This document shows, one piece after another, positions 1-64,000 of a stretch of 64,000 bases of DNA. Source of the stretch: an uncultured virus (IMG/VR IMGVR_UViG_3300032829_000007) (taxonomy: Duplodnaviria > Heunggongvirae > Uroviricota > Caudoviricetes). The DNA lies in IMG/VR virus record IMGVR_UViG_3300032829_000007. One strand, given 5' to 3'. Positions within the stretch are counted from its first letter, which is position 1. Every line of letters starts with the position of its first letter. Position numbers and translations under genes: made by a program. The notes under the pieces were generated by a model, which worked only from the letters and a program-made list of their open reading frames with translations, searched no databases and had not been told where the DNA came from.

Positions 1-61
1 AATTACTGTTTTAGGGAACAGTAATTAAATCTTTTATATATTTTAAATAAAAGATAAAAAA

Positions 62-547
62 TTATATTAATTTAACTTTAGCAGCTTCGACAAATTCTTT
101 TTCTTTAAGAATAATATTTCTTTGATAAAAAATATCACAAACTTCAGCTAATGTCATTCCATAATGAAATACTAATAAAGGTAAATCTTCATTATCTGAA
201 TAATTTTCTTGAATAATTGATTCTGTATTATCTTCATCTTCTCTTTCAACTTCATATGCTAAAGCATGAATATTATGATATCCGTGCATATATTCTCTAT
301 CAACAGCTTCATGTAAACAAAATAAATCAAATAAATCTGTTTTTAAATTAATAACTTCATCTATATATTCTTCTTCTGGCTTTAAAGCATTATCACAACT
401 TGGAGAAATATCCCATCCCCATTTAATAGCATCAATATTTGTTTCATCAAATGAAAAAATAAATTCATAAAGTCCTTCATTTTTATAATTATATCCTACT
501 TTTGAAACAAATATTAGTTTCAAATTTTCTTTATCCAATTCTTTCAT
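62..547 (-). CDS. Hypothetical acidic phage protein
   Basis: 161-aa ORF preceded by the (A)CTATTTATA late-type motif at 570-579. Confidence 0.7.
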   Translation of the reverse strand: MKELDKENLKLIFVSKVGYNYKNEGLYEFIFSFDETNIDAIKWGWDISPSCDNALKPEEEYIDEVINLKTDLFDLFCLHEAVDREYMHGYHNIHALAYEVEREDEDNTESIIQENYSDNEDLPLLVFHYGMTLAEVCDIFYQRNIILKEKEFVEAAKVKLI

Positions 548-634
548 ATTATAAAATTTTATACTTTATTATAAATAGTTTTATAACGTATAATTTTATA
601 TAATTTAATTTGTTTATTTAAAAAATAAATAATT

Positions 635-1018
635 TTATTTTAAACCACAATTATTATCTATATGATTATTTAAAATTGTCATAACAAAATTTTGTTCTTT
701 GAGTTTTTTATTAAGTAGTATTTGATAAATTTTATAAAAACTTATTAATATTAAAGAAATTGAAAATAAACTTAATGAATATATTTGATATTTAAAAAAT
801 AAAATGCTTAATATAATTGTTACAAAAGATAAAATTTTAGCTATATATTGCCTACTCCAAATAACGTGAAAATAATCATTAAAATAACATATTAGTGATT
901 GTCTATATTCAAATATATTTTCTTCTTGAATTTTAGCCCAATAATTTTCTTCTTCTTTTTTAGTTTTAAACTTTTTTGTTCTAAATATTTTTAAATTATC
1001 ATAAATATTATTATTCAT
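635..1018 (-). CDS. Hypothetical membrane protein
   Basis: Two hydrophobic segments; AAC-N16-CGT promoter motif upstream (1049-1070). Confidence 0.6.
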   Translation of the reverse strand: MNNNIYDNLKIFRTKKFKTKKEEENYWAKIQEENIFEYRQSLICYFNDYFHVIWSRQYIAKILSFVTIILSILFFKYQIYSLSLFSISLILISFYKIYQILLNKKLKEQNFVMTILNNHIDNNCGLK

Positions 1019-1080
1019 AAAATATATTTTTATTATTTAATATATATTACGAAAAAAAATAACAATTGTTACAAATAAAA

Positions 1081-1102
1081 AAACCGGAACTTTGCCCGGT
1101 TT
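1081..1102 (-). terminator. Intrinsic terminator after the 815-aa gene
   Basis: AAACCGG/CCGGTTT stem followed on the minus strand by a T tract. Confidence 0.65.
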
Positions 1103-1116
1103 ATAATACTTTTTAA

Positions 1117-3564
1117 TTAAATACCACCCATTTGTGTTTTACCTTGTGTACCGCCACCAGCAAATTGACTTGGAGTCATTTGTTCTTTAAATTTTGTTGG
1201 CATATATTTTAATGTTCCATCATTATTTGCTCTTAAAGTACCACCAAATGGTTTTTCATCTTGTGTTGCAGCAGTTTTTAAAATTTCATATTTATTTTCA
1301 GGTGATTCAACCTGAGCTAATCTTGCAATAATACCATATTGTTTATTAGTTAAAATATTTTTAAAAACATTATTAAATAAATCATTAATACCTTTAATAT
1401 CATTCGGTTGTAGTTTTGAAAATTTTTCAGCAAAACTTCCACCAAATAATTCATTTATTTCTGATTTGTTAATGATTTTTGTTTCAGAAGTTGGGTAATT
1501 ACTATAAATTATACTTCCACCTTTAACATTATGTTTATTATTATAAATTTTAACTGCATTTTTTGCATTATTAATATTATTAAAATGCATTGCATTTTTA
1601 ATATTGTTATCATTATTATTATCTTTATCTAAAAATCCTCCATCACTAAGTTCTACAATAAAATATTGTGTTTCAGTATTTAATTCATTTATTTCTGATT
1701 TATTTTCAACAGTTTTAGCTTCTGATGCTCCGCCAAAACTTACTTTACCTTGTGTACCACCACCAGCAAATTTACTAGGTGTTGCTTGAGATTTAAATTC
1801 AGAATTTTTATATACTAATTCATTATTTTGTCCAATTCTTAAAGTACCTCCAAAAGGAGTTTTATCTAAAGAAGCTGCTTTTAATATTTCATATTTTTTT
1901 TCAATTGGAGAATTTAATGCTATTTTTTTAATAATTCCATATTGAGGATTAATTAAAATATTTTTAAAAACTTTAACGAATAAATCATTAACAGCTTTTT
2001 CATCATTTGGATTTAATTTTTGAAATTGTTCTTTTTTTGTTAATCCTAATAATTCATCAATTTGTTCTTCTTCATTAATTTTTGATTTATAATTATTTAA
2101 TTCTTCATCAATTATTTTATCAATTTTTCTTAATGTATCTGATTTTTTTTCTTCATTAATGGTTGTTTTTTCTTTATTAAAAATTCTATTTTTAATATAT
2201 TTTGTTAATTTAGATTCATTTAATGTAACATTAACAGTACCTGTATTTAAATTAACATCTACTGTTTTAGTTTTTACTGTTGGTGGTACAACACCTAAAG
2301 TATCAGAATCTACTGCAATTTCTGGTTTATTTTCTGGTTCAATTTCAGCTGGTAAATTTTCAGATTCTTCATCTTCTTTAATTTTTTCAACTTCCATTGT
2401 TGGTTCAAAACCATAATATTTAAATTTTTGATCTTCTGTTACTTTATCTAAATATGGCTGTAATTTTTCAGCATATTCAACATGACCATAGCCTTCAATT
2501 AATTCTTTTAATATATCAGGATTAACATAAATAGCAACTTTTTCAAAATCACCATCATTTAAACCTTTTTGATGTGCAGATGCATATCCAGAAATAATAT
2601 CTGCCATTTCTAAACCAGATGCATCTGTTGGATTTTCATATCCTCTTGATGTCATATAATTATCAAAACCACCACATTCATTACACATTTCTTCTTTTAT
2701 TTCTGATGTTTCTTCTGTTTTTTCTTTATCTTCTTCTGGTGTTGATTTTAATATTTTATCCGACATATTTTTTTTATCTTCATTATCTAAATCAGCAATA
2801 TCTTTTTTAAATGCAGATAATAATGAATTAACAAAAGATTTAGTTTGAACAGGTGTTAATTCAGTATTCGATACTTTATTTGTTAATTTACCCACTAATT
2901 TTTCTATTTCTTTAGTAACTAATTCATCAGTATCATTAGATTTAATTTCATCATTTCCTTTTTCATTTGATATATCATCATCTGTTGATGTTTCAGTTGG
3001 TTCATCATTAGATATTTCATTATCATTATTAACTTCAGGATTAGTTTCAGGTTCTGGAACTATTTTTTCTTCTTTTGATTCTTCATCTTCTTTTTTTGTT
3101 GCAGTATCTAAATCATCAACTTTTTCTTCAGCTGATTTGAGTTCTTTTTCAGCATCTTCTAATTTATCTTCTTTAATTTCAGATTTTTTACCTTCATTTA
3201 TTAATGCTGCTTCAACTTTTTTTGTTTTAAATTTATTAGAATTTAAAGCTTCATTTAAAGATTTAATATAAAAATTTCTTTGTTTTTCAGCTTCAGATAA
3301 ACTTTTATATTGATATTCTTTTTTATTTTCTAATCCACCCATATATACAAAATCTGTAACAACAGGATTTTTACTGTTTGTTGATTTTTTTATAAAATAA
3401 TCATGATTTTCTTTAACAATACCATAAACAATTCCATCTTCGGCAATTTGAAAATCAACTAAAGTACTATTTTTAATAGTTTTATCTTCATTTATAACTG
3501 ATGTATTTTTAATATCAGATAGTTCTCTTAATCTTTTATAAAAAAATTCGTTTTTATTTTTCAT
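1117..3564 (-). CDS. Large acidic, probably virion-internal/scaffold-like protein with duplicated C-terminal domain
   Basis: 815 aa, E/K-rich, many [IL]-x-E motifs, two copies of NDLF..VFKNIL..QYGII..KYEILK..PFGGTLR..FAGGGTQGK. Confidence 0.6.
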   Translation of the reverse strand: MKNKNEFFYKRLRELSDIKNTSVINEDKTIKNSTLVDFQIAEDGIVYGIVKENHDYFIKKSTNSKNPVVTDFVYMGGLENKKEYQYKSLSEAEKQRNFYIKSLNEALNSNKFKTKKVEAALINEGKKSEIKEDKLEDAEKELKSAEEKVDDLDTATKKEDEESKEEKIVPEPETNPEVNNDNEISNDEPTETSTDDDISNEKGNDEIKSNDTDELVTKEIEKLVGKLTNKVSNTELTPVQTKSFVNSLLSAFKKDIADLDNEDKKNMSDKILKSTPEEDKEKTEETSEIKEEMCNECGGFDNYMTSRGYENPTDASGLEMADIISGYASAHQKGLNDGDFEKVAIYVNPDILKELIEGYGHVEYAEKLQPYLDKVTEDQKFKYYGFEPTMEVEKIKEDEESENLPAEIEPENKPEIAVDSDTLGVVPPTVKTKTVDVNLNTGTVNVTLNESKLTKYIKNRIFNKEKTTINEEKKSDTLRKIDKIIDEELNNYKSKINEEEQIDELLGLTKKEQFQKLNPNDEKAVNDLFVKVFKNILINPQYGIIKKIALNSPIEKKYEILKAASLDKTPFGGTLRIGQNNELVYKNSEFKSQATPSKFAGGGTQGKVSFGGASEAKTVENKSEINELNTETQYFIVELSDGGFLDKDNNNDNNIKNAMHFNNINNAKNAVKIYNNKHNVKGGSIIYSNYPTSETKIINKSEINELFGGSFAEKFSKLQPNDIKGINDLFNNVFKNILTNKQYGIIARLAQVESPENKYEILKTAATQDEKPFGGTLRANNDGTLKYMPTKFKEQMTPSQFAGGGTQGKTQMGGI

Positions 3565-3710
3565 TTTAATGAATTTAATAAATAAAATAATGTTTTAATT
3601 TTTTCTATAAATACTATAAATTTTAATAAAATTATAATAATTAATTTATTATTGATATATAATGATAAAAATTTTTAATAAAATGTTATTTTAAAATAAA
3701 ATATAACGTT

Positions 3711-4496
3711 CTATTGTATATTATAATTTTCTAAACTTAATTTATTGGCTATCGCTTTTTCTTTAAGCTCAAATAATTTTTTTAAATAGCCAGTATTTCT
3801 TAAAACTTTAAAAACTAAATTTTCAATAGAAAATTCACCTTCTTTTTGAAGACCACTTTGTCTTAATTTTTTAATTTTATCTTTTATTTTATCAATTATT
3901 AATAATAATTTATTATTATCTGTTTCTGATTCTAAAGAATCTATTTTATCCATAATATAAGATGCTTTTTCAAAAATTTTATTAATATCTATTGGAATCA
4001 TTTGATAAATAGGTTTTAATATCCATTTATCATTTATTAATGAATAAATTCCTGTTGCTGCATTTACTTCATTAATATCTTGTACATACATTTCAACATC
4101 ATGACCTTTAATTTTAATATCATATTTTTCTGACCATAATGATTTTTTTGTATCTAAATATTCATCAACAAATTCTTTATTATTTGAAATTTGAGAAGTA
4201 TCCATTAAAATGTGAACATCTAAATCTGAATAATTTGTATAATTATAATTAGCTAAACTGCCAACAAATAAAATATCATTATATATTAATTTATTTATTT
4301 TAGCAAATTTAATAAATAATAATGCATTTTTTAATAAAATTTTTCTGATTTCAGGTTTTAATTTATTATCTTTTGTCCAAAATAAAGGATTTAATTCTCT
4401 TTTCATTGAATATTGATCTATATTTAATGAATCTAAATCAATGCCTTCATTAATAAATTTAATAATATTTTTTTTATTTAAAAATATATTTTTCAT
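3711..4496 (-). CDS. Nucleotidyltransferase-superfamily protein
   Basis: GS..SDLDVHI (GS-x-DxD) motif plus downstream DVEMYVQD strand, Pol-beta-type NTase pattern. Confidence 0.75.
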   Translation of the reverse strand: MKNIFLNKKNIIKFINEGIDLDSLNIDQYSMKRELNPLFWTKDNKLKPEIRKILLKNALLFIKFAKINKLIYNDILFVGSLANYNYTNYSDLDVHILMDTSQISNNKEFVDEYLDTKKSLWSEKYDIKIKGHDVEMYVQDINEVNAATGIYSLINDKWILKPIYQMIPIDINKIFEKASYIMDKIDSLESETDNNKLLLIIDKIKDKIKKLRQSGLQKEGEFSIENLVFKVLRNTGYLKKLFELKEKAIANKLSLENYNIQ

Positions 4497-4503
4497 TTTA
4501 TTA

Positions 4504-5064
4504 TTAAACCAAACTATTAAACCATTTTTTTAATTCTTCATGAACTTCATAAAGTTCATCATCATTTAAATTTTCAGCACTTTTTCTAATAAAAGCAATA
4601 ATGTTATTAAATGTTTCATGTGCTTTTGGAGATTTTATTGCTTCATCAATATTAGTGGATTCATTAGCTTTTATTGAATTATTATTTCTATCATCAATTA
4701 TTAATGCTTTATTTGAAAATAATGTATAAAATTTTAAATTAAAATCATTTCTTTTTTTTTCATTTATCCAATTTATTATATTATCAAATCCATATTCAAT
4801 TGGTTTTTGTCCAGCAGTAAAAATATTCATTGAACCGTCCCAATAATTTTTATTTAAAAGAAAAACAGTATGATGTGAATCTGGTATGCCTTCAGTATCT
4901 TGTATATATATTGTTATACCTTGATTAAATAATTCTTTTGCTTTATTAATATCAATTTCTGTTAAAGTATTATTTTCATTTTCCTCTTTTATTAATTTAA
5001 AATCAGGATTTAAATGTTGCATTCTTTCAAAAAGAAGATTTTTTGTATATTTAATTTGATTCAT
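4504..5064 (-). CDS. Hypothetical protein with shared LFE-M-LNP-F-KLIxE N-terminus
   Basis: N-terminus similar to the two adjacent ORFs. Confidence 0.65.
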   Translation of the reverse strand: MNQIKYTKNLLFERMQHLNPDFKLIKEENENNTLTEIDINKAKELFNQGITIYIQDTEGIPDSHHTVFLLNKNYWDGSMNIFTAGQKPIEYGFDNIINWINEKKRNDFNLKFYTLFSNKALIIDDRNNNSIKANESTNIDEAIKSPKAHETFNNIIAFIRKSAENLNDDELYEVHEELKKWFNSLV

Positions 5065-5068
5065 AAAA

Positions 5069-5692
5069 TTAATCTAAAATAATATCATCAATATTAGTTA
5101 TTGTTTCATTTATAAAATCATTAATGTTTTCATTTTCTAATGATTCATTAACTTCTTTCATATTTTTTGCTGCAATTAATCTATGTAAAAGTTTTAATTC
5201 TTTTTTACTTAATTTTTTATCACCTTCACTAGCTTTTTCTAATTCTTTAATTTTTTTATTAATTAAAGACATAGGAATTTTTTGATCTTCAGGAATTCCA
5301 AGATCTTTATGTAATGCACCAGGATGTTTACCTTCAGGTTTTTCTTTTGTTTTTCCTAATGCTTTTTGCATCCATTTTTCTTCTTTCTTAGCTTCATTAA
5401 TATTTATATTTAAATCATTATATTTTTTAATTTCAGATGAACCAGATAAACTATATGAAATAATTTTTTTATTTATTAAATCTAATAATGCAAAAAAATT
5501 ATTTCCTTCATCATCATAAGCAAATTTAACGATTTTAAATTTATTATTTGAAAAATTTTTTAATCCATCTAAATTAACTAATCTTTCAAATGTTGGAGAT
5601 GTTATGTTTTCTTTAATATTTATTTTAAATGAAGGATCTAATTTATTAACCATTTCAAATAAATAATTTTTATTATATTTTTCTGTTTTCAT
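5069..5692 (-). CDS. Hypothetical protein with shared N-terminus and KHPGALHKDLGIP motif
   Basis: 207-aa ORF, paralogous N-terminus. Confidence 0.65.
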   Translation of the reverse strand: MKTEKYNKNYLFEMVNKLDPSFKINIKENITSPTFERLVNLDGLKNFSNNKFKIVKFAYDDEGNNFFALLDLINKKIISYSLSGSSEIKKYNDLNININEAKKEEKWMQKALGKTKEKPEGKHPGALHKDLGIPEDQKIPMSLINKKIKELEKASEGDKKLSKKELKLLHRLIAAKNMKEVNESLENENINDFINETITNIDDIILD

Positions 5693-5734
5693 TTTTTTAT
5701 GATTTTATTTATATTTTATATATTATTATTAAAA

Positions 5735-6217
5735 TTATACTCCATACCACCAATCTCTTATATATGCAGCTGTTTTTTTTGCTGGAAATCCTCTTTCAAA
5801 ATTAGATTTTATATATGCTAATTGTTTTTCATTAGATTTAATATAATCAATAACTTTTTGTCCACTATCTAAATTATTTAATTCATTAATAATATCATTT
5901 AAATAATTATCATAAGTATTTTCATTATTTAAATTTTCTTCTTTAATTGTTGATTCATTATTATTTGAAAATTTACTTTTAAGCCAATTAATCAATACAT
6001 TAGCACTTTCAGCATTTAAATTCATTACTTTTGTTTTATTTCCTTTACCATCATAAAACATAAATTGTGCTGGATATTCTCCATCTGTGTTAATATAATT
6101 TAATTGCTTTTGATAATAATTTATTGCATTTTGATCTTCATTAATTAATTTTAATTCAGGATTAACATATTGCATTTTTTCAAAAAACAATTCTTTATTT
6201 GTTTTATTTGATTTCAT
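5735..6217 (-). CDS. Hypothetical protein with shared N-terminus
   Basis: 160-aa ORF, first of the minus-strand unit behind the late-type motif at 6251-6260. Confidence 0.65.
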   Translation of the reverse strand: MKSNKTNKELFFEKMQYVNPELKLINEDQNAINYYQKQLNYINTDGEYPAQFMFYDGKGNKTKVMNLNAESANVLINWLKSKFSNNNESTIKEENLNNENTYDNYLNDIINELNNLDSGQKVIDYIKSNEKQLAYIKSNFERGFPAKKTAAYIRDWWYGV

Positions 6218-6250
6218 AATTTTTTTATTATTAATGATGTATAATTTTAC

Positions 6251-6292
6251 TATAAATAGTTTATTTAATTAAAATATTTTTAACTATTTATA
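6251..6292. promoter_or_regulatory. Back-to-back putative late promoters (ACTATTTATA on each strand)
   Basis: TATAAATAGT at 6251-6260 and ACTATTTATA at 6283-6292 between divergent genes; motif recurs upstream of at least 11 genes. Confidence 0.6.
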
Positions 6293-6307
6293 ATAAATTT
6301 CAAATTT

Positions 6308-8407
6308 GTGAAAGAACAATGCTTAAATGGTATAATTCAAAAAAATCTTGCTATAGATATTGATATAACAAATTCAAATTCATGGAATTTAAATACTGGA
6401 TATACAGTAAATAGTTTAGTAAATTGGAACAATAGAAAAACTAATGACTTAAATTTATTAGATTTTGGATTAACAGGATTTGATGATGGAAAAACAAATT
6501 CTATGAATAATAATTTATTATTAACATTAAATGATAAATTTACATTATATAGAATAGGATACAATAATGTTATTAATCCGATAACTGGCGAAACAAGTGG
6601 TTATACTGCAAATACATTATATGATTTATTTCCTTTAACAGGTATTACAACTGGATTAACAGGAAATTATTTTTATTTAACTGGTGGCTATTTACAAGGT
6701 TTTTTTAAATTATTTGATTATAATTATGAATTATTTCCTTCAAGATATAATAATGGTATAACAATAGAAACATTATTAAATATTAATACAAATAGTGAAG
6801 GAATATTTTATTTAATGGGATTAAGAGCCGAAGATAAATATAATCCTTATTTTAGTGGTGAAACATCTTTAATAACTAATACTACAAAAATTGTTAATAA
6901 TACAATAGGTAATATTTATAATATTAATGGTATTTTAACAAGTAAAGGAAATGATCTTATTGCAATTGATGAAGAAGAATCTGCAAGTAATGCATTTGTA
7001 TTTTTTGAAGACTCAAGAAAAATAATAGATACAATTCCAAATCAAATAAATAATTTAAAAAACAATATTATTGCTTTTGAAATTACAAATGATAAAAAAA
7101 TTGGATATAGATATATTGACTCAAATGGTAACTATGTTTCAAATGTTTCAACAAATAAAATTCAAAATTTAGGATGGAATATAATAAGTATTGTTTTTAA
7201 TCCATATGGCTTAATTGATAAATATGATTCAAATTATGAAACATGCTACGATTTAAGAAAAGGTGATTTAATTTTTTATGTTAATGGTAGAAGATTTTGG
7301 ATAATTAATAATTTTGAAGAATTTTATTTTAAAAATATAAATAATGATAAAGAAAAACAAATAGGTGTACCATATAATATTAGTTGGGGTGGCGGATCAT
7401 ATGGTTTAAAATATTCTTATCATTATGATTATACTATTTATGATTTATATAATGAAAATAATTTATTATATATTAATAATAAGTTTATTCCAACATATAA
7501 TCCAACATTAACAATATGTGAATTTACAGGTAATACTGATCAATATCAAGCTGGCTTATCATTAAGTGCAAATACTGTAAGTTATAAAGATTATGATAAT
7601 TGTAATAATCCAATTCCTTTAACTGTAATGGATATTATGTATACTGGTGTAACAGGACAAACAAATAAAAATTTCTTTATAAAATTTGATCAATTAATAA
7701 AAGTTAGACCAAATATAGAATATAATATTGAATTATTATTTAATGATGTTGAAATATTTAATGGTTCAGATAGTGAAATATCTATTGTAATATCTGGTAA
7801 TACTGATTATACTATTATTCAAAATACAAAATATATTAATAATCCAATAATATCATTAAATAATATTGTTATTCCAGCAGATCAAGAAAGTGGCTTTTAT
7901 AGTGATCGTGAAGAAAATGAGTATACAAAAAATGGAATTATTTATGATGCTATAACTGGTTATCCTGTTATTAGAGGATATGGAATTATGAATAAAGGTG
8001 TTAATTATAATGAAAATCCAATATTTACAACAAATACTTCAACAAATATTAATGGTTGGAAATCTATTAATTTTAAATTTATTGTTAATAATTATAATAT
8101 AGATTTTTCAAAATTTTATTTTGGATTTATTATTAAATCAAATTCATATTTAAATGCTAATAAACATATATATATTAAAGAATTTAAATATACTGCTGCT
8201 GATATATTAGTTAAAGATATTAATAAAGAAAATTTAATAATTGAAAAAAATTTTAATTCAAATTTTATTGGAGGAATACAAAAATTAAGAATTTATGATA
8301 GAGCATTAGAATCAAATGAAATTTTAAATAATGCATATTATGAAAGTATTTCAAATATAAATTATAATATTTTGATTAATAGAGGTGGAAGAATTATTAA
8401 TATTTAA
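6308..8407 (+). CDS. Putative virion structural protein with LamG/concanavalin-like beta domain
   Basis: 699 aa, N/T/G-rich; WNIISIVF..LIFYVNG and FIGGIQKLRIYDRALESNEI LamG-type motifs. Confidence 0.65.
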   Translation: MKEQCLNGIIQKNLAIDIDITNSNSWNLNTGYTVNSLVNWNNRKTNDLNLLDFGLTGFDDGKTNSMNNNLLLTLNDKFTLYRIGYNNVINPITGETSGYTANTLYDLFPLTGITTGLTGNYFYLTGGYLQGFFKLFDYNYELFPSRYNNGITIETLLNINTNSEGIFYLMGLRAEDKYNPYFSGETSLITNTTKIVNNTIGNIYNINGILTSKGNDLIAIDEEESASNAFVFFEDSRKIIDTIPNQINNLKNNIIAFEITNDKKIGYRYIDSNGNYVSNVSTNKIQNLGWNIISIVFNPYGLIDKYDSNYETCYDLRKGDLIFYVNGRRFWIINNFEEFYFKNINNDKEKQIGVPYNISWGGGSYGLKYSYHYDYTIYDLYNENNLLYINNKFIPTYNPTLTICEFTGNTDQYQAGLSLSANTVSYKDYDNCNNPIPLTVMDIMYTGVTGQTNKNFFIKFDQLIKVRPNIEYNIELLFNDVEIFNGSDSEISIVISGNTDYTIIQNTKYINNPIISLNNIVIPADQESGFYSDREENEYTKNGIIYDAITGYPVIRGYGIMNKGVNYNENPIFTTNTSTNINGWKSINFKFIVNNYNIDFSKFYFGFIIKSNSYLNANKHIYIKEFKYTAADILVKDINKENLIIEKNFNSNFIGGIQKLRIYDRALESNEILNNAYYESISNINYNILINRGGRIINI

Positions 8408-8534
8408 ATTAAATAAAAATATATAAAATTTTGATGAAAATAATAACTTTATTATGTAAATAATATAATATAATAACTATTTATAATAAAATTTGAATAT
8501 TCTAATTAAAAAAATTATTAAAATAAAATTTTAA

Positions 8535-8738
8535 ATGGGTAATATGTTAAACAACATTAATGAAGGAAAACTTCCTATCATATTTGGAAGTGTTTGTAGT
8601 ATTTTGGGGGATGGTTTTACACAAGATTTAGTTAAAACAATGATATTTGCATTCATTGGAGCAACAATCGGGTATTTTACAAAGGTTTTATATGATATAA
8701 TTTTTAAAAAATATTTAAAAAAAAATAATAGTAAATAA
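8535..8738 (+). CDS. Small membrane protein (holin-like candidate)
   Basis: 67 aa, two hydrophobic stretches, basic C-terminus, late-type motif upstream. Confidence 0.4.
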   Translation: MGNMLNNINEGKLPIIFGSVCSILGDGFTQDLVKTMIFAFIGATIGYFTKVLYDIIFKKYLKKNNSK

Positions 8739-8969
8739 AAAATAATATTATTATATTTGCAAATAATTAATATTTTTTTATTTTAAATTTACTATCATGA
8801 GTACAAAACAATTATTTAAAGAATTAATTCTTAATTTAAATAAAGAATCAAATGAAACTGATTCTCAAAAAATGAAATTTGCATTATTAATAATTTTAAA
8901 TAAATTAAGAAGACTAAATGATGATTATGATGAATTGTTAGATATTCAAAATAAACAATAATTCATGTT

Positions 8970-9188
8970 ATGATAAACATTGATAAATTTAATGAAATAA
9001 TTAATGGATGGAAAAATCTTATAATAAAAGATGATTCTATCGAAGAAATAGCTAAAAAAAGAATTGAAATTTGTGTTGATTGCGAACATTTAACAAAAAG
9101 AGATATATGTGATATTTGTGGATGTTATATGCCAGCTAAAGTAAGATCCATAAAATCTAAATGTAGCGATAAACCTAGTAAATGGTAA
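8970..9188 (+). CDS. Small Cys-rich protein
   Basis: CxxC..CxxCGC..C pattern. Confidence 0.6.
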   Translation: MINIDKFNEIINGWKNLIIKDDSIEEIAKKRIEICVDCEHLTKRDICDICGCYMPAKVRSIKSKCSDKPSKW

Positions 9189-9455
9189 TTATAAATGAAA
9201 TCTTATGTTTTTCAAAGTTGTGATTCTAAAGAATGTTTAAAAATTGAAAAAGAAAAAATAGGTGCAAAAAATATTGATATAATTTCAAGATTACATTATT
9301 TTGATGAAGAAAAAAATCAAAATGTTTGTATAACTTGTGGAAAAAGAACTAATATAATTAATAATATAAAAAAAGATATTTAATTTATACGGTTTAGGAC
9401 CGTTATAGTTTCGGCTATAAACCATTAAGAATTCGCTACTCTTAATGGTTTTTTA

Positions 9456-10154
9456 TTATTCTCCATATTTTTCATAAAACTTAATCCAATTCTTGATTGT
9501 TTTACCTGTAACACCATATTTTCTTCCTGTTGCAGAATAACCGATTTCTTTAATATTATTAATTAAAATTTCATATGATGGACGTTTAAAAATTCTTTTA
9601 TTTTTCATTGAAGTAATTAATACATTAGGATCATTAACATTATCAATATATTTTATTTTTTTATGTTTTTTTTTATTGTTTTTATTTTGTATATTTTTAC
9701 CACAATGTGTTGGTAATGTTGCATTACAATTAGGGCATAATATTTGTAAATTTTCTAATCTATTATCTGTATGATTGCCATTTTTATGATCTAAAATTAA
9801 TGACATATATTTTCCATACCATTCTTCATTTTGGCCACATAATTCACATTCTTTATTTTTTAATCCAGAGTTATATAATCTTTTTTTTAAACAACCCATA
9901 TTAGAATATGTTGAATTTATTGTTAATATTTCATTTAAATTTCGTATAATTTTATTACTTTGTATTGGATTTTTTTTATTATTAATTAATATAAAATTTA
10001 AATCAACATTAAGAATTTTAGCATATCTTTTTAATGTTCTAAAATTACCTGATGTTGTTTTTCTTTCTAATTTTCTTAAAATATCAGTTAATGAATTTGA
10101 TTCATTAACTAATTTTTGTAATTCATCCTTACTAATATTTTCAAATTTAATCAT
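9456..10154 (-). CDS. HNH homing endonuclease with C-terminal HTH
   Basis: CELCG..LDHKNGNHTDNRLENLQILCPNCN; C-terminal SATGRKYGVTGKTIKNW. Confidence 0.85.
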   Translation of the reverse strand: MIKFENISKDELQKLVNESNSLTDILRKLERKTTSGNFRTLKRYAKILNVDLNFILINNKKNPIQSNKIIRNLNEILTINSTYSNMGCLKKRLYNSGLKNKECELCGQNEEWYGKYMSLILDHKNGNHTDNRLENLQILCPNCNATLPTHCGKNIQNKNNKKKHKKIKYIDNVNDPNVLITSMKNKRIFKRPSYEILINNIKEIGYSATGRKYGVTGKTIKNWIKFYEKYGE

Positions 10155-10287
10155 AATTTTTAATTTATTATAAATACTTAAATAATTTTTTAAGGAATAG
10201 TTAAATGGTTAAAAATAATAAATTAAATAATGAAAAACATTAGTTTAACAAATTACTATACTATAATTTTATAATCTATTTATATAG

Positions 10288-10359
10288 AGCCTCTTACTTG
10301 AATTGAACAAGTATCTTCTCGTTACAAAGGAGAAATAATAACCATTATACTAAAGAGGC
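10288..10359 (-). tRNA. tRNA-Thr(TGT)
   Basis: GCCTCTT/AAGAGGC acceptor stem, loop TT-TGT-AA, TTCAA T loop. Confidence 0.8.
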
Positions 10360-10362
10360 ATG

Positions 10363-10433
10363 TGACTTCACTTGGAGTTGAACCAAGCTCACCATTTTAA
10401 AAGAGTGGGGCATAACCGCTTTGCTATGAAGTC
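10363..10433 (-). tRNA. tRNA-Lys(TTT)
   Basis: GACTTCA/TGAAGTC acceptor stem, loop CT-TTT-AA. Confidence 0.8.
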
Positions 10434-10439
10434 ATTTAG

Positions 10440-10513
10440 AGCAGGTAATCGGGATCAAACCGACTCTATTCCAGCTTGGAAGGCTGGTGCACCATCAATT
10501 ATGCGTTACCTGC
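10440..10513 (-). tRNA. tRNA-Gly(TCC)
   Basis: CCAGC-CT-TCC-AA-GCTGG anticodon arm, U73. Confidence 0.85.
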
Positions 10514-10520
10514 ATTTATT

Positions 10521-11321
10521 TTAATTATTTATATTATATTTTTTATTCCATTTATAAATTTTTAATAATAATTCATCAAGTGTTAATGAGCATCTATAAT
10601 TTTTTTTAACATTATCATTATGTAACATTAAACTACAATTAGCAGGATGTTTTATTATTTTAGGATCTATATTATTTTTAAAACCATAATTAATTGAAAT
10701 CATATGATCTCTACTTACACCATTTAAATTATCTCCATAATTTTTTGCTTTATACCAATCATATTTTTCAATTAAATTAATTTCAAATTCATTAGGATAA
10801 TCAGATATTCTAAAATCAAATTGGCAATCTTTATAATATTTTTGATATGAAGTTTTAATTTTTTTATAATACATATTTTTACAATCCATTGAACAAAATT
10901 TATTAATTCTTTTTTTAAAAATAAGATATTTTCCACATTCCTTACATGATTTAGGATTTTTTATATATTCTGAATAAGTGTCGCATATTTTTAATCTTTT
11001 ATATAATGCTTCTCTCATATTTTTTTTACCTTTTTCACTAAATATTTTTTTAAATTTACCTTTTTTATTTTTATTATTAAAAGAAGCTGAACAACTTTTT
11101 GAACAAAATATTTTTCTACAATCTCCTTTAATAATTTTTCCACATTTTTTGCAATATTTAATATTTGCTTTCTTATTATTTTGTGAACAATTAATAGAAC
11201 AAAAATGTTTTCTACCTTTTTTTTCACTTCTATTAAATTCACTACTAGTTTTATTAAATTGTTTATTACAATATGCACAAGTAACTGAGATTAATTTTCT
11301 ACCATCTTTCCAATTTTTCAT
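10521..11321 (-). CDS. Zn-finger-repeat, HNH-like homing endonuclease
   Basis: Repeated CxxC..FCSxxC modules; C-terminal SRDHMIS..HPANC..HNDNVKK. Confidence 0.7.
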   Translation of the reverse strand: MKNWKDGRKLISVTCAYCNKQFNKTSSEFNRSEKKGRKHFCSINCSQNNKKANIKYCKKCGKIIKGDCRKIFCSKSCSASFNNKNKKGKFKKIFSEKGKKNMREALYKRLKICDTYSEYIKNPKSCKECGKYLIFKKRINKFCSMDCKNMYYKKIKTSYQKYYKDCQFDFRISDYPNEFEINLIEKYDWYKAKNYGDNLNGVSRDHMISINYGFKNNIDPKIIKHPANCSLMLHNDNVKKNYRCSLTLDELLLKIYKWNKKYNINN

Positions 11322-11403
11322 AAATATTTTTTTAATATAAATACTATAAAATATAAAAAGTGGAACAAATGTAATTTGAATTCAAAGAACATTATAAAAA
11401 TTG

Positions 11404-11479
11404 CGGATTATATGGAATTCGAATCCATCTGATTATACTCCGTGACAGGGAGATAGCCACCCTAGCAGCCCCGTAGACC
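11404..11479 (-). tRNA. tRNA-Asp(GTC), imperfect acceptor stem
   Basis: CTCC-CT-GTC-AC-GGAG arm, TTCGAAT T loop, G73. Confidence 0.7.
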
Positions 11480-11487
11480 AATTTTTG

Positions 11488-11558
11488 CATAAGTAGCTGG
11501 AGTTGAACCAACAAATCACAGTTTTGGAGACTGCTTATCACACCACATGAGTACCTAT
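11488..11558 (-). tRNA. tRNA-Trp(CCA)
   Basis: GCAGT-CT-CCA-AA-ACTGT arm; short D arm. Confidence 0.75.
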
Positions 11559-11565
11559 ATTTTAG

Positions 11566-11637
11566 TGCAGCCGGAAGGACTTGAACCTTCACCCCATTGG
11601 TTAAAAGCCAATTGCTCTACATTGGAGCTACGACTGC
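11566..11637 (-). tRNA. tRNA-Lys(TTT)
   Basis: Canonical cloverleaf, TTGG-CT-TTT-AA-CCAA. Confidence 0.9.
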
Positions 11638-11646
11638 ATATTTTAG

Positions 11647-11720
11647 TGAACCTATTAGGACTCAAACCTAAATCTAAGGACTTAGAAGATCCTTGTATTA
11701 TTCAATTATACTATAGGTCC
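11647..11720 (-). tRNA. tRNA-Arg(TCT)
   Basis: AGGAT-CT-TCT-AA-GTCCT arm. Confidence 0.8.
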
Positions 11721-11725
11721 ATTTG

Positions 11726-11799
11726 CGGGATAGCAAGTAATCGAAACTTGATCAAGTGCTTAACAGGCAGTAGCTATATACCACTTAAGCTTTTTTCCC
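11726..11799 (-). tRNA. tRNA-Asn(GTT), imperfect stems
   Basis: TGC-CT-GTT-AA-GCA arm, TTCGA T loop, G73. Confidence 0.7.
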
Positions 11800-11808
11800 T
11801 AATATTTG

Positions 11809-11879
11809 TAGACCTAGATTTACTCGAAAAATCATCTTCGGTATGTAAAACCGTTGCTCTGCCTTTAAGCTATAGATCC
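11809..11879 (-). tRNA. tRNA-Val(TAC)
   Basis: CGGT-TT-TAC-AT-ACCG arm. Confidence 0.8.
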
Positions 11880-11891
11880 AATTATATTTTG

Positions 11892-11960
11892 TTGCGAGTG
11901 AGAGTAACGATCTCTCCTGATAAGTTTATGGGGCTTATTGGTTCACCTGAACTACTCGCA
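11892..11960 (-). tRNA. tRNA-Met(CAT), reduced D arm (Ile2 or fMet identity not excluded)
   Basis: TGCGAGT/ACTCGCA acceptor stem, loop CC-CAT-AA. Confidence 0.65.
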
Positions 11961-11967
11961 ATATTAG

Positions 11968-12040
11968 TAGGCATTTCAGAATTTGAATCTGAATTTCTTG
12001 AGTATCAGTCAAGGGTACTAACCAGTTATACTAAATGCCT
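11968..12040 (-). tRNA. tRNA-Ile(GAT)
   Basis: CTTGA-CT-GAT-AC-TCAAG arm. Confidence 0.85.
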
Positions 12041-12042
12041 AT

Positions 12043-12074
12043 AAAATAAAAAACCATCATTTTTGATGAGGGTT
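12043..12074 (-). terminator. Attenuator terminator in front of the 11-tRNA operon
   Basis: AACCCTCAT-CAAAA-ATGATGGTT followed by TTTTATTTT. Confidence 0.7.
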
Positions 12075-12100
12075 CTAATAAATCTTATTTAAATATTAAA

Positions 12101-12187
12101 TTAAGAATATAGTTTTCCCTCATGGTAAAATCCTCTTGTTTTATCACCATTATTAATCGCTACCATATTCCAATTTTTTGTTTGCAT
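12101..12187 (-). CDS. Leader peptide MQTKNWNMVAINNGDKTRGFYHEGKLYS (putative tRNA-sensing attenuator)
   Basis: 28-codon ORF between promoter and terminator; codons match the downstream tRNA anticodons; ATGAGGG is complementary to the terminator 5' arm. Confidence 0.75.
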   Translation of the reverse strand: MQTKNWNMVAINNGDKTRGFYHEGKLYS

Positions 12188-12236
12188 TTTTTAAAATTTA
12201 AATTCGATAATCTACAATAGTAGAAAATTTTCGATA

Positions 12237-12268
12237 CAAAGATAATTATAATTTTTTAATTATCCAAA
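12237..12268 (-). promoter_or_regulatory. Bacteroidota primary-sigma type promoter
   Basis: TTTG-N20-TATCTTTG matches the -33 TTTG / -7 TAnnTTTG consensus. Confidence 0.75.
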
Positions 12269-12450
12269 TAATTTTTAAACTATTTTTATATAAATACGTA
12301 AAATTTTATAAAAGGTTACGTATTTTATTATATTTTATAAAAGATATTTATAAGCTGAAGATCTATCAGATTCAACTTCTTCTTTTGTTAAAATTTTAAA
12401 AACTATTTTTTTATTATTTTTTATTTTTTTCATTATTAAAATATTATTAG

Positions 12451-12523
12451 AGGGAATAACAAGATTCAAACTTGCAACCTTTTCGTTCGTAGCGAAATGC
12501 TCTATTCATTGAGCTATATTCCC
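12451..12523 (-). tRNA. tRNA-Arg(ACG)
   Basis: TTTCG-CT-ACG-AA-CGAAA arm, GGGAATA/TATTCCC acceptor stem. Confidence 0.85.
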
Positions 12524-12534
12524 ATGATATTCAA

Positions 12535-13299
12535 TTAATTAAATGCTTCTTCTAATGAAAACAATAATTTTTGCAAATTTGCTTTATAAAATCCCGCACA
12601 ATTAATACAACCACATTCAATTATTTTATATTCATTATTTGTTAAACAAATATCCATAACAAAAGCATTATTTAATTGAAATAATTTTATCATTTCATTA
12701 CAATAATTATATACTGAAATATCAATATTATCATTTAATAATAATCTATTACCTAATTTATATTGACTAGCAGTAATAATTTCTCCTTTAACAATCCAAA
12801 ATCTAAATTCTTGTTGAATATTTTTTATTGTAGAAATTTGAATTTCAGTATTATTATCTAATATTGTTGAATGACCATTTGTTAAAGAATAATTTTTAAA
12901 TTTATTCCATTCATTCATATCAAATTCTCGTCCTGTAAATACTTTTGTATCTTTAGTAGGTCTAGCAAAAAATCTTTCCTTTTGAAAAAAATCATCACCA
13001 AATTTAATAATTTTAGAATCATAATTTAAAAGATTTTCTTTATAATATTCTTTATAAACTAAAAAATCATGATTTTCATTCATTTGTGAACCTGGTTTCC
13101 AACCATATTGGTTAGAAATTCTAGCCATTTTTAATGATCCAAAAGGAAAAATATCTTTTCTTTTAGTTTTAAATTTAATTGTTTCAATAAATGGAAGAAC
13201 TTTAACAATTTCATATTTAAATTTCATTTTATCTAATGCAATTATTAAATTGTTATAATTTTCTTCTCTAAAAACATTTTCTTGTACTATATAATACAT
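12535..13299 (-). CDS. ATP-grasp domain protein (DUF4343/R2K-like)
   Basis: FFARPTKDTKVFTG, EFRFWIVKGEIITASQY, FVMDIC..KIIECGCINCAGFY motifs. Confidence 0.75.
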   Translation of the reverse strand: MYYIVQENVFREENYNNLIIALDKMKFKYEIVKVLPFIETIKFKTKRKDIFPFGSLKMARISNQYGWKPGSQMNENHDFLVYKEYYKENLLNYDSKIIKFGDDFFQKERFFARPTKDTKVFTGREFDMNEWNKFKNYSLTNGHSTILDNNTEIQISTIKNIQQEFRFWIVKGEIITASQYKLGNRLLLNDNIDISVYNYCNEMIKLFQLNNAFVMDICLTNNEYKIIECGCINCAGFYKANLQKLLFSLEEAFN

Positions 13300-13328
13300 A
13301 ATATATAATTATTAAATTTAATATTTTG

Positions 13329-13411
13329 TTATTCCGGTAGGACTCGAACCTACAAGCCTTGCGGCATCTGCTTCAAAGACAGACATGTTTAGCCAATTCC
13401 ATCACGGAACA
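13329..13411 (-). tRNA. Class II (long variable arm) tRNA with TTG (Gln) anticodon
   Basis: TCTGT-CT-TTG-AA-GCAGA arm, GCC-GCAA-GGC variable hairpin, Leu-like D arm, U1-A72, A73. Confidence 0.8.
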
Positions 13412-13421
13412 ATATTATTAG

Positions 13422-13493
13422 TACTGCGTAGGAGGATCGAACTCCTGATAACAACATTGAAGGTGTTGTGGCTTACCACTTGCCGAACGCAGC
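13422..13493 (-). tRNA. tRNA-Glu(TTC), C33 variant
   Basis: CAACA-CC-TTC-AA-TGTTG arm, TTCGAT T loop. Confidence 0.75.
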
Positions 13494-13562
13494 ATTTTTA
13501 TATTTTAGGGTGTTAGGTGGAACTTGAAAATAAAAATTCAAGTATTTATAATAAATTTATTT

Positions 13563-14231
13563 ATGATCCCTCTTTTTGATATATCAAAAATTAATGAATA
13601 TAAATATAATAAAAAATTATCATTTCAATGTGAATATTGTGGAAATACTTTTACAGTAAAAAAAGATCAAGTAATGAAAGCCTTAAATAATCATTTAAGA
13701 ATTAAAATAAAATATTGTTCAAATAAATGTAGACTTAAAAGTAATGATAAAACTATTCAAATTAATTGTACACAATGTAAAAAATTATTTAAAAAACAAC
13801 ATCATAGAATTAGAAAAAATAATTTTTGTTCACAATCATGTGCAGCTATATATAATAATACACATAAAATAAAAGGTTATCATAGATCTAAACTTGAAAT
13901 TTATCTTGAAAATGAATTAATTAAATTATATCCTTTTTTAGAAATAAAATTTAATGAAAAAGAAATGATTAATTCAGAATTAGATATTTATTTTCCATTA
14001 TTTAAACTTGCAATTGAATTAAATGGTATATTTCATTATGAACCAATATTTGGTAAAAATAGATTAAATCAAATAAAAAATAATGATCAACGTAAATTTC
14101 AAGCTTGTTTAGAACAAGGAATTGAACTTTGTATTATAGATACATCACAACAAAAATATTTCAAAGAACAAACATCTAAAATTTATTTAGATATTATAAA
14201 AAATATTATAAATAAAAATTTAAATTTATAA
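13563..14231 (+). CDS. Zn-finger plus PD-(D/E)XK (Vsr/DUF559-like) endonuclease
   Basis: CxxC..(Y/F)CSxxC modules; SKLE..ELDIYFP..LAIELNGIFHY; ATG 13563 preferred because AGTATTTATA lies at 13541-13550. Confidence 0.75.
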   Translation: MIPLFDISKINEYKYNKKLSFQCEYCGNTFTVKKDQVMKALNNHLRIKIKYCSNKCRLKSNDKTIQINCTQCKKLFKKQHHRIRKNNFCSQSCAAIYNNTHKIKGYHRSKLEIYLENELIKLYPFLEIKFNEKEMINSELDIYFPLFKLAIELNGIFHYEPIFGKNRLNQIKNNDQRKFQACLEQGIELCIIDTSQQKYFKEQTSKIYLDIIKNIINKNLNL

Positions 14232-14241
14232 AATTAATTTG

Positions 14242-14313
14242 GGTGTAAGAATGGTATTGATCCATTTTCTCTTGATTCACAGTCAAGCGCATCACTTTAA
14301 TGCTTCAAACACC
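14242..14313 (-). tRNA. tRNA-His(GTG)
   Basis: CTTGA-CT-GTG-AA-TCAAG arm, G-1:C73; two acceptor mismatches. Confidence 0.75.
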
Positions 14314-14323
14314 ATATAACTAG

Positions 14324-14395
14324 TTCTCAGAGATGGAATCGAACCACCATTACGAAGATATAAGCTTCGCTTCCTGACCCTTAGAAGATCTGAGA
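14324..14395 (-). tRNA. tRNA-Ile(TAT)
   Basis: CGAAG-CT-TAT-AT-CTTCG arm, perfect TCTCAGA/TCTGAGA stem, A73. Confidence 0.85.
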
Positions 14396-14478
14396 ATAAA
14401 TAAATATATTATTAAACATTTAGTCAATTTTTAAATTGTGCAGTAATCACCTCGTGCAGGTAGTTTAATTTGATTACT

Positions 14479-14553
14479 TCAGGGTGACTGGATTCGAACC
14501 AGCGGACCGATGCTTCCAAGGCATCGTAGTATAGCCATCTGCAATACACCCTG
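14479..14553 (-). tRNA. tRNA-Pro(TGG)
   Basis: CAGGGTG/CACCCTG acceptor stem, GATGC-CT-TGG-AA-GCATC. Confidence 0.9.
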
Positions 14554-14558
14554 TTATA

Positions 14559-14595
14559 AAAATAAAAAAACCTTCTGAAAATTTTCCAGAAGGTT
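14559..14595 (-). terminator. Attenuator terminator in front of the 6-tRNA operon
   Basis: AACCTTCTG-GAAAATTTT-CAGAAGGTT followed by a T tract. Confidence 0.8.
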
Positions 14596-14626
14596 TATAT
14601 TGTTTTATTATAAAATATTTTATTTT

Positions 14627-14704
14627 TTAAACAACAATAGAATTCCTTCCGGCAAATTTTGCTGGTTGTTCAGGGCGTTCTATGTGTTGAAAAAACATTT
14701 TCAT
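14627..14704 (-). CDS. Leader peptide MKMFFQHIERPEQPAKFAGRNSIVV (putative tRNA-sensing attenuator)
   Basis: 25-codon ORF; codons 6-14 CAA CAC ATA GAA CGC CCT GAA CAA CCA match the six downstream tRNAs; CCGGAAGG pairs with the terminator arm CCTTCTGG. Confidence 0.8.
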   Translation of the reverse strand: MKMFFQHIERPEQPAKFAGRNSIVV

Positions 14705-14728
14705 TTCTTTTATTATTAAATTCAGATG

Positions 14729-14760
14729 CAAATATAAATATAATTTTTTAAATTTGCAAA
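14729..14760 (-). promoter_or_regulatory. Bacteroidota primary-sigma type promoter
   Basis: TTTG-N20-TATATTTG. Confidence 0.75.
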
Positions 14761-15423
14761 TATTTTTTAATCTTTTTTCATAAATAGTTAAAAATATTTT
14801 TTTATTATAAATATATTTGTTTATTTAAATATTATTTTGTAATTTTGCTGAATTAAATATTTCATGATATGAAAAAAGAAGTAAAAGAATTATATACATA
14901 TAATAAAGATTTATTACAATATAATAGAGTTGTTAATTTAATAACATTAATTGAAGAACAAGATAATGAAATTCAAGAATTAAATTATCAAAATTTTGAA
15001 TTAAAACAACAATTAAAAAATTCAAAAGAAAAAATTTGTATTGAATTTATAAAAGAATTATTATTTTCATGTGAAAAAGAAATTGAGCATATTAATAATG
15101 ATTATAAAGAAATTGAAAAAAGAGATTTACCAACAGTTATGAAAAATTTAATAAATTATATTAATGAATTTATTAAGGATAATAAAATTAAATAAAATTT
15201 ATTATGATAAAAATATATAATAATGTTGAAGATTTACCAAATGAAGAAACATTAAAAGAAAATTTTCGTATATTTTTATATTATTATAAAAAATTCATTT
15301 ATGGAGATTATATTCCAAATAATGAAGAATTGAAAAAAATATCTAAAATTTTATCTAAATTAGATAATTTATTATTAATGATGAAAGATGTTTATGATAA
15401 ACATTAAAATTAAATAATTATAT

Positions 15424-16329
15424 ATGAATATTTTTGATGCAACATTAAAAATAAAAAAATTTAAATATAAAGATTTAAGTTTTTTAAGATTAAATAATGA
15501 AATGATGTTATCAAGTTCATTATTATCATTATTATATTCAAGAAAAAAAATAAATAATTTAAATGATTTTTTTAATAAAACTAAATTTATTGGTTTAACT
15601 AAAGGAATTCATAATTTAGAAAATGAAAAAATTGTTAGTATTCGATATTTAAATGATAATATATTAAATTTAAATGATTTTATAGAAAATTCGCCAAATG
15701 AAATAAATACAAAAGAATATTGGAATTTTTTACATAAAGAATTTAAATATTGTGATGTTATGACATATCCTATTGAAGCAAATTTAAAAAATTATTTTGC
15801 TACAAAACAACCATTATATGAATCAATAATTAATAAATTTGATAATAAATTAAAATTTTTTGAAAATAAAAAAATATTAGAAATTGGTCCTGGATATGGA
15901 ATTTTACCTAAATTATTAAAAGAAAATAATATAAAATCTGATTATTATTGTGCTGATATTGTTAAAAGATTTAAACATAAAAATTTCATAGATATTGATG
16001 GATATTCATTATTAAAATATATAAATCAAAATTTTGATATTATATTCATGTCAGATGTTTTCCAACATTTAGGTATAGATATTATTAATACTTATTTTAC
16101 TGAATTTAAAAAATTATTAAATATAGATGGTTCTTTAATATTTACAACACCAACATTAAGTAAAAATGATTTATTAAACACTGCATTTTTTGCACAAACA
16201 TATATATTACCAAGTGAAAATTTATTTCATAAATTATTAAATAGTTTAAATTTTAATTTTATTAAAGAAAATATTTTTTCTAAAAATTATAAATGGGCTG
16301 AATTTTATATTGTAAAAAATAATATTTAG
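15424..16329 (+). CDS. Class I SAM-dependent methyltransferase
   Basis: ILEIGPGYG motif I, CADI motif II, FDIIFMSDVFQHL, LLNIDGSLIF. Confidence 0.8.
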   Translation: MNIFDATLKIKKFKYKDLSFLRLNNEMMLSSSLLSLLYSRKKINNLNDFFNKTKFIGLTKGIHNLENEKIVSIRYLNDNILNLNDFIENSPNEINTKEYWNFLHKEFKYCDVMTYPIEANLKNYFATKQPLYESIINKFDNKLKFFENKKILEIGPGYGILPKLLKENNIKSDYYCADIVKRFKHKNFIDIDGYSLLKYINQNFDIIFMSDVFQHLGIDIINTYFTEFKKLLNIDGSLIFTTPTLSKNDLLNTAFFAQTYILPSENLFHKLLNSLNFNFIKENIFSKNYKWAEFYIVKNNI

Positions 16330-16331
16330 TA

Positions 16332-16664
16332 ATGATAAACATTAAAGAAATATATTTAATATACCCAAATATTGAAAATTATATTTTAAGTTTAAAAAAT
16401 AATTTAAATATGATTAATGTTAAAAATAGTTCATATATTAAATTTACTGAAAATAATATTACAATATTTTTATATAATAAAAAAAGTAAATATTTTTTTT
16501 GTAATCATGATTATTTTTATAATTCTTTATCTTATATATATAAATTAAAAAATGATGAAATAAAAATAATTGTACAAGAAATTATGAATAAATATAAAAT
16601 AAAAATAAATTATAAAAATTTTTTTGTTATATTTAATTGTGCAATAAATAATAATTATTATTAA
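16332..16664 (+). CDS. Distant member of the array-associated KELYLTYP protein family
   Basis: IKEIYLIYP..IFLYNKKSKYFFCN similar to the 28162/45392/46320 ORFs; no repeat follows. Confidence 0.55.
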   Translation: MINIKEIYLIYPNIENYILSLKNNLNMINVKNSSYIKFTENNITIFLYNKKSKYFFCNHDYFYNSLSYIYKLKNDEIKIIVQEIMNKYKIKINYKNFFVIFNCAINNNYY

Positions 16665-17044
16665 ATTATAAAATTTATTAAAAGAAATTAATATTATGAA
16701 AAAAATAGAACAAGAAAATCCATTTCCAAAACTTGGAGAAATTAAAAATATTAAAGTTGAAAATAATATTACTTCAACAGAAAAATTACAAAAATTAATT
16801 GATGAAAATAATAAACATAATAAAGAATTATCTGATGAAGATAAAGAAGAATTATTTAATTTATTATTAGAATGTGTTTGGGTTTCAAGATGGACAGATG
16901 AAAAAAAAGAATCTTTATATGCTGTATTAACACCTGAAGAAGCTGAAAATATAGTAAATAATATTTTAAAAGAATTAGATGATAATAATTTTAAAATTGT
17001 AAAAAATAATAATTAATTTTAAATAAATTATTATATAATTTATT

Positions 17045-17172
17045 GGGGTGGTTGGACATCCCTATGGTGAGGTCTTTAATGGCACTCACTAAGCCTGAAT
17101 AAATTTATGAAAAGGAATCCACGCAAATTTATATTAAATTTGTGTAGTAAAACCAACGATAATAAAGGATTT
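17045..17172 (+). ncRNA. Unidentified structured RNA candidate
   Basis: GC-enriched intergenic island with GTGAG/CTCAC, ACGCAAATTT/AAATTTGTGT, GTTGG/CCAAC and AATCC/GGATT pairings; strand assumed from gene context. Confidence 0.45.
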
Positions 17173-17195
17173 AAAATTATAAAAAAAATAATTAT

Positions 17196-17570
17196 ATGTT
17201 TGATTTAGGAAAAGATTTTGAAATTATTATTACTAAAGGTAGTGGTCCTGGTGGTCAACATCGTAATAAAGTTGAATCTTGTGTTATTATAAAACATATT
17301 TCTACTGGATTACAAGAAAAATGTGAAGATACAAGAAGTAAATTAAAAAATTTTGAAATTGCTAAAGAAAAATTATTTAAAAAAATAGATGATTTAAAAC
17401 AAAAAGAAAAGCAAGAAAATAATAATAAAGAAAGATTAAATAAAATAAAAAATCCTGTTAAAGTTAGAACATATAATGAAAAAAGAAATGAAGTTATTGA
17501 TCATAATACAGGTAAAAAAGCAACATATGATGAAATTGTAAATAAGGGAAAATTAGATTTATTAAAATAA
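17196..17570 (+). CDS. RF-1 domain peptidyl-tRNA hydrolase (ArfB/release-factor-like, GGQ)
   Basis: GSGPGGQHRNKVES..H..TG and VRTYN..V.DH motifs; no codon-recognition domain. Confidence 0.85.
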   Translation: MFDLGKDFEIIITKGSGPGGQHRNKVESCVIIKHISTGLQEKCEDTRSKLKNFEIAKEKLFKKIDDLKQKEKQENNNKERLNKIKNPVKVRTYNEKRNEVIDHNTGKKATYDEIVNKGKLDLLK

Positions 17571-17599
17571 AATTAATAATTAAATATTTATATTTATAT

Positions 17600-17869
17600 A
17601 TGCCATACATAAAACAAGAAGATCGAAAAAAATTTGATAAAAAATTAGAAGAATTATCAAATTTAATAAATTCAGATGGTGAATTAAATTATTGTATTAC
17701 TATACTTATTAATAAATTACTTAATAAAAGAGGTAAAAATTATCAAAATTTAAATAATTTAATTGGAACACTTGAATGTGCTAAATTAGAATTTTATAGA
17801 ACAATTATATCACCATATGAAAATTTAAAAATTCTTGAAAATGGCGATATTACAATAAATTTAAAATAA
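17600..17869 (+). CDS. Conserved phage hypothetical protein (MPYIKQEDR..GELNY..LECAKLEFYR)
   Basis: Recognisable small phage protein pattern. Confidence 0.65.
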   Translation: MPYIKQEDRKKFDKKLEELSNLINSDGELNYCITILINKLLNKRGKNYQNLNNLIGTLECAKLEFYRTIISPYENLKILENGDITINLK

Positions 17870-18082
17870 ATGATAACATGATTATTAAAGAAGAAATAAA
17901 AAAAGAAGTTATTAAAGTAGTTGATAAATTTTGTAAAAATAATATTGAAAGTTTTGAATTTAATACTGAAGGTTCTTTAACTGAAGAATATAAATATATG
18001 AATTTAAAAAATCTTAATAAAGTATTAGATTTATGCTTTGAAGAAACATATAATAATATAATAAATAAAATAACTAAAATAA

Positions 18083-18454
18083 ATGATATATATTAGTCTT
18101 GATTTTGATGGAACCTGTGTAAGACATAGGTATCCACAAATTGGTGAAGAATTACCAAATTGCGTTAACACACTTAAAGAATTAGTAAATAAAAAAATTA
18201 AACTTTGTTTAAATACCATGAGAAGTGGTAAATCATTAGATGAAGCTGTTAATTGGTTTAAAGAAAGAAATATTGAACTTTACGGAATAAATGAAAATCC
18301 AGATCAAAAAAGATGGACAGTATCTCCTAAAGTATTTGGAACAGTTTATATTGGAGATGATGCATTAGGATGTCCATTAATATATGATAAAGATGATGCT
18401 TATGTTGATTGGTTAACAATTAGATTATTATTAATTGAACAAGGAATATTATAA
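18083..18454 (+). CDS. HAD-superfamily hydrolase (BT0820-like)
   Basis: ISLDFDGT motif I, T-x-R motif II, K..YIGDD. Confidence 0.75.
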   Translation: MIYISLDFDGTCVRHRYPQIGEELPNCVNTLKELVNKKIKLCLNTMRSGKSLDEAVNWFKERNIELYGINENPDQKRWTVSPKVFGTVYIGDDALGCPLIYDKDDAYVDWLTIRLLLIEQGIL

Positions 18455-18479
18455 TATGAATGATAATATTATTTTTTAA

Positions 18480-18800
18480 ATGATTTCAGTTGTTAATAAA
18501 TATAAACATAAACCAACAAAAAATGATATTTATATTGGACGTGGAAGTATATTAGGTAATCCATTTTCTCATTTAAAAGGAACAAAAGCTTTATATATTG
18601 TTGAATCACGTGAAATAGCTATTGAAAAATATGAAATTTGGCTAAGAGATAAAATAAAAAATAAAGATATTGAAATTTGTAAAATGTTAAATGAAATTTG
18701 GTTAAAAGCAAAAAAAGAAGATATAAATTTAATTTGTTATTGTTTTCCAAAACTATGTCATGGTGATATAATTAAAAAAATAATTGAAGAAAATTTATAA
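18480..18800 (+). CDS. DUF4326-like protein
   Basis: IYIGRGSILGNPF..LICYCFPKLCHGDII. Confidence 0.8.
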   Translation: MISVVNKYKHKPTKNDIYIGRGSILGNPFSHLKGTKALYIVESREIAIEKYEIWLRDKIKNKDIEICKMLNEIWLKAKKEDINLICYCFPKLCHGDIIKKIIEENL

Positions 18801-18967
18801 AAATCCTTGCAATATATAAGATTTTAAGTTATATTTGTTATTATAAATATTTTATAATAAAATATTGATAATTAATATATTATATATGTTAATTATATAT
18901 TTGTTTTTTTATTTTGACTATTTATATTCACTAAAAATAACATTTATTTAAATAATATAGAAATTTT

Positions 18968-21900
18968 ATGGCTTTAGAAAAAAATGATTTTATTAAGTAT
19001 TCTTATGATGAAGTTTATAATGCAACATTAAATTATTTTAACAATGATATATTAGCAACAGATGTATGGATTAAAAAATATTGTTTAAAAGATTCTGAAG
19101 GAAATTTATATGAAAAAACACCTGATGATATGCATAAAAGAATTGCTAAAGAATTAGCAAGAATTGAATTAAAATATCCAAATGCATTAAATGAAAATAA
19201 AATTTATGAAACATTAAAAAATTTTAATAGAATAGTACCACAAGGATCTCCAATGAGTGGAATAGGTAATAACTTTCAAATTATAAGTTTAGGCAATTGT
19301 TTTGTTACCGGTAATGAAAAAGATTCAGATTCTTATGGCGGAATTATGAGAATTGATCAAAATATTGCGCAGTTAGAAAAAAGAAGAGGTGGTGTTGGAG
19401 TTGATCTAAGTTTTATAAGACCAAATAATTCACCAGTAAAAAATAGTTCATTAACATCAACAGGCATTGTTCCTTTTATGGAAAGATACTCAAATACTAC
19501 AAAAGAGGTTGGACAAGGTAATCGGCGCGGAGCTTTAATGCTATCATTATCAGTTAAACATCCAGATGCGGAAAATTTTATTGATGCAAAATTAGAACAG
19601 GGTAAAGTTACTGGTGCTAATATATCAATTAAGGTAGATGATGAATTTATGAATTGTGTTATTAATAATAAAGAATATATTCAACAATATCCAATAGATA
19701 GTAATAATCCAAAATATATAAAAAATTTAAATGCTAATAAATTTTGGAAAAAATTAATGCATAATGCTTGGAAATGTCTTCCATATAATACATATATTAA
19801 TATATTATATAATAATAATCCATTAAAAATAAAAATTGGAGAACTTTATGAAAATAAAGAAAAATATAAAAATTCTAAAATTTTATCAATAAATCTTTCT
19901 AATTTAAAATTAGAAAATAAAGAAATTATTGATTTTCAAAAATATAAAAATAATAAAAAAATTATATCATTAAAAACAAAAAATAATAATTTTGTTAGTT
20001 CAACTGAAGATCATATTTTTTATATATTAAAAAATGAAAAAATAATTGAAACAAATATTAATGATATTAATATTGGAGATTTTATATTAACATCAAAAAA
20101 AAATATTGAAAATAATTATGGCTGTGATTATATTAAATTAAATTTAGAATTTTTTGAAAAAAGAGATGGAATTTGGTTTGAAAATATACCCGTAAATTTA
20201 AAAGATGATAAAATAAAAAAAATATTAAAAAAATATAAAAATGATGAATATATATTAAATGGATATATTAGAAGAAAATTAATACCATTAAATAGTTTTA
20301 ATTTAATAAAAGATAATTTAAATATTGTTGGAGATATTTATATTAGACCAAATACCACAAATAATTCTGAAATGAATTATTCTATTAATAATTTTCATAT
20401 TGATGAAAATTTATCAAGATTTTTTGGCTTATGGCTTGCTGATGGATCATATCATGGATCAAATGTTAGAATAAGTAGTAATGAAAAAGAAATTAATGAT
20501 TATAAAAAAATTTATGATTATATATCAAAAAAATTTAAATGTAATTATTCTATTAATAAAGAATATACTGTTGAAATTGGATCAAAATTTTTAGTTAATT
20601 TAATGAAATCTTTAGGATTTTGTTATGTTAATGGAAATAAAATTTTACCAAAATTTATTAAATCAATGAGTAATAATAATATTTCTAATTTTATTGGTGG
20701 ATTTATTGATGGTGATGGTACTGTTAGTAAAGAAGGTACAATAACAATAAATCAATCTAATTTTGAATTATTAAATGATATTAAAGAATTATTAATGTAT
20801 TTTAGCGTTTATTCATCTATATATCCTAAAATAATTAAAGAAGGTAAAATAATAAAAAATAATTATATATTATCAATACAAAAATTTGATAATAAAATTT
20901 TTATTAATGATATTAAATTATTAATAAAAAATAAATATAATAGAATAAAAACATCAAAAATAAGTGTTAAAACAGCTATTCCTATTCCTCCTATACGTAA
21001 ATTAATAGAAAATTGCAAATTTAAAAATAGAATGTATTTTTATGATGGTGGTATTAGTAAATATACGTTAAAAAAACATTTAAATTCTAAAAATATACAT
21101 AATACATTTTTAGAATCATTATGTAATGAAGATATTTATTTTGATAAAGTAATTGAAAAAAAAGAAGAAAATAATCAAGAATATGTTTATGATATTACAG
21201 TTAAAGATAATCATACTTTTGTATTATCTAATGGTATTATTCTTTCAAATAGTGCAGAACCAGGAATATTGTTTTGGGATACTATTATTAATGAATCTGT
21301 TGCAGATTGTTATTCCGATTTAGGATTTAAAACTGTATCTACAAACCCATGTCAACCGGCATGGGCTAAAATTTTAACTCCAAAAGGTATTAAAGAATTA
21401 AAAGATGTAAATATTGGAGATGAAATTTGGAGTTCTGAAGGATGGACTAAAATTATTAATAAATGGTCTACTGGTATAAAAAAAGTTTATAAATATTCAT
21501 TAGATTTTAATAAAAAAATACCTAATACTAATTTAGAATATGCATTTTATGGTACAGAAAATCATAAAATAGTTGATATTGGAAAAAAAATAGAAGTAGA
21601 TAATGCTAAAAATATTGATTGTTTTTTAAATAATGTATTCGATGATTTTAAAACTAATTTTACAGATATATTATCTATTGAACCATTAATGATAAAAAAT
21701 AAAGAATTTATTTCAGAAGAAGAAGTGTTTGATATTACTGTTGATAATAATTCTCACACATATTGGACACAAGGTTGTAATGTTTCTAATTGTGGCGAAT
21801 TACCTTTATGTATTTCTGATAGCTGTAGATTATTATTATTAAATTTATTTGGTTATGTTATAAATCCATTTACTAAAGATTCATATTTTAATTTTGATTT

Positions 21901-23449
21901 ATTTAAAAAAGATGTTTATATTGCTCAAAGATACATGGATGATATAAATGATTTAGAAATAGAAAAAATTGAATCTATTTTAAACAAAATTAAATCAGAT
22001 CCAGAAGATGAATTTATAAAATTATATGAAATTGATTTATGGGAAAAAATTAAAGAAAAATTAATTTTAGGAAGAAGAACTGGTTTAGGAATTACTGGTG
22101 AGGGTGATATGTTAGCTGCATTAGGATATAGATATGGAACTGATGAAGCAACAGATTTTTGTGTAAATGTTCATAAGATATTAAAATTAGAAGCATATCG
22201 TTCATCTGTTGATATGGCTAAAGAAAGAGGAAAATTTTCTATATATGATTCAATAAGAGAATTAAATAATCCTTTTATAAATAGAATCAAAAATGAAGAT
22301 ATTGAATTATATAATAATATGGTTAAATATGGGCGTAGAAACATTGCATTATTAACTATTGCTCCTGCTGGTAGTGTAAGTATTTGTACTCAAACAACAT
22401 CTGGTATTGAACCAGTATTTTTACCAACATATAAAAGAAGAAGAAAAATTAATCCACAAGAAAAAAATATAAGAATTGATTTTATTGATCCAGAAGGTAT
22501 TGCGTGGCAAGAATATAATGTATTTCATCATAAGTTTGAATTGTGGCTTAAAATAAATGGATATGATATTGAAAAAGTTAAATTAATGTCTAAAGAAGAA
22601 ATTGATGAAATAATTAAATTATCTCCATATTATAAAGCAACATCAAATGATTTAAATTGGGTTAAAAAAATTGAAATGCAAGGAAAAATCCAAAAACATG
22701 TAGATCACTCTATATCAGTTACTTGTAATCTTCCTTCAGATGTAAATGAAGAAATAGTTTCTAAAGTATACGAAACAGGTTGGAAATTTGGATGTAAGGG
22801 TGTAACGATTTATCGTGATGGTTCAAGAAATGGTGTGTTAGTATCTAATGATAATAAAAATGAAAAAACAAATAATAATATAAATGAAAATAATGCACCT
22901 AAACGTCCTAAAAAATTAAAAGGTGATATTATTAGATTTCAAAATAATTCTGAAAAATGGATTGGAGTTGTTGGCTTATATAAAGATAAACCATATGAAA
23001 TATTTACAGGTAAATTAGAAAATGGTTTATCTGTATTACCATCTTATGTAAAAACATGTGAAATAGTAAAAAATATAATTGAAGATGAAAATGGTAGCAA
23101 GAAAAAAAGATATGATATTGAATATATAGATTTAGAAGGAAAAAAACAAATTTCAACTGGTTTATCGCATAAATTTAATCCTGAATTTTGGAATTATGCA
23201 AAAATGATTTCAGGATTATTACGTCATGGTATGCCATTAATATCATTATATAAAACAATTGATTCATTAAATTTAGATGATACAAATTTAAATACATGGA
23301 AAGCTGGTATATTAAGAATCATAAAAAAATATATTAAGGATGGAGAAAAATTAAGTGGATATAAATGTCAAGAATGCGGAAGTGATCAACTTGAATTTAA
23401 AGAAGGATGTCTTACTTGTATGAATTGTGGAAATAGTAAATGTGGATAA
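18968..23449 (+). CDS. nrdJ: Class II (adenosylcobalamin-dependent) ribonucleotide reductase with two inteins
   Basis: NCFV, RRGA, STNP/CGE split by an intein, TIAPAGS, SGIEP, KGVTIYRDGSR, C-terminal Zn ribbon EGCLTCMNCGNSKCG; no beta subunit gene nearby. Confidence 0.9.
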   Translation: MALEKNDFIKYSYDEVYNATLNYFNNDILATDVWIKKYCLKDSEGNLYEKTPDDMHKRIAKELARIELKYPNALNENKIYETLKNFNRIVPQGSPMSGIGNNFQIISLGNCFVTGNEKDSDSYGGIMRIDQNIAQLEKRRGGVGVDLSFIRPNNSPVKNSSLTSTGIVPFMERYSNTTKEVGQGNRRGALMLSLSVKHPDAENFIDAKLEQGKVTGANISIKVDDEFMNCVINNKEYIQQYPIDSNNPKYIKNLNANKFWKKLMHNAWKCLPYNTYINILYNNNPLKIKIGELYENKEKYKNSKILSINLSNLKLENKEIIDFQKYKNNKKIISLKTKNNNFVSSTEDHIFYILKNEKIIETNINDINIGDFILTSKKNIENNYGCDYIKLNLEFFEKRDGIWFENIPVNLKDDKIKKILKKYKNDEYILNGYIRRKLIPLNSFNLIKDNLNIVGDIYIRPNTTNNSEMNYSINNFHIDENLSRFFGLWLADGSYHGSNVRISSNEKEINDYKKIYDYISKKFKCNYSINKEYTVEIGSKFLVNLMKSLGFCYVNGNKILPKFIKSMSNNNISNFIGGFIDGDGTVSKEGTITINQSNFELLNDIKELLMYFSVYSSIYPKIIKEGKIIKNNYILSIQKFDNKIFINDIKLLIKNKYNRIKTSKISVKTAIPIPPIRKLIENCKFKNRMYFYDGGISKYTLKKHLNSKNIHNTFLESLCNEDIYFDKVIEKKEENNQEYVYDITVKDNHTFVLSNGIILSNSAEPGILFWDTIINESVADCYSDLGFKTVSTNPCQPAWAKILTPKGIKELKDVNIGDEIWSSEGWTKIINKWSTGIKKVYKYSLDFNKKIPNTNLEYAFYGTENHKIVDIGKKIEVDNAKNIDCFLNNVFDDFKTNFTDILSIEPLMIKNKEFISEEEVFDITVDNNSHTYWTQGCNVSNCGELPLCISDSCRLLLLNLFGYVINPFTKDSYFNFDLFKKDVYIAQRYMDDINDLEIEKIESILNKIKSDPEDEFIKLYEIDLWEKIKEKLILGRRTGLGITGEGDMLAALGYRYGTDEATDFCVNVHKILKLEAYRSSVDMAKERGKFSIYDSIRELNNPFINRIKNEDIELYNNMVKYGRRNIALLTIAPAGSVSICTQTTSGIEPVFLPTYKRRRKINPQEKNIRIDFIDPEGIAWQEYNVFHHKFELWLKINGYDIEKVKLMSKEEIDEIIKLSPYYKATSNDLNWVKKIEMQGKIQKHVDHSISVTCNLPSDVNEEIVSKVYETGWKFGCKGVTIYRDGSRNGVLVSNDNKNEKTNNNINENNAPKRPKKLKGDIIRFQNNSEKWIGVVGLYKDKPYEIFTGKLENGLSVLPSYVKTCEIVKNIIEDENGSKKKRYDIEYIDLEGKKQISTGLSHKFNPEFWNYAKMISGLLRHGMPLISLYKTIDSLNLDDTNLNTWKAGILRIIKKYIKDGEKLSGYKCQECGSDQLEFKEGCLTCMNCGNSKCG
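19775..21250 (+). mobile_element. Intein 1 with LAGLIDADG homing endonuclease (492 aa)
   Basis: AWK|CLPYNT..STEDH..GLWLADGS..GGFIDGDG..VYDITVKDNHTF..ILSN|SAEPG. Confidence 0.9.
21350..21790 (+). mobile_element. Intein 2, mini-intein (147 aa)
   Basis: TNP|CQPAWAKILT..GTENHK..VFDITVDNNSHTY..VSN|CGE. Confidence 0.9.
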
Positions 23450-23453
23450 TTAT

Positions 23454-24227
23454 ATGAGTAAAACAATAATTTGGACATTTGAAAAAGTAAAAGAAGAAGC
23501 ATTAAAATATAAAACAAGAAAAGAATTTAGATTAAATTCACCAAAAGCTTATGATGCTGCTGTAAGAAATAAATGGATTGAAGAATTATGTAAACATATG
23601 ATTAGATTACATAAGCCAAATAATTATTGGACATTTGAAAAAGTAAAAGAAGAAGCACTAAAGCATAAGACAAAAGGTGAATTTGAAAAAAATGCATCAG
23701 GTGCTTATGATGTTGCATTAAAAAATGAATGGATTAATAAAATTTGTTCACATATGATTTCATCACAAAAACCAACAAGTTATTGGACATTTGAAAAAGT
23801 AAAAGAAGAAGCATTAAAACATAATTCAAGAACTGAATTTTGTGAAAAATCTGGAAGTGCATATAATAAAGCAGCATTAAATAATTGGCTTGATATTATA
23901 TGTAAACATATGAAAACATTTGGGGATTATTATAAAAGATTAATATATGTTTTTGAATTTTCAGATAATTATGCTTATATTGGTTTAACTTGTGATATTG
24001 AAAGAAGAATAGAAGAACATAAACGTGAAAAGAAAAGTCAAGTTTATAAACATAAATTAAAAACAAATTTAGAACCTAAATGTATTATACTTACTGATTA
24101 TATCAATGTTAAATTAGCACAAAAATTAGAAGAATACTGGAAAAATCATTATAAAGAAAATGGATGGATTATTTTAAATATTGCTAAAACAGGTAGTATT
24201 GGTGGTGTTATTTTAAACAATATTTAA
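23454..24227 (+). CDS. GIY-YIG endonuclease-like protein with three N-terminal repeats
   Basis: WTFEKVKEEALK x3; LIYVFEF..AYIGLT..RRIEEH..LE..LN. Confidence 0.8.
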   Translation: MSKTIIWTFEKVKEEALKYKTRKEFRLNSPKAYDAAVRNKWIEELCKHMIRLHKPNNYWTFEKVKEEALKHKTKGEFEKNASGAYDVALKNEWINKICSHMISSQKPTSYWTFEKVKEEALKHNSRTEFCEKSGSAYNKAALNNWLDIICKHMKTFGDYYKRLIYVFEFSDNYAYIGLTCDIERRIEEHKREKKSQVYKHKLKTNLEPKCIILTDYINVKLAQKLEEYWKNHYKENGWIILNIAKTGSIGGVILNNI

Positions 24228-24255
24228 AATCTGATAAATATTATCAGATTTTTTT
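24228..24255 (+). terminator. Intrinsic terminator
   Basis: AATCTGATAA/TTATCAGATT stem plus T tract. Confidence 0.65.
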
Positions 24256-25242
24256 GTTTTATTAAAAAATAATTATTAAATTTGTAAATTAAAATATTAT
24301 ATAATATATGAAAAATATTGCAAAACTTTTAGATGCTGATTTTACTGAAGAATTAAAAATTAATAAAGTTAAATCATTTATTGATGATATATATTATTTT
24401 TTATTACATAAAACTTTTTTTTGGAGAATAAGATATTTTTTTAATTCTATAAAAAATATTATAAGATGGATACCTGTTTTATATAAAGATAGAGATTTTG
24501 ATGATTCATATATATTATATATTCTTGAATTTAAATTAAAAAATATTAGAGATAGATATATTAAAAGAAAATATTTTGTTGGGCAAGATAAAGAAATTTA
24601 TTGGTTAAATATTTGTCTTTATTTATTAGATTATATTCATAAAGGTAAAGCATGGGATGATGAAGAAGAAAATAAATATTTAAATTATAAAAATATTGAT
24701 TATATTGTTAAATATCCTGAAATAAAAGATATAAAACATTGGAAATGTGATGCAAAAGAAGAAAAAATATTATCTTTATTTTGGAAAATTATTTCTTGGA
24801 GAATTACTTATTGGTGGGATTAAAATAATTTTGTAACAATTAAATATTTTTATCGTAAATAATAAATATAAATAAATTTATGAAAAATAAAATAGGAAAA
24901 AGAATTCCAATATCATGGGCAAAAAAGATAGCTAATGAATTAGGATATACACAAGTAATAATTCATGCATATGATGGAGAATCTAATATGCAATGTGTAA
25001 CAACTTATGGAAAAACAATTGCAGATTGTGAAAATGCTGCTAAAGGTGGTAATACTATAAAAAGATTATTAGAATGGCCTGAAGAATTATGTAATGCAAA
25101 ACCAAAAAGAACTATTCCTAAAGTCCCTAAAAATGAAAGAAGTCAATTAAATGAAGGTACTGATAAGATAGAAATACTTCCTAAAATTGATATTAAAAAA
25201 GTAAAAAAATCTAATGAAGGAATATAATAAAATAAATTTATA

Positions 25243-25701
25243 ATGGATAATGATTTAAAAATAATATTAACTGTGGGAATTCCTGGTTGTGGAAAAACAA
25301 CTTGGACAAAAGAATTTTTAAAAAATAATTCTAATTATATAAGAGCTTCAAGAGATGAATATCGTTATATGCTTAGAAATGAACAATTTTGTAGTCCACT
25401 TATTGAAGCATTAATAACAAAATATATTATACATGATATTTTATTAGCATTAAATAATAATTTAAATGTTATTATTGATCAAACAAATCTTAAAGCAAAA
25501 TATTTAAATGGATTTATTAAATTATTACAACCATTAGCAGATATTGAATTTAAAATATTTGATATTTCATTAGATGAAGCTATTAAAAGAGATTCATTAC
25601 GTGAAAAAACTGTTGGAAGAACAGTTATTGAAAAAATGTATAAAGATTATATAAATCTTATGAATTCTGATTTTGATTTTTCTATAAGATATAAAAATTA
25701 A
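25243..25701 (+). CDS. Polynucleotide kinase domain (T4 PseT N-terminal-like)
   Basis: VGIPGCGKTT P-loop, SRDEYR, VIIDQTNL, AIKRDSLR. Confidence 0.8.
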   Translation: MDNDLKIILTVGIPGCGKTTWTKEFLKNNSNYIRASRDEYRYMLRNEQFCSPLIEALITKYIIHDILLALNNNLNVIIDQTNLKAKYLNGFIKLLQPLADIEFKIFDISLDEAIKRDSLREKTVGRTVIEKMYKDYINLMNSDFDFSIRYKN

Positions 25702-25942
25702 TAATCAATAAAATATATTATTATGAAATTTGAATTAAATGAAAAAGAAGTTGAAGCTTTTAATAAATTTATAAAAAAACTTCCTAAAAAATATAAAAAT
25801 ATGACATGGCAAATTATTTTTAGTGAAGGTAATGGTATTGGAAGATGTGTTGATATTAAAGTTGGTGATAAACAAAAAGATATAACAGATTATTCGTCTT
25901 GGTAAAATAAAAATAATTAATAGCAATTAAAATTATAAAATC

Positions 25943-26698
25943 ATGTTTGAAACATTAAATACAACAAATTTACTTTATTTAGATATTGAAACAACCCCAA
26001 TAGCTGAATCATATGATAATTTAAATGAAAATTATAGATCAGCTTGGAAATATTTTTGTAAGCAAAATTATCCAGATCTTGAATTAGATAATGAAACATT
26101 AAATAAATTATGGAAAACAAGAGCATCATTAATTCCAGAATTTTCAATGATTATTTGTGTTTCAATTGGAGAATATTTTTTAGAAAAAGAATCTAATGAA
26201 TTAACATTTAAGACTTGGACTAGGTTTTTAAAAAATGAAAAAGATAATGAAAATTTATTATTAACAGATATAAAAAATTATTTAGATAAAAAATCTGCTA
26301 AAAAATTAATAACACATAATGGAAAAGATTTTGATTATGCTTTTATGATTAGAAGATTTATTTGTAATAAAATATTACCACCAGTACAATTACAAATTTT
26401 TAATAAAAAACCTTGGGAAATTGAATTATTTGATACTAAAGAAATATGGAAATTTGGAAGTTCTAAATCTACATCATTAGTAGCATTATGCGTAGCACTT
26501 AATATTCCTTCCCCAAAAGAAGATATTGATGGATCAATGATATATGAAAAATATTATGATCTTACTAATAGAAATGAAAATATGAAAAAAATTGCAAAAT
26601 ATTGTTCAAATGATGTTAGAGCATTAGCATTAATTGTTCAATATTTATATTTATTAGATAATCCAGATAATATTTTACCTGAAATTAAATATGTTTAA
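25943..26698 (+). CDS. DEDD 3'-5' exonuclease (PolB-like)
   Basis: LDIET, HNGKDFD, YCSNDV. Confidence 0.85.
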   Translation: MFETLNTTNLLYLDIETTPIAESYDNLNENYRSAWKYFCKQNYPDLELDNETLNKLWKTRASLIPEFSMIICVSIGEYFLEKESNELTFKTWTRFLKNEKDNENLLLTDIKNYLDKKSAKKLITHNGKDFDYAFMIRRFICNKILPPVQLQIFNKKPWEIELFDTKEIWKFGSSKSTSLVALCVALNIPSPKEDIDGSMIYEKYYDLTNRNENMKKIAKYCSNDVRALALIVQYLYLLDNPDNILPEIKYV

Positions 26699-26733
26699 AT
26701 AATTTATCGGTTAAATAGCCGATATTAAAAATT

Positions 26734-27006
26734 ATGAATAAAATATATTTAAAAGAATTATATCTTACATATCCTGTTGAAGAATTATTTAATGATTTAA
26801 CAAATGGCATTGTTAGATCAAATCATTTAAATTATATATATTATTACAATGAAAATGATATACTTATTTTTCAATATAATAAAAAAAATGATATGTTTTG
26901 GTGTTCTTATAGTGAATATTGGAGTTCTTTTTATGAAAATTTTAAATTAGATAGATTATCAATTGAACATATTACAAAAGATTTAATAAAAAATATTTTA
27001 AATTAA
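26734..27006 (+). CDS. KELYLTYP family protein with decayed, frameshifted repeat-coding tail
   Basis: Paralog of 28162/45392/46320; 3' sequence reads YFKLNQIIP in a shifted frame versus HFKLKGITP. Confidence 0.65.
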   Translation: MNKIYLKELYLTYPVEELFNDLTNGIVRSNHLNYIYYYNENDILIFQYNKKNDMFWCSYSEYWSSFYENFKLDRLSIEHITKDLIKNILN

Positions 27007-27630
27007 ATCAAATTATTCCAAGAATTACATTTGATTAATAAAAATTTAAATAATATAAAAGTGTTAAATTCAGAAATAAAATATAAAATATCAACAGATT
27101 ATGAAAGACTTTATCAATTATTAAAAGAAGATAATATTATTATTGGTTTTATTGCTATTGATATAAATATAAATGGTACTCCAAATATGGAATACTCAAA
27201 ACTTGTAACAATGTCATATAATGCAAAGTTTAAATCATTTGATTTAGGCTTTACATTTTTTGAAATTGATTTTGATAAAATTAGATTTAATGAATTATGC
27301 AAAAAGCAAAATGTTCGTTTTATTGATTTAAATTAAAAAATTATTATTTTATGGCAACATTAATAGATTTAAAAGCAGAATTAGAACCTTTTAAAAATAC
27401 ATTAGTAATAGATGATTTTGATACCGTTGTAAGGTTAGTTGATGTTATTGATGGAGAAGATGATTACTATTGGGTATATGATTCGAGAAAAGGAATTTAT
27501 CATTCATCTTGTGTTGGTGGTTGGATACCATTGAAAGGATTTATAGAACAAGAAAAATATGATAGAATGGTTTATGTATGGAACTTAAATAATATTGAAA
27601 AGGCAATATAATTAAAAATTAATATTTATT

Positions 27631-28158
27631 ATGGAAAATTTAAAAATTATAAAAAATTTAATACCTTACGAATATTTTCGTATTAAAGCAACTGGTGAAT
27701 CTAAATTTACTTTTCATGCTGGTAGTTTTCATGATTGTTTATATAAAGCTGATATTCACGAAGCAAATATAATGATATATTCATCAATAATTCCGCCACA
27801 AGCAATAGAAATTGAAAAACCTAAAATATATCCTGGACAAGAATTAAAATGTATTATGTCAAGATGTGATGGAAGATATGGAGAACGTATTGGAGCAGGT
27901 ATTGCATTTGGAACTTTATATGATGATAATGATAATAAACATATAAGTTTAGTTGTTGAAAGAGCTGGTTCTTATGATGATGATACACTTATTGAAGCAT
28001 TGAATGATTCATTATATGAATTATATAATAAAACATTTTCAGATTATAAATTAGATGAATCTAACATAGAATATATAGTTAAATCTTTTGTACCTGAAGA
28101 TATATATGGAACAGTTTTAGTTGGATTATGTTTTAGTTCATATATACAAATAGATTAA
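27631..28158 (+). CDS. Pyruvoyl-dependent arginine decarboxylase-like protein
   Basis: SFHDCL..ADI..NIMIYSSIIPP self-cleavage motif, IGAGIAFG, LVVE. Confidence 0.75.
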   Translation: MENLKIIKNLIPYEYFRIKATGESKFTFHAGSFHDCLYKADIHEANIMIYSSIIPPQAIEIEKPKIYPGQELKCIMSRCDGRYGERIGAGIAFGTLYDDNDNKHISLVVERAGSYDDDTLIEALNDSLYELYNKTFSDYKLDESNIEYIVKSFVPEDIYGTVLVGLCFSSYIQID

Positions 28159-28161
28159 ATA

Positions 28162-28479
28162 ATGAATAAAATATCATTAAAAGAATTATATTTAACATAT
28201 CCGGTTGAATCTTTATTTTATCAACTTACAAAAGATTTAATTATTAAAATTGATAAAGATAAATATCCTAATTGGATATTTTATTTTAATCAAAATGATA
28301 ATTGTATTTTTGAATACAATACAAAAAATGGATATTTTTGGTGTAATTATAAATTATATTGGTCAAATTTTTATGAAAAATTTGGTTTTAATTATAATCA
28401 AGTCAGAGATTTAACAAAAGATATGGTGGAAAACCATTTCAATTTGAAGGAAATTACACCTTTTATAAACAAGAATTAG
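28162..28479 (+). CDS. KELYLTYP family protein, array-associated
   Basis: Ends in VENHFNLKEITP encoded by the first 36-nt repeat; stop lies in spacer 1. Confidence 0.75.
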   Translation: MNKISLKELYLTYPVESLFYQLTKDLIIKIDKDKYPNWIFYFNQNDNCIFEYNTKNGYFWCNYKLYWSNFYEKFGFNYNQVRDLTKDMVENHFNLKEITPFINKN

Positions 28480-28752
28480 ATAAATTTCTTGGTGGAAAAC
28501 CATTTCAATTTGAAGGAAATTACACCTGGCTTTGAATTTCCTTTGCCTGAACAGGTGGTGGAAAACCATTTCAAATTGAAGGAAATTACACCACGTATTT
28601 CAATTTAAAGGAAATTACATCTTACTGGCTTTATGCCCACATGATAGATGAAATAGAAAGCCATTTCAATTTAAAGAAAATTACGTCTAGCAATTTTCAT
28701 ATGGTCAATACAATAAGATAGAAAATTATTTTAAATTTAAGAACATTAAATA
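28425..28752 (+). CRISPR. CRISPR-like mini-array A (36-nt repeat GGTGGAAAACCATTTCAATTTGAAGGAAATTACACC)
   Basis: Repeats at 28425, 28491, 28557, partial 28597, degenerate 28652 and 28717; unique spacers of 30, 30, 30 and 29 nt. Confidence 0.8.
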
Positions 28753-29484
28753 AAAAAAATAAAATTTTAAATAAATTTTTATTTTTAAAAATAAATTACT
28801 AATTTTACTATTTATAAAAAACAATTATTAGATGTTTTGTCTATATTGTAATAGTGAAATGGTTTTTATTAGTAATACTGAAGGAGATTATTGGTATTGC
28901 TCTAAATGTAAAGAAATACATTTTATTTACTCACCTTTAAATATTTAAAACATGAAAACATATAAATTAATTTATTTTCCAATAGCTATTTTGTTATGTG
29001 GATTATTTTATTATCTTAGTAGTAAAATTTATTTTTTTTATTATATTAGTATTGGAATTTTTTATTTAATTGCTATATCTACTATAATATTGTTTATTAT
29101 TGGAGTTAAAAATTCTTTTAAAAAATAATATTATTAATTATAATTTTTATTTTAAAATTTTTATTATGAAAATAAAAAATTTTGAAAGATTTGATTTTAA
29201 TGGAATTAAAATTAATGGTACTTGTTATGAAATTATTGAAAGAAATGAAGAAAGAAGATATATATGTGAAGTTATTGATGATGATATCATATATAGAAGT
29301 CAAGACACTGATTTAAATATGTGCATTGATTCATTAAAAGAATTATTTTACATAACAAAAAATATTAAAGAATTTAATGTTATTCATTTATATAATTAAA
29401 TAAGATTTTTTTTATAAAATTTAAATTTTTATTTGCATATTTCCATTTTAATTTATATTTTTGAATTATAAATTTTAATTACAA

Positions 29485-29831
29485 ATGGAAATAAATTTAA
29501 ATAATGTTTATTGGGAACGTATTAGAGGATTTGTATCTGAAAATAAAATAGATGCTCGTTGGAAATTAAGAAAAGAAAATGATAATAGAACATATGGTTC
29601 TTTAAGAATCGTATCTCATCCTGATTTAAAACCTGGGTATTTACGTTCAATATTTACTTATGTTACAAAAATAGATCCTAACAAATTATAAAATCTCTTG
29701 AAGATTTTCAAATGGAAGATATTGAACTTGAAGTATATTCAGTTAATGAAAATATAAAAACAGAAACAAAAACAATTGAATTACCTTTTAAAGAACTTGA
29801 ACAAATGTATAATGTTAAAATATTTGAATAA
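29485..29831 (+). pseudogene. Frameshifted hypothetical gene
   Basis: ORF stops at 29691 but a shifted frame from about 29682 (QIIKSLEDFQMED..VKIFE) is open to 29831. Confidence 0.5.
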
Positions 29832-29846
29832 TAAATAAAATTTAAT

Positions 29847-30167
29847 ATGATAAAAAAAGAAAAAATTTATATTTCTGGTAAAATTACTGGATTAGATCTG
29901 AATAATGTTGAAAAGAAATTTCAAGAAAGTGAAGATTTTTTAAAATCTTTAGGATATAAAAATATTATTAATCCTCATAAATTACATCCATATATTGAAG
30001 GTAAAAAATGGGAAGAATATTTAATTGATGATATTAAATTATTATTTGAATGTGATATAATATATCTTCAAAATGATTGGGGTTTATCTAAAGGTGCAAG
30101 ATTAGAATATACCATTGCTAAAGAATTAGGATTAAAAATAATGTTTGAAAATGATTTAAAAAAATAA
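29847..30167 (+). CDS. DUF4406-like (nucleoside deoxyribosyltransferase-fold) protein
   Basis: IYISGKITG..INP..CDIIYL..W..SKGARLE. Confidence 0.8.
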   Translation: MIKKEKIYISGKITGLDLNNVEKKFQESEDFLKSLGYKNIINPHKLHPYIEGKKWEEYLIDDIKLLFECDIIYLQNDWGLSKGARLEYTIAKELGLKIMFENDLKK

Positions 30168-30192
30168 AATATTAATATTAAAAATTATAATT

Positions 30193-30951
30193 ATGTCATT
30201 AATAGGAATTTCTGGATATGCATATAGTGGTAAAGATACTGTAACTAGAATTATTCAATATTTAGATTGGGTTAATAATCAAAAACCAACTCCAACAATT
30301 TCATTTGAAAATATGTTAAAACAATTAAATGATGGAGAATTTGATTCATTTGATCAATATAGTAAATGGAAAAATGTAAAATTTGCTGATAAATTAAAAG
30401 AAATAACTTCTTTATTAACTGGAATTTCAAGAAAAGATTTAGAAAAACAATCTATTAAAGAATCTTTTTTAGGATATGAATGGGATTATTATATTGTTAA
30501 ATTATATGAAAATTCACCTAAAGATTATGCAGATCATCAAACAATTATTTGTGATGAAAATACAATATCAAAATATTTAAATAATGATGATCATAAAATA
30601 GAAAAAAAACAAATGACTGTTCGTGAATTTTTACAAAAATTAGGAACAGATGCAGCAAGAACTAAACTTCATCTGAATTGTTGGGTTAATTCATTATTTT
30701 GTAATTATACTGTTGATAAAAAATGGATAATATCAGATTGCAGATTTTTAAATGAAGCTAAAGCTATTAAAAATAATGGTGGAATTATTATTAGAATAAA
30801 TAGAAATGATCAAATTTTAAAAGACAGACATATTTCTGAAACAGAACTTGATAATTATCAATTTGATTATATTATAAATAATGAAACAAATAATTTTGAA
30901 AAATTAGTTGATGATGTAAAAAAAATTTTAATTAAAGAAAATTTATTATGA
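30193..30951 (+). CDS. Deoxynucleoside monophosphate kinase
   Basis: GISGYAYSGKDT, FADKLK, REFLQKLGT, ISDCRFLNE, HISE. Confidence 0.85.
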   Translation: MSLIGISGYAYSGKDTVTRIIQYLDWVNNQKPTPTISFENMLKQLNDGEFDSFDQYSKWKNVKFADKLKEITSLLTGISRKDLEKQSIKESFLGYEWDYYIVKLYENSPKDYADHQTIICDENTISKYLNNDDHKIEKKQMTVREFLQKLGTDAARTKLHLNCWVNSLFCNYTVDKKWIISDCRFLNEAKAIKNNGGIIIRINRNDQILKDRHISETELDNYQFDYIINNETNNFEKLVDDVKKILIKENLL

Positions 30952-31904
30952 ATTATAAACCTTTTGATTATAATGATATTAATTTAATACCTAAATTGTG
31001 TATTGTTAACAGTAGATCTGAATGTGATACCAGTATTAAATTCGGAGATTTTGTATTTAGAATTCCTGTTATTCCAGCTAATATGGAATCTGTTATAAAT
31101 GAAGAATTAGCTATTAAATTAGCAATGAATAATTATTTTTATATTATGCATAGATTTAATATGGATATATTAAAATTTATACAAAAAATGAAAAATTTAA
31201 ATTTATATACTTCTATATCAATTGGCGTTAATGAAGATTCATATCAATTATTAGACAAATTATTAAAACAAAATTTAATACCCGTTTATATTACAATTGA
31301 TATAGCACATGGCCATTGTATTAAAATGGAAAAAATGTTAAAATATTTAAAAGAAAATTTTAAAGAAACATTTATAATTGCTGGAAATGTATCAACTATT
31401 GAAGGTACACAAGATTTAGAGAAATGGGGTGCTGACGCTATAAAGGTTGGGATTGCCCCTGGCAGCTCGTGCACGACATGGAATATTACTGGCTTTGGTA
31501 GTAGAAACATTCAACCATTTATAATACAAGAATGTTCCAAACATACAAATAAACCAATTATTGCTGATGGCGGAATACAAAATCCTTCGGATATAAACAA
31601 ATCAATTGTTATGGGTGCTTCAATGGTTATGGTTGGTGGTATGTTATCTTGTTTTATGGATTCTCCCGGAAAAGAAGTTGAAAAAGATGGAATTATTTAT
31701 AAATCATTTCATGGTTCTGCTTCTGAACATCAATCAAATAAAAAAAATAGAATTGAGGGAACATTAAAATTAAATAAAATGAAAAACATTGAATTATTAG
31801 ATTATATGGATTACTTAAAAGAATGTTTACAAAGTTCTATTAGTTATGGTGGTGGAAATAAATTAAATGATCTTTATAATGTTGATTATATAATAACAAA
31901 ATAA
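30948..31904 (+). CDS. guaC: GMP reductase
   Basis: FDYNDINLIP, SRSECDT, PANM, ITIDIAHGH, KVGIAPGSSCTT, IIADGG, LQSSISYGGG. Confidence 0.9.
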   Translation: MNYKPFDYNDINLIPKLCIVNSRSECDTSIKFGDFVFRIPVIPANMESVINEELAIKLAMNNYFYIMHRFNMDILKFIQKMKNLNLYTSISIGVNEDSYQLLDKLLKQNLIPVYITIDIAHGHCIKMEKMLKYLKENFKETFIIAGNVSTIEGTQDLEKWGADAIKVGIAPGSSCTTWNITGFGSRNIQPFIIQECSKHTNKPIIADGGIQNPSDINKSIVMGASMVMVGGMLSCFMDSPGKEVEKDGIIYKSFHGSASEHQSNKKNRIEGTLKLNKMKNIELLDYMDYLKECLQSSISYGGGNKLNDLYNVDYIITK

Positions 31905-32692
31905 TGAATAATAATTATAATATAAATGAATTAGTTAATAAATATTCTAATGTATTAGAATTAATTCCAAATCATAAGCAACATAATAATTTAGCTCTTT
32001 TATTCGAAATATCTATTAATTATATAAAAAATAATTTTAACAATGTTAATATTAATATTAAAATATCTGCTGTTTATGTTATTAAAGAATTATATCTAAA
32101 GGGATTTATTTCATCAGATAATGATTGTGAAATCATAATTAATGATTTTATGAAATTTTATAATGAAAATTATAATAATTTTATAAATGAATTTGATAAT
32201 AATATTGATAAACACGATATAAATATGCTTTTTATAAAAAAATATTTAAATAAAAATTAATGGAAAAGCCAATAAAATATATTAGATTTAAAAAATTATT
32301 AAAAAATGAATCTGAAATTCAAATTTTTTTAGATGAAATTATTGAAAAAGGTCTTATTATAATTAAGTATATTGAAAAAATAAATACAGATGTAATTGAT
32401 TTTCAACTTCAATATGAAATAATTGTTGTTTGTGCAAAATATAATTAAGTTTTTGTAACATTAAAATTTTTTATTCGTAATATAGAATATTAACTTTAAA
32501 ATTTAAAAATAATGAAAAAATTTAAAAAGAAATATTTTTTATATTCCGAAGAAGTAATTGATTTTGTTAACAAAAATTATAAAATTGAAGCTATTTCAGT
32601 AACACCAGCAACAGATACGCCATCAAGAAATGGTTTTTATTTATTTTATTTTGAATTTCATGAAATTTAAAAAATAAAAATAATATATAATA

Positions 32693-33121
32693 ATGAAAAT
32701 TACTTGTGGCTTATTTATTATTTCGAATAATAAACTTTTAATTGTCCACCCAACAGGACATAAAAATAATTCATGGTCAATTCCTAAAGGAATATTTGAT
32801 GAAACTATTGATAAAAATCATTTTGATGCTGCAATAAGAGAAACATTTGAAGAAACAAATCTTAAAATTGATATATTAAAAGGTAAAATTAAAGATTTAG
32901 GAATTGAAAAATATGAAAAAAGAAATAAAAGTTTACATGGATATTTATATATTTCATTTGATGATATAACAAATGAATTATTAAAATGTAATTCATTTTG
33001 TGAATTATATAAAAAACAAGTTCCTGAAGTTGATAATTTTAAATGGATTAATATAGATTCAGAATATATTAAATTTTTACATGATACACAAAAAAAATTA
33101 TTTAAAAAAATAAATTTATGA
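32693..33121 (+). CDS. NUDIX hydrolase
   Basis: WSIPKG..AAIRETFEETNL Nudix box; PEVD..W. Confidence 0.85.
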   Translation: MKITCGLFIISNNKLLIVHPTGHKNNSWSIPKGIFDETIDKNHFDAAIRETFEETNLKIDILKGKIKDLGIEKYEKRNKSLHGYLYISFDDITNELLKCNSFCELYKKQVPEVDNFKWINIDSEYIKFLHDTQKKLFKKINL

Positions 33122-33902
33122 AAAAAACATTTATTATTGCATATGAAGTTTATGATAATAAAAATAATATTATCAAAAATGGAAATATGAAATGTAAAAA
33201 TAAATTTACTGAGTTAGATGCTAAAATAAGTTTAGAAACATTTTTAAAAAAGAAATATAATAATTTTTATAAATTAATTATTCTTTCATGTAAAGAAGAT
33301 AATATATTTTCAAATTTTAATGATATATTTTCATCAAATAATTTTTAATAATATATTTAATAATTTTAAAAAATAATAATATTATGAAAACAAAAGAAAT
33401 TCCAAGATGCCAACAAATACAAATAGAATATAAAGCTAATTTAAATATTTTACAAGAAACAATTGCATCTATTAATAATGGTAATCCAATATCAATTGAT
33501 ATGTTTAAAAAATGTATGGAATTTTTATATCGTGAAGGATGGTGTGATTGCTTTTTATGGGATGGACAAGTATCTGGTGAACAAACTCGTAAAGAATTTT
33601 TTAAAATATTGGATATTGAAAGATATGGTAGAAATGATAAATAAATTTAAAAAATAATATTATGAAATTAAATTTAAATTATAAAAATACTAATATTGAA
33701 ATAACATATGATGAATATGGCTGTTTTGAATATGTTACAAATTTAGATACTAATGAAAAAATGACAATTGAAATATATCAAACTGGAAAAGGATATGAAA
33801 TAAAAGAAGAAAATAGATTTATTACAACAAAAGTATGTGATGTAAGATATGTTAAAATTATGGAATTAAATATTTTTATACCAAAATTTATATTTATTAA
33901 AA

Positions 33903-34541
33903 ATGAATAAATTTACAATAACAGAAAAATCAAACATTTGGATTAGTTCAGATTTACATTTTTCACATCGTAATATGTGCAAAGGCACATCTACATGGAA
34001 AAGTGGATTTCGTGATTTTAATACTATTGAAGATATGAATAATACAATTATTAATAATATTAATAAATATGTATTAAAAGATGATATATTTTTTATATTA
34101 GGAGATTTAACTTTTGGAAATCCTTATAATTTAATATTATTAAGAAAAAATATTAATTGTGAAAATATTTATGTTATTCTTGGAAATCATGATAAAGGAC
34201 TAAGAGATAATAAACCTATTAAAACAGAAAATGGTTTAGTTTATCCACAAACTTTATTTAAAGAAGTTACTCAATTTAAAAAAATATATGTTGATAAACA
34301 AGCAATAGTTATGAATCATTATGCATTTAGAGTTTGGGATAATTCTCATCATGGTTCTTGGAATCTTTATGGTCATAGTCATGATTCATTACCTCCAATA
34401 GGAAAACAAATGGATGTTGGCATCGATACAGCATTTAGAATATTTGGAGAATATCGTCCATTTTCATTTCAAGAAATAAAAAATATTATGGATACTATTG
34501 AAATTAAAATTATTGATCATCATAATAACGAAACAAATTAA
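33903..34541 (+). CDS. Calcineurin-like metallophosphoesterase
   Basis: SDLH, LGD, GNHD, GHSH. Confidence 0.85.
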   Translation: MNKFTITEKSNIWISSDLHFSHRNMCKGTSTWKSGFRDFNTIEDMNNTIINNINKYVLKDDIFFILGDLTFGNPYNLILLRKNINCENIYVILGNHDKGLRDNKPIKTENGLVYPQTLFKEVTQFKKIYVDKQAIVMNHYAFRVWDNSHHGSWNLYGHSHDSLPPIGKQMDVGIDTAFRIFGEYRPFSFQEIKNIMDTIEIKIIDHHNNETN

Positions 34542-34996
34542 AAAATTTTATAAAATAATTTGGATAATTAAATAATTTATTTAATTTTGTAATTAATTTA
34601 AAATTTTAAATATATGGAAAATTTAAATAATGACAAATGTATCATTCTTAAAAGAAAAGAATATGATGAATTATTAGAAAAAGCTAATAGCAAAAAACCT
34701 GATTATATAGAAATAAATTTAGGTAGTGGATATTTTTATAATAGCATTAATTTAAATATTTCAGAAAATTTAGAATTATCAACTAAATTACGTAATCAAA
34801 TATTAAATATACTTAAATTACATAAAAATAATTTAATTAAAATTATTAATGATAATAATAATAAAATATTAAAAGAAGAAAATTATTTTATTTCTTTATT
34901 TGAAAAATTACCTTGGTATAAAAGATTATTTTTTAATGAAAAATATATAAAAAATAATTTGTATTTTTAAAATATTATATTTATCTTTGTTTTTTA

Positions 34997-35224
34997 AATG
35001 GCTATATAAAAAGTTACTTCTAAAAACTTTGGCGTTTAATTACTTTTTATAATTTCCATTTTTTATAAGTTCTTTAATAGGCTATTGTAAAGATTACTTC
35101 TATACGCTTGGTATGCTAAAAATATTTTTACAGATTTCCTATTTTTAATAAAGCTGGCTATTAATAAGGTTACTTCTACTACAATCTTTCGAATTGACAA
35201 TTACTTTATTAAATTTCCAGCTTT
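34997..35224 (+). ncRNA. Three tandem structured RNA units (GGCTAT..TTACTTCTA..ATTTCC)
   Basis: Units 34997-35060, 35076-35143, 35150-35224 with invariant motifs and compensatory stems. Confidence 0.7.
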
Positions 35225-35257
35225 TATTTTGTTAATAATTTTAAAATTAATTATATT

Positions 35258-37444
35258 ATGAAAAACATTATTGCTTTTAAAAAAGGATTATTTATACCAG
35301 ATTTAAATGATAAAGGTATATTAGATAGTTTACAAATTGTTGCTTCAATACAGGCAGAATTAATGAATCTTGGATATATTTTATCTAAAGATGCTTTTAA
35401 TATATTAAAAGATTCCTCAAATAAATTTTGTATTTCATATTATAATGAAATTATTCCCTTTTTAAATAAAACTTTAGGTAATTCTAAAAATTATCAACCA
35501 TTCTATAAAAATTTTCCAACACAAGTAATGGAAATGTCAGATATTGAATTATATTTAAATGCTATAATTCATTATTGGAGCTGTGGTACATGGAAACCAA
35601 CTTATGAATTAAAAGAAAGAGGTTATGCTTTTGAAAATGTTGAATTTAAAGAAATAAAATTAGGAACAGAAAAAGATTTTACAAATATTTTTACAAAATT
35701 AGTTTCAATAAATCAATCATTAACAGAAGATGATAAAGAAATTGTTGAATGGTTTATTAAAAATTATAATGTAAATAAAATATTACCTGAAGTAATAAAT
35801 TTTAAGGAAACACTTTGTTTATTGGCATCTAATAATGTTGATGTACCTATTAAAACAACAACAGATGTTTTAAGAATTGCTACATATATGTCTGGTGGAG
35901 ATATTTCATTACCACATATTCCAAAAGTCACAATAAATGAAGTTAGAAATAATAGAAAAGAATATTTCTTTAATAATCTTAAAGAATCTCAAATTAAAGA
36001 AAGAGAATCTTTTAAATTTAAAAAATTTAATCGTAAAGAACGTAAATATTTATTAGGATTATTAGAAAAAAGTAATCTTGATACTTCTGAAATGCAAATT
36101 TATTTAGGACGTTGGTTACGTCTTGGAGAAATATTACATCCTGGAGAATATAAAAATAAATTTTTTATAACATATATTACTTTTGATAAATTAAGAAATC
36201 AAGGAAAAGTAATTGATGTAAAAGGACAAATAGAATCTTATAAATATGAAAAAATAAGAACTTTTAATAGTCAAGTTAATCAAGCTTTTAATAAAAATTT
36301 TTATAATGGTGTTAATTTATTAGCAACAAGACCAGGAGAATTTGCAAGAAAACTTGATTGGATAATAAGAAATTGTCGTTCTAAAATAGAAATTAATATT
36401 AATGATGTTAATTTTGTTTTAAATAAATTTTTAAAAATATCTAATAAAATTAGTAATAAAGTTTTATTTGAATTATATAAACATTTTGAAAATAGAACAA
36501 AAGAAAATTATGTTCGTTCAATAATGATAAAAGGTAAAAAATCTAAAATGAAAATATTAGATCCTTTACCTCCATTAAATATTAAAATTGTTGATAATAT
36601 AAAAAATATTATTAAAGAATGTTTAATAAATAAATTTAAAAAATATGAATTATTAGGAAATGTTTATATTGATGAAAATTTAAAAAATATTCCTTTACCA
36701 TTTTCAATGAGAAGTATTAATACGTCAATTAAAACATATATTAGAGGAACAAGAATTCCTTATAATAAGGATGCTAAAGTAATACGTCCATTTATTCATT
36801 GGTTTGATGAAAAAGGAAATGAAGATTTAGATTTAAGTGTTGGATTTTATGATAAAAATTTAAATGGAATAACACATATCTCATATACTAATTTAAAAGA
36901 TAATAATCTTAATTCTTGTCATAGTGGTGATGTTAGAATGAGACAAGGAGCATGTGCTGAATATGTTGATATTGATATTAATAAATGTAAAGAAAATAAT
37001 GTTCGTTATGCTATTGTTCAAGTTCATAATTTTCAAGATAGACCAATGCATACAATGAAAGATTGTGTTTTTGGATTAATGGAAAGAGAATTTCCAGAAA
37101 GCAATAAAATATTTGTTCCTAAAACAATAACAAATTGTATGACTATAAGTAATGAATCATCAACTGTTAATATTTGTATTATTGATTTAGAAAATAATTG
37201 TTATATTTGGGCTGATATAGAATGTCAAAATAGTGGATTATCAAATTTTGAAAGTACTAAAGATAAAACTTTAGATGTTTTAAAATCATTAACTCAAGAC
37301 ATTAGTTTTTCTGTGTATGATCTATTAAAACTTCATGCTGAAGCAAGAGGCTATTTAGTTTTTTCAAAAGAAGAAGCAGATATTATTTTTAATTTTGAAG
37401 ATTTTTATACCGATTATGCTAAAATTGGAACATACATGAATTAA
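35258..37444 (+). CDS. Large protein with C-terminal TerD-like domain (resembles MXAN_6230/SCO0854-type family)
   Basis: PFYKNFP, TTTDVLR, RPGEFARKLD, FIHW..DLDLS, HSGD..GACAEYVDID. Confidence 0.65.
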   Translation: MKNIIAFKKGLFIPDLNDKGILDSLQIVASIQAELMNLGYILSKDAFNILKDSSNKFCISYYNEIIPFLNKTLGNSKNYQPFYKNFPTQVMEMSDIELYLNAIIHYWSCGTWKPTYELKERGYAFENVEFKEIKLGTEKDFTNIFTKLVSINQSLTEDDKEIVEWFIKNYNVNKILPEVINFKETLCLLASNNVDVPIKTTTDVLRIATYMSGGDISLPHIPKVTINEVRNNRKEYFFNNLKESQIKERESFKFKKFNRKERKYLLGLLEKSNLDTSEMQIYLGRWLRLGEILHPGEYKNKFFITYITFDKLRNQGKVIDVKGQIESYKYEKIRTFNSQVNQAFNKNFYNGVNLLATRPGEFARKLDWIIRNCRSKIEININDVNFVLNKFLKISNKISNKVLFELYKHFENRTKENYVRSIMIKGKKSKMKILDPLPPLNIKIVDNIKNIIKECLINKFKKYELLGNVYIDENLKNIPLPFSMRSINTSIKTYIRGTRIPYNKDAKVIRPFIHWFDEKGNEDLDLSVGFYDKNLNGITHISYTNLKDNNLNSCHSGDVRMRQGACAEYVDIDINKCKENNVRYAIVQVHNFQDRPMHTMKDCVFGLMEREFPESNKIFVPKTITNCMTISNESSTVNICIIDLENNCYIWADIECQNSGLSNFESTKDKTLDVLKSLTQDISFSVYDLLKLHAEARGYLVFSKEEADIIFNFEDFYTDYAKIGTYMN

Positions 37445-38146
37445 AACATAATTATGTATAATTTATTAAATATTAGTGCTTGGCTAATTTTTGGCTTAAT
37501 ATCTTATTTTTTATTAAATAAATTATTTGATACTAAAAAAGATTATTTTTTATTAATATTATGTTTAATTTTTGGATATGTATCATTTGGAGCATATTTA
37601 GGAAATTTATTTTATTATAAAATTTTAAAAAATAAATATTAAATGAAAACTATTGAAGTAACTGATGAAATGTATGATTTTTTAATTAATTTATCAAAAG
37701 AATTAAATAACCAAGATCATAGATGTACTGCAATGCCTTATTTTTTTCAAATACAAACAAATGAGGAAATAGCAGTTCCAGAAGGAAATGGAAATGAAGC
37801 ATGGTATAATGATGGAATTAAATTAGAAGGAGAAGATGAAATAAATGATTATATAGCTGAATATCAAGATAAACCAATAGAAGAAATTATTTATAAAGAA
37901 GATTGGGAAAAAGAAGAAATTTTAGAAAATGCTGGATGGTATAAAGTTTATTATGATTATGAACATAGATATCAAAATGCATTTTTTACAGAAAAAGCAT
38001 GTAAAGAACATATTAGATTAAACCATTATCATTATAATGAACCAGTGGATTATTTATCTCATGCTTTTAGAAATCCTGAATTAGAAATGGTTTTAAAATT
38101 TATTTGTGAATTAACAAATGAAAAATTACATACTTAATAATATATT

Positions 38147-38878
38147 ATGAAAGAAATAATTATAGATAACGAAAAATATTATATTCTTACAGTTAATGAA
38201 TATAATGAATTAAATAATGAAAAATATAAAAATATTGATTATGATAATTTTGAAATATTAGCAATAAAAAATGATAAAAAAAATATTATATATAATAAAT
38301 ATAAAGATAATAACTTTAATGCTGATTATTTTGATTTAAAAAATTGGATTGTTTTTTCTACTGATATAAATAATGTATATTCAATATATAAAATAAAATA
38401 TAAAGATATTATTTATTGCATTGGTGATATTGTGAAAAATGTATTAACAGGTAAAACATATAAAATAACAAAAATATTTTTTGATAATACAATAGAACTG
38501 GATAATATATATTTATTACATTTTTCATATATTGAAAAAATAAATATAAATGATTATATTTATAAAACATTTGATAATATTGAAATTTATGATCCAGAAA
38601 CTGAACTATATGGTGTTTGTATTAAATCTCAATGGGAAACAAAAACAATTAAATTAAAAAATTTACTCAATTCATTAAAATATAATTGTTCATCATATAA
38701 AAAAGATACATGGTTATTTTTTGCAAAAGAAGAAAATAGAAATAAATATATTGAAGAAAATAGGCCAAACTATTCTTTAAATAACATAAAACAAGCAGCT
38801 ATTGATATATATGGAGAAAATAAATTAAATTTAAATAATTTTTTAGATAAAATTAAAATTTATAAAAATTTAAAATAA
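38147..38878 (+). CDS. Hypothetical protein, paralog of 51142..51867
   Basis: Shared MKEII.DN.KY..LT, IGD.VKN, T.D..EI.D, KY.EEN. Confidence 0.6.
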   Translation: MKEIIIDNEKYYILTVNEYNELNNEKYKNIDYDNFEILAIKNDKKNIIYNKYKDNNFNADYFDLKNWIVFSTDINNVYSIYKIKYKDIIYCIGDIVKNVLTGKTYKITKIFFDNTIELDNIYLLHFSYIEKININDYIYKTFDNIEIYDPETELYGVCIKSQWETKTIKLKNLLNSLKYNCSSYKKDTWLFFAKEENRNKYIEENRPNYSLNNIKQAAIDIYGENKLNLNNFLDKIKIYKNLK

Positions 38879-38886
38879 TATAAGTC

Positions 38887-39075
38887 ATGATGACAGATGA
38901 ATCAATAATACCCTTTGGTGAATATAAAGGTACTAAATTAGCAAATGTTCCTGCTAATTATTTATTCTGGTTATATATGAATAATAAATGCTATGGTGAA
39001 TTAAAAGATTATATTGAAGATAATCTTGATGTTATTAAATTTGAAATTGAAAGTTTCAATAAGTATAATAAATAA
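38887..39075 (+). CDS. Small PFGxYKG domain protein (DUF3820-like)
   Basis: IPFGEYKG..VPANYLFW. Confidence 0.7.
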   Translation: MMTDESIIPFGEYKGTKLANVPANYLFWLYMNNKCYGELKDYIEDNLDVIKFEIESFNKYNK

Positions 39076-39345
39076 AATAATTTTTTATATGGGTTATAAT
39101 GTATTTTTTGAACAAATTAAGGTAGAAATTAATGATTCATTATATAATTTATATTTTAATGATTTAATGAATATGAAATATGAAGATTTTTATAATAATG
39201 AATTAAGTTTTGAAAATAAAACTGAAGGATATTATAATATTTTATTATTAAAAGAAACTTTAGAATATTATTCAAATAAAGAAGAATATAAAAAATGTGC
39301 TGAATTAATAAAATTAAAAAATAAATTTAATATAGAATTTTAATA

Positions 39346-40284
39346 ATGAATGCAGATAGATTTATTTATTTAACTGAAGCAAAAGGAATTCCAAATATTA
39401 TAAAATTATTAACAGATAAAATATATGAAAAATATATTAATTATCCTAAAAATGAAATAATATATGATAATGACGAATATAGATATTCTATTAAAATAGA
39501 TAAAAATGAAATAGAAAATAGTTTTTTTGAAAATTTATTTTTATATATTATATTAACAAATAATAAATCTAAATCATCATATTACAAACATAATTTATCA
39601 AATTGGAATGATAAATATAAAATATTTGATAAAATTATTATTCAAATATTTTTAGTAAAAGAAAATTTAGATGATTTAAAGGAAATTATTTCACATGAAT
39701 TGCATCATGCATTTGAAGATTATAAAAGAAAATTAAATACAAATAAAAATTTTAAAGATGTTGATTCTAATTTAATTTCAACAGAAACAGATGAATTAAT
39801 TACAATAAGTAATAAATTTAAAAATAATTATAAATTAAATAAATTATCTGCATTTATTTATTATTTATTAAATATTGAAAAAAAAGCAAATATAAGTAGA
39901 TTATATTATGAATTAAAAAAATATAATTTAACAAAAAAAGATATAAATAATAATGAATATCAAAAATTATTTTTTTATAAAATTTATAAAGAAATAAATA
40001 ATAGCACAGAATCATTAATAAATTCATTAAATAAAGAAGAATTAAATTTATTTAAAGAATATATTAAACACACATCTATAAATAATTTATACTCAAATGA
40101 TGATAATATTTTTAAAAAAAGAATTATTAATTATTTAAAAAATAATTCTGAAGAAATATTAAAAAAAATGAGAAAAATAATGATTGAATATTTAGAAGAT
40201 GAAGATTTAATGGAAACAAGAATATCAAATAAACAAAAAATGTTTGAATTATTATTAAATATTGAAAAGAAAATAATAAATTAA
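39346..40284 (+). CDS. HExxH putative metallopeptidase
   Basis: ISHELHHAFED with downstream E..A. Confidence 0.5.
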   Translation: MNADRFIYLTEAKGIPNIIKLLTDKIYEKYINYPKNEIIYDNDEYRYSIKIDKNEIENSFFENLFLYIILTNNKSKSSYYKHNLSNWNDKYKIFDKIIIQIFLVKENLDDLKEIISHELHHAFEDYKRKLNTNKNFKDVDSNLISTETDELITISNKFKNNYKLNKLSAFIYYLLNIEKKANISRLYYELKKYNLTKKDINNNEYQKLFFYKIYKEINNSTESLINSLNKEELNLFKEYIKHTSINNLYSNDDNIFKKRIINYLKNNSEEILKKMRKIMIEYLEDEDLMETRISNKQKMFELLLNIEKKIIN

Positions 40285-40639
40285 ATTTAATATACTATAA
40301 CATGAAAATACAAATTGATGATTTACAAAAAACAATTAAGATTGAAGAAAAAGTAAAGCTTGATGAATTATTTAAAAAATTAAATATTTTATTTCCAAAT
40401 GAAACATGGAAAGAATATGAGCTTGAAACAAATAGTGTTATTGTAGGATGGAAAGATCCTATAATAATAACAGAACCTTACCCAATATATCCAATACCAC
40501 AGCCATTACCTTGGCATTGGTGGCAACCTACAACTATTTCTTATGATTATTTATTATCAAATAATTCATCAAATAATTGTATATATAATGTTGAATATTA
40601 AATAATATAAAAAATAAAAATTATTTAAAAATTAAAATT

Positions 40640-41077
40640 ATGAAAACAAAATTGTTTACAGTATTAGTTTCAATTATTTCTTTAAGCATAATATTATCTT
40701 GTTCTGTAATTAAACATGATAATAAATTATTAAACAGCAATTTATCATGGAGAGATAAAATAACATATGAATTATATTTAAAAAAGAATTTTTATAGAAA
40801 AGATCATAAGAAATATGAAATTGCTTATAAGATATTATTACAAGAAAAACTATTTGGAGTTGGATATGATTTTGATAAAGATAGTGTTATTGATGCTTAT
40901 GTATTTTATGATTTAAATAAAATAAATGTTACTAAAGAAAAAATTTATTCTAATGATAAAGCAAAATCAATTATTATAAATTATGATGAAAATACTTATT
41001 TAATTTATGTTTCAACAAATAAGAAAAATTTAGATTATAGATATTTTCAGCCAAAAGATAACTCAACAAAATTATAA
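40640..41077 (+). CDS. Putative lipoprotein
   Basis: Signal peptide ending IILS-C. Confidence 0.55.
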   Translation: MKTKLFTVLVSIISLSIILSCSVIKHDNKLLNSNLSWRDKITYELYLKKNFYRKDHKKYEIAYKILLQEKLFGVGYDFDKDSVIDAYVFYDLNKINVTKEKIYSNDKAKSIIINYDENTYLIYVSTNKKNLDYRYFQPKDNSTKL

Positions 41078-41444
41078 TTTATACATTAATTTAAATTTTA
41101 TAACATATTATATTTATGTTTTATTTTATATAATATGTTATAAATTTTTATTTTCTTATAACAAATTTTTTATTTTTCCGTATTATAAAAAAAATTATAA
41201 TATGATAAAAACTAAAGAATATAAAAGTAAAGTAATTGAAAGAATATTAAAAGAAGTATCTAAAATGCCATTAGAAAGAAGATTAAAAATTCATCTTGAA
41301 ATGGCTGATATTAAATATTGGGATAATGGTAAATATAATGGTGATATTTCTGAACAATTAAATCATTTACTTGATATAATTGAGGATTGGAGTAAAAACA
41401 AAGCACTTTTAAGAAATAAAAAATAATTTAAATTATATTTTATT

Positions 41445-42248
41445 ATGATTAAATCTTTAACCATATTTAAATCAACAAAAGGTTTTACCAGAAAACTTTA
41501 TCATCATAATAATAAAGATGTTACTTTTGAATTTTCACCCGATATAAATATTATTACAGGAAGAAATGGAAGTGGAAAAAGTATTTTATTAAAAATAATT
41601 AAAACTCATTGTTGTATTGATGATTCTACATACCCAACAATGGTTCATCCAGTAAATATTAGAAAAGGATTTTTTGAAAATGATTATTATACCATTCTTG
41701 AATATATTAATAAGAAATTAAAAAATTATAAATTTCCAAAATCTAAATTAGAATGGGATGGTAATATTATTCATTATTTAACACCAGAATATTTTAGTCC
41801 TAGTAATATGTGGGATAAATTAGATTCACCATATAAATTTGATAATAAAGAATTATATGGTATTGGAGATGTTATTTTAAATTTTATTGATAATAAATCA
41901 AAAGGTGAAAATGTTATTCAATTATTAAATAAAATTAATAATTTAAATATTCAATATAATGAACCATTAAAAGATGTTAATGATGTTTGGCAAAAAGCTG
42001 ATAATATTTTTCAAAATTGGTTAAATTCTTTTTCTAAAGAAGGAAAACCAACATTACTTATAGATGAATTAGATACAAATCTTGATTTAGATAATCAAAA
42101 ATATTATTGGGATTATATTCAATATTTAACTAAAAAATGGCAAGTAATTGTTATTAGTCATTCTATTTTTGCATTTAAAAAAGAAAATGTTAATCATATA
42201 AGATTAAATGAAGAATATTTTAATAAAATAAAAAAATTAAAAATATGA
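41445..42248 (+). CDS. ABC-type ATPase (stand-alone)
   Basis: GRNGSGKS Walker A, SKGE signature, LLIDELD Walker B, ISHS. Confidence 0.8.
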   Translation: MIKSLTIFKSTKGFTRKLYHHNNKDVTFEFSPDINIITGRNGSGKSILLKIIKTHCCIDDSTYPTMVHPVNIRKGFFENDYYTILEYINKKLKNYKFPKSKLEWDGNIIHYLTPEYFSPSNMWDKLDSPYKFDNKELYGIGDVILNFIDNKSKGENVIQLLNKINNLNIQYNEPLKDVNDVWQKADNIFQNWLNSFSKEGKPTLLIDELDTNLDLDNQKYYWDYIQYLTKKWQVIVISHSIFAFKKENVNHIRLNEEYFNKIKKLKI

Positions 42249-42618
42249 ATTATATATATAAAAATTTTATTTGACCACTTACAAAAGATGGAATAGAATA
42301 TCAAAAAAAACAAATTAAAATATCTAAATGTAAACATAAAAATTGGAATTGTGATAAACAAATAAGAGTTATTGAATGTAAAGAATGCGGTTTACGTGCA
42401 TGGATAGATGATTATATTGATTTATTTTAATAATAAATTTATGAAATATTGTGAAAATTGTGGCTGTAAAATTTTTAATGGAAAATGTGTTAATTGTCAT
42501 GAAGAATTATTCATTCTTGATCAATATTATGAAATAGGAATGAAATTACCAGATAAAAATTCTAATTTCATGAAAAAAGTAAAAGAACATGAACATGAAA
42601 AAGAAATAAATAATAAAA

Positions 42619-42849
42619 ATGGTATACACAGATAAAATACATTTGGTATCTGATTCAATTAATGAACTACATGAATTTGCTAATTTAATTGAATTAAAAA
42701 AGTATTACTATCATGGTTTTAAAAAGGAACATCCACATTATGATTTAACAAATAATGAAATTTTAAATAAAGCTATCAATAATGGAGCAATTATAAAAAA
42801 CTCAAAAGAAATATTATTAATAAGTAAAAAAAGTAAATTAAATAAATAA
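42619..42849 (+). CDS. DUF4031-like protein
   Basis: HLVSDS..ELHEFA..HPHYDL..GA. Confidence 0.75.
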   Translation: MVYTDKIHLVSDSINELHEFANLIELKKYYYHGFKKEHPHYDLTNNEILNKAINNGAIIKNSKEILLISKKSKLNK

Positions 42850-44357
42850 TTTAATATTATGGAAAAATCAAAAGAAGAAATTTTTTTAGAAAGATTAAAA
42901 TTATTAAAAAAGGATCAAGGATGTTTTTCATATACAAATGAAAAAAAATGTTATAATAATGCAATTAATGATACTATAGAATTATATGAAGAAATTATTT
43001 TAGGAATTAAAAAAAGAAAATATTCAAGTGGTAATACTGGTCCAAGATAAAATAATTAAACATTAATATAACAATTTTAATTTTTTTTCGTATTATATAA
43101 TGAAATATTTAAATTTAATATTATGAAAATTTTAATAAAATTGTTTTTTATTTTCCTTTGTTTTAATATTTATTTATCTTATTCTCAAATAAGAAATGAA
43201 GCAGTTATTGATAAGTTATTAAAAAATAAATTTAATGAAAATTACTTAAATACATATTGTATTCATTTTTATTATAATAATGAATTATATGTTTTATCTT
43301 ATGATTCTGATAAAGACTATAATAATTTATCTCAAAGACCTATTTTTTTATTTAAAAAAGATAGTAATAATTGGAAATATGCTTCAGAATTAATGTTTGT
43401 TTCAAATATTAATTATAATAATAGTATTGAATTTATGGATTATCCATATCCTAAAGCAGGAAATACCATTGTTAATATTTTAGATAATGATTGCGTGCTA
43501 TTATCAATGTCATATAGAGAAAATATTATGGGAAAAAATTATATATACCCCATTATTGTATTATTAATTCCAAATTTTAAAAATAATACATTTAAACATA
43601 TTATTTTTATACCTAATAGAAATAATAATAGATATGCTATTGATTTAAATGTTATTAACAATAATGAATATTCTATATTAATGAATGATAAAACTAATAT
43701 TAATATTAAATTTAATTTATTAAATTTAAATAATTTAAAATATAATATTGATTTTATTGATCAATTAGGAAATATTATGAATATAAATAATTAAATTATG
43801 GAAACATTAAAAACAGAAGATATGAAAAAATATATTGATTTTAAAAACTCAATATATAATATTTTAAATCAAAATATTGAAATTAATATAACATTAAATA
43901 ATGAAAATGGATATATAAATCCGATTAATATTTCATTAAATAGAATTTTAAATCAGCGTAGAATATATGCAATGACATATATTAATTCTAATTTAGATGA
44001 TGAAAATAAAAAATATGTAGAAGAAATAATATCTAAATTAAATGAAGAAATTATAAAAATAATAGGATTATATACATTATAAATAATTTAAAATATATGA
44101 AATATAAAGATAAAATTTTAATGTTATTAGAAATTATAGCATTATTATTTTTAGGCATTGCATTAATTTCTATTACATATAAAGTATATTTTATAATATT
44201 TCTTTGCTTTTTTGGTATTGGATTATCTATTTACCTAGCAAATATATTAAAATTTGATAAATATGAATGAAAAAATAGAACAAGGAATACCTTGTAAACA
44301 TTGTAAAACAATTCCTCATTATATACAATGGTGTAATGGCGGAGGAGAAGCTTATTA

Positions 44358-44579
44358 TACAATGAAAATAATGGATATTTTTGGTGCAATTATAAATTAT
44401 ATTGGACAAATTTTTATGAAAAATTTGATTTTAATTGGCAACAGGTTAGAGATATAACAAAGGATATGGTAGAAAACCATTTCAAATTGAAGGGAATTAT
44501 ACCCCATGAGTGTTTACGTTTATTACATATTAATGGTGGAAAACTATTTCAATTTGAAGGGAATTTTATTTTGAATTAA
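44358..44579 (+). pseudogene. 5'-truncated copy of the KELYLTYP family gene
   Basis: Frame YNENNGYFWCNYKLYWTNFYEKFDFNWQQVRDITKDMVENHFKLKGIIP lacks its start; about 75 nt before the repeat are identical to the 45392 gene. Confidence 0.7.
44468..44570 (+). CRISPR. CRISPR-like mini-array B (2 repeats, one 31-nt spacer)
   Basis: Repeats 44468-44503 and degenerate 44535-44570. Confidence 0.7.
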
Positions 44580-44639
44580 CCTAATATTTAAAAAGAAAAT
44601 AAATAAAAAAAATAATTAAATTATGATTTAAATAATATT

Positions 44640-45395
44640 ATGAATAATAAATATAATTTTCCTGACTTATTAAAAAAGATTACATTTAGAACAACAACAT
44701 ATAATAAAAATTTTGATATTATTGGAAAATATGAATCTTTTATAACAGAACATACTGGTGTTATATCATTGGTTAGAATCGGTGAAGAAAAACCAGCTAC
44801 TCAAATTGGAGAATATTATATTAGTTCATTTAATTTTGAATTAGCTAAAAAATGTGATATTGATTTAACCAAATCAATATTAAAGCATAAAAATGAAGAT
44901 TCTTATAATGATTTAATAAATTTAATAAAAAATAATGAACTTAATTTAGAAAATTATAATAAAATTATATATATCAATAATTTTATTATAAAACCAGAAT
45001 ATAGAAAAAAGGGTATTACAGAAGAATTTATTGAATATTTATTTAGAAATTTTTATGATAAAAAATCATTAATAATTTGTTTAGTTAAACCATTTCAATT
45101 AATAAATGATGATTATGATTATTTTTTAAAAACAAAAAAAATAGAAGTAAAATCATTTATTGGAGAAAAATCATATAAAATAGTATCAGCTAAAGAATAT
45201 TATTCATTAGATGATTTAAAAAATGTTAAAGATATTGAATTAAATAAATATAAATTATTTGCATTAGCTGTTAAATGCGGATTAAACAGAATTAATGATA
45301 GTTATATATTTGCATTTAATCCTAAAAATGAACTAATAAAAAATATTAAATTAAAAGCTAAAGAAAAAATAAAAGATAATTTATTTAATAAATGA
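44640..45395 (+). CDS. GNAT-fold-like protein
   Basis: YINNFIIKPEYRKKGI acetyl-CoA-binding-like motif. Confidence 0.5.
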   Translation: MNNKYNFPDLLKKITFRTTTYNKNFDIIGKYESFITEHTGVISLVRIGEEKPATQIGEYYISSFNFELAKKCDIDLTKSILKHKNEDSYNDLINLIKNNELNLENYNKIIYINNFIIKPEYRKKGITEEFIEYLFRNFYDKKSLIICLVKPFQLINDDYDYFLKTKKIEVKSFIGEKSYKIVSAKEYYSLDDLKNVKDIELNKYKLFALAVKCGLNRINDSYIFAFNPKNELIKNIKLKAKEKIKDNLFNK

Positions 45396-45814
45396 ATAAA
45401 ATATATTTAAAAGAATTATATTTAACATATCCTATTAAGGATTTATTTCATCAACTAACAAGAGATCTTGTTATTAAAGTTGATAATGATAAATTTCCAA
45501 ATTATATATTTTATTTTAATGATAATAATTGCATTTTTGAATACAATAAAGAAAGTGGAAATTTTTATTGTAATTATAAATTATATTGGACAAATTTTTA
45601 TGAAAAATTTGATTTTAATTGGCAACAGGTTAGAGATATAACAAAGGATATGGTAGAAAACCATTTCAAATTGAAGGGAATTACACCGCAACAATGGTAT
45701 TGTCTATGGAGCAACATGGTAGAAAACCATTTCAAATTGAAGGGAATTACACCTTTATGGCTAAAATCTAATCGATACTTTTGGGTAGAAAACCATTTCA
45801 AATTGAAGAATTAA
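45392..45814 (+). CDS. KELYLTYP family protein translated through its array
   Basis: VENHFKLK x3 separated by spacer-encoded decapeptides. Confidence 0.75.
   Translation: MNKIYLKELYLTYPIKDLFHQLTRDLVIKVDNDKFPNYIFYFNDNNCIFEYNKESGNFYCNYKLYWTNFYEKFDFNWQQVRDITKDMVENHFKLKGITPQQWYCLWSNMVENHFKLKGITPLWLKSNRYFWVENHFKLKN
45652..45808 (+). CRISPR. CRISPR-like mini-array C (GGTAGAAAACCATTTCAAATTGAAGGGAATTACACC)
   Basis: Identical repeats 45652-45687 and 45718-45753, truncated third at 45784; two 30-nt spacers. Confidence 0.8.
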
Positions 45815-46319
45815 TGGACGATATAAAAATATATAAAATAAATTTTAATTTATTTTAATAATTAAAAAATTTTAATTAACTTTGTAACTTAAATTTTAAT
45901 ATAATAAAACAATGAATTTAATAAATAAAATTTTTCAAAGACGTTATCGTATTGTTGCATATAATAATAGAATGTATAAAGACTATAGATTTATAAATAG
46001 TCAGAAATATACATATTTTGGAGTAAAAGAATGGATTGAAAAAAATGGTGATAGGGATAGATATTTATATAATTTTTATGATATAATAACAAAAACTCTT
46101 TTATATAATTATGAAAAAATGATTAAAGAATATGAAGAAGTAAAAAAGGTTATTAATGATTATAGAATTAATGGTAAGCATGAAGAAACTCTATTAAATT
46201 ATATTTTTAATTTTAAAAATAAATGGGAAAAACATTACTCAAAAAAAGCACCGCAAATATATTTTGAAGATTTAATGGTTTTATATAATGAAAAATTTAA
46301 ATATTATAAAAAATATTAA

Positions 46320-46733
46320 ATGAATAAAATATTATTAAAAGAATTATATTTAATATATCCTGTTGAGAATTTATTTCATCAACTAACAAGAGATCTTGTT
46401 GTTAAAATTGATAAAGATAAATATCCTAATTGGGTATATTATTTTAATAATGATAATAATTGTATTTTTGAATACAATACAAAAAATGGAGATTTTTGGT
46501 GTAATTATAAAAAATATTGGACAATTTTTTATGAAAAATTTGGTTTTAATTATAATCAAATCAAATATTTAACAAAAGATATGGTAGAAAACCATTTCAA
46601 ATTGAAGAGAATTACACCCCTGTATCAGCAATTTGATGAGAATGGCCTAGGTAGAAAACCATTTCAAATTGAAGGTAATTATACCAGAATTAATGATATT
46701 AAAACAAGTGATATAAATAAAAATTTATTTTAA
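46320..46733 (+). CDS. KELYLTYP family protein, array-associated
   Basis: Close paralog of 28162 and 45392; the 31-nt spacer shifts the frame in repeat 2. Confidence 0.75.
   Translation: MNKILLKELYLIYPVENLFHQLTRDLVVKIDKDKYPNWVYYFNNDNNCIFEYNTKNGDFWCNYKKYWTIFYEKFGFNYNQIKYLTKDMVENHFKLKRITPLYQQFDENGLGRKPFQIEGNYTRINDIKTSDINKNLF
46583..46685 (+). CRISPR. CRISPR-like mini-array D (2 repeats, one 31-nt spacer)
   Basis: Repeats 46583-46618 and 46650-46685. Confidence 0.75.
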
Positions 46734-46768
46734 AATTAAATATTTAAATTAAATAAAACTTATAAATT

Positions 46769-48685
46769 ATGATAGATATTAATGTTATTAATGAAAAAAA
46801 GAATAAGTTAGAAGAAATAAAAATAGTACTTAAAGAAAAATTTATTGGGATTGATGATATTATTGATAAAATAATTAATTCAATAAGTTTATGGTATTTA
46901 ATTCCCGAATTTCAATTAAGACCATTAATTGTAAATTTATGGGGTATTACTGGTGTTGGAAAAACAGATCTTGTAAGAACTCTTGTTAAATTATTAAATT
47001 TTAATAATAAATTTATTGAAATTCAATTAGATATTAAAGATGATTATAATAGAAACATACAAGATTATTTAGAAACTATGAATCTTGAAACAGATGAACC
47101 ATCAATATTGTTATTAGATGAAATGCAACGTTTTAGAAGTGTTGATGAAAATGGTAAAATGCTTGAAACAAAATATTTTAATGATATTTGGATGTTATTA
47201 TCAGATGGTAAATTTCAAAATGATTTTAAAAGAAAAAATGAAATTTTATCAATGTTTTTTGATGAATTATATTATTCAGATGATAATAAAACAAAAACAT
47301 CTAAAAATGAAGAAGATCTACCTGCAAATGAAGATAAAATAGTAAAATCATCAAAATTAAAATATTATACATCATATTGGAGTGCCAATAAATTAAAAAA
47401 ATTATTGAAAAATAATTTATCTATCGAAGATATAATGAAGTTAAATGTCAATGAAAAAATAACTTTACTTCAAAATAGTTTATCTGATGATAATATTAAT
47501 GAAGGAAAAACATATTCTAAAATGCTTATTTTTGTATCAGGTAATTTAGATGAAGCTTATTATATGGCTGATAATGTTGATGAATGTGAACAAGATGCAG
47601 ATATATACAATGCTTTATCTAAGAATATAACATTAATTAATATAAAAAATGCTTTATTAAAAAAATTCAAACCGGAACAAATAGCAAGATTAGGTAATAA
47701 TCATATAATATATCCATGTTTAAGTAAAAATGATTATTATAATATAATAAAAAAATATACAAATCAAACATTAAATAATATTTCTAAAAAAAATAATACA
47801 AATATAAGTGTTACAGATATTATATATGATATAATTTATAGAAACGGTGTATTTCCAACACAAGGAGTAAGGCCAGTTATTTCATCGATATCAAATATTA
47901 TTGAATGTAATATTCCTTATTTTTTATTTATAGCTTTTGAAAATAATGTTAATAATTTTATTATTGATTTTGATATTAATACTAATGAATTATTTGCAAT
48001 AATAAAAGAAAAAAAATATGCAAAAAAAATAACATTAGATATTGATAGTATTAGAAAAAATAAATCAATAGATGAAAAAATATTAATTCTTGTCCATGAA
48101 TTAGGACATGCATTAGCTCATGCATTATTATATAATATACCACCTAAACAAATTAATCTTAATGCTGTTGGATTTTCTAATGGTTTTATTATTAATCAAT
48201 CAACAATAGATAATAGAACATTTTTATTAAATAAAATAATGATAGCATTAGCTGGTCTAGTTGCTGAAGAATTTATTTTTGGCAATGACTATAAATCAAA
48301 TGGATGTTCTATGGATTTAAAAATGGCTACATCTGTTGCTGGTAAATATATTAGAAATTATGGAATGAATGGGACAATATCATATATTTCTCCTGTTGAA
48401 AGAGGACAATTTGAATATGATTTAAATTATGATGTATCTATAAGTAATAATGAAATTGAACATATTTTAGTTGAACAAAAAAAGAAAATTGAAGAATTAT
48501 TTAAAAATAATATTAAATTATTTAAAAAATTATTAAATTTTGCAATATCAAATAATAATACTATTGAAATTAAAGATTTTGTTAAAATATGTAATGATAA
48601 TAATTTAAATATTATTGATTTAAATGTTGATGATAAAATAATTTATAAATATAGTGATAAATTACAGAAATTTTTAAATAATTAA
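46769..48685 (+). CDS. AAA+ ATPase fused to M41 (FtsH-type) peptidase domain, no membrane anchor
   Basis: GITGVGKT, LLLDE, FKPEQIARLG, HELGH, LAGLVAEEFIFG, GCSMDL. Confidence 0.8.
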   Translation: MIDINVINEKKNKLEEIKIVLKEKFIGIDDIIDKIINSISLWYLIPEFQLRPLIVNLWGITGVGKTDLVRTLVKLLNFNNKFIEIQLDIKDDYNRNIQDYLETMNLETDEPSILLLDEMQRFRSVDENGKMLETKYFNDIWMLLSDGKFQNDFKRKNEILSMFFDELYYSDDNKTKTSKNEEDLPANEDKIVKSSKLKYYTSYWSANKLKKLLKNNLSIEDIMKLNVNEKITLLQNSLSDDNINEGKTYSKMLIFVSGNLDEAYYMADNVDECEQDADIYNALSKNITLINIKNALLKKFKPEQIARLGNNHIIYPCLSKNDYYNIIKKYTNQTLNNISKKNNTNISVTDIIYDIIYRNGVFPTQGVRPVISSISNIIECNIPYFLFIAFENNVNNFIIDFDINTNELFAIIKEKKYAKKITLDIDSIRKNKSIDEKILILVHELGHALAHALLYNIPPKQINLNAVGFSNGFIINQSTIDNRTFLLNKIMIALAGLVAEEFIFGNDYKSNGCSMDLKMATSVAGKYIRNYGMNGTISYISPVERGQFEYDLNYDVSISNNEIEHILVEQKKKIEELFKNNIKLFKKLLNFAISNNNTIEIKDFVKICNDNNLNIIDLNVDDKIIYKYSDKLQKFLNN

Positions 48686-48906
48686 AAAATAAATATTATG
48701 AGTGTAAGTTTAAGATGTCCAAATTGTGATAATGTCATTGGTGAAGCAAGCCATGAAGATAATTATAAAGAAAATTTTTATTATAAAAATGAAAATGGAG
48801 AACCAATATGTAAAAATTGTGGTACTGGAATTGTTAAAAATCCCGAAGGAAAAATTTTAATTATTGCTATTTCTTTAATATTAATATTTATAGCTCTTGC
48901 AATATT

Positions 48907-49461
48907 TTGTCAATGATAAATTTTAAAATATATTATAATAATTTATTAGATAAATTTATTGAATTAGGTTATTCTGAAGAAATTGAATGGCAACGTAATT
49001 TAAAGCCTTGTGATAATGATTTTAATTTTATGAAAGAAACATGTTGGGTAATATTAAATAGTGGAATGAAAGAACAAATAGCAAGAAAAATTTGGATTAA
49101 AATTATAGATGCATGGAATAATGGAAAAGAAACATCTGAAGTTTTTAATCATAAAGGAAAAGTTTCAGCATTAAATTATGTACGTGAAAATTATAATAAA
49201 TTATTTGATGATTATATTATCTCAGATGATAAAATTAAATTTTTACAAACAATTCCATATATTGGTAAAATAACTTGTTATCATTTAGCAAAAAATTTAG
49301 GACATGATTGTATTAAACCAGATAGACATTTAGTACGTATAAGTAATCAATTTAATATGACACCAGATGAATTATGTGAACAAATAAGTTTAGAAACAGG
49401 TGAAAAAAAATCAGTTATAGATATTGTTATTTGGAGATCTTGTAATCTTAAACTAATATAA
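48907..49461 (+). CDS. HhH-type DNA glycosylase-like protein
   Basis: LQTIPYIGKITCYHLAKNLG..KPDRHL..DIVIW. Confidence 0.65.
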   Translation: MSMINFKIYYNNLLDKFIELGYSEEIEWQRNLKPCDNDFNFMKETCWVILNSGMKEQIARKIWIKIIDAWNNGKETSEVFNHKGKVSALNYVRENYNKLFDDYIISDDKIKFLQTIPYIGKITCYHLAKNLGHDCIKPDRHLVRISNQFNMTPDELCEQISLETGEKKSVIDIVIWRSCNLKLI

Positions 49462-50482
49462 ATGAAATATTAAAAATATAATTTACGTAAAATAAAAAAA
49501 ACATAAAATGGAAAATATTGATATCAATTGTGAAGATTATGTAGGATTAACATTAGATGATGCTATTAAATTAGCTAAAAAAAATGATTTAGAATTTAGA
49601 ACAGTAAAAAAAGATAATATTGATTATATTATAACATGTGATCTACATTTAGATAGATTAAATTTTAAAGTAAAAAATAATATTATTATAGAATGTGATT
49701 TAGGATAAAAATTTTAAATAAAAAAATATTTTATTAAGAGAATATTATAATGAAAATTTAAGAATACAACATTGTAATACAGGAAGAAAATCTATTATAA
49801 CTGATGAAGAATTTAAAAAATATGTAGAAATATTTGTCAAATATGATTTAGATTTTAAATTATTTCCATCTAATCATCCGCAATTTCCGAATTTGTCGAT
49901 GGCAAGAACAATAGGTGATTATTTTGATTTTGAAGCAAAAGTTCATGGTTTTAATACATATAATGAATTTGTAAAATGGAAATATGAAGAAGGACCTTGG
50001 AAACCATCTGGATTATTATTTTATGCGGATTTTAAATATGAAAATTAAATATGATAAAAATTATTACTTATATTAAAAATTTATTTATTAATTATAAAAT
50101 TAGTAAAGTAAAATTAAATACTGTTTTTGATTGCGAAGGAAATTTTTATACTATTACAATTCCTGATACATCTAGTAGTAATTCGAATTTAAATAATGAT
50201 AGATCTATATTTGAAATTATTAAATTATAAAATATAATTATGGAAAAAGAAAAATTAATAAAAGGATATAATCTTTTAAATGAAATTAATAATTTAAAAA
50301 ATTATAAAAAATTTTTAGATAAATCTGAATGTGTTCATTTTGAAATTTTATTAAACTATAAAGATTATCCTAATAATAGTGATAGAATTCAAATTGATAA
50401 AAAGCATAATAAAATGTTATTTGAAATAATTGATAAAATAATATTAGATTTAGAAAAAGAAGTTGAGTTATTATAAATAAAA

Positions 50483-50511
50483 AAATCCTAATTTTTTATA
50501 ATTAGGATTTA
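50483..50511. terminator. Bidirectional terminator at convergent junction
   Basis: AAATCCTAATT/AATTAGGATTT hairpin between plus- and minus-strand gene blocks. Confidence 0.65.
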
Positions 50512-50517
50512 AATTTT

Positions 50518-50631
50518 TTAAAATCTACCAGCTGGTGTTGGTGCTGGTGTTGGATCTGTTGGAGCGGGACTTGGAGTTGGCTCAGGTTGTCCTGGTCCTG
50601 CTTCTTTTGGTTTGTTAAATAAAAATTTCAT
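50518..50631 (-). CDS. 37-aa Pro/Thr-rich peptide MKFLFNKPKEAGPGQPEPTPSPAPTDPTPAPTPAGRF
   Basis: GC-rich ORF absent from the supplied track; AATTATG start context, late-type motif at 50662-50671, terminator downstream. Confidence 0.65.
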   Translation of the reverse strand: MKFLFNKPKEAGPGQPEPTPSPAPTDPTPAPTPAGRF

Positions 50632-51141
50632 AATTATGATTTATATATTAAAATTATTTTTTATAAATAGTTTTTTATTTATTATCACGATACTTTAAAT
50701 ATACTTTTTTATCAATTCTATAAAATTTTTTTTGTAATAAACTTCTATTGCTTAAATAAAATATTGTGTCATTATCATCATGTCTCTTCATAAAACTTAT
50801 AATTCTTTTCCAAAATTCCAATCTAATTTTTAATTCTTTAATACTATATATATTTTTTGGCCTTGTTTTTAAATTTGAGCAGTTATAATTAAAAGAAGAA
50901 TAATTATCGTAATCATTAAAAATACAATATTTACTACAATTTTTATTTTTTAAATAAACAGTACAAACAGGACATTTTTTTGTAAAAACTTTAATATTAT
51001 ATTCAGATCTTAATTCTTCAGAATTTAATTTATTATTGATAATAAATTTTATTTGCTTATATACATCATTACATATATCTAAAATTTTTTGTTTTTCAGT
51101 CATAATTATAAAAATAATTATACTATTTTAAAATATATATT

Positions 51142-51867
51142 TTATTTATTATTAATATTTAATTTAAGAGTTTCTAAATAATTCTTACCCAATATTTTTT
51201 CTATATCTTTATTAGAATATCTTAATTTATTTTCTTCAACATATTTTTTTGCATTTTCTTTATGATACCAACATTTCCTATCTAAACAATCATTATTTTT
51301 TTTCCATAATATAAAACAATATGCAGGCGTTTTACTATCAATTAAAAAACAAGGATTATTGTCTGTTGTATCATATAATAATTCTTGTTCATCAAATATT
51401 TCAACGCCATCTTCAGTTGTTAATAATGGTTCTTTAAATTTTTCTATATATTCAATATATTGATTAATATTATTTTCAAAATTTACAACTGTAATACCAT
51501 ATTTTTCAAAAAATCTAAATTCATTAATAATAAATGATTTATTATCAGCATTTTTTACTTTATCTCCAATTGTAAAAATTTCATTTTTATTTTTAGCAAC
51601 TTGATAAATTTCAATACCACCAGAATTTACACAATTTCTAGAATAAAGCATATCATTTAAAGTATAGGGATAACAATCATCATTTAAATAATAATTATTA
51701 TCGTTTATTGTATACAACAATGTATTTTTAAGCTGTTTATCTCTAAATGATATAATTTTAGGATACGGATTTAAAATTTCTTTATCAATATCATCCTTTT
51801 TAAAATTATTCATTTCATCTTCTGTTAGCATGAAATATTTTACATTATCAAATATAATTTCTTTCAT
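51142..51867 (-). CDS. Hypothetical protein, paralog of 38147..38878
   Basis: Shared motifs with the 38147 ORF. Confidence 0.6.
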   Translation of the reverse strand: MKEIIFDNVKYFMLTEDEMNNFKKDDIDKEILNPYPKIISFRDKQLKNTLLYTINDNNYYLNDDCYPYTLNDMLYSRNCVNSGGIEIYQVAKNKNEIFTIGDKVKNADNKSFIINEFRFFEKYGITVVNFENNINQYIEYIEKFKEPLLTTEDGVEIFDEQELLYDTTDNNPCFLIDSKTPAYCFILWKKNNDCLDRKCWYHKENAKKYVEENKLRYSNKDIEKILGKNYLETLKLNINNK

Positions 51868-52271
51868 AATTTTTTATTTTATTAATTTAAATTTTCAAGT
51901 TTTTTAGATAAAAATTTTAAACAAATATCTTTATTACAGTTTATAAATTTATTTGTTTTATATTCATATATGATTTTATATTTATGTATTGGGTATTCTA
52001 TTGATGGTAATAATTTAATTTTATTATTTTTATTCCAATTAAATTTTAAAAATTTCATAATTTTTTATTTTAATAAATATTATTTAATATTGCTCTCATC
52101 ACTTCTTTACATTCAAATTCTATCATACTTTGTTCTTTATTGTCTAATAATCCAAAATTATGTCTATAACTTAAATAAACATTAAATAAAAATTGTTTAT
52201 TAGAAAATAATTCATTTAATCTATTTTTTAATTCTTTTTATTTGATGGTAATAATATTAATTCATAATTAT

Positions 52272-52865
52272 TCATATAATTATATTTATTTGTTTTTTTA
52301 TTTTAGTATAAAATTCTCCATTATTATTCATCCAGATATAAGGATTATTTGAGTTTTCTTTCCATTTATATTTAGAATAAAATTCTGGTTTTTTTCTTAA
52401 AAGATTAGATCTATGACTAGCATGAAAATTTTCATTGCCTAACCATTTCGGTAAAATATTTCCTGTATTCATTTTATAAAAAAATTTAGAAGTTGATAAA
52501 ATACGAATAAAAACATTATCTTCTATATCATATGGTTTAGAATATGGGCCAATAAAAATTGTCCATTTACAATCAGTAAAAAATGGTAATTTAGTATTTA
52601 TTTCGTGTTCATTTTTACAATGAAATAAAAATATATTGTAATAATGTTTTAAGAGTTCTTCATATCCTTTCCACATTTGTGTAATTGGATAATTTAATCT
52701 TTTTCTAAAAATATAATCTTTGGATAATTTCCAATTTTCTGGTAAATTTTCTGCATGTAAATTACATAAAAGTTGTTTAGCTTCAACAACTTGTTTCCAA
52801 CATCTTTTTTTATCTAAAATTTTAGCAGATGTTTTAAAATCTGAATCAGGCAAAAAAGTTTGCAT
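52272..52865 (-). CDS. Pyrimidine-dimer glycosylase/DenV-like protein (MSMEG_6728 type)
   Basis: MQTFLP..SAKILDKKR..KQVVE..MWKGYE..PKWLG..HASHRSNLLRK..Y.W. Confidence 0.8.
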   Translation of the reverse strand: MQTFLPDSDFKTSAKILDKKRCWKQVVEAKQLLCNLHAENLPENWKLSKDYIFRKRLNYPITQMWKGYEELLKHYYNIFLFHCKNEHEINTKLPFFTDCKWTIFIGPYSKPYDIEDNVFIRILSTSKFFYKMNTGNILPKWLGNENFHASHRSNLLRKKPEFYSKYKWKENSNNPYIWMNNNGEFYTKIKKQINIII

Positions 52866-53933
52866 ATTAATCAAAAATTACATTAACACCTGCTGTGATA
52901 AAAAGTGAAACAACAAAATCAACAAAAATAATAATAAATATATTTTTTCTTATTTCATTAGCCCAATTAATAGGATCCCAAGAACCACTATTTATGGAAC
53001 AAATCAAATAAATTAAAATTGTTAAAAAAATAAAAATTTTAATATATGTTTTCATATTTTATTTGTTTTTTAGTTTTTAAAATTTACATAATTATTTAAT
53101 GTTTTTTCAAAATCTATTTCTTCTTTCATTTTAATATATTTTTGCAATTTTTAATTTTTTTGTAAATATAAATATTTATTTTAATATAATATGTAAAAAA
53201 AAATTAAATGTTATAATATATTATTAGATTTATCTAATTAAATTATCAATATCGTTAATATTTTTATTTAATCTAAATTCAGATGCAATATAAATTGAGT
53301 CAAACCATAAATTTAATTGTTCAATTGCATCATTTTCATTTTCAAAATAATATTTTTCTCCTTCTTCATTTCTAACAAAATTATTTTGAAAATAATCAAA
53401 TTCATCAAAATTCTGCATACATATAATATGCATTAAATTATCTCTACTTGATTTATATAGCCTATAATAAACCATTAAAGAATCCATTGGATCACCTGTT
53501 TTTAATTCCATAATTATAATTATTTTATATTTTTAAATTAAACAACAATTTTTATATTTTTTATTAGAACCACAAGGACATAAAATATTTCTTCCTATAT
53601 TTAATGGTAATGGTTCTTTAAATCCATAATTATTCCAAATTTTCTTTTACAATAGTATCAACAGGAGTTAAAACAGAATTTTTTAATTCATATTTTATTT
53701 CAATTTTAAAATTTTTAGGATGTTTATAAAAATTTTCAGCCCCAATATTTATAAATATTTTTTCAAAAAATATTAATGTTCCTAAATAAATAAAAAAACA
53801 TCCTAATATTTTAAAAAATGTTTTTTCATTATTTTCTTTTAAAAAAATAAAAAGTACCCCAATTAAAAATAAAAACATTCCAATTATTCTAATAAATATT
53901 TCCATAATTATTTATTTTTAAGTTATTTTATTA

Positions 53934-54305
53934 TTAATACATTATTAATACATTATTAAAATGTAATCCTAGTATTGTTTCGTAATTTTTAAATAATTTT
54001 ATCATATCTTCATCATCTTCTTCAAAATATACTGTAAATGTTATATTATCCAATGATGATAATGCTTTAATTATTTTATAAATTATTTTAGAAGAATTTG
54101 TATTTAAAAAATCAAGTTTAAATATAACATCAGTCTCTTCTTTAGGATTTTTTAAATAATCATATATCCATTCTTCAATATCTTTAAAAAATTCACCAGG
54201 ATGTTCAACAAAACATCTTCCTTCAAATCTCAATTCTCCTTCATCATATTTAAAATCTATTAAAGGAGTAGAAGTAGTAGCAAAAATTTTTAAATTTTTC
54301 ATCAT
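53934..54305 (-). CDS. SiaC/DUF1987-like protein
   Basis: ATTSTPLIDF..GELRFEGR..E..FF..W..Y..FKLDFLNTNSSK..EEDDEDM. Confidence 0.75.
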   Translation of the reverse strand: MMKNLKIFATTSTPLIDFKYDEGELRFEGRCFVEHPGEFFKDIEEWIYDYLKNPKEETDVIFKLDFLNTNSSKIIYKIIKALSSLDNITFTVYFEEDDEDMIKLFKNYETILGLHFNNVLIMY

Positions 54306-54910
54306 AAATGATTATTAAATATTTTTAATATATAATACGAATATTATTAATAAAGGTTATATAATGATTTATATTATTTTTATAAAAAAATTCTTAAAAT
54401 ATATTTTCATAATATTGTTTATTTTTTATTATTTAAATCATTTTTAATAAATTCCTTAAATAAATTTTCAGAAACTTTTTTAATTTTATTAATTAATTCT
54501 TCAAGAGTCTCAGCATATACATATTCAATTCTACAATGTCCGTTATTAACACTCCAACTAATAGGATTATTATTATCATATCTAAATTTATCACAAACAG
54601 GAATATGTATTTTAGCTAATAAACCTAATTTATCATAATCTATAAATAATCGTAATATTTCATCACTACTCCAATAATCATTATATTCAGATTTTGTTAA
54701 AGTTAAACCAGGAAAAATCTTTTTAAAATCATCATATGAAAAATTATCTAATAATTCTTTTAATGAAGTTTTATCCATTGAACCAGCTATCCAATACAAT
54801 TCTTCAATATATGCACCATTCATTTGTTCAAATCTTTCTAAAAATTTATTATGTATCATATTGCTAATTTTTACTTATTTTACGAAAAATTTTAAATTAT
54901 GTTATAATAT

Positions 54911-55765
54911 TTAATTATTAATAGGCAAAACTAAATTGTTATCTTCAGATTCTAATCCCCATTTAGTTTCAATTCTTATTATATCTCCTCTGCAATATTG
55001 AAAAACTATAGGATCTTTAGGTATTTCTATTTTAAAAAATCCTAAGCCATTTTCTTTTAAATCTTTTAAATTAAAATGAGATTTAGGTGCAGCAATAAAA
55101 TAACCCGTTCTATTAATTTTTTCAATTTTTATATCTTCATCAGATATATATACTTCTTTTGACGTATTATATAAATTTTCTAAATATCTTTCAAACTCAA
55201 ATTTATTTACAAAAATTTTATTTGTTATTATAGGATTTTCCCAATTTTTAGTTTCTTTAGGAATAATATATTCATTTTTATATTTTTTATTATACCAATT
55301 ATATACTTTATAATATACTCTTGTAATAAAATCTTGTTTATCACAATCTAATAATTTTTTTCCATTTTCAATATCCTGAAGATTTTTTTCAGGAACAGAT
55401 TTTTTATATTTATTAACTGGTGCATAAACTAATTTATATTTCTTACATATCCTGTCTAATTCATCTATTGTTAAAAATTTATGAAAAGGATATGTTTTAC
55501 TATAATATTCTAAAAGTTCTGCTTGTTGCTCACTTTTTATAATTATATTTTTATTATTTTCTAAAACTTTTTTAATAGTTTCAGCTTTTTTTACTTCTTC
55601 AGATTCTTTAAATCCTATTTTTTCTAATCTCTCAGCTTTAGAAATAATTAATTTATCTTTGTCAATAATATTTAATGATATATTATTAATAAGTTCTCTG
55701 GCCTCAAATAATAAACGTTCTTGTGCTGTATCAATTTCATTGTGAATTTTTTCTACTGTTGTCAT
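54911..55765 (-). CDS. Conserved phage hypothetical protein
   Basis: 284-aa ORF ending IPKDPIVFQY..TKWGLE; AAC-N16-CGT motif immediately 3'. Confidence 0.65.
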   Translation of the reverse strand: MTTVEKIHNEIDTAQERLLFEARELINNISLNIIDKDKLIISKAERLEKIGFKESEEVKKAETIKKVLENNKNIIIKSEQQAELLEYYSKTYPFHKFLTIDELDRICKKYKLVYAPVNKYKKSVPEKNLQDIENGKKLLDCDKQDFITRVYYKVYNWYNKKYKNEYIIPKETKNWENPIITNKIFVNKFEFERYLENLYNTSKEVYISDEDIKIEKINRTGYFIAAPKSHFNLKDLKENGLGFFKIEIPKDPIVFQYCRGDIIRIETKWGLESEDNNLVLPINN

Positions 55766-58650
55766 AATATATAATTTTTTAAATTTTTAGAATTAGTATA
55801 AATAAGACTTTTATTTCACGATATTATTATAATTTATAAATTTTTATTATTTTTTATAAATATTATTTATCTTTTTAATTATTTTTTCAAAATAATACAT
55901 ATCTCTATGTTTATTATCATAAGGATTATCAAATAATAAAATTAAAAATGCTAAAGTATTTAAAACAGGACAAATATTTACAAATATATCTAAAAAATCC
56001 ACATTACTATTTTCAAATATACCATATTTAGAATAAGTTTTTTTTAAATGCCAATATACAAAATAAAAACTTATTAAATAAATTATTATTATTGCTATTA
56101 CTATAATTAATATTTTCATAATTATTTTATTTTTTATAAATTAAATTATATTATTTTCTAATTCTTCTTTTACTAATTCTATAATTTCTTCATTTGTATA
56201 AGAATAAGTATTAAAATAATCAGATAATATATTATATAATGATATATTATTTTTTAAATATAGAATAATATCATAACTATTTATTAATTTTAAAAATTTT
56301 TCAGATTCTATTTTCATAATTATTTAATTTTAAATTATATTTCATTATTTTCTAATTCATTTTTAACTAAATTTAATAATTCTTCATTACTATTTTTATT
56401 ATCTATTCCATCAAAATAAAACCATAATATATCTTTTAATGAACAATTACCATTATTTTTTAAATAATAAATAATATCACTATCATCAATATGTTCTAAA
56501 ATATTTTTAGGATTTACTTTTACTTTAATACTAATTTTTTCCATAATTTTATATTTATTATTTTAAATTATTAATATCATAATTATTATACCATTCAATA
56601 AATTTTACAACAGCTAACCAAACAGCATTAATCTTAGAATTAGAAGATTTATGTACATATCCATCTAATCCATTTGTATTTTCTCCAATATTTATTGTAC
56701 AAGTATTTCTAACAATCTCTACTGAAAAATTATAACTTAACCACCTAGGATGTTTTAAATTTTCAATTTTTTCAACAACTAACATTAACCAATTCCAAGA
56801 TAAATGAAATTTAAAAAATTCTTCAGGTATTTCTTCATCATAAAGATACATTAAATCTATATCATAATCAAAAAAATAATCAGAACGTTCTATTTCCATA
56901 TCATATTCAACTGGATCTAAATAATGATTACATTGTACCCAATTAATTTTTAAACCAACAAAATCAGCTATTAATTTATTGCCTTTAATTATATCTTCTT
57001 CATCAGTTATATTATTCATATTATATATTATTAGCTAATTTAATTAATTCATCTGCTCTATCTTTTAATTCCTGTGCTATCTTTAATAATTCATCTTTAT
57101 TAAATTCTTTTGAAGGTAATTCTTTTGCATGTTTAAAACATTCCCAAGAATATTTATTTCCTTTTTTAAATTCTTTTCCATCATCAATATTTAAACTAAT
57201 AAAAGGATAATATGTATTATCTGGTAAAATAGTTAATATTAAATTTTCTTTGGCATTTTCTTCTTCATCATCCCAAACTAACATCTTTCTTGGTAATGGC
57301 TTAGGAAGATCATCAAGTTTAACTTCTTCAAAATTATCAGGTAAATTACTTGAACAAATTATGTTAGGAAAATAATAATCTCCAACACAATCTCCTATTA
57401 AATCTTCATTTACATATCCAATACTTTCAAAATATTTTAATATTTCTTTTCCATGTTCTTTTGAAAGACATTTTATTGCTATTTTTTTCATAATATATGA
57501 TTTTTATTTATTATCTTTTTAATTTTATCTATATAATTTATAAGCTAAATATTCAAAAAAATATTTTATATAATTTATTATTTTTTTTCTTTTATTAAAT
57601 TCATTTTTATATGGTGAAAAAAATAAAAAAAGTATAATCATTGTTATAGTGTTTATTATTGGACAAAAATTAATTATTAAATCTAAAATTACTGGTTTAT
57701 TATTACTAAATATTCCAATTGAAGAATAAATCTTTTTTATAAAATCATATATAAACCATATACTTAATATATATGCAATAATACTTATTATTATTATTAA
57801 ATTAAATTTTTTTATTTATTATTAATTTTTCAAATGTTAATACAGTAAATTTCCTAACACTACATGCAACAATTTTTGATTTCCATCCACAATCCATAAC
57901 AATACACGCAGGAACAGATGTTGCATTTATATTCCCAATTTCTTTTCTATTCATATATAAATCAATATATGCTAAATTTCCTTTATATGATTCTATTTCA
58001 CAATTTACTGTATCTTTATCACCATTATTATATACAATAGCAAGTTTCCACTTATACACATAATCAGGTGAATATTTTATACATGAATTAAATAATACTA
58101 TTAATATAAAAATAATATTTATTATTAATATTTTTGCTTTCATAATTTTTAAAATTTGTTTTTTATATAATACGTAATATAATAAAATTTGTTATATTAT
58201 TTTATATTTTTCTTTATTTGAATTTTTTTATTTATTAACATAATATGCCATTGTTCAGCAGAAAATTCCATAAATTTAAACGCTAAATCTCTTAATTCTT
58301 TATTTTTTTGTATTTTATATACCTCTGCTATAAATCTTGAATGTAAATCTATATAGCCTTCCTCTATCTTATCCACTTCTTCTATAGTTTCAGCTTCTTT
58401 AATCTGATCCCTTAATACTCCAATTAAATCCCCTATTGTTTCTACTGTCATAATAATATTTATAAATTTTTATAATTTTAAGTTTTTTAAATTCTAAAAA
58501 ATTTCCAAAAAAATTTTTGGCATATTAAAGTTTTTGTTTAATTGATATTTTTTATGTAATTTATTTATAATATTTTATAAAAATTTATAAAATTAAAATT
58601 TATAAATTTAAAATTTTCTAAAAAAAATAATTACTAAATATTTTCTCTAT

Positions 58651-58718
58651 GTAGTCCCGCCCCCTATATAGCCTACCCCTCCCCCCGTACCTACCACTCA
58701 GGGATACGGTTCTCTGTG
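58651..58718. other. C-rich (minus-strand G-tract) island at a divergent strand switch
   Basis: CCCGCCCCCTATATAGCCTACCCCTCCCCCC in an otherwise very AT-rich sequence. Confidence 0.6.
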
Positions 58719-59921
58719 TTCTGTATATCAAAGGTTTACAGAGCTTCAATATTAAACAAGTGTTTAAATTTTATGTTATTATTATGTTTCATATTAATAA
58801 AACAATGCACCTCCTTTTTAAGGATTAAAAACTTTTTACAATATATAATACGCAAAGATAGAATAAAGGTTTCAAAAAAACAAAAAATTTTTATAAAATA
58901 TTTTATAATAGTATTAATTTTTTTTATCATATATTTGTAACAAAAAATTTATTATTGCGTATACGAATATAACAAACAACAAATATTATGATTATGGAAA
59001 ATTTCTACACAAAATCAGAAATAGCCAGAATGATAATAAATCAATATCCTTTAACAGAGAAGGAAAATAATAATTTAATAGATACATTAGTTAAGGATAT
59101 TGTAAGTTATGATGAAACTTCGTTTAAAGATGAAATAGTAAAGGCAGGTATTAACTGCGAAAATTTTGGTTATAATAGATATTTTATAAAGTTATAATTT
59201 TTTAACTTAAAACAAATAATATTATGGAAACAACAAATATTATAAATATTAATAAACCATGTTCCAATAAACTGGAAACTATGGTTAAAAAAAATTATCA
59301 AAAAACTTTATTGTTTGGAGAATATAAATGCATAAATAGCTATCCTGTTAAAAGTTTAAAAGATTCTAAATTTTTGGGTAAGATTAATTTTATTTCTTCA
59401 ATAATGGACATTATTGTTATTAATCAATAAATAGTATATTTTATGAAAGATTTAATAAATAATGTTTCCTTATCTGATGCAAAAAAATTAATTAAATGGT
59501 GGAATGCTAACACAGAATTTTATCATTTTTTAGATAAGGAAGGAAAAAGATTTAAAGTATTAAGACAATTATAAAAATTTTAAACTAACAATATATCTTA
59601 TGAAAAAATCGCATAAAAATTCAGAATTTTTAAATGAAGTAATAGAAAACTATCCTAACATAGAAATTATTGATTATAATAGTGATAGTGTTTTAGGATA
59701 TAATAAGAAAACAAATAAAGTATATTATATTTACAAAGTAAATGAAGATATGAGTTTTTGTTTTCATTTATTTTGTGAAATTGGACAATGTTATCAACCT
59801 TGGTTTAAATATGCTTTAAAACAAAATGGTTATAAAGTAGAAACCAGAGATACCAAAGAAGATTATTTTGAAGTATTATTACCAATAGAATAAAATTTTT
59901 ATTAACTAATAAACAAATATT

Positions 59922-60473
59922 ATGAACAATGTATTATTTTTAAATTTCAATGAAATTTACAATAAGTATTACAATGATGTTTTTAATCTCATTAAGTTTA
60001 AGATTAACAATAAAGTTGAGGTTGCTGAGGAATTAACCAATGATGTTTTTCTCCGGGTTTCCAAACATTTAAATGATTTTGACTCTAGTAAGAGCAAATT
60101 AACAACATGGATTTTTACAATAGCTAATAATATTGTTATTGATTATTATAGAAATAATTCAATACAAATAAAAGCGGTTAGTAGTGATCTTATAAAAGGT
60201 TTGGACATTGTTAATAATAATCATAACGATAATGTTATGAGTGTTATTAATAGTGAAGAAATTAAGAAAAATGTTAATATTGCTATTAACAGGCTTAGTG
60301 GAGTTTATAAAATTATTGCTAAACAATATTTTTTAAACGAATTAAGCTATGAGGAAATTTCTGAACAGAATGAAATTCCTTTAGGCAGTATTAAAGCCTA
60401 TATTCATCGAATAAGAGAAATATTAAAAGAAAATTTAACCAGTATCAATATACATATATTGGTAGAAAATTAA
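59922..60473 (+). CDS. ECF-type RNA polymerase sigma factor
   Basis: AEELTNDVFLRV..TTWIFTIANNIVIDYYR (region 2); LSYEEISE..IPLGSIKAYIHRIR (region 4). Confidence 0.9.
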   Translation: MNNVLFLNFNEIYNKYYNDVFNLIKFKINNKVEVAEELTNDVFLRVSKHLNDFDSSKSKLTTWIFTIANNIVIDYYRNNSIQIKAVSSDLIKGLDIVNNNHNDNVMSVINSEEIKKNVNIAINRLSGVYKIIAKQYFLNELSYEEISEQNEIPLGSIKAYIHRIREILKENLTSINIHILVEN

Positions 60474-61242
60474 AACAGTATAACATTATTATTAACTTAA
60501 ATAAAATTTATTATTATGAAAACTCTGAAAAGGGAAATTTACCATTTTAATGGTAAGGATTATGAAAATTTTGATTATGTTGAATTAACATTTTTAATTC
60601 AAAGAGTATCAATTCAAAATTTTATTAACATTGTTAAAAATCAAATTAATGCATGGATTGATAAAATAGATTCAAATTTTATTGAAGATTTTCACCCCAC
60701 TAATGTTGACAATAATATGAAAAAAATTATTGTCAAAGCTTCTGCATTTGCAATGTATGAAATTGTTAAAAAACTCGGAAAACAAGATTATTCTGAAGTT
60801 TTAAATAATTGGTATATTCGAAACCATGAATTAAGAGCTTATGATTATTTTTCTGTTAAAAATAGATATAAAAAATCTTTATTTAATGGAAAAATAAAAT
60901 ATCATTATGATTATAAAGGTACTGTGATTTTTAAAAAGATTAAAGACAAAATCATTATAAGTATTCCAGTTTCTTCATTTCGTAGTCCTTTAATTAGTTT
61001 AGATTAATAAAAATAATATCTATTATAATTTAAAGGTTATAGAGTTTTTCTGTAACCTTTTTTTATTTATTACGTATACGAAAGTAATAAAGCAAATAAT
61101 CATTATTATGAATACAATCGAAGTAATAAAAAATTATTTTAAAATTACAATAGACAATAAAGTAATTTATACAAAGAGTTTAGATAGTGTAAATTATTTT
61201 CAGGATAAATATAATTTGATTTTAATTGATTAAATCATTATT

Positions 61243-61668
61243 ATGAATGAATTTGCAGCATATAAGGAATTTTTTGAAATTTACGATAGTTTATTAAAAT
61301 TCTATTGTAAAATTTTAAATAATATCACTGGTGGAAATCCAAATATTGAAACCTATGATTTTGCTGTTAATGAAATTTGTTCAAATATTGATGAACATAA
61401 CGGGAAAACTCTAGGCAGAACAAATATAAATCAAAATAGAATATATTTTTCTCCTTCTCTCTTTAATTTATGGTTATTCGAAAAAACTTTTAAATCTGCC
61501 TATAAAAATGAAAGTGATATTTTATTAAATGGTAATGATGTTTTACTATATGTTGCTTGTCATGAATATGTACATTGTGTATATAAAATGAGAAATCATA
61601 CATTAGGCTTTAGAAATATAACAGTACAATTATTTAATGCTGTAAAATTATATATTCCAATAATATAA
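61243..61668 (+). CDS. SprT-like zinc metalloprotease domain protein
   Basis: LG..IYFS..YVACHEYVH..H..F. Confidence 0.6.
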   Translation: MNEFAAYKEFFEIYDSLLKFYCKILNNITGGNPNIETYDFAVNEICSNIDEHNGKTLGRTNINQNRIYFSPSLFNLWLFEKTFKSAYKNESDILLNGNDVLLYVACHEYVHCVYKMRNHTLGFRNITVQLFNAVKLYIPII

Positions 61669-62077
61669 AAAATTTTTAGTTATGCCAACCAATAATAACA
61701 TTAAACAAATAATAAGGTTAGAACATCCTAAAGATGGAATAGGAATATTTACTAATAGAGTAAAATTTAATTTATATAGTACTAAATTAGGTAATAAAAT
61801 TTTAAAGAGACATATTGATTTAATGGAAGATGCTAATGTAATTAATGGTTTTACATTTAATCATTATTGTGCCTATAAATCTATTATTGATTTAAATAAA
61901 TTTATAAAGCCTAGTGAATTAAAACATTTAATTAATAGAGATATTGTTATTTTACTTCTCGAAGTTAAAGATTTTATCGAAGGTGAAAACCAAATATTAT
62001 ACTTAAAAGAGGACATTGTTACAAGTAAAGATATTACAGAATTATTCAAATAAAAAATATCTTTCCCTTAGTTAATT

Positions 62078-62256
62078 AATCCTTATGAGATTTATATTTC
62101 ATAAGGATTTTTTATTTTTAATAAAATTTATTAATAATATTGAAACCTTTATTTAAATTTTTCGTATTATATGTAGCTTTTTTGATTTGAATAATTAATT
62201 AACTTTAACTTTAATTGTCTTATCCTTATTAGTTGTGAAAACTCATAAGGATTTTT
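62078..62256 (+). terminator. Two related ATCCTTAT/ATAAGGAT hairpins with T tracts
   Basis: Hairpins at about 62078-62112 and 62222-62256 flanking an AAC-N16-CGT motif. Confidence 0.6.
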
Positions 62257-64000
62257 TATTATAAATTTCCTATAGTAAATTTTTTGCTATATAAAATTAT
62301 TATATTTTCTTTTTAAAATTCCTTAAACTCAATAAACATAAATTCTTATTTTTAATATTATTAACTAAAAATTAAGTTTTACTTTCAATCTATAACTAAA
62401 ATATATCATTTTACTTTTTCACTTTTAAAAATCCCCTACAGAAATTTTTTTTGAACTTTCAATTTGAAAATTAATAAAATTTATGTTTTATAACATATAC
62501 TAAGGTGATAAATATAATACAATGATAATGAATACATTATAAAATATTTTTAAAAAACAATGATATTTGTCATTGTTTATGATTATAATTTTTTATAAAT
62601 TTGAATTTTGTAAATTGGCGAAATGGCTGATTATTATAGATGGTGGGACAACATTTTTAATAAAAACCCTTATTTTTTCTATATGTCCAAAAAAGGCCAA
62701 AATTTTCACCAAATAGGATAACAAATTTTCTAAAAATTTATTGTGATTATAAAAACATATCAATTTTGAATGTACAAAAAATATTGAAAATTTTTAAACC
62801 TTCTAAAAAGCCCGTCATTTCAGTACATTTAAAGGCAAAGTAAAATATTTTACAAAGTGATTTAAATAACAAAGTACTTTGAAATACAAAGTTATTAAAT
62901 ATCAGTATAATAAAAAATTTTAATATATAATGACAATATTTGTAACCTTTAATAAAATTCTACGTATATTAAGGTATAAAACAAACAACAAAATACAAAA
63001 ATTATGTTAACAGTAGAAATGATAAAATTCTCTTTAATGAGAATACATCCTGAATTATCTATTGATGAAATTGAAAAACTTGCAATAGATGAATTAAAAG
63101 ATATTTACGAAGAAAATTAACCTTTAACAATTATGAATAAAATAAAAACAGTTCTTTTGGAGGCCCATTATGAAAAAAATAATTATTCTGAATTATTTTT
63201 TGAATTACGAAAAAAAGCACATGAAAATTTAATAGAACATAAAGCAAAAACTGGTTCTTATCAAAAAAATTCTTATGATTTTCCAAATTTTATTAAAGCT
63301 TTAGATTGTCCCTCAACCTATAATTTACTTATGAAAAACAAAAAATATTTAGAAATTATATAACCTTATTTAATTATTTTCGTATACGATGATATAACAA
63401 ATAACTTTTATTATGAACATTTCTGATATTACCCTAGAAAATTTAAATAAGCTATATTCTTTTACTTTAACTGATGACAATATTAATATGGTTTCAAAGG
63501 AAAATGCAACCTTATTGAATATTGGTTTTGAGAGAAATGATAAAGATTTTGTTAATTATATTGGTAAGACTATTAAGGCAACGAAAAAAGAGATAACTTT
63601 AGATTATATTATTGAAAAGATTAATAAAGATAATGTTTATATTAATTTTTGTAATGATTTTAAGAAGTTACTTCCTGACGAATATAAAAACAGTATTAAC
63701 ATTTATCCTACTTCATACGGTATAGGAATTTTTGTTTTATTTAATTATAAAAATAGTACTGAAAGCATAAAATCAAATATTGAATCAATATTAAATAAAT
63801 ATGATATTGAGTATAAAAATGAATATTCTGATGCGATGTATGTTTTCAGGTATAAAATAAGTAAATCAAAGGAGAATATTGAAAAAATAAAAAATATAAT
63901 ATAATAACTAAATATTTTTCAATTATGGCAGAAATAACAATTAAGGAACAAATTAACAATTATGTTCAGGAAATACAACAGGCTTCAGATAATGAATGGA

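What the first reader, a model, noticed from the sequence alone, without database searches (positions are those of the whole stretch)
10288..14760. tRNA operons gated by leader peptides that spell out their own anticodon set (tRNA-depletion-sensing attenuation)
Seen: both minus-strand tRNA operons have the same architecture: Bacteroidota-type promoter, 25-28-codon leader ORF, sequence able to form a long antiterminator, intrinsic terminator, first tRNA. The two leaders share no sequence, yet each one's sensor window contains codons for every tRNA species of its own operon and none for the other operon. Established: in trp/his-type attenuation a ribosome stalled on sensor codons frees the antiterminator; host anticodon nucleases destroy tRNAs during infection and phage tRNAs can compensate. 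Inference: the phage transcribes replacement tRNAs only when the matching host tRNAs are cleaved or depleted, i.e. a multiplexed OR-gate sensor for translation-targeting defence. I do not know of this being described for phage tRNA arrays.
Basis: partly seen in the sequence, partly recalled or inferred. Interest (0 to 1): 0.95.

Follow-up and report, generated by a model that had tools for sequence, protein, structure and literature searches.

The report
Codon-matched leader attenuators gating phage tRNA arrays
In this AT-rich giant phage each block of tRNA genes sits behind a tiny test gene written in the codons those tRNAs read and wired to a switchable transcription stop, so the phage probably makes a tRNA set only when ribosomes decode its codons slowly.

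Summary
Two minus-strand tRNA arrays (6 and 11 tRNA genes) each start with a TTTG/TAnnTTTG promoter, a 25- or 28-codon ORF, a strand complementary to the terminator's 5' arm, an intrinsic terminator and, 15-16 nt later, the first tRNA. Leader 1 holds QHIERPEQP, 9 of 9 codons read by its six tRNA species. Leader 2 holds TKNWNMVAINNGDKTRG, 16 of 17 codons, covering all ten of its species. No more than 2 of 20,000 random ORFs and 0 of 264 real small ORFs match this.

Relatives show the same design with different codons: 10 hand-read pairs and 31 automatically found pairs, including Prevotella phage Lak-B1. Permutation tests gave 0 of 200,000 and 0 of 100,000. Constrained folds give antiterminator when a ribosome stalls and terminator when it reaches the stop codon.

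Best reading is trp/his-type ribosome-mediated attenuation applied to tRNA genes, a feedback on decoding capacity. There are no expression data.

Seven full-text searches found no published description. This scan has noted the same kind of element before on other DNA.

The parts
14729..14760 (-). Promoter 1, Bacteroidota type (TTTG-N20-TATATTTG)
   Evidence: Pattern match. It is 24 of 32 identical by eye to promoter 2. The motif alone is not enriched in the window (11 found, 9.4 expected).
14627..14704 (-). Leader ORF 1, 25 codons + TAA: MKMFFQHIERPEQPAKFAGRNSIVV
   Evidence: Statistics.
14663..14689 (-). Sensor run of leader 1, codons 6-14: CAA CAC ATA GAA CGC CCT GAA CAA CCA. It covers Gln, His, Ile(ATA), Glu, Arg(CGC) and Pro.
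   Evidence: 9 of 9 codons are read by array-1 tRNAs, and 6 of 6 species are covered.
14644..14653 (-). Antiterminator strand 1 (GCCGGAAGGA, codons 18-21). It pairs with the terminator's 5' arm.
   Evidence: Duplex -13.8 kcal/mol, z -4.4, reached by 0 of 300 shuffles. It is the MFE state when a stalled ribosome is modelled.
14558..14596 (-). Intrinsic terminator 1 (13-bp stem, 14568-14596) plus T tract
   Evidence: -14.2 kcal/mol. A weak Rfam His_leader match covers 14563-14668 (26.1 bits, below the 49-bit cut-off).
14479..14553 (-). tRNA-Pro (tgg)
14323..14395 (-). tRNA-Ile (tat), reads ATA
14241..14312 (-). tRNA-His (gtg)
   Evidence: Relaxed ARAGORN; Rfam 42.2 bits
13524..14231 (+). Homing/HNH-endonuclease-like ORF, antisense to the array. 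It is an interruption of the array, not part of the switch.
   Evidence: PHROG 559, 1271 and 3339
13421..13493 (-). tRNA-Glu (ttc)
13328..13411 (-). tRNA-Gln (ttg)
12535..13299 (-). ATP-grasp (R2K clade) gene inside array 1
   Evidence: PF14243, 3e-17. Relatives of it were found in 57 viral loci, many of them with tRNA arrays nearby.
12450..12523 (-). tRNA-Arg (acg)
12237..12268 (-). Promoter 2 (TTTG-N20-TATCTTTG)
12101..12187 (-). Leader ORF 2, 28 codons + TAA: MQTKNWNMVAINNGDKTRGFYHEGKLYS
12131..12181 (-). Sensor run of leader 2, codons 3-19 (TKNWNMVAINNGDKTRG)
   Evidence: 16 of 17 codons are read by array-2 tRNAs (the exception is GCG Ala), and 10 of 10 species are covered.
12116..12124 (-). 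Antiterminator strand 2 (CATGAGGGA, codons 22-24)
   Evidence: Duplex -11.1 kcal/mol, z -3.2, reached by 0.7% of shuffles
12044..12074 (-). Terminator 2 (weak hairpin, 12052-12074) plus T tract
   Evidence: -4.8 kcal/mol; -7.2 kcal/mol with the flanking A-U pairs
11403..12040 (-). Array 2, first block: Ile-gat, Met-cat, Val-tac, Asn-gtt, Arg-tct, Lys-ttt, Trp-cca, Asp-gtc
   Evidence: Met and Asp are seen with relaxed ARAGORN only. Asp has 3 acceptor-stem mismatches. Trp scores 23.6 bits in Rfam.
10521..11321 (-). ORF inside array 2, related to HNH endonucleases
   Evidence: phrog_23051 at 3.6e-29 and phrog_1271 at 6e-5; no Pfam match
10287..10513 (-). Array 2, second block: Gly-tcc, Lys-ttt, Thr-tgt
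   Evidence: Gly scores 46.1 bits in Rfam.

Best explanation
Each tRNA array is controlled by a ribosome-mediated (leader-peptide) transcription attenuator whose sensor codons are the codons read by the tRNAs downstream.

Shown from sequence: the parts are present, the codon match exceeds chance, leader codons co-vary with tRNA content across phages, and the ORF tail is specifically complementary to its own terminator.

Inferred mechanism:
1. RNA polymerase starts at the TTTG/TAnnTTTG promoter and a ribosome loads on the leader.
2. If decoding of the sensor codons is slow, the ribosome lags or stalls upstream of the antiterminator strand. That strand pairs with the 5' arm of the terminator and transcription runs into the tRNA genes.
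3. If decoding is fast, the ribosome reaches the stop codon 13-15 nt beyond the antiterminator strand and masks that strand. The terminator forms and transcription stops 15-16 nt before the first tRNA.
4. Untranslated RNA is predicted to fold an upstream hairpin plus the terminator.

The outcome is negative feedback that holds the supply of exactly those tRNA species at the level the phage's translation needs, whatever the cause of the shortage. Possible causes include a 20% GC phage in a host with a different tRNA pool, loss of host tRNA during infection, or cleavage by a defence nuclease.
For: 1. Parts. Both heads carry the full set of parts, and that combination occurs nowhere else in the window.
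2. Codon match in the window. Leader 1 has 9 of 9 sensor codons and 6 of 6 species. Leader 2 has 16 of 17 codons and 10 of 10 species. This is reached by 0-2 of 20,000 random ORFs and 0 of 264 real small ORFs. Each leader against the other array scores at background.
3. Codon-level choice. ATA and CGC sit with Ile-tat and Arg-acg in array 1; ATT and AGA sit with Ile-gat and Arg-tct in array 2. The joint chance from phage codon usage is about 0.03.
4. Co-variation.
- 10 leader/array pairs from 4 records: 0 of 200,000 permutations reach the observed match, and the own leader ranks 1-2 of 10 for every array.
- 31 automatically detected pairs from 57 further loci: 0 of 100,000. The own fraction is 0.32 against 0.16 for other arrays. 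In the 22 pairs with a terminator stem of at least 10 bp it is 0.42 against 0.20.
- Lak-B1 has the same design.
5. Antiterminator.
- The partner of the terminator's 5' arm is significant in 6 of 10 hand-read leaders and 17 of 22 automatic ones. In 16 of those 17 it lies in the ORF's 3' end or at the stop codon.
- Own ORF tail against own arm averages -10.5 kcal/mol, against -6.1 for other arms. 0 of 100,000 permutations reach this, and both window leaders rank 1 of 31.
- In the homologous family the antiterminator strand changes together with the terminator arms.
6. Constrained folds.
- Stalled ribosome gives the antiterminator and no terminator: -21.7 kcal/mol (leader 1) and -15.1 (leader 2).
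- Ribosome at the stop codon gives the terminator: -15.3 and -7.2.
- Naked RNA gives an upstream hairpin plus the terminator.
7. Geometry over 31 leaders. Own-codon density is 0.71-0.78 at 3-10 codons before the antiterminator strand and 0.14-0.38 at and after it.
8. Coding constraint. Indels inside the homologous ORFs are 6, 3 and 3 nt.
Against: - There is no evidence of transcription, translation or read-through. No RNA run is listed for this DNA.
- Terminator 2 is weak.
- Three of the eleven array-2 tRNA calls fall below standard thresholds (Met, Trp, Asp), and Asp looks degenerate.
- Sensor codons mostly occur 1-4 times, not in long tandem runs as in hisL or pheL, so sensitivity to loss of one tRNA is uncertain.
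- Glu, Gln, Arg-acg, and Gly/Lys/Thr lie 0.75-0.9 kb beyond intervening genes. One of those genes is antisense. Co-transcription with the leader is inferred only from the codon match and from the absence of another promoter motif.
- The simple duplex test shows no significant antiterminator in 4 of 10 hand-read and 5 of 22 automatic leaders.
- The host is unknown. The coupling of transcription and translation that the model needs has not been checked for Bacteroidota here.
- The promoter motif is not enriched by itself.
Confidence: 0.75

Rival explanations
1. Same hardware, but selected specifically as a counter-defence sensor. Host anticodon nucleases or tRNA-depleting defences stall ribosomes on the leader and switch on replacement tRNAs, and the arrays are otherwise silent.
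For: Any loss of a matching tRNA would slow the leader, so the circuit would respond (inference). Array 1 carries tRNA-Arg-acg, and leader 1 uses CGC and CAC. CGC is about 0% of Arg codons and CAC 5% of His codons in the phage's own long ORFs. Not every tRNA or sensor codon is therefore explained by phage codon demand. That phage tRNAs can compensate for cleaved host tRNAs is recalled knowledge, not checked here.
Against: Nothing in the window or the relatives links the arrays to a defence or to an anticodon nuclease. Array 2 serves the phage's commonest codons (AAA, AAT, ATT, GAT, AGA), as plain supply/demand feedback predicts. The circuit cannot distinguish the causes of slow decoding.
Confidence: 0.2
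2. The leader senses amino-acid starvation or global translation failure, not tRNA supply. Alternatively, it controls processing or stability of the precursor rather than termination.
For: Classical attenuators respond to charged tRNA, so starvation would also stall the ribosome. The modelled stalled state needs only an absent or slow ribosome.
Against: Making more tRNA does not relieve starvation, so this gives no reason for each leader to track its own array's anticodons across dozens of loci. The specific tail-to-terminator complementarity points to termination control.
Confidence: 0.08
3. Chance or composition. The small ORFs are untranslated accidents of AT-rich DNA beside ordinary terminators, or the RNA binds tRNA anticodons directly without translation, in a T-box-like way.
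For: Small ORFs are common in 20% GC DNA (264 of 18-45 codons in the window). The promoter motif alone is not enriched.
Against: 0 of 264 small ORFs and at most 2 of 20,000 random ORFs match. Permutations give 0 of 100,000-200,000. Indels in homologous ORFs are in frame. There is no Rfam T-box match at E<=1 in 9500-15500.
Confidence: 0.02

Closest known systems
Leader-peptide transcription attenuators of enterobacterial amino-acid operons (trpL, hisL, leuL, thrL, pheL; the multivalent ilvGMEDA leader). Recalled from textbook knowledge.
   Same: Promoter, short ORF with regulatory codons, antiterminator competing with an intrinsic terminator, and ribosome position deciding the fold. The predicted three states (stalled, at stop, untranslated) match the trp model. 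A weak Rfam His_leader match lies at 14563-14668.
   Different: The regulated genes are tRNAs, not biosynthetic enzymes. The sensor is a mixed run of 6-10 different codon kinds that mirrors the anticodon set downstream, not a tandem run of one amino acid. The product feeds back directly on the sensor. The element is in a phage with Bacteroidota-type promoters. There is no sequence homology (His_leader scores 26.1 bits against a 49-bit cut-off).
pheST (pheM leader) attenuation of phenylalanyl-tRNA synthetase in E. coli. Recalled.
   Same: A leader-peptide attenuator that controls a component of the translation apparatus rather than a biosynthetic pathway.
   Different: It controls a synthetase, senses one amino acid, and is cellular rather than viral.
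T-box riboswitches
   Same: Terminator/antiterminator switches that read the state of a specific tRNA through codon-anticodon pairing.
   Different: A T-box binds uncharged tRNA directly, without a ribosome, and regulates synthetase or amino-acid genes. No Rfam T-box match was found here at E<=1, and the element here is an ORF with in-frame evolution.
tRNA gene arrays of large phages (T4, T5, Lak megaphages)
   Same: Clusters of tRNA genes interspersed with homing endonucleases in a phage genome. Lak-B1 carries the same leader design.
   Different: Published accounts that I could search treat the arrays as codon-usage or counter-defence cargo. The Lak paper PMC6784885 has 0 occurrences of 'leader' and 'terminator' in the search listing (the paper itself was not read). 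Codon-matched attenuator control is not described there.

Membership tests
Ribosome-mediated (leader-peptide) transcription attenuator | Short ORF between the promoter and the first regulated gene | tested here: met
   25- and 28-codon ATG ORFs lie 25 and 50 nt after the promoter motifs.
Ribosome-mediated (leader-peptide) transcription attenuator | Regulatory codons that correspond to what the operon supplies | tested here: met
   9 of 9 and 16 of 17 sensor codons, with all species covered. Nulls, co-variation.
Ribosome-mediated (leader-peptide) transcription attenuator | Intrinsic terminator before the first regulated gene | tested here: met
   13-bp stem plus T tract at 14558-14596. The hairpin plus T tract at 12044-12074 is weaker.
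Ribosome-mediated (leader-peptide) transcription attenuator | Antiterminator mutually exclusive with the terminator, placed so that ribosome position decides | tested here: met
   Prediction only.
Ribosome-mediated (leader-peptide) transcription attenuator | Leader is translated and read-through rises when the cognate charged tRNA is short | not testable with these tools
   No RNA run is listed for this DNA. In-frame indels in homologues are indirect support for translation.
Rfam His_leader (RF00514) | Score at or above the gathering threshold | tested here: not met
   26.1 bits against 49, E 0.42
T-box riboswitch | Match to the T-box covariance model (specifier loop and T-box sequence) | tested here: not met
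   No T-box match at E<=1 in 9500-15500 or at gathering score in the whole window.
Phage tRNA gene array | Cluster of tRNA genes in a phage genome | tested here: met
   14 tRNAs at or above the Rfam threshold at 10288-14553. Phage context comes from blastn to huge phages and Lak phages and from PHROG hits.

The most novel reading that the evidence does not exclude
The codon-matched leaders make each tRNA array an inducible counter-defence module. Cleavage or depletion of any one of the matching host tRNA species, for example by an anticodon nuclease, stalls ribosomes on the leader and switches on exactly the replacement set. On this reading, huge phages carry a multiplexed, self-resetting sensor of attacks on translation.
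Probability: 0.25. Interest if true: 0.95.

Novelty: new variant of a known kind. Interest (0 to 1): 0.85.

Why it matters
If it works as read, the tRNA genes of giant phages are not constitutive cargo. They would be feedback-controlled by a direct read-out of decoding speed, a control logic so far known for amino-acid operons and one synthetase.

It would explain three things:
- how a 20% GC phage tunes tRNA supply in a foreign host;
- why the arrays are split into blocks, each with its own leader;
- which tRNAs are co-transcribed across the interspersed endonuclease genes.

The leaders are short, modular and programmable by codon choice. They are easy to test in cell-free systems with defined tRNA pools, and they could serve as sensors of tRNA availability. 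The design recurs in dozens of uncultured phages and in the published Lak megaphage genomes, so it is a general feature and not an oddity of one contig.

Tried and rejected
- Whole genome of the window: none is held.
- RNA evidence: no RNA holder is listed.
- Laying contigs of three DNA runs: only short, low-depth pieces and no informative variants in the leaders.
- Sigma-70 promoter scan: not above shuffles, 63 found against 59.4 expected.
- Bacteroidota promoter motif alone: not enriched, 11 found against 9.4 expected. Promoter calls therefore rest on position and mutual similarity.
- First codon-decoding script: it had errors (ATG assigned to Ile-tat, G34 codons overwritten). Its numbers are not used. 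One search timed out and one search replaces both.
- First terminator-anchored screen: it missed two leaders of L003 that I had seen by eye, because their first tRNA is visible only at relaxed threshold.
- Automatic pipeline: it also picked false leaders, such as ORFs that are translations of tRNA DNA and a 52-aa and a 65-aa ORF. These were kept in the 31-pair test and lower its contrast.
- Simple duplex test: it found no significant antiterminator in 4 of 10 and 5 of 22 leaders.
- T-box and His_leader membership: rejected on Rfam scores.
- Chance or composition: rejected.


Full report
**What is there.** The window is about 20% GC. Its closest matches are uncultured huge phages (LR756500.1, 68.7% identity over 17% of the query) and Prevotella Lak megaphages. 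Its large ORFs hit phage families such as ribonucleotide reductase, exonuclease and dNMP kinase. All tRNA genes of the window lie on the minus strand between 10287 and 14553. ARAGORN at default finds 11 and Rfam finds 14 at or above its threshold. Relaxed ARAGORN adds six that fill the gaps of the arrays with 4-11 nt spacers. Of these six:
- His, Asn and Gly are backed by Rfam.
- Trp scores 23.6 bits, below the cut-off.
- Met and Asp have no Rfam match at E<=1.
- Met and Trp have sound acceptor, anticodon and T arms but a poor D arm.
- Asp has three acceptor-stem mismatches and may be degenerate.

Array 1 is Pro-tgg, Ile-tat, His-gtg, [antisense endonuclease-like ORF], Glu-ttc, Gln-ttg, [ATP-grasp R2K gene], Arg-acg. 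Array 2 is Ile-gat, Met-cat, Val-tac, Asn-gtt, Arg-tct, Lys-ttt, Trp-cca, Asp-gtc, [HNH-related ORF], Gly-tcc, Lys-ttt, Thr-tgt.

**The heads of the arrays.** Each array begins with these parts:
- a TTTG-N20-TAnnTTTG motif;
- an ATG ORF of 25 or 28 codons ending in TAA;
- a hairpin plus T tract that ends 15-16 nt before the first tRNA.

The combination of promoter motif, 10-60-codon ORF and terminator occurs only at these two places on either strand of the 64 kb. The promoter motif by itself is not enriched (11 found, 9.4 expected). Terminator 2 is weak.

**The codon match.** Leader 1 (MKMFFQHIERPEQPAKFAGRNSIVV) holds the run CAA CAC ATA GAA CGC CCT GAA CAA CCA. All nine codons are read by the six tRNA species of array 1, and all six species are represented. 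Leader 2 (MQTKNWNMVAINNGDKTRGFYHEGKLYS) holds a 17-codon run of which 16 are read by array 2, the exception being GCG, with all ten species represented.

I used a window-scan statistic together with species coverage. Leader 1 is matched by 0 of 20,000 ORFs drawn from the phage's codon usage, and leader 2 by 0-2 of 20,000. Neither is matched by any of the 264 real ATG ORFs of 18-45 codons in the six frames of the window. Each leader scored against the other array is at background.

The choice is also right at codon level. ATA and CGC sit with Ile-tat and Arg-acg, and ATT and AGA sit with Ile-gat and Arg-tct. The joint chance from codon usage is about 0.03. Outside the runs, both ORFs contain codons of the other set, so 'none for the other operon' holds only inside the runs.

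**Relatives.** I read ten leader/array pairs in four records: the window, LR756500.1, LR756501.1 and one IMG/VR contig. The rule was the longest ATG ORF ending within 170 nt of the terminator. Two of the ten were first seen by eye. Examples:

| Leader (or its sensor run) | tRNAs downstream |
|---|---|
| MKAISVHIIHIWEHLLEEVNINIM | His, Glu, Val, Trp, Leu |
| ...PQHQPQQ... | Pro, Pro, Pro, His, Gln, Gln |
| ...KYGKTTKSYKKYKMKK... | Lys, Lys, Tyr |
| ...TPAPAVAFRRGTGTGTGTCVPAGCG... | Arg, Pro, Ala, Thr, Val, Gly |

After shuffling which array belongs to which leader, 0 of 200,000 permutations reach the observed concordance. Each array's own leader ranks first or second of ten.

An alignment of the ATP-grasp protein brought 57 more viral loci. 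A fully automatic screen of these (terminator within 110 nt of a tRNA, longest short ORF upstream) gave 46 candidates, 31 of them unique.
- All 31 pairs: 0 of 100,000 permutations reach the observed value, with an own fraction of 0.32 against 0.16 for other arrays.
- The 22 pairs with a terminator stem of at least 10 bp: again 0 of 100,000, with 0.42 against 0.20.

The screen includes some false leaders, which I kept in the test. Prevotella phage Lak-B1 shows the same design: the sensor run CMHPVCGMIHMFPCGGGRLM precedes His, Pro, Arg, Arg, Gly, Gly, Cys, Met.

The homologous locus beside the ATP-grasp gene is the clearest case. Relatives with Pro/His/Gln arrays have P/Q/H leaders. The window's array also contains Ile-tat, Glu and Arg-acg, and its leader also contains ATA, GAA and CGC.

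**The switch.** The 5' arm of each terminator is complementary to a strand in the last codons of its leader.
- Window leader 1: GCCGGAAGGA, codons 18-21, -13.8 kcal/mol, z -4.4.
- Window leader 2: CATGAGGGA, codons 22-24, -11.1 kcal/mol, z -3.2.
- Such a partner is significant in 6 of 10 hand-read leaders and 17 of 22 automatic ones. In 16 of those 17 it lies inside the ORF's 3' end or at the stop codon.
- Own tail against own arm averages -10.5 kcal/mol, against -6.1 for other arms. 0 of 100,000 permutations reach this, and both window leaders rank 1 of 31.
- In the homologous family this strand is a copy of the terminator's 3' arm: GAATGGGG in five relatives, and CCGGAAGG beside CAGAAGG in the window. 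The three strands have therefore changed together.

Folds with the ribosome modelled as a mask give three states:

| Modelled state | Predicted fold | Leader 1 (kcal/mol) | Leader 2 (kcal/mol) |
|---|---|---|---|
| Ribosome stalled at codon 10 | Antiterminator, no terminator | -21.7 | -15.1 |
| Ribosome at the stop codon | Terminator | -15.3 | -7.2 |
| Naked RNA | Upstream hairpin plus terminator | -32.4 | -22.8 |

Over 31 leaders, own-array codons make up 0.71-0.78 of codons 3-10 positions before the antiterminator strand and 0.14-0.38 at and after it. Indels inside the homologous ORFs are 6, 3 and 3 nt.

**Reading.** The parts, their geometry and their co-variation fit trp/his-type attenuation in which the regulated product is the tRNA set itself. 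That makes it a feedback on decoding capacity. All mechanistic steps are inferred from sequence. No RNA run is listed and the laid DNA contigs added nothing about the leaders.

Array 2 serves the phage's commonest codons, as plain supply/demand control predicts. Against that, leader 1 uses CGC and CAC, which the phage's own genes almost never use, and this is not explained by demand.

**Novelty.** Seven full-text searches returned no paper describing leader-peptide attenuation of tRNA genes or of phage tRNA arrays. I saw search listings and abstract starts only and read no paper. In the listing, the Lak megaphage paper PMC6784885 has 0 occurrences of 'leader' and 'terminator'. Subscription journals and closed supplements were not searched.

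This scan's own notebook holds the same kind of finding on other DNA: 55 notes in at least 50 genomes. I saw these after forming my reading and did not test them. There are no earlier notes on this genome.

Noticed in passing
window 13524-14231 (+), 10521-11321 (-), 9456-10154 (-): Three HNH/homing-endonuclease-like ORFs sit between or beside the tRNA blocks. One contig of run X3, laid at the 85% likeness setting, joins 13493 to 14237 and so lacks the antisense ORF. This is a weak hint that a relative has His and Glu tRNAs adjacent.
   Followed up: partly
window 12535-13299 (-): An ATP-grasp gene of the R2K clade (PF14243) lies inside array 1. Relatives of it were found in 57 viral loci, many of them with tRNA arrays nearby. 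Its role is unknown, and by position it would be co-transcribed with the tRNAs.
   Followed up: partly
window 14663-14689 (-): Leader 1 uses CGC (about 0% of Arg codons in the phage's long ORFs) and CAC (5% of His codons). The sensor is therefore not written in the phage's usual codon dialect.
   Followed up: partly
L067 9499-9700 (Prevotella phage Lak-B1, MK250020.1): A 42-codon leader with the run CMHPVCGMIHMFPCGGGRLM and a terminator precede His, Pro, Arg, Arg, Gly, Gly, Cys and Met tRNAs. By eye, the ORF's CTTGAGG complements the terminator's 5' arm.
   Followed up: partly
window 18968-23449 (+): A 1493-aa ribonucleotide reductase large-subunit ORF matches the PHROG profiles in two separated stretches (28-245 and 805-1492). 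This suggests a large insertion such as an intein.
   Followed up: no
window 11403-11479 (-): The tRNA-Asp(gtc) candidate has three mismatches in its acceptor stem and no Rfam match. It may be a decaying copy, yet GAT is still present in leader 2.
   Followed up: partly
window 14396-14478 (-) and about 12292-12325 (-): An 83-nt spacer between tRNA-Pro and tRNA-Ile(tat) is unexplained. By eye, a 10-bp hairpin without a T tract lies just upstream of promoter 2 and may mark the end of array 1.
   Followed up: no
window 14816-14847 (+): A TTTG/TAnnTTTG motif on the plus strand points away from promoter 1 towards the genes starting at 14869. It may be a divergent promoter pair.
   Followed up: no

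Follow-up and report, generated by a model that had tools for sequence, protein, structure and literature searches.

In a very AT-rich giant phage, a short open reading frame (ORF) and a terminator hairpin lie between a promoter motif and a block of eleven tRNA genes, and we consider it likely that they form a ribosome-mediated (leader-peptide) transcription attenuator that controls the block. Judged by its sequence, the phage probably restricts production of these tRNAs to times when ribosomes are slow to read the matching codons. This arrangement, here called unit 2, has a sister (unit 1) in the same stretch of DNA, and the same design occurs in six other phage genomes or contigs.

Anatomy of the units and their codon match

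The window, by which we mean the whole 64-kb stretch of DNA that was analysed, has a G+C content of about 20% and encodes phage-type proteins, among them a ribonucleotide reductase, several HNH endonucleases and members of PHROG families of unknown function. The closest matches at the DNA level are the uncultured huge phages LR756500, LR756501/3 and LR745206 and the Lak megaphages of Prevotella. Wetland metagenomes contain the same DNA. The leader of unit 2 is identical in two other metagenome runs (X2 and X3), so that no natural variation can be read there.

On the minus strand, the elements of unit 2 follow one another in the order promoter, ORF, antiterminator/terminator and tRNAs (Table 1). 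A regular-expression scan of the window for TTTG-N18-22-TAnnTTTG found 11 sites. Eight are intergenic and lie shortly upstream of an ATG; two of the eight precede the tRNA blocks (12268 and 14760) and six precede other ATG starts. A scan for sigma-70 promoters was uninformative, with 59 sites in the window and 50.8 expected. The TTTG box at -33 and its spacing we take to be those of a Bacteroidota sigma-A promoter. Because the TAnnTTTG motif is the -7 box of sigma-A promoters in Flavobacteria/Bacteroidetes, where mRNAs also lack Shine-Dalgarno sequences (PMC9723704), the host of the phage is probably a member of the Bacteroidota. Upstream of the unit 2 leader ORF there is an A-rich stretch without a Shine-Dalgarno sequence, which fits such hosts as described in that study (PMC9723704). 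Given that the T tract directly adjoins tRNA-Ile (12040), there is no room for a separate promoter between the two, and transcripts of the tRNAs must pass through the terminator.

Table 1. Positions of the elements of units 2 and 1 and of the tRNA genes behind them
Feature	Position	Strand	Remarks
Promoter, unit 2	12268-12237	-	TTTG-N20-TATCTTTG; Bacteroidota sigma-A type (-33 TTTG / -7 TAnnTTTG); regular-expression scan of window
Leader ORF, unit 2	12187-12101	-	28 codons and stop; MQTKNWNMVAINNGDKTRGFYHEGKLYS
Regulatory codons 3-19, unit 2	12181-12131	-	15/17 cognate to the ten downstream anticodon species
Antiterminator 5' strand, unit 2	12123-12117	-	ATGAGGG, codons 22-24; pairs with CCCTCAT at 12072-12066
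Terminator hairpin, unit 2	12075-12051, T tract to 12041	-	GAACCCTCAT-CAAAA-ATGATGGTTT; adjoins tRNA-Ile
tRNA genes of unit 2, first part	12040-11403	-	ARAGORN/Rfam; Met, Trp and Asp at relaxed thresholds only
tRNA-Ile-GAT	12040-11967	-	
tRNA-Met-CAT	11960-11891	-	weak call
tRNA-Val-TAC	11879-11808	-	
tRNA-Asn-GTT	11799-11725	-	
tRNA-Arg-TCT	11720-11646	-	
tRNA-Lys-TTT	11637-11565	-	
tRNA-Trp-CCA	11558-11487	-	weak call
tRNA-Asp-GTC	11479-11403	-	weak call
HNH endonuclease ORF interrupting the block	11321-10521	-	phrog_23051, phrog_1271
tRNA-Gly-TCC	10513-10439	-	ARAGORN/Rfam
tRNA-Lys-TTT (second)	10433-10362	-	ARAGORN/Rfam
tRNA-Thr-TGT	10359-10287	-	ARAGORN/Rfam
Sister unit 1, whole	14760-14554	-	promoter, leader, antiterminator, terminator, then tRNA-Pro
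Promoter, unit 1	14760-14729	-	same motif as unit 2 promoter
Leader ORF, unit 1	14704-14627	-	MKMFFQHIERPEQPAKFAGRNSIVV
Regulatory codons, unit 1	14689-14663	-	
Antiterminator strand, unit 1	14652-14645	-	CCGGAAGG
Terminator, unit 1	14596-14568	-	perfect 13-bp stem
tRNA block, unit 1	14553-12450	-	Pro-TGG, Ile-TAT, His-GTG, Glu-TTC, Gln-TTG, Arg-ACG
HNH ORF interrupting unit 1 block	13524-14231	+	
ORF interrupting unit 1 block, between the two tRNA blocks	13299-12535	-	

The first-pass annotation had read eleven tRNA genes, with the anticodons listed in Table 1, behind the unit 2 leader. All eleven are called by ARAGORN at a relaxed threshold (-ps80), compared with 6 of 11 at its default setting and 8 of 11 by Rfam at gathering score. 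Three of the calls are weak: tRNA-Trp reaches 23.6 bits in Rfam, where the gathering score is 29, and neither tRNA-Met nor tRNA-Asp has an Rfam match at E<=1. The cloverleaves of these three are plausible but degenerate, and they occupy precisely the spaces left by the firm tRNAs.

Codons 3-19 of the unit 2 leader read ACA AAA AAT TGG AAT ATG GTA GCG ATT AAT AAT GGT GAT AAA ACA AGA GGA, exactly as first annotated, and under strict wobble the claimed 15 of 17 are cognate to the block, GCG and GGT being the exceptions. A run of 14 codons is enough to include every one of the ten anticodon species, even those with rare codons (Trp, Met, Val-GTA and Arg-AGA). When random 28-codon ORFs were simulated from the codon usage of the window, a 14-codon cover or better arose once in 100,000, and across the 127,996 six-frame codon positions the unit 2 leader is alone in having a cover no longer than 20 codons (strict wobble). 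By simulation and by six-frame scan alike, the cover is far beyond chance.

A match of this kind could also come from a random short ORF in an AT-rich spacer, situated beside the terminator of an upstream transcript. The ten species of the block read 46.7% of the codons in the window's long ORFs, and because the tRNA set thus covers about 46% of codon usage, the enrichment over the whole leader is only P=0.063 (17 of 27 codons cognate, binomial). Under relaxed wobble, moreover, the HNH ORF at 11321 ties with the leader, its initial 14 codons also covering all ten species. These points speak for coincidence; against them stand the single cover in 100,000 simulations and its uniqueness under strict wobble, a second unit in the window (P<1e-5), and the recurrence of the design, with 0 of 100,000 permutations in each of two independent tests. 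We regard chance as very improbable.

In the tie under relaxed wobble, Met is supplied free by the start codon of the HNH ORF. Derivation of the unit 2 leader from the HNH N-terminus was considered and rejected, as the tripeptide KNW is all that it has in common with the ORF at 11321. No diverged ortholog of the leader was found among the window relatives, metagenome loci and viral contigs. Two viral contigs match a back-translated TKNWNMV pattern; we dismissed both matches as chance, for they lie inside unrelated coding sequence with no tRNA array after them (in L037 a single relaxed ARAGORN tRNA call follows at about 1.2 kb; L038 has none).

In the sister leader, codons 6-11 (CAA CAC ATA GAA CGC CCT) name each of the six tRNAs of block 1 once, and if U34 reads CCT the cognate run extends without a gap from codon 6 to codon 14. 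These six species account for just 17% of codon usage, with CGC at 0.1 per thousand. None of the 100,000 simulations gave the six-codon cover, and the window has no second instance of it. Each leader is specific to its own block: only 3 of the 28 codons of leader 2 are cognate to block 1, and leader 1 covers just 6 of the 10 species of block 2.

Alternative folds of the leaders

The unit 2 terminator is weak (-6.1 to -6.8 kcal/mol), with one internal mismatch and a T tract broken by an A. An antiterminator pairing of ATGAGGG with CCCTCAT and an inner TCTTA/TAAGA helix had been proposed, and both appear in the predicted fold of the transcript cut before the terminator 3' arm (hereafter the pre-3'-arm fold). 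With 7 Watson-Crick pairs against a mismatched terminator stem (-6.8 kcal/mol), the antiterminator is able to compete. The strand and its own terminator arm form a duplex of -11.1 kcal/mol; with the leaders of other units the mean is -5.6 kcal/mol.

We folded the leader with and without a 29-nt ribosome mask, which reaches 15 nt upstream and 13 nt downstream of the first A-site base, and took the mean pairing probability of the terminator stem as the terminator probability. In the equilibrium fold of the naked leader the terminator is in place (0.84). Its probability is 0.02-0.30 with the A site stalled on any of codons 3-16, rises through 0.46 (codon 17) and 0.72 (codon 18), and is 0.89-0.94 with the ribosome from codon 19 to the stop. 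The stall position therefore switches the predicted terminator, and the cognate codons end where stalling no longer prevents the terminator. In keeping with this, cognate codons make up 13 of the 16 at which a stall leaves the antiterminator free, versus 4 of the 11 at which it is blocked.

The pre-3'-arm fold gives a similar picture, with the 5' arm paired upstream at 0.61-0.70 for stalls at codons 2-18 and at 0.11-0.45 for codons 19-28. The first-pass annotation held that a ribosome at the end of the leader blocks the antiterminator. The fold predicts this for codons 19-28, but a ribosome on the stop codon masks the antiterminator strand in part only (5' arm paired 0.58). For a leader free of ribosomes the prediction is also that the antiterminator forms first (0.69), so that an untranslated leader would read through. 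The terminator of unit 1 falls to 0.49-0.79 only, for stalls at codons 4-11, at equilibrium; a ribosome on its stop codon leaves the antiterminator strand unmasked (0.79, pre-3'-arm fold).

Units of the same design in other phages

Relatives of the ORF at 13299-12535 occur in a 148.5-kb IMG/VR contig (G001) and in metagenome contigs. Promoter-leader-terminator-tRNA units were seen in G001 by eye and then by a uniform pipeline, which was run likewise on the tRNA regions of LR756500 and LR756501 and afterwards on Lak-C1 and LR745206. Homolog loci in LR756500 (L001) and LR756501 (L002) have only two tRNAs and one tRNA nearby, respectively. Five of 11 metagenome loci around homologs have tRNAs (L019-L023), and attenuator units are found in L019, in L020 and, by eye, in L022; L019 duplicates G001 and was excluded from counts. 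One relative has a conserved motif between terminator and tRNAs that could be a second promoter.

The uniform pipeline called tRNAs with ARAGORN (-ps90), searched upstream of them for a hairpin of -6 kcal/mol or lower with a T tail, and took as leader the longest ATG ORF ending at most 95 nt before the hairpin. The hairpin-to-tRNA limit was 150 nt at first, at which L012 and L022 were missed and found by eye; both were recovered at 300 nt. Across seven phage genomes or contigs (LR756500, LR756501, LR745206, Lak-C1 and three uncultured contigs) the pipeline yields 28 candidate units, of which about 4 (units 1, 4, 18 and 19, with weak hairpins and short ORFs) are probable false positives that were kept in all counts.

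Several of these leaders look like textbook attenuators in that they dwell on a single amino acid. The leader MTTTQQIQQQQINQTD in LR745206 precedes three Gln tRNAs, the Lys-rich MMNATLKYGKTTKSYKKYKMKKDCV in G001 precedes Lys tRNAs, and MNNILHINLLNSLCLLGIKLIG in LR756501, which uses all six Leu codons, precedes five Leu tRNAs. Others are mixed, such as a second LR756501 leader containing SKHSKHFSSSSKWF, with Trp, His, Phe, Lys and Ser tRNAs downstream, and a Lak-C1 leader containing MHPVCGMVHMFPCGGGRPMS, with His, Pro, Arg, Ser, Cys and Met tRNAs downstream. The orthologs of unit 1 covary with the tRNAs behind them: the window has QHIERPEQP with Pro, Ile-TAT, His, Glu, Gln and Arg-ACG, and G001 (PQHQPQQ) and L020 (QPQPQQHPQ) both have only Pro, His and Gln tRNAs.

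The match between leader and block was scored in two ways. For 13 units from four phages, each scored against the codon usage of its own phage, the leader's own tRNA set is the best match in 10 of 13 cases and never below second; the mean z is 3.3 for the own block and 0.03 for other blocks (Fisher combined P=1e-21), and the observed sum was reached in 0 of 100,000 permutations of the leader-to-block assignment. When all 28 units from the seven phage genomes or contigs are normalised against the other leaders only, 15 of the 28 leaders match their own set best, with a mean z of 2.62 versus 0.02 and again 0 of 100,000 permutations.

Over the 28 units, the last 12 leader codons pair with their own terminator 5' arm at a mean of -9.5 kcal/mol and, when leaders are exchanged, at -5.3 kcal/mol (0 of 100,000 permutations). 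Of the 492 codons at which a stalled ribosome spares the antiterminator strand, 241 are cognate; of the 313 at which the ribosome covers it, 87 are (Fisher P=2e-9). This placement supports the direction from stall to read-through.

Hairpins in other units are strong canonical terminators of -12 to -19.6 kcal/mol with T tracts. In three G001 units the equilibrium terminator stays at 0.9 or above at every ribosome position, and the pre-3'-arm (kinetic) fold was used instead; in that fold a stall-dependent antiterminator forms in all four other units, namely sister unit 1 and the three G001 units. Given the stability of their equilibrium terminators, the switch in these units would have to be largely kinetic. 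In the E. coli trp leader, the choice between terminator and antiterminator is likewise mainly kinetic.

Might the hairpin instead act on the tRNA precursor, as an element for its processing, its stability or a pause, with constitutive tRNAs and an ORF that is an independent small-protein gene or is untranslated? The weakness of the unit 2 hairpin and its contact with the tRNA 5' end, where RNase P acts, would suit such a role, whereas the strength of hairpins in other units would not. It also leaves unexplained why, unit after unit, the codons of the ORF match the block behind it, why the 3' end of the ORF is complementary to the 5' arm of its own hairpin, and why cognate codons avoid the zone in which a ribosome blocks that pairing. 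We consider such a precursor element quite unlikely.

Proposed mechanism and relation to known attenuators

If unit 2 works as an attenuator, transcription would start at the promoter at 12268-12237 and the 28-codon leader would be translated while RNA polymerase moves ahead, which supposes coupling of transcription and translation. Whenever any of the ten charged tRNAs is scarce, the ribosome would stall within codons 3-19 and leave ATGAGGG free to pair with CCCTCAT; no terminator would form and the polymerase would enter the tRNA genes. With all ten plentiful, the ribosome would reach codons 19-28 and the stop and cover the antiterminator strand, the hairpin and T tract would form, and transcription would end 1-2 nt before tRNA-Ile. 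The presumed outcome in vivo is that just these tRNAs have their supply under negative feedback, in which new tRNAs would speed decoding and close the switch again. Sister unit 1 would control the other six tRNAs in the same manner.

The physiological signal may be phage codon demand, host tRNA loss or host anticodon nucleases. Amino-acid starvation would also open the switch, since stalling depends on charged tRNA. The same mechanism might thus respond to general translation capacity or amino-acid starvation and serve as a timing or host-state switch rather than as tRNA feedback. From what is known of the trp and his attenuators, starvation for any of the ten amino acids would suffice, and 18 of the 20 amino-acid types are present in the whole unit 2 leader. 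The leader codons, however, follow the tRNA species of their own block and not amino acids generally: the leaders of units 1 and 2 are disjoint, and matches reach the level of isoacceptors, with four or six different Leu codons before matching Leu tRNAs. Amino-acid starvation would, moreover, be unrelieved by making extra tRNA. A general starvation or timing signal seems unlikely to us.

Why phages carry tRNA genes and what controls them are questions of long standing, and the suggestions under debate include codon compensation, host tRNA loss and evasion of anticodon nucleases (PMC10264068). If the leaders work as read, the regulatory logic of the phage itself would report the supply of tRNA, codon by codon, as limiting during infection. 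Attenuation would then extend to tRNA genes, with the product being the sensed molecule and direct feedback acting on up to ten species, and the leaders would reveal which tRNAs share one transcription unit. The design could be tested with reporters, and in Bacteroidota it may provide a natural means of sensing how fast chosen codons are decoded. The device is not peculiar to one genome, since Lak-C1, a megaphage of Prevotella in the human gut, carries it, as do phages of 460-735 kb from other habitats.

We tentatively raise the possibility of a modular supply on demand in giant phages of Bacteroidota, in which each tRNA block has its own test-strip ORF, reading just the codons of that block, and is triggered by host tRNA loss, whether through anticodon-nuclease defence or shut-off of the host by the phage, so that the leaders would act as counter-defence sensors. 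In that case they would be more than housekeeping feedback, each block being switched on separately upon slow decoding of its codons.

The literature searched covers leader-peptide attenuation for amino-acid operons, synthetases, resistance genes and the like, with most subscription journals outside its coverage, and in it we found no description of attenuation of tRNA genes; a term search in a survey of bacterial attenuators (PMC2965389) likewise gave none. At the level of sequence, unit 2 has every feature of ribosome-mediated attenuation, applied to tRNA genes. Behind it stand 11 tRNA genes and an HNH ORF, and not genes for amino-acid biosynthesis, transport or aminoacyl-tRNA synthetases. 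This non-classical class of genes is a point of novelty and not a mechanistic requirement.

The closest parallels are the enterobacterial attenuators of amino-acid operons, such as trpL, hisL, pheL and leuL and the multivalent thrL and ilvL. As in these, a promoter-proximal short ORF is rich in regulatory codons, an intrinsic terminator precedes the regulated genes, and the antiterminator uses the terminator 5' arm and is blocked by a ribosome at the end of the ORF, so that a stall leads to read-through; pheL is described as a leader-peptide attenuator of this kind (PMC3082878). Unlike these systems, unit 2 would regulate tRNA genes rather than biosynthetic enzymes, and the sensed molecules would be its own products. 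It samples up to ten tRNA species, mostly once or twice each, in place of runs of one codon, and it is phage-borne in a Bacteroidota-type context, with a TAnnTTTG promoter and without a Shine-Dalgarno sequence. Curated Rfam models of the Trp, His, Thr, Leu and Phe leaders gave no match at gathering score in the window.

Attenuation also reaches the translation apparatus. E. coli pheST has a leader-peptide attenuator, and in Streptomyces lividans such attenuators precede alaS, thrS and trpS (PMC8079986). In unit 2 as in these, the translation apparatus would be regulated and the signal would be the availability of charged tRNA; synthetase attenuators regulate the charging enzyme of one amino acid, whereas unit 2 would regulate several tRNA genes at once.

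T-boxes, which are typical of Firmicutes, regulate genes for synthetases, transporters and biosynthesis and use one specifier codon. They resemble unit 2 in a tRNA-dependent choice between terminator and antiterminator within the leader and in codon-anticodon recognition. Unlike them, unit 2 has many codons in an ORF and presumably needs a ribosome. A cmscan of the whole window gave 14 Rfam matches at gathering score, all of them tRNA, and the identification of unit 2 as a T-box riboswitch was rejected for lack of a match. One could still imagine that the leader RNA uses its codons to capture tRNAs by itself, without a ribosome, as it does display the codons of the regulated tRNAs. Seventeen consecutive in-frame codons between an ATG and a stop fit translation instead, T-boxes have their single specifier, and neither a T-box nor another riboswitch family is among the matches in the window, which together make ribosome-free binding hardly credible next to a translated leader.

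The comparison nearest to the probable host is with Flavobacterium, in which leader-peptide attenuation is described upstream of amino-acid biosynthesis operons (PMC9723704). Unit 2 is similar in that its likely host phylum uses leader-peptide attenuation, TAnnTTTG promoters and mRNAs without Shine-Dalgarno sequences, and it differs in that the attenuators described there precede amino-acid biosynthesis operons, not tRNA genes.

Unit 1 and its possible end

The leader of the sister attenuator that precedes the six-tRNA block (unit 1), MKMFFQHIERPEQPAKFAGRNSIVV, covers with codons 6-11 all six tRNAs of its own block (Pro, Ile-TAT, His, Glu, Gln and Arg-ACG), and the codons used include the very rare CGC and CAC. 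The terminator is perfect over 13 bp, and its CCTTCTGG pairs with CCGGAAGG. Unit 1 may end at a hairpin that follows tRNA-Arg-ACG and precedes the promoter of unit 2, the putative attenuator of the 11-tRNA block; a T tract is absent from this hairpin on the minus strand.

Features of the window and of related loci (L numbers: related phage genomes or metagenome contigs)
Feature	Position	Strand	Remarks
Unit 1	window 14554-14760	-	promoter as in unit 2, leader ORF, terminator
10-bp hairpin AAATACGTAA...TTACGTATTT	window 12295-12330	-	between tRNA-Arg-ACG and unit 2 promoter
Ribonucleotide reductase large subunit	window 18968-23449	+	1493 aa; PHROG profile matches
TTTG-N19-20-TAnnTTTG promoter-like motifs	window 14816, 24253, 29432, 34559, 34958	+	short distance 5' of ATG starts
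Same	window 58884, 14760, 12268	-	short distance 5' of ATG starts
Motif TTTGACATGTTGGAAT	L005 about 6420-6450; L006 about 1850-1880; L022 about 4060-4080
Variant motif TTTAACATTTTGAAAT	L012 about 1185-1200
CTA- or TTA-anticodon tRNAs	L005 13160; L009 8280; L016 1586 and 1664; L030 4629

Related phages and host

Many of the leaders in different phages (L005, L006, L010, L020, L022 and L031-L035) start similarly, with MKTIN, MKTLN, MKNLN, MTT.N, MNTITN or MRTIFN, which could reflect common descent or a favoured A-rich initiation context. Relatives also share TTTGACATGTTGGAAT, conserved 3' of the attenuator terminator and 5' of the first tRNA. This motif might act as an additional promoter or as a signal for processing; neither it nor its variant occurs in the window. 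Some relatives encode amber suppressor-type tRNAs (anticodon CTA), and the Prevotella megaphage Lak-C1 has a tRNA with TTA, which suggests stop-codon recoding in these phages; no tRNA with either anticodon was seen in the window. The promoter-like motifs of the window have an A/T-rich spacer in common and point to a Bacteroidota host.

A possible insertion and the HNH ORFs

PHROG profiles match the ribonucleotide reductase large subunit at residues 28-245 and 805-1492 only, and the approximately 560 unmatched residues inside it may represent an intein or other insertion. Each tRNA block holds an HNH ORF. In that of unit 2, the first 14 codons of the ORF (MKNWKDGRKLISVT; 11280-11321, minus strand) likewise include codons for each of the ten tRNA species, provided that U34 can read entire four-codon boxes. 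The cover may have arisen by chance, as the start codon provides Met; alternatively, translation of the ORF may be linked to the same ten tRNA species. In the block of unit 1, a contig from X3, a metagenome run holding the same DNA, joins 13493 directly to 14237 and therefore lacks the plus-strand HNH ORF (13524-14231). This ORF is thus a presence/absence polymorphism, as expected for a homing endonuclease.

Follow-up and report, generated by a model that had tools for sequence, protein, structure and literature searches.

Organization of the tRNA genes and leader ORF

The region under study lies within 64,000 nucleotides of DNA from an uncultured virus (IMG/VR IMGVR_UViG_3300032829_000007), referred to here as the window. 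Six tRNA genes are encoded on the minus strand, namely tRNA-Pro (TGG) at 14553-14479, tRNA-Ile (TAT) at 14395-14323, tRNA-His (GTG) at 14312-14242, tRNA-Glu (TTC) at 13493-13421, tRNA-Gln (TTG) at 13411-13328 and tRNA-Arg (ACG) at 12523-12450, the last gene of what is termed unit 1. Five of these were recovered both by ARAGORN at default settings and by Rfam. The tRNA-His gene, the acceptor stem of which contains two T.T mismatches, was missed by ARAGORN defaults and was detected by Rfam (42.2 bits) and by ARAGORN at a relaxed threshold. The six genes are not contiguous. An HNH-like ORF (13524-14231) is situated among them on the opposite (plus) strand, and a 765-nt gene for an R2K-clade ATP-grasp protein (13299-12535, minus strand; Pfam PF14243, 3e-17) occupies a position inside the tRNA operon that is conserved in relatives. 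Given these interruptions, a single transcript carrying all six tRNAs is presumed. A eukaryotic giant virus was considered as the source of this DNA on account of a AAAATTGA-like spacer motif and was rejected in view of the PHROG and HNH matches, the phage relatives and the bacterial-type terminators.

Upstream of the tRNA genes, a sequence motif of the Bacteroidota type was identified as a putative promoter on the minus strand. It consists of TTTG (14760-14757), a 20-nt spacer and TATATTTG (14736-14729), the consensus being that of Bacteroides promoters. The same region also scored as a sigma-70-like site (TTGCAA-17-TATATT). The motif ends 24 nt before the ATG of a short ORF, with transcription presumably starting at ∼14724-14720, such that this leader would be the first element transcribed from the predicted promoter. 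The pattern TTG-N19-22-TAnnTTTG was found upstream of 12 of 23 leaders, compared with 254 of 20,000 random 113-nt windows.

The leader ORF (14704-14627, minus strand) comprises 25 codons and a TAA stop codon and reads ATG AAA ATG TTT TTT CAA CAC ATA GAA CGC CCT GAA CAA CCA GCA AAA TTT GCC GGA AGG AAT TCT ATT GTT GTT TAA, giving the product MKMFFQHIERPEQPAKFAGRNSIVV. The sequence preceding it is A-rich and contains no Shine-Dalgarno sequence. Codons 6-14 (14689-14663), as read from the sequence, are CAA CAC ATA GAA CGC CCT GAA CAA CCA, exactly those quoted in the original prediction. It had been proposed that these nine consecutive codons are read by the six downstream tRNAs, and this holds: each codon is cognate to one of the six, and all six species are represented. 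Standard wobble suffices for eight of the nine codons. Reading of CCT by Pro-TGG requires four-way reading by U34, which is established and is assumed here. The claim that CGC and CAC are rare in this genome was also borne out, with one and nine occurrences, respectively, among the 11,582 codons of 38 ORFs of at least 150 amino acids (from 39 listed).

Could such an arrangement arise by chance, as a random short ORF in an AT-rich spacer beside an ordinary terminator? Short ORFs and promoter-like sites are abundant in AT-rich DNA, and a scan returned 74 promoter-like sites against 72 expected. The codon run itself argues against this explanation. Under the codon usage of this genome, the probability of a cognate run of at least nine codons in a 24-codon ORF is ∼5e-6, and when the 363 ATG-started ORFs with 15-60 codons in the window were examined, none apart from the leader contained such a run with all six tRNA species represented inside nine codons. 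Across the whole ORF, cognate enrichment is weak (10 of 24 codons compared with 4.6 expected; p = 0.01, range 0.01-0.04), and the case for unit 1 thus rests on the codon run together with the six-species coverage.

Terminator and alternative RNA pairings

The leader ORF is followed by a strong intrinsic terminator on the minus strand, a 13-pair stem (hairpin at 14596-14568, -14.2 kcal/mol) plus TTTTTTTATTTTT, with the T tract at 14567-14556. This terminator had been placed just before tRNA-Pro, in agreement with the 14 nt now measured from the end of the hairpin to the gene, a gap too short to accommodate a promoter. Bidirectional termination that also serves the plus-strand HNH ORF was considered as a possible side role but would not account for the occurrence of this arrangement in relatives without that ORF.

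An ORF with a promoter and a terminator would also suit a small gene, and the leader could in principle encode an independent, trans-acting small protein with its own terminator, in which case constitutive leak-through or a different promoter would account for tRNA expression. The short distance between terminator and tRNA-Pro, which is 6-67 nt in most relatives, speaks against such a gene. Furthermore, the 3′ end of the ORF is constrained at the RNA level because it is complementary to an arm of the terminator, as set out below.

Three regions of the predicted transcript, all on the minus strand, can be assigned to competing pairings. Region 1 (CAACACATAGAA, 14689-14678) corresponds to codons 6-9 and was assigned from the minimum-free-energy fold and the ribosome-position model; in the ribosome-free fold, it pairs with TTCTATTGTTG (14642-14632). 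In these models, region 1 is an anti-antiterminator, an element that goes beyond the original prediction. Region 2, the 5′ strand of the antiterminator (14653-14632), includes GCCGGAAGGA (14653-14644) and TATTGTT (14639-14633) and falls within the last nine codons of the ORF. Region 3 (14604-14586) includes AACAATA (14604-14598) and CCTTCTGG (14593-14586); it can pair with region 2 and doubles as the 5′ arm of the terminator. The two complementarities claimed previously, CCGGAAGG with CCTTCTGG and TATTGTT with AACAATA, are indeed present, and their pairing would sequester the 5′ arm of the terminator. The antiterminator and terminator are thus predicted to be mutually exclusive. The antiterminator duplex has a computed energy of -13.8 kcal/mol compared with a null of -4.1 ± 2.2 kcal/mol. 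When 497 random 45-nt segments were drawn from the window, just one equaled this value, which again weighs against a chance arrangement.

The effect of ribosome position on these structures was calculated with a thermodynamic model. With no ribosome on the leader, the terminator of unit 1 had a probability of 0.90. Placing the A site at any of codons 4-8 or 10-13 lowered this value to 0.01-0.49; it was 0.78 for codon 9, 0.92 for codons 14-25 and 0.84 for the stop codon. Loss of the terminator in this model is confined to a ribosome on codons 4-13. When 40 dinucleotide shuffles of the leader were assessed at even-numbered codons, none brought the terminator probability under 0.87, so that the switch was not reproduced by chance in this control. 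In a nascent-RNA model, sequestration of the terminator arm was 0.68-0.72 for a ribosome at codons 1-13, fell to 0.53 when it reached codon 14 and lay between 0.29 and 0.42 for codons 15-25. Once the A site had moved onto the stop codon, CCGGAAGG was unmasked and arm sequestration rose to 0.79. Given that a ribosome at the stop codon unmasks CCGGAAGG, termination in the replete state would hinge on the codons 15-25 window, on re-pairing of region 1 and on kinetics.

The alternative hairpins are present irrespective of leader translation, as would also be expected of a translation-independent RNA element, whether a T-box-like tRNA-binding switch or a signal for processing or stability of the tRNA precursor, in which case the reading frame would be incidental. 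When positions 9000-16000 were scanned with Rfam at E values up to 1, no T-box (T-box covariance model) or other riboswitch family was matched, and the only leader family returned was His_leader (RF00514) at 14563-14668, which lies below threshold (26.1 bits compared with a gathering score of 49; E = 0.49). Moreover, the cognate codons share one frame behind an ATG, which counts against such an element. Together with the conservation of frame in relatives described in the next section, these observations make a translation-independent element very improbable.

Correspondence between leaders and tRNA sets

A second unit of the same design (unit 2; 12268-12051, minus strand) is present in this genome. 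Its features comprise a putative promoter (TTTG at 12268-12265 and TATCTTTG at 12244-12237), a leader ORF (12187-12101) encoding MQTKNWNMVAINNGDKTRGFYHEGKLYS, an antiterminator arm (CATGAGGGA) within that ORF and a terminator (12075-12051), all on the minus strand. The tRNAs that follow are Ile-GAT, Val-TAC, Asn-GTT, Arg-TCT, Lys-TTT, Trp-CCA, Asp-GTC, Gly-TCC, Lys-TTT and Thr-TGT. In the thermodynamic model, the terminator of unit 2 had a probability of 0.84 when no ribosome was present. This dropped to 0.25 or less for codons 2-17, was 0.57 at codon 18 and was at least 0.83 from codon 19, except for 0.64 at codon 27. Whole-ORF cognate enrichment gave p = 0.14-0.28. The unit 2 leader matches its own tRNA set, and the match extends to Ile and Arg isoacceptors: unit 1 has ATA and CGC with Ile-TAT and Arg-ACG, and unit 2 has ATT and AGA with Ile-GAT and Arg-TCT.

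In related giant-phage contigs, including GenBank LR756501.1 (735 kb), every tRNA block preceded by a terminator has its own leader ORF, the amino acids of which track the tRNAs of the block. Here, the leader was taken as the longest ORF ending no more than 70 nt upstream of the terminator. Thus, a Pro/His/Gln block is preceded by a leader with ..PQPQQHPQ.., an Asp/Glu/Val/Leu/Ala/Trp block by ..DILVAVLMVDVLLWAAEEDD.., a Lys/Phe/Ser/Trp/His block by ..SKHSKSFKSFWSH.., a Gln/Leu block by ..LLQQLQLLQL.., a block of Lys-TTT and Lys-CTT by a leader with four AAA and four AAG codons and, in LR756501.1, an Arg/Ala/Thr/Val/Gly/Pro block by ..TPAPAVAFRRGTGTGTGT... When leaders and tRNA sets were permuted, the observed match was reached in 0 of 300,000 permutations with 15 leader classes (one representative of each) and in 0 of 200,000 with 12 classes, counts to be read with the relatedness of the leader families in mind, since independent events are fewer than rows. 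One ORF entered as a unit by the pipeline (L032, starting MVKIKGP) showed no leader/tRNA match and was rejected as spurious in view of its location within a tRNA gene. The pattern in which leader amino acids follow the tRNAs of the block is the decisive support for the attenuator reading, and with it a chance arrangement becomes extremely improbable.

The comparison bears equally on the other explanations. Leader N termini (MKNL.NI) are conserved among relatives, as might be expected of a small protein. By contrast, the remainder of the peptide is unconserved and varies in composition with the downstream tRNA set, and an independent small-protein gene is accordingly given very little probability. 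The reading frame is kept in all families, and the Pro/His/Gln leaders differ by an in-frame indel of two codons, behavior at odds with an RNA element in which the frame is incidental.

A further possibility is that the attenuator operates as described but responds to amino acid starvation through uncharged tRNA, the link to tRNA genes being a by-product. The architecture is that of amino acid attenuators, and stalling reports aminoacyl-tRNA, so that the leaders fit a signal of either charging or abundance and the two are inseparable from sequence alone. However, extra tRNA gives no relief from a shortage of amino acid, and what the leaders follow is isoacceptors and not just amino acids, as seen in the use of ATA or ATT and CGC or AGA between the two units and in the AAA and AAG codons that precede Lys-TTT and Lys-CTT. 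In addition, leaders co-vary with tRNA content across phages. Starvation as the signal is consequently considered unlikely.

Complementarity between the 3′ end of the ORF and the terminator was assessed across families. Of 24 non-identical units, 20 fell within the 1.3% tail of the null, and a significant antiterminator was absent in the other four (L012, L013, L006 unit C and L008 unit B). No antiterminator was found in the unit at L001:4941. This cross-family test was used in place of covariation pair counts, given that in the alignment of the Asp/Glu/Val/Leu/Ala/Trp leaders the stems hardly vary in six of seven rows and alignment of the remaining row is poor over the 3′ arm. In four relatives (L011, L006 unit D, L035 and L023), the terminator was kept at equilibrium for every ribosome position, and the switch appeared only in the co-transcriptional model.

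Among metagenome contigs, the best ATP-grasp identity was 75%, and none is thus close enough to align with the unit 1 leader. No near-identical phage DNA matched the window in the phage collection, and contigs of four DNA runs searched at 80% likeness yielded just short low-complexity or tRNA-like pieces and no usable information on leader variants. A search for RNA runs containing the sequence listed none. Viral contigs with exact 21-mer matches to tRNA-Pro (L003-L005) were set aside as unrelated; they are GC-richer and have only the T arm in common. Brevundimonas phage Bambus was likewise uninformative, its ATP-grasp homologue lying outside any tRNA array.

Proposed mechanism and relation to known attenuators

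The combination of a putative promoter, an ORF with regulatory codons, mutually exclusive antiterminator and terminator structures and comparative co-variation supports the original prediction of an attenuator. As judged from its sequence and the folding models, the phage tRNA operon of unit 1 is probably under the control of a ribosome-mediated (leader-peptide) transcription attenuator. We infer that the leader is translated, that ribosome and polymerase are coupled, that readthrough is regulated, that the six tRNAs are co-transcribed and that a physiological signal is sensed.

In the mechanism envisaged, host RNA polymerase would initiate at the Bacteroidota-type promoter and transcribe a leader of ∼165 nt, the 25-codon ORF of which would be translated by a ribosome. 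If aminoacyl-tRNAs for CAA, CAC, ATA, GAA, CGC, CCT and CCA were plentiful, the ribosome would pass codons 6-14 and enter the last 11 codons, where it would cover region 2, allowing the terminator to form and transcription to stop 14 nt before tRNA-Pro. Slow decoding of any regulatory codon would instead leave the ribosome stalled on region 1 and region 2 free for region 3. Pairing of regions 2 and 3 (CCGGAAGG with CCTTCTGG and TATTGTT with AACAATA) would then block the terminator and permit readthrough into Pro-TGG, Ile-TAT, His-GTG, Glu-TTC, Gln-TTG and Arg-ACG. With no ribosome on the leader, region 1 would pair with region 2, and the terminator would form. The outcome would be negative feedback, with each tRNA set produced on demand. 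The likely signal would be that the infected cell runs short of the capacity to decode precisely these codons. This may happen early, while phage tRNAs have yet to build up, because phage codons are poorly matched to the tRNAs of the host, or because host tRNAs are lost. In short, this very AT-rich giant phage probably makes these six tRNAs only when ribosomes decode their codons slowly.

The closest counterparts are the attenuators of amino acid operons in Escherichia coli and Salmonella, such as trpL, hisL, leuL, thrL, pheL and the multivalent ilvGMEDA leader. As in those systems, the phage element has a predicted promoter, a short ORF with regulatory codons, four regions capable of 1:2, 2:3 and 3:4 pairing and a terminator directly before the controlled genes, and in the models, stalling on the regulatory codons favors the antiterminator. 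Like the thr and ilv leaders, a single leader appears to sense several amino acids. In contrast to them, the phage element would control tRNAs and not enzymes. Given that the regulatory codons are read by the tRNAs of the operon itself, the loop would close on the sensed molecule. The phage element further differs in that six to nine codon types would be sensed together and in having a Bacteroidota-type promoter and no Shine-Dalgarno sequence. In E. coli pheST, with its pheM leader, stalling of ribosomes at codons for the cognate amino acid governs a gene that likewise belongs to the translation apparatus; the control there concerns a synthetase and one amino acid, not tRNA genes. A T-box resembles the phage element in attenuating transcription according to tRNA status through a choice between terminator and antiterminator but binds uncharged tRNA directly and without translation, whereas the phage element contains an in-frame ORF.

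A full-text search of the open-access literature, judged by the titles and abstract openings returned, yielded no description of leader-peptide control of tRNA genes, and the terms "attenuat" and "leader" are absent from the consulted passages of PMC7162821. If the attenuator reading is correct, it would extend trp-type attenuation to tRNA genes, with the sensed molecule as the product.

Such an attenuator would bear on the question of why phages carry tRNA genes and how these are controlled. The usual explanations are compensation for codon usage and escape from tRNA-cleaving defenses. With such an attenuator, the phage would gauge decoding speed codon by codon and express each tRNA block on demand. 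Its leaders would then form a readable record of the codons for which the phage anticipates a limited supply in its host, and they may furnish components for synthetic switches that respond to tRNA. Given that many uncultivated giant phages share the pattern, among them one with a published genome of 735 kb, the design could be a general principle. On the sequences compared, the balance tips slightly toward the view that giant phages of Bacteroidota, LR756501.1 included, carry their tRNA genes as independent modules, each gated by a leader peptide encoded in the codons of its own tRNAs. Jointly, these modules may constitute a codon-resolved sensor of decoding capacity that replaces exactly those tRNAs that run short, for example, after cleavage of host tRNAs by anticodon-nuclease defenses or after host shut-off. 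On this view, tRNA genes would be seen for the first time to respond to their own products via the speed of translation.

The leader unit upstream of six tRNA genes

The leader ORF of unit 1 (14704–14627, minus strand) encodes MKMFFQHIERPEQPAKFAGRNSIVV, and its codons 6–14 read CAA CAC ATA GAA CGC CCT GAA CAA CCA, as quoted in the original prediction and confirmed here from the window sequence. Downstream on the same strand, ARAGORN with default settings identified Pro-TGG, Ile-TAT, Glu-TTC, Gln-TTG, and Arg-ACG. The sixth tRNA of the predicted set was overlooked under these settings; it was detected by Rfam (42.2 bits) and assigned by relaxed ARAGORN as His-GTG, with two T·T mismatches in the acceptor stem, so that the full set was borne out. 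This tRNA-His (14242–14312, minus strand) and a tRNA-Asn (11726–11799, minus strand), which also has a mismatched acceptor stem and was missed by default ARAGORN, may, judging from their sequences, be weakened or unusual tRNAs.

The rarity claimed for CAC and CGC was evident in 38 long ORFs of the window, where they account for 9 and 1 of 11,582 codons, respectively. Given that the six tRNAs read 19% of the codons of the genome, a nine-codon cognate run in a 24-codon ORF has a probability of ~5e-6. Of the window's 363 short ORFs that start with ATG, the leader alone contains such a run, or coverage of all six tRNA species within nine codons. Enrichment across the whole ORF is modest (p = 0.01–0.04), and the signal therefore resides in the codon run.

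A putative promoter (TTTG at 14760–14757, 20 nt, then TATATTTG at 14736–14729, minus strand) fits the Bacteroidota −33/−7 consensus. The motif is also found 5′ of unit 2, the second promoter-leader-terminator set, and overall accompanies 12 of 23 leaders, compared with 1.3% of random windows. No Shine-Dalgarno sequence precedes the unit 1 leader ORF, and the start codon lies in A-rich surroundings, like those of the other window genes inspected.

The terminator (14596–14568, minus strand; 13 pairs followed by TTTTTTTATTTTT) was the sole minus-strand terminator-like site found in a scan of positions 9000–16000 and stands, as anticipated, directly before tRNA-Pro, with a spacing of 14 nt. Both antiterminator pairings of the original prediction were recovered. 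The 5′ arm of the terminator and the final 45 nt of the ORF region form a duplex of −13.8 kcal/mol; the null was −4.1 ± 2.2, and 1 of 497 random window segments performed as well. When the whole leader is folded to its minimum free energy, codons 6–9 (CAACACATAGAA) pair with TTCTATTGTTG at the ORF end. The folding models thus suggest a full trp-type 1:2 / 2:3 / 3:4 layout with the regulatory codons within region 1; here, region 2 is the antiterminator 5′ strand, region 3 comprises its partner and the terminator 5′ arm, and 3:4 is the terminator hairpin. Between tRNA-Arg-ACG and the unit 2 promoter, an AT-rich hairpin (ATACGTAA ... TTACGTAT; 12290–12325, minus strand) could represent the end of operon 1.

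Unit 1 resembles the trp, his, leu, thr, and ilv leaders in its proposed way of working but fits no curated family. The Rfam His_leader model scored 26.1 bits, short of its gathering score of 49, and no T-box match was obtained in the Rfam search around unit 1.

Modelled ribosome positions on the unit 1 leader

In an equilibrium model, a 30-nt footprint was forced to remain unpaired at each A-site codon, and the probability that the terminator helix forms was read out. This probability was 0.90 with no ribosome, 0.84–0.90 at codons 1–3, 0.01–0.49 at codons 4–8 and 10–13, 0.78 at codon 9, 0.92 at codons 14–25, and 0.84 at the stop codon. The positions at which the terminator is lost coincide with the codon run, and none of 40 dinucleotide-shuffled leaders gave a value below 0.87 at any tested position (even-numbered codons).

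In a nascent-RNA model, where the terminator 3′ arm is still unmade, sequestration of the 5′ arm was 0.68–0.72 at codons 1–13, 0.53 at codon 14, and 0.29–0.42 at codons 15–25. It rose to 0.79 once the A site had reached the stop codon, which implies that the decision in the replete state would hang on timing and on re-pairing of region 1.

Leaders and tRNA sets in unit 2 and related phages

Unit 2 (12268–12051, minus strand) has the same promoter type as unit 1 and the leader MQTKNWNMVAINNGDKTRGFYHEGKLYS. Its terminator ends 10 nt before tRNA-Ile-GAT, and ten tRNAs follow the unit (Ile-GAT, Val-TAC, Asn-GTT, Arg-TCT, Lys-TTT, Trp-CCA, Asp-GTC, Gly-TCC, Lys-TTT, and Thr-TGT). The arm CATGAGGGA inside the ORF is complementary to the terminator (−11.1 versus −2.3 ± 1.8; 1 of 497). 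All nine downstream tRNA species are covered within 17 codons, a property confined to this leader among the 363 short ORFs; owing to the abundance of Lys, Asn, and Ile, the codon run itself carries little statistical weight here (P = 0.02). The isoacceptors are correctly divided between the units, ATA and CGC occurring with Ile-TAT and Arg-ACG in unit 1 and ATT and AGA with Ile-GAT and Arg-TCT in unit 2.

The comparison covered the window, 31 related giant-phage loci (designated L), and two additional segments from a single contig. ARAGORN was followed by a search of the 250 nt upstream of a tRNA for a hairpin plus T tract. The leader was taken to be the longest ATG ORF whose end lay between 70 nt before the hairpin and 8 nt inside it. 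This yielded 35 terminators; removal of duplicate peptides, and of units lacking an ORF or tRNAs, left 24 leaders.

Leader composition tracks the tRNAs behind each leader. Pro/His/Gln blocks follow MKNLVNIVPQPQQHPQILEWGNYA (L011; variants in L009, L038, L042, and L001), and Asp/Glu/Val/Leu/Ala/Trp blocks follow MKKLLDILVAVLMVDVLLWAAEEDDLCEVG (six variants). Leaders with MRNVSKHSKSFKSFWSHRSG and MKNSVNILLQQLQLLQL precede Lys/Phe/Ser/Trp/His and Gln/Leu blocks, respectively, and a Lys-TTT/Lys-CTT block has a leader with four AAA and four AAG codons. In L006, a leader containing NISSSVTISGITTRSSRSCNGMSMFNRIFTGINTGI precedes a Cys, Ile, Ser, Phe, Gly, Met, Asn, Thr, Arg block (16 assigned tRNAs and one unassigned call). 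Of two GenBank phages, LR756501.1 has TPAPAVAFRRGTGTGTGTCVPAG in the leader before Arg/Ala/Thr/Val/Gly/Pro tRNAs, and LR756500.1 has SVHIIHIWEHLLEEV before His/Glu/Val/Trp/Leu and further tRNAs.

Whole-ORF binomial p values ranged from 1.6e-7 to 0.95, with 19 of 24 rows below 0.05 at the amino acid level; the row at p = 0.95 is a false unit, its ORF lying within a tRNA gene. For 12 classes, comprising one representative per leader family picked by eye, the own-set match ranked top in 7 of 12 columns, and the diagonal sum was reached by 0 of 200,000 permutations. With the false unit and the two GenBank phages added (15 classes), it was reached by 0 of 300,000. Homologous variants of each family were left out of both tests.

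Compared with the Pro/His/Gln leaders, which are separated from one another by an in-frame two-codon indel, unit 1 has three more tRNAs (Ile-TAT, Glu, and Arg-ACG) and the added codons ATA, GAA, and CGC. In L042, a short contig, Gln-TTG is the only Gln tRNA and CAA the only Gln codon; in L009, L011, and L038, Gln-CTG is also present and CAG is used once; in L001, Gln-CTG is present and CAG absent. Terminator stems vary by family, and the complementary arm in the ORF 3′ end varies along with them (for example, GGAATGGGGA, AGTCGGGTA, GTTCGGATTTC, ATAGATTGGGTTC, and GCCGGAAGGA). Antiterminator complementarity fell within the 1.3% tail of its own null in 20 of 24 units, the other four being L012, L013, L006 unit C, and L008 unit B; no clear antiterminator could be discerned for the L001:4941 unit. 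Asp/Glu/Val/Leu/Ala/Trp leaders share a conserved AACCTCCTTTCTTATA between stop codon and terminator (L009–L038 alignments, A2, columns about 113–129), and in L008 the similar AACCTCC is the terminator arm itself.

Genomic setting and proposed attenuation

The 64-kb window has a G+C content of 19.8% and encodes phage-type proteins, including HNH and homing endonucleases, members of PHROG families 36119, 33734, and 23051, an R2K ATP-grasp protein, and a ribonucleotide reductase whose large subunit (18968–23449, plus strand) is split by a LAGLIDADG-domain intein. No near-identical DNA was found among 50,697 phage records. The ATP-grasp protein points to relatives among IMG/VR contigs of uncultivated giant phages, the longest reaching 675 kb, and its best matches in the phage collection were LR756501.1/LR756503.1 (735,411 bp) and LR756500.1 (462,018 bp). 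A 735-kb genome was described by Al-Shayeb et al. (2020; PMC7162821), where genomes above 634 kb are placed in the "Mahaphage" clade, with predicted replication in Bacteroidetes.

The ATP-grasp gene (PF14243; 12535–13299, minus strand) lies inside the Pro/His/Gln tRNA operon; it recurs at L001:6001–6765 and 30 further loci, among or beside tRNA genes in many but not all. The phage collection includes a distant homologue that carries the annotation "ribosomal protein S6 glutaminyl transferase." HNH/homing-endonuclease-like ORFs are dispersed in the tRNA array (13524–14231, plus strand; 10521–11321 and 9456–10154, minus strand), one of them on the opposite strand within operon 1, and relatives carry similar insertions at other sites, such as L001:5176–5700 between terminator and first tRNA. 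Suppressor-type tRNAs (anticodon CTA, one TTA) occur in relatives (L006:3160–3234, L023:11799, L051, and L025:3610), which may indicate stop-codon recoding in some of these phages; none was found in the window. A tRNA-Ser-GCT in contig G001 (L007:3740–3868) has its own promoter-like motif directly 5′ without leader or terminator, and thus not all tRNAs of these phages are gated.

Classical ribosome-mediated attenuation of tRNA genes is the best-supported reading, the demonstrated part of which comprises sequence, statistics, thermodynamic models, and cross-genome co-variation. A ribosome stalled at the cognate codons would free region 2 to pair with region 3 and so block the terminator; were translation smooth or absent, the terminator would form. 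We infer that the leader is translated, with coupling and regulated readthrough, that a physiological trigger operates the switch, and that one transcript spans the HNH and ATP-grasp genes.

Among the papers listed by full-text searches of the open-access literature, none was seen to describe tRNA genes under the control of a leader peptide, and neither "attenuat" nor "leader" occurs in the accessible text of the huge-phage paper (PMC7162821). tRNA-cleaving defense systems, with phage tRNAs as a countermeasure, are an active field (PMC12409363 and PMC13462974), and a tie between the attenuator and such defenses is a matter of speculation. Given that the operon's own products decode the codons being sensed, the circuit would constitute negative feedback on decoding capacity.

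Follow-up and report, generated by a model that had tools for sequence, protein, structure and literature searches.

Gene-embedded CRISPR-type arrays with spacers from related phages in an AT-rich, T4-like jumbo phage

Four dispersed CRISPR-type arrays, each following a copy or remnant of one small paralogous gene, were found in the window, the whole 64,000-nucleotide stretch of uncultured virus DNA analysed here. The anatomy of the arrays is directly established, and the overall observation of dispersed gene-fused arrays made in the preliminary description was confirmed. The arrays probably equip a cas-less, very AT-rich, T4-like jumbo phage with guides against competitors, acting via Cas in trans. 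Guide use is what we infer, since no Cas effector or integrase for the arrays was found in the DNA examined. No description of gene-embedded, translatable phage CRISPR arrays with spacers from rival phages was found in the literature. New here are the avoidance of stop codons in spacers and a gene-plus-repeat design extending over 841 protein clusters.

Arrays and the genes that carry them

The 36-nt pattern, allowing up to 3 mismatches, gave 8 matches in the 64-kb window, all on the + strand, and none in 100 dinucleotide-preserving shuffles, which bears out the four loci first described. The eight spacers all differ and are 30 or 31 nt each. Degenerate or truncated repeats occur besides the 8 matches and are all distal, and the reported decay of repeats with distance from the gene holds. 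The arrays, the gene copies and a candidate junction signal are as follows.

28425..28592, + strand: array 1, intact part; repeats starting at 28425, 28491 and 28557; spacers 28461-28490 and 28527-28556
28593..28753, + strand: array 1, decayed distal part; truncated 29-nt repeat 28593-28621, spacer 28622-28651, degenerate repeat 28652-28687 (9 mismatches), spacer 28688-28717
44468..44570, + strand: array 2; repeat starting at 44468, 31-nt spacer 44504-44534, degenerate repeat 44535-44570 (7 mismatches)
45652..45808, + strand: array 3; repeats starting at 45652 and 45718, truncated repeat 45784-45808; spacers 45688-45717 and 45754-45783
46583..46685, + strand: array 4; repeats starting at 46583 and 46650; 31-nt spacer 46619-46649
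28162..28479, + strand: family gene copy 1 (105 aa); repeat 1 makes up its final 12 full codons, stop inside spacer 1
44358..44467, + strand: 5'-truncated family gene remnant; last ~48 codons, lacking an in-frame start
45392..45814, + strand: family gene copy 3 (140 aa); ORF spans all of array 3, stop in the truncated terminal repeat
46320..46733, + strand: family gene copy 4 (137 aa); array 4 is read through by the ORF, the 31-nt spacer shifting the frame
26734..27006, + strand: array-less paralog (48% identity); C-terminus ...ITKDLIKNILN
16332..16664, + strand: array-less distant paralog (26% identity; tblastn E 2.4e-5)
28412..28424, + strand: candidate 13-nt leader-repeat junction signal, TAACAAAAGATAT, abutting the first repeat on its 5' side; codons T-K-D-M

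The 3' end of the decayed part of array 1 is a remnant too degenerate for a repeat call.

The first repeat forms the final 12 codons of the ~100-aa gene and corresponds to codons 88-99 of an intact ORF at three loci (28162-28479, 45392-45814 and 46320-46733). The claim that every array begins inside the gene is true of these three only, because the gene at 44468 has stops upstream of its last ~48 in-frame codons; that array follows a gene remnant. An unrelated 64-aa ORF (44263-44457) overlaps the remnant in a different frame. In the window and its relatives all arrays with upstream DNA present follow a family-gene copy, array L013:17 beginning at a contig end. The family gene is coding: across 19 copies its own frame holds no stops and the other two hold 5-9 and 14-21, and the copies differ by indels of whole codons. 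With a pN/pS of 0.79 over its body, the gene is under weak constraint at the protein level. The copy 4 protein is identical to P0005.

Array polarity puts the gene at the leader end, as had been proposed. The 12-nt bin at the junction has a mean pairwise identity of 0.968 among 20 copies, the highest in the 120 nt upstream. The repeat itself is under nucleotide-level constraint. At third codon positions the first repeat has a GC of 0.364 (72/198) and the gene body one of 0.099 (157/1581; Fisher p 6e-20), with 0/11 in a gene copy whose array is decayed; between the 20%-GC phage studied here and a 44%-GC phage 28/36 repeat positions are identical, whereas the gene bodies have only 24/86 residues in common. 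Of the paired ends and hairpin first ascribed to the repeat, the complementary ends (GGUR...YACC) were recovered, but the fold was no better than that of shuffles (z -0.25 to -1.3). The repeat had no Rfam CRISPR-DR match.

Spacer turnover, spacer origin and the search for Cas

The window and its relatives contained 29 arrays with 81 spacers, 57 of them unique and 51 of these 57 exactly 30 nt long; the longest array (contig L017) has 10 repeats. The array 4 spacer is common to contig L011. Contigs L010 and L019 have flanks that agree at 300/300 and 299/300 positions and common spacers 2-6, and differ at spacer 1, which adjoins the gene. In the pairs L009/L017 and L014/L018 the common spacers are gene-distal only, and distal repeats are degenerate. 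New spacers lie at the gene end. Upstream gene identity is only 262/300 and 272/300 in two of these three comparisons, and these two could reflect recombination between paralogous gene and array copies instead of acquisition.

Outside arrays, 6/56 spacers matched 287 kb of related phage DNA with up to 3 mismatches and 8/56 with up to 5; ten rounds of shuffled spacers gave 0 each and 0-1 matches, respectively. The protospacers sit in genes that are unrelated, ribonucleotide reductase being one of them, and their flanks do not match. Mean GC is 0.29 in spacers versus 0.20 in the loci. The spacers are foreign in origin, copied from related phages. Only one of the window's own eight spacers had a match (28461-28490, to L031 10027-10056 on the - strand, 27/30), and two protospacers of relatives' spacers lie in the window.

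11210..11239, + strand: protospacer of spacer 1 of the L010 array at 10261 (27/30), inside ORF 10521-11321 on the - strand
19533..19562, + strand: protospacer of spacer 7 of the L017 array at 2938 (29/30), within the ribonucleotide reductase gene

No spacer targeting its own carrier was found in the window. The 5' flanks of the 8 protospacers were mixed and gave no clear PAM; the first 3' base was G in 4/8 and G/C in 6/8, only a hint of a flanking motif. Assuming cotranscription of array and gene, only 2/7 protospacers within genes are antisense to the gene they target. The preliminary description would have settled for ordinary coding repeats had the spacers been fixed, lacked protospacers and yielded no processed RNAs; because spacer content changes from relative to relative and protospacers exist in the DNA of related phages, the arrays are of CRISPR type.

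The ORFs scanned for cas genes came from ~287 kb of DNA of related T4-like jumbo phages. Cas1, Cas2, Cas4, Cas6, Cas9, Cas12a and Cas13 had no Pfam match in 65 + 146 + 73 ORFs, the 65 being those of the window, and none of these families was listed by PADLOC among 64 ORFs, 14 from the window, in line with the earlier statement that the window has no cas gene. None was present among the 76 ORFs of a 72,414-bp phage with direct terminal repeats and the same module. For a host array, the repeat 21-mer gave only 4 single chance matches in a species-representative genome collection, and the 32-nt pattern (up to 3 mismatches) was found in 0/401 sampled Bacteroidia genomes. The nearest isolate capsid is that of a Flavobacterium phage (39% identity), which makes a Bacteroidota host plausible.

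Open reading frames through spacers, guide use and the alternatives

The gene's frame stays open across 40/56 spacers, compared with 28 and 23 for the other frames and 25-28 on the reverse strand; shuffles gave 24.1 +/- 3.6 open spacers and 0/20,000 reached 40. The deficit is codon-specific, with a single TGA in the gene frame versus 11 and 17, which ruled out base composition as its cause. ORF-contiguous spacers are open in 29/37 cases (binomial p 1.3e-5), and at L013:6052 a single ORF reads through 6 spacers. Selection keeps spacers without in-frame stops. The gene with 22-residue repeats was found across 841 distant protein clusters, and in the distant homologs 30/37 successive motif pairs keep the 22-residue period. 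P0140 has up to 6 repeat units in frame, and the 760-aa ORF of P0023 has 5 domain copies with units after each.

We favour the following course of events. Each array sits in the 3' end of a phage-specific paralogous family gene. The gene would supply the leader, its final 13 pre-repeat bases and last 12 codons (repeat 1) forming the leader-repeat junction. At this junction a Cas1-Cas2-type integrase would write in 30-nt spacers, each added spacer-repeat unit lengthening the ORF by exactly 22 codons. Cas in trans, from the host or from the rest of the ~300-kb phage genome beyond the DNA examined, would load the guides, most likely to attack co-infecting competitor phages. Translation may avoid a long untranslated stretch in the operon or stabilise the precursor RNA, which is a guess. 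Among the options first listed, guides exploiting Cas supplied in trans fit best. Guide use alone predicts neither the stop deficit nor the amino acid conservation of the repeat peptide in the 841 clusters.

In a dual-use reading that makes translation the purpose, the integrase would write foreign 30-mers in frame into the gene and the translated product would itself be functional: a ~95-aa domain followed by 22-residue modules, each with 12 constant residues and 10 encoded by the spacer, which might be a hypervariable protein or one assembling with its own repeat RNA during synthesis. The spacer-encoded protein tails suggested earlier gained unexpected support from the stop deficit. The ORF through six spacers, the periodic homologs and the 30/145 ORFs that stop 6-11 residues into the final motif copy also speak for this reading. 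However, in-frame stops are present in 16/56 spacers, and the frame is shifted by spacers of 29 or 31 nt; translation is therefore dispensable in many copies. Moreover, decapeptides from out-of-frame or antisense foreign DNA are effectively random, the contrast between at-risk and post-break spacers was not significant (Fisher p 0.13), tails in protein databases are ascertained as ORFs, and an AlphaFold2 model (pLDDT 81.8) had no informative structural relative. We regard a functional product as possible but unlikely. That the 22-residue repeats are ordinary coding repeats with fast-evolving linkers and no CRISPR biology is scarcely credible, even with a 66-nt period that stays in frame, a repeat peptide conserved across a very large family, and no cas gene or Rfam match: it is contradicted by linkers that are 30-nt, out-of-frame copies of other phages' unrelated genes, by the shuffled-spacer control and by near-identical loci differing by one whole spacer, and stops and frameshifts within arrays and synonymous G/C retained in the repeat also speak against it.

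RNA anti-CRISPRs made of solitary repeats are a known idea, and the repeats might soak up host Cas, or the junction divert the host spacer integrase, with spacers as a by-product. Cas-less, dispersed, multi-copy arrays (four loci in 64 kb) that are short and often decayed would suit such decoys, as would the absence of self-targeting spacers in the window if such copies are purged. Arrays of up to 10 repeats, and spacers that match related phages and not random or host-like DNA, make decoys improbable; costly G/C codons are kept in the repeat only while the array is intact, which fits any nucleic-acid-level role without pointing to a decoy in particular. It is very improbable that the arrays serve phage-encoded TnpB/Cas12f-like nucleases (type V-U or V-F-like). 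Related contigs do hold five TnpB-like ORFs (L014:2037-3269, L014:9905, L009:4511, L030:12694 and L031:10115), the first matching PADLOC Cas12f (E 3.6e-61) 2.3 kb from an array; TT lies directly 5' of 4/8 protospacers, and V-U and V-F variants are reported from huge phages (PMC7162821). Yet there is none in the 64-kb window with its four arrays or in the module-bearing 72-kb phage, and the domains (HTH_OrfB_IS605, OrfB_IS605 and TNB), with a resolvase beside one copy, resemble IS605/IS607 elements. No anti-repeat was present in 287 kb (best minus-strand match 12 nt, E 0.35) and no repeat fragment near the TnpB-like genes.

Comparison with known systems

Non-canonical (ectopic) spacer integration can create new arrays, and a repeat-like coding sequence could have turned into an array seed in this way, but a one-off accident leaves the 841 clusters and several paralogs per genome unexplained. 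An engineered adaptation reporter likewise has its integration site in a coding sequence, where a spacer alters translation; it is a laboratory construct that needs a frame change (PMC5583386), whereas the arrays here occur naturally, and their 66-nt unit, equal to 22 codons, preserves the frame. VIPR, as described in a preprint, shares phage-borne RNA-guide arrays in conflicts between mobile elements and orphan guide loci in phages without the protein; its tandem 5-bp GGYNN units and non-contiguous code are unlike the 36+30 units (bioRxiv 10.64898/2026.10.15.759431).

The resemblance to type VI-B first noted stands in part. Common to both are the 36-nt repeat, 30-nt spacer and 66-nt unit, complementary repeat ends, and loci that in type VI-B are often without Cas1/Cas2 and acquire spacers in trans (Smargon et al., 10.1101/092577; Hoikkala et al. 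2021, PMC8092290); a Bacteroidota host is shared if the plausible assignment here is right. The type VI-B repeat is defined by 5'-GUUG...CAAC-3' ends and a poly-U loop (10.1101/092577), whereas the ends here are GGUR...YACC, the poly-U loop is absent and no Cas13b was seen. Nor do the protospacer strands favour mRNA targeting, with only 2/7 antisense on the assumption that gene and array share a transcript.

Huge phages also carry compact arrays (median six repeats), most without adaptation genes and many without effectors, and some spacers aim at other phages (Al-Shayeb et al. 2020, PMC7162821). Its arrays are not known to include gene-embedded or translated ones or to have a conserved leader gene, although the supplementary tables of that paper may list similar arrays.

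The Sulfolobales viruses SPV1 and SPV2 carry cas-less mini-CRISPR arrays against related viruses (Medvedeva et al. 2019, PMC6858448). Theirs are intergenic, with repeats matching known arrays of the archaeal hosts; here the first repeat codes within a conserved gene, arrays reach 10 repeats, in-frame stops are avoided in spacers and no host array was found. In both cases the virus has no cas genes and short arrays with a leader, close relatives differ in the spacer at the same position, and spacers match closely related viruses, in SPV1 and SPV2 some of them near the arrays; for these viruses superinfection exclusion via host Cas has been proposed (PMC6858448).

Arrays and the family gene in the window and in related phages

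The window contains eight copies of the 36-nt repeat with no more than three mismatches, all on the plus strand and distributed over four loci, and shuffled sequences contained none. The preliminary description of one repeat at four loci with differing spacers is thereby confirmed. The eight window spacers were 30 or 31 nt long and no two were alike. Degenerate or truncated copies were found distal to the intact repeats, in agreement with the described decay away from the gene. Every array had also been described as starting inside a copy of the family gene, a paralogous gene of approximately 100 codons that ends in the first repeat. This was true of three loci and not of the one at 44468, where only a remnant of the gene is left. 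The copies in the window are:

28162, plus strand: intact family ORF of ~100 aa, its last 12 codons (VENHFKLKGITP) being the first repeat of array 1 (28425)
45392, plus strand: intact family ORF of the same structure, leading into array 3 (45652)
46320, plus strand: intact family ORF of the same structure, leading into array 4 (46583)
44468, plus strand: array 2, preceded by a family-gene remnant of the last ~48 codons only
26734: family paralog without array
16332: family paralog without array

The remnant at the second locus is overlapped in another frame by a 64-aa ORF (44263-44457) that has a CxxC...C motif; this may be either a frameshift fusion or an unrelated gene that has taken the place of the 5′ half. 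Gene copy 1 is directly preceded by a pyruvoyl-dependent arginine decarboxylase gene (27631-28158), and array 4 is directly followed by a gene for an FtsH-like AAA + M41 peptidase (46769-48685).

When loci of relatives drawn from IMG/VR and metagenomes were included, the collection grew to 29 arrays with 81 spacers, 57 of them unique, and the longest array had 10 repeats. Exactly 30 nt were found in 51 of the 57 unique spacers, the remainder being 29, 31 or, in one case, 18 nt. The repeats are regularly spaced and their length lies within the 23-55 nt of the generic CRISPR criterion. A family-gene copy precedes every array for which upstream DNA is present in the sequence, and several contigs are broken inside the family gene, as expected of a repeated element.

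Some arrays showed individual features. The lone 18-nt spacer (L010:16495-16512, also in the related contigs L019 and L020) is a multiple of three in length, and a 157-aa ORF spans that whole array. One spacer occurs twice in succession at L018:13090-13185, which represents a duplicated repeat-spacer unit. A trailer (…AATTAATGGACGATATAAAAATA…) following the truncated terminal repeat is common to different arrays, such as those at window position 45809-45830 and at L001 ~405-440. By a hand count on the translations of all arrays, approximately 12 of the 51 spacers of 30 nt have AT as their last two bases. Followed by the first G of the repeat, this AT again forms an ATG like the one in front of the first repeat in the gene. 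Either a preference during acquisition or the true position of the repeat boundary may account for these endings.

The window has a GC content of 18-22% and, by Pfam, the genes of a large T4-like phage, including ribonucleotide reductase, dNMP kinase, GMP reductase, a sigma-70 factor and an FtsH-like protease. Genes for a gp23-type capsid and a gp20-type portal were found in related contigs, and the nearest isolate capsid, at 39% identity, was that of a Flavobacterium phage. The 1493-aa large subunit of ribonucleotide reductase (18968-23449) harbours a LAGLIDADG-containing intein (Pfam), and the portal gene L026:5657-8833 is also intein-bearing. A 156-nt tandem repeat (23471-23913; 2.8 copies, 75% match) lies inside a 257-aa ORF (23454-24227) that by Pfam ends in a GIY-YIG nuclease domain. 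An RF-1 domain (E 1.2e-20) was identified in the 124-aa product of 17196-17570, a small protein either release-factor-like or of the ribosome-rescue type.

Spacer origin, polarity and constraint

In 287 kb of related phage DNA, 6 of 56 spacers matched non-array sequence with up to three mismatches and 8 with up to five; in ten rounds of shuffling the corresponding numbers were 0 and 0-1. The identities were 30/30 (twice), 29/30 (twice), 27/30 (twice), 25/30 and 24/29. All eight matches were in related AT-rich phage contigs, and the protospacers sit in unrelated genes with flanks devoid of similarity. The window itself contains two of them:

11210: protospacer
19533: protospacer within the ribonucleotide reductase gene

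The window's own spacers matched solely their own array positions in the window, so that no self-target is present there. One of them (28461-28490) matched the intergenic region between an IS607-like resolvase and tnpB in the related contig L031 at 27/30. The mean GC content was 0.29 in spacers versus 0.20 in the loci. The search of the flanks for a motif gave no PAM consensus among the eight protospacers, the only hint being a G immediately 3′ of the protospacer in four of the eight. Further searches were negative: 23-mers of three mid-GC window spacers had no exact match in IMG/VR, a comparison of 50,697 isolate phage records with the arrays of L017, L013 and the window brought up no match below E 0.1, and the spacers had no convincing match in the 72-kb phage L033, which carries a distant family member.

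Spacer turnover among relatives, which had been proposed as informative, was observed. The arrays of L010 and L019 have spacers 2-6 in common and differ in the gene-proximal spacer 1, while their flanks are identical in 300/300 nt on the upstream side and in 299/300 nt on the downstream side. In two further array pairs only gene-distal spacers are common and the gene itself is 87-91% identical; these two patterns could also be due to recombination between paralogs instead of acquisition. Within the 120 nt upstream of the first repeat, conservation is highest in the last 13 nt (0.968), which fits a signal at the leader-repeat junction.

An ordinary coding tandem repeat would share the frame and the periodicity of the arrays, with linkers arising by local mutation. 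This explanation was rejected because the linkers match unrelated phage genes at up to 30/30. The preliminary description had itself tied it to fixed spacers and absent protospacers, the reverse of what was found. The family gene is a real coding gene: its frame had 0 stops in 19 diverged copies, versus 5-9 and 14-21 in the other two frames, and its indels are whole codons. The pN/pS of 0.79 indicates weak constraint or mosaic evolution. Third-position G/C amounted to 36% (72/198) in the first repeat versus 10% (157/1581) in the gene body (p 6e-20), and a copy with a decayed array had 0/11 with a peptide that was still similar. Rare G/C codons kept despite extreme AT pressure show that the repeat is constrained as nucleic acid, and conservation of the motif over 841 clusters shows that it is constrained as peptide as well. 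Foreign origin of the spacers, polarity of the arrays and constraint on the nucleic acid all agree, and the arrays are of CRISPR type.

The family protein itself has no name in Pfam, PHROGs or PADLOC, and 20 distant homologs gave no Pfam family above threshold. A confident AlphaFold2 model (pLDDT 81.8) has a two-helix, four-strand, two-helix arrangement. Against the PDB it had no informative match (best Foldseek E 0.22), the wide VIA-align search reached a best Z of 3.8, which is not evidence for a new fold, and the ESM Atlas gave no usable match. Only uncharacterised proteins of 'uncultured Caudovirales phage' were retrieved from BFVD (best E 2.2e-4, TM 0.55-0.66).

Cas genes, CRISPR type and host

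The statement that the window has no cas gene was upheld by Pfam for Cas1, Cas2, Cas4, Cas6, Cas9, Cas12a and Cas13 in 65 window ORFs. It can be extended to the relatives, where the same set was detected neither by Pfam in 146 + 73 ORFs nor by PADLOC in 64 ORFs of window and relatives together, and neither cas nor TnpB was found in the 76 ORFs of L033. The scan comprised the window, ~223 kb of related contigs and this 72-kb phage. CheckV completeness of 12% and 17% for related records of 38 kb and 54 kb implies a genome of approximately 300 kb, so these two records cover 12-17% of the jumbo-phage genomes, the negative result applies to the part scanned, and a cas locus may lie farther away. 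The only relatives of RNA-guided nucleases were five TnpB-like ORFs with OrfB_IS605 and Cas12f1-like TNB domains and IS605/IS607 features, one of them with a serine resolvase just upstream (IS607-like):

L014:2037-3269, TnpB-like ORF
L014:9905-10933, TnpB-like ORF
L009:4511-5530, TnpB-like ORF
L030:12694-14022, TnpB-like ORF
L031:10115-11191, TnpB-like ORF

A type V-U/V-F system with such an ORF as its adjoining effector is unlikely, since these ORFs are confined to part of the related contigs and are found in neither the window nor the 72-kb phage. For type II, no anti-repeat of a tracrRNA was found in 287 kb of phage DNA, the best minus-strand match to the repeat being 12 nt (E 0.35); a tracrRNA could still be supplied by the host. 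VIPR was rejected as an explanation on account of its different unit structure.

The likeness to type VI-B put forward in the preliminary description survived in part. The 36-nt repeat and 30-nt spacer have the size of that type, and this geometry fits several class 2 types, VI-B among them. The hallmarks named for VI-B repeats in the consulted part of 10.1101/092577 are complementary 5′-GUUG and CAAC-3′ ends and a poly-U loop. The repeat studied here has the ends GGUG or GGUA and CACC or UACC and the loop AUUUCAAAUU, and both hallmarks are thus absent; nor did it fold better than shuffled sequences (z -0.25 to -1.3). Of the 7 genic protospacers, 5 are sense and 2 antisense on the assumption that array and gene are transcribed together. 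For that orientation these numbers speak against mRNA targeting; transcription of the other strand would reverse the picture. Cas13b was not detected in the phage DNA scanned.

Narrow searches for a corresponding host array were negative. A 21-mer of the repeat gave four single, unrepeated hits in species-representative genomes of 37-57% GC, judged to be chance, and a 32-nt pattern with up to three mismatches, which would miss repeats like that of L033, was found in 0 of 401 sampled Bacteroidia. Array 1 had only chance-level matches in Rfam at E <= 10 and none to a CRISPR-DR family. Promoter and terminator scans, uninformative in DNA this rich in AT, gave counts at or below shuffle level with the sole exception of one terminator-like site on the minus strand.

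Distribution and translation of the module

Close homologs of the family protein formed 22 clusters, all metagenomic and without Pfam match, in which a common terminal motif is followed by variable tails. A profile search of 1.84 billion proteins retrieved 841 representatives at E <= 0.001, 120 of them at E <= 1e-10, and the ten members looked up were metagenomic with no informative name. The terminal motif of distant members reads V-E-[EK]-H-F-K-x-K-x-V-T-P. Among 149 hits, 30 of 37 successive motif pairs had a period of 22 residues, and the highest number of in-frame units was six, in the homolog P0140. In one 90% cluster the domain is common to the members and the tails are entirely different. 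The 760-aa homolog P0023, from a 148.5-kb metagenome contig, consists of five tandem domain copies with 1-3 repeat-spacer units after each, all in one ORF, and copies 2-5 lack their own start codon. In 30 of 145 ORFs the last motif copy broke off after 6-11 residues, the stop lying in the truncated terminal repeat. L033, reached from the homolog P0042, is 72,414 bp long with direct terminal repeats and 44% GC, and has one gene with a two-repeat array. Its repeat is identical to that of the window in 28/36 positions, and the gene bodies agree in 24/86 residues and 137/258 bases. The module is old and widespread.

A unit of 66 nt equals 22 codons, and the frame is therefore preserved by each acquisition. 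No stop was present in the gene's frame in 40 of 56 spacers, compared with 28 and 23 in the other two forward frames and 25-28 on the reverse strand. In 20,000 shuffles 24.1 +/- 3.6 spacers were open and 40 was never reached (binomial p 1.7e-5). Proteins in the databases were ascertained as ORFs and consequently provide no independent measure of this deficit. TGA occurred once in the gene's frame versus 11 and 17 times in the others, and TAA 14 versus 21 and 27 times. The deficit resides in the stop triplets themselves; base composition hardly varies with codon phase. Open spacers made up 29/37 of those contiguous with the ORF and 11/19 of those past a stop or frameshift; this difference is not significant (p 0.13), as expected if each spacer once stood first. 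Codon phase inherited from the source genes was rejected as the cause, because codon position 1, where three of four sense protospacers begin, corresponds to the frame richest in stops.

We favour a reason for translation at the level of the transcript, namely that no long untranslated stretch is left in the operon or that the precursor is stabilised. In L033 the stop of the ORF overlaps the start codon of the next gene. It is possible that the protein itself has a function. A further reading, to which we give only tentative credence, is that of a widespread unrecognised phage module in which the array lies within an ORF, each acquisition adds 12 repeat and 10 spacer codons to a small phage protein, selection keeps the array translatable, and translation or the protein with its spacer-encoded peptides is integral to the working of the system. 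Under that reading, co-translational loading of repeat RNA and protection or anti-termination of the guide precursor are possibilities, and the ~95-aa domain might represent a CRISPR-associated protein of a new kind. If translation is indeed functional, CRISPR adaptation would be linked to protein coding, a connection not found in the literature searched.

The account with the best support is that these loci form a phage-borne CRISPR array system without cas genes, directed at competing phages. Cas-less viral arrays are known, and both the cassettes and their leaders are regarded as non-coding. Gene callers absorb arrays of the present kind into ORFs, and surveys of phage CRISPR may accordingly miss a large class, for which the conserved family gene offers a convenient handle. 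The arrays are also a record of the phages that compete in a community. In a full-text literature search no precedent for a natural gene-embedded translated array was found, and the supplementary tables of PMC7162821 could list similar arrays; the nearest item was an engineered reporter with the leader-repeat placed in an ORF (PMC5583386). As portrayed in the sections consulted, the mini-arrays of archaeal viruses (Medvedeva 2019, PMC6858448) resemble those described here in having spacers that target the carrier's close relatives instead of the carrier itself, and the arrays of huge phages (PMC7162821) in being cas-less and directed against competing phages. Unlike the arrays in those sections of both papers, the present ones have a conserved gene that provides the leader and the first repeat, and they are kept translatable.
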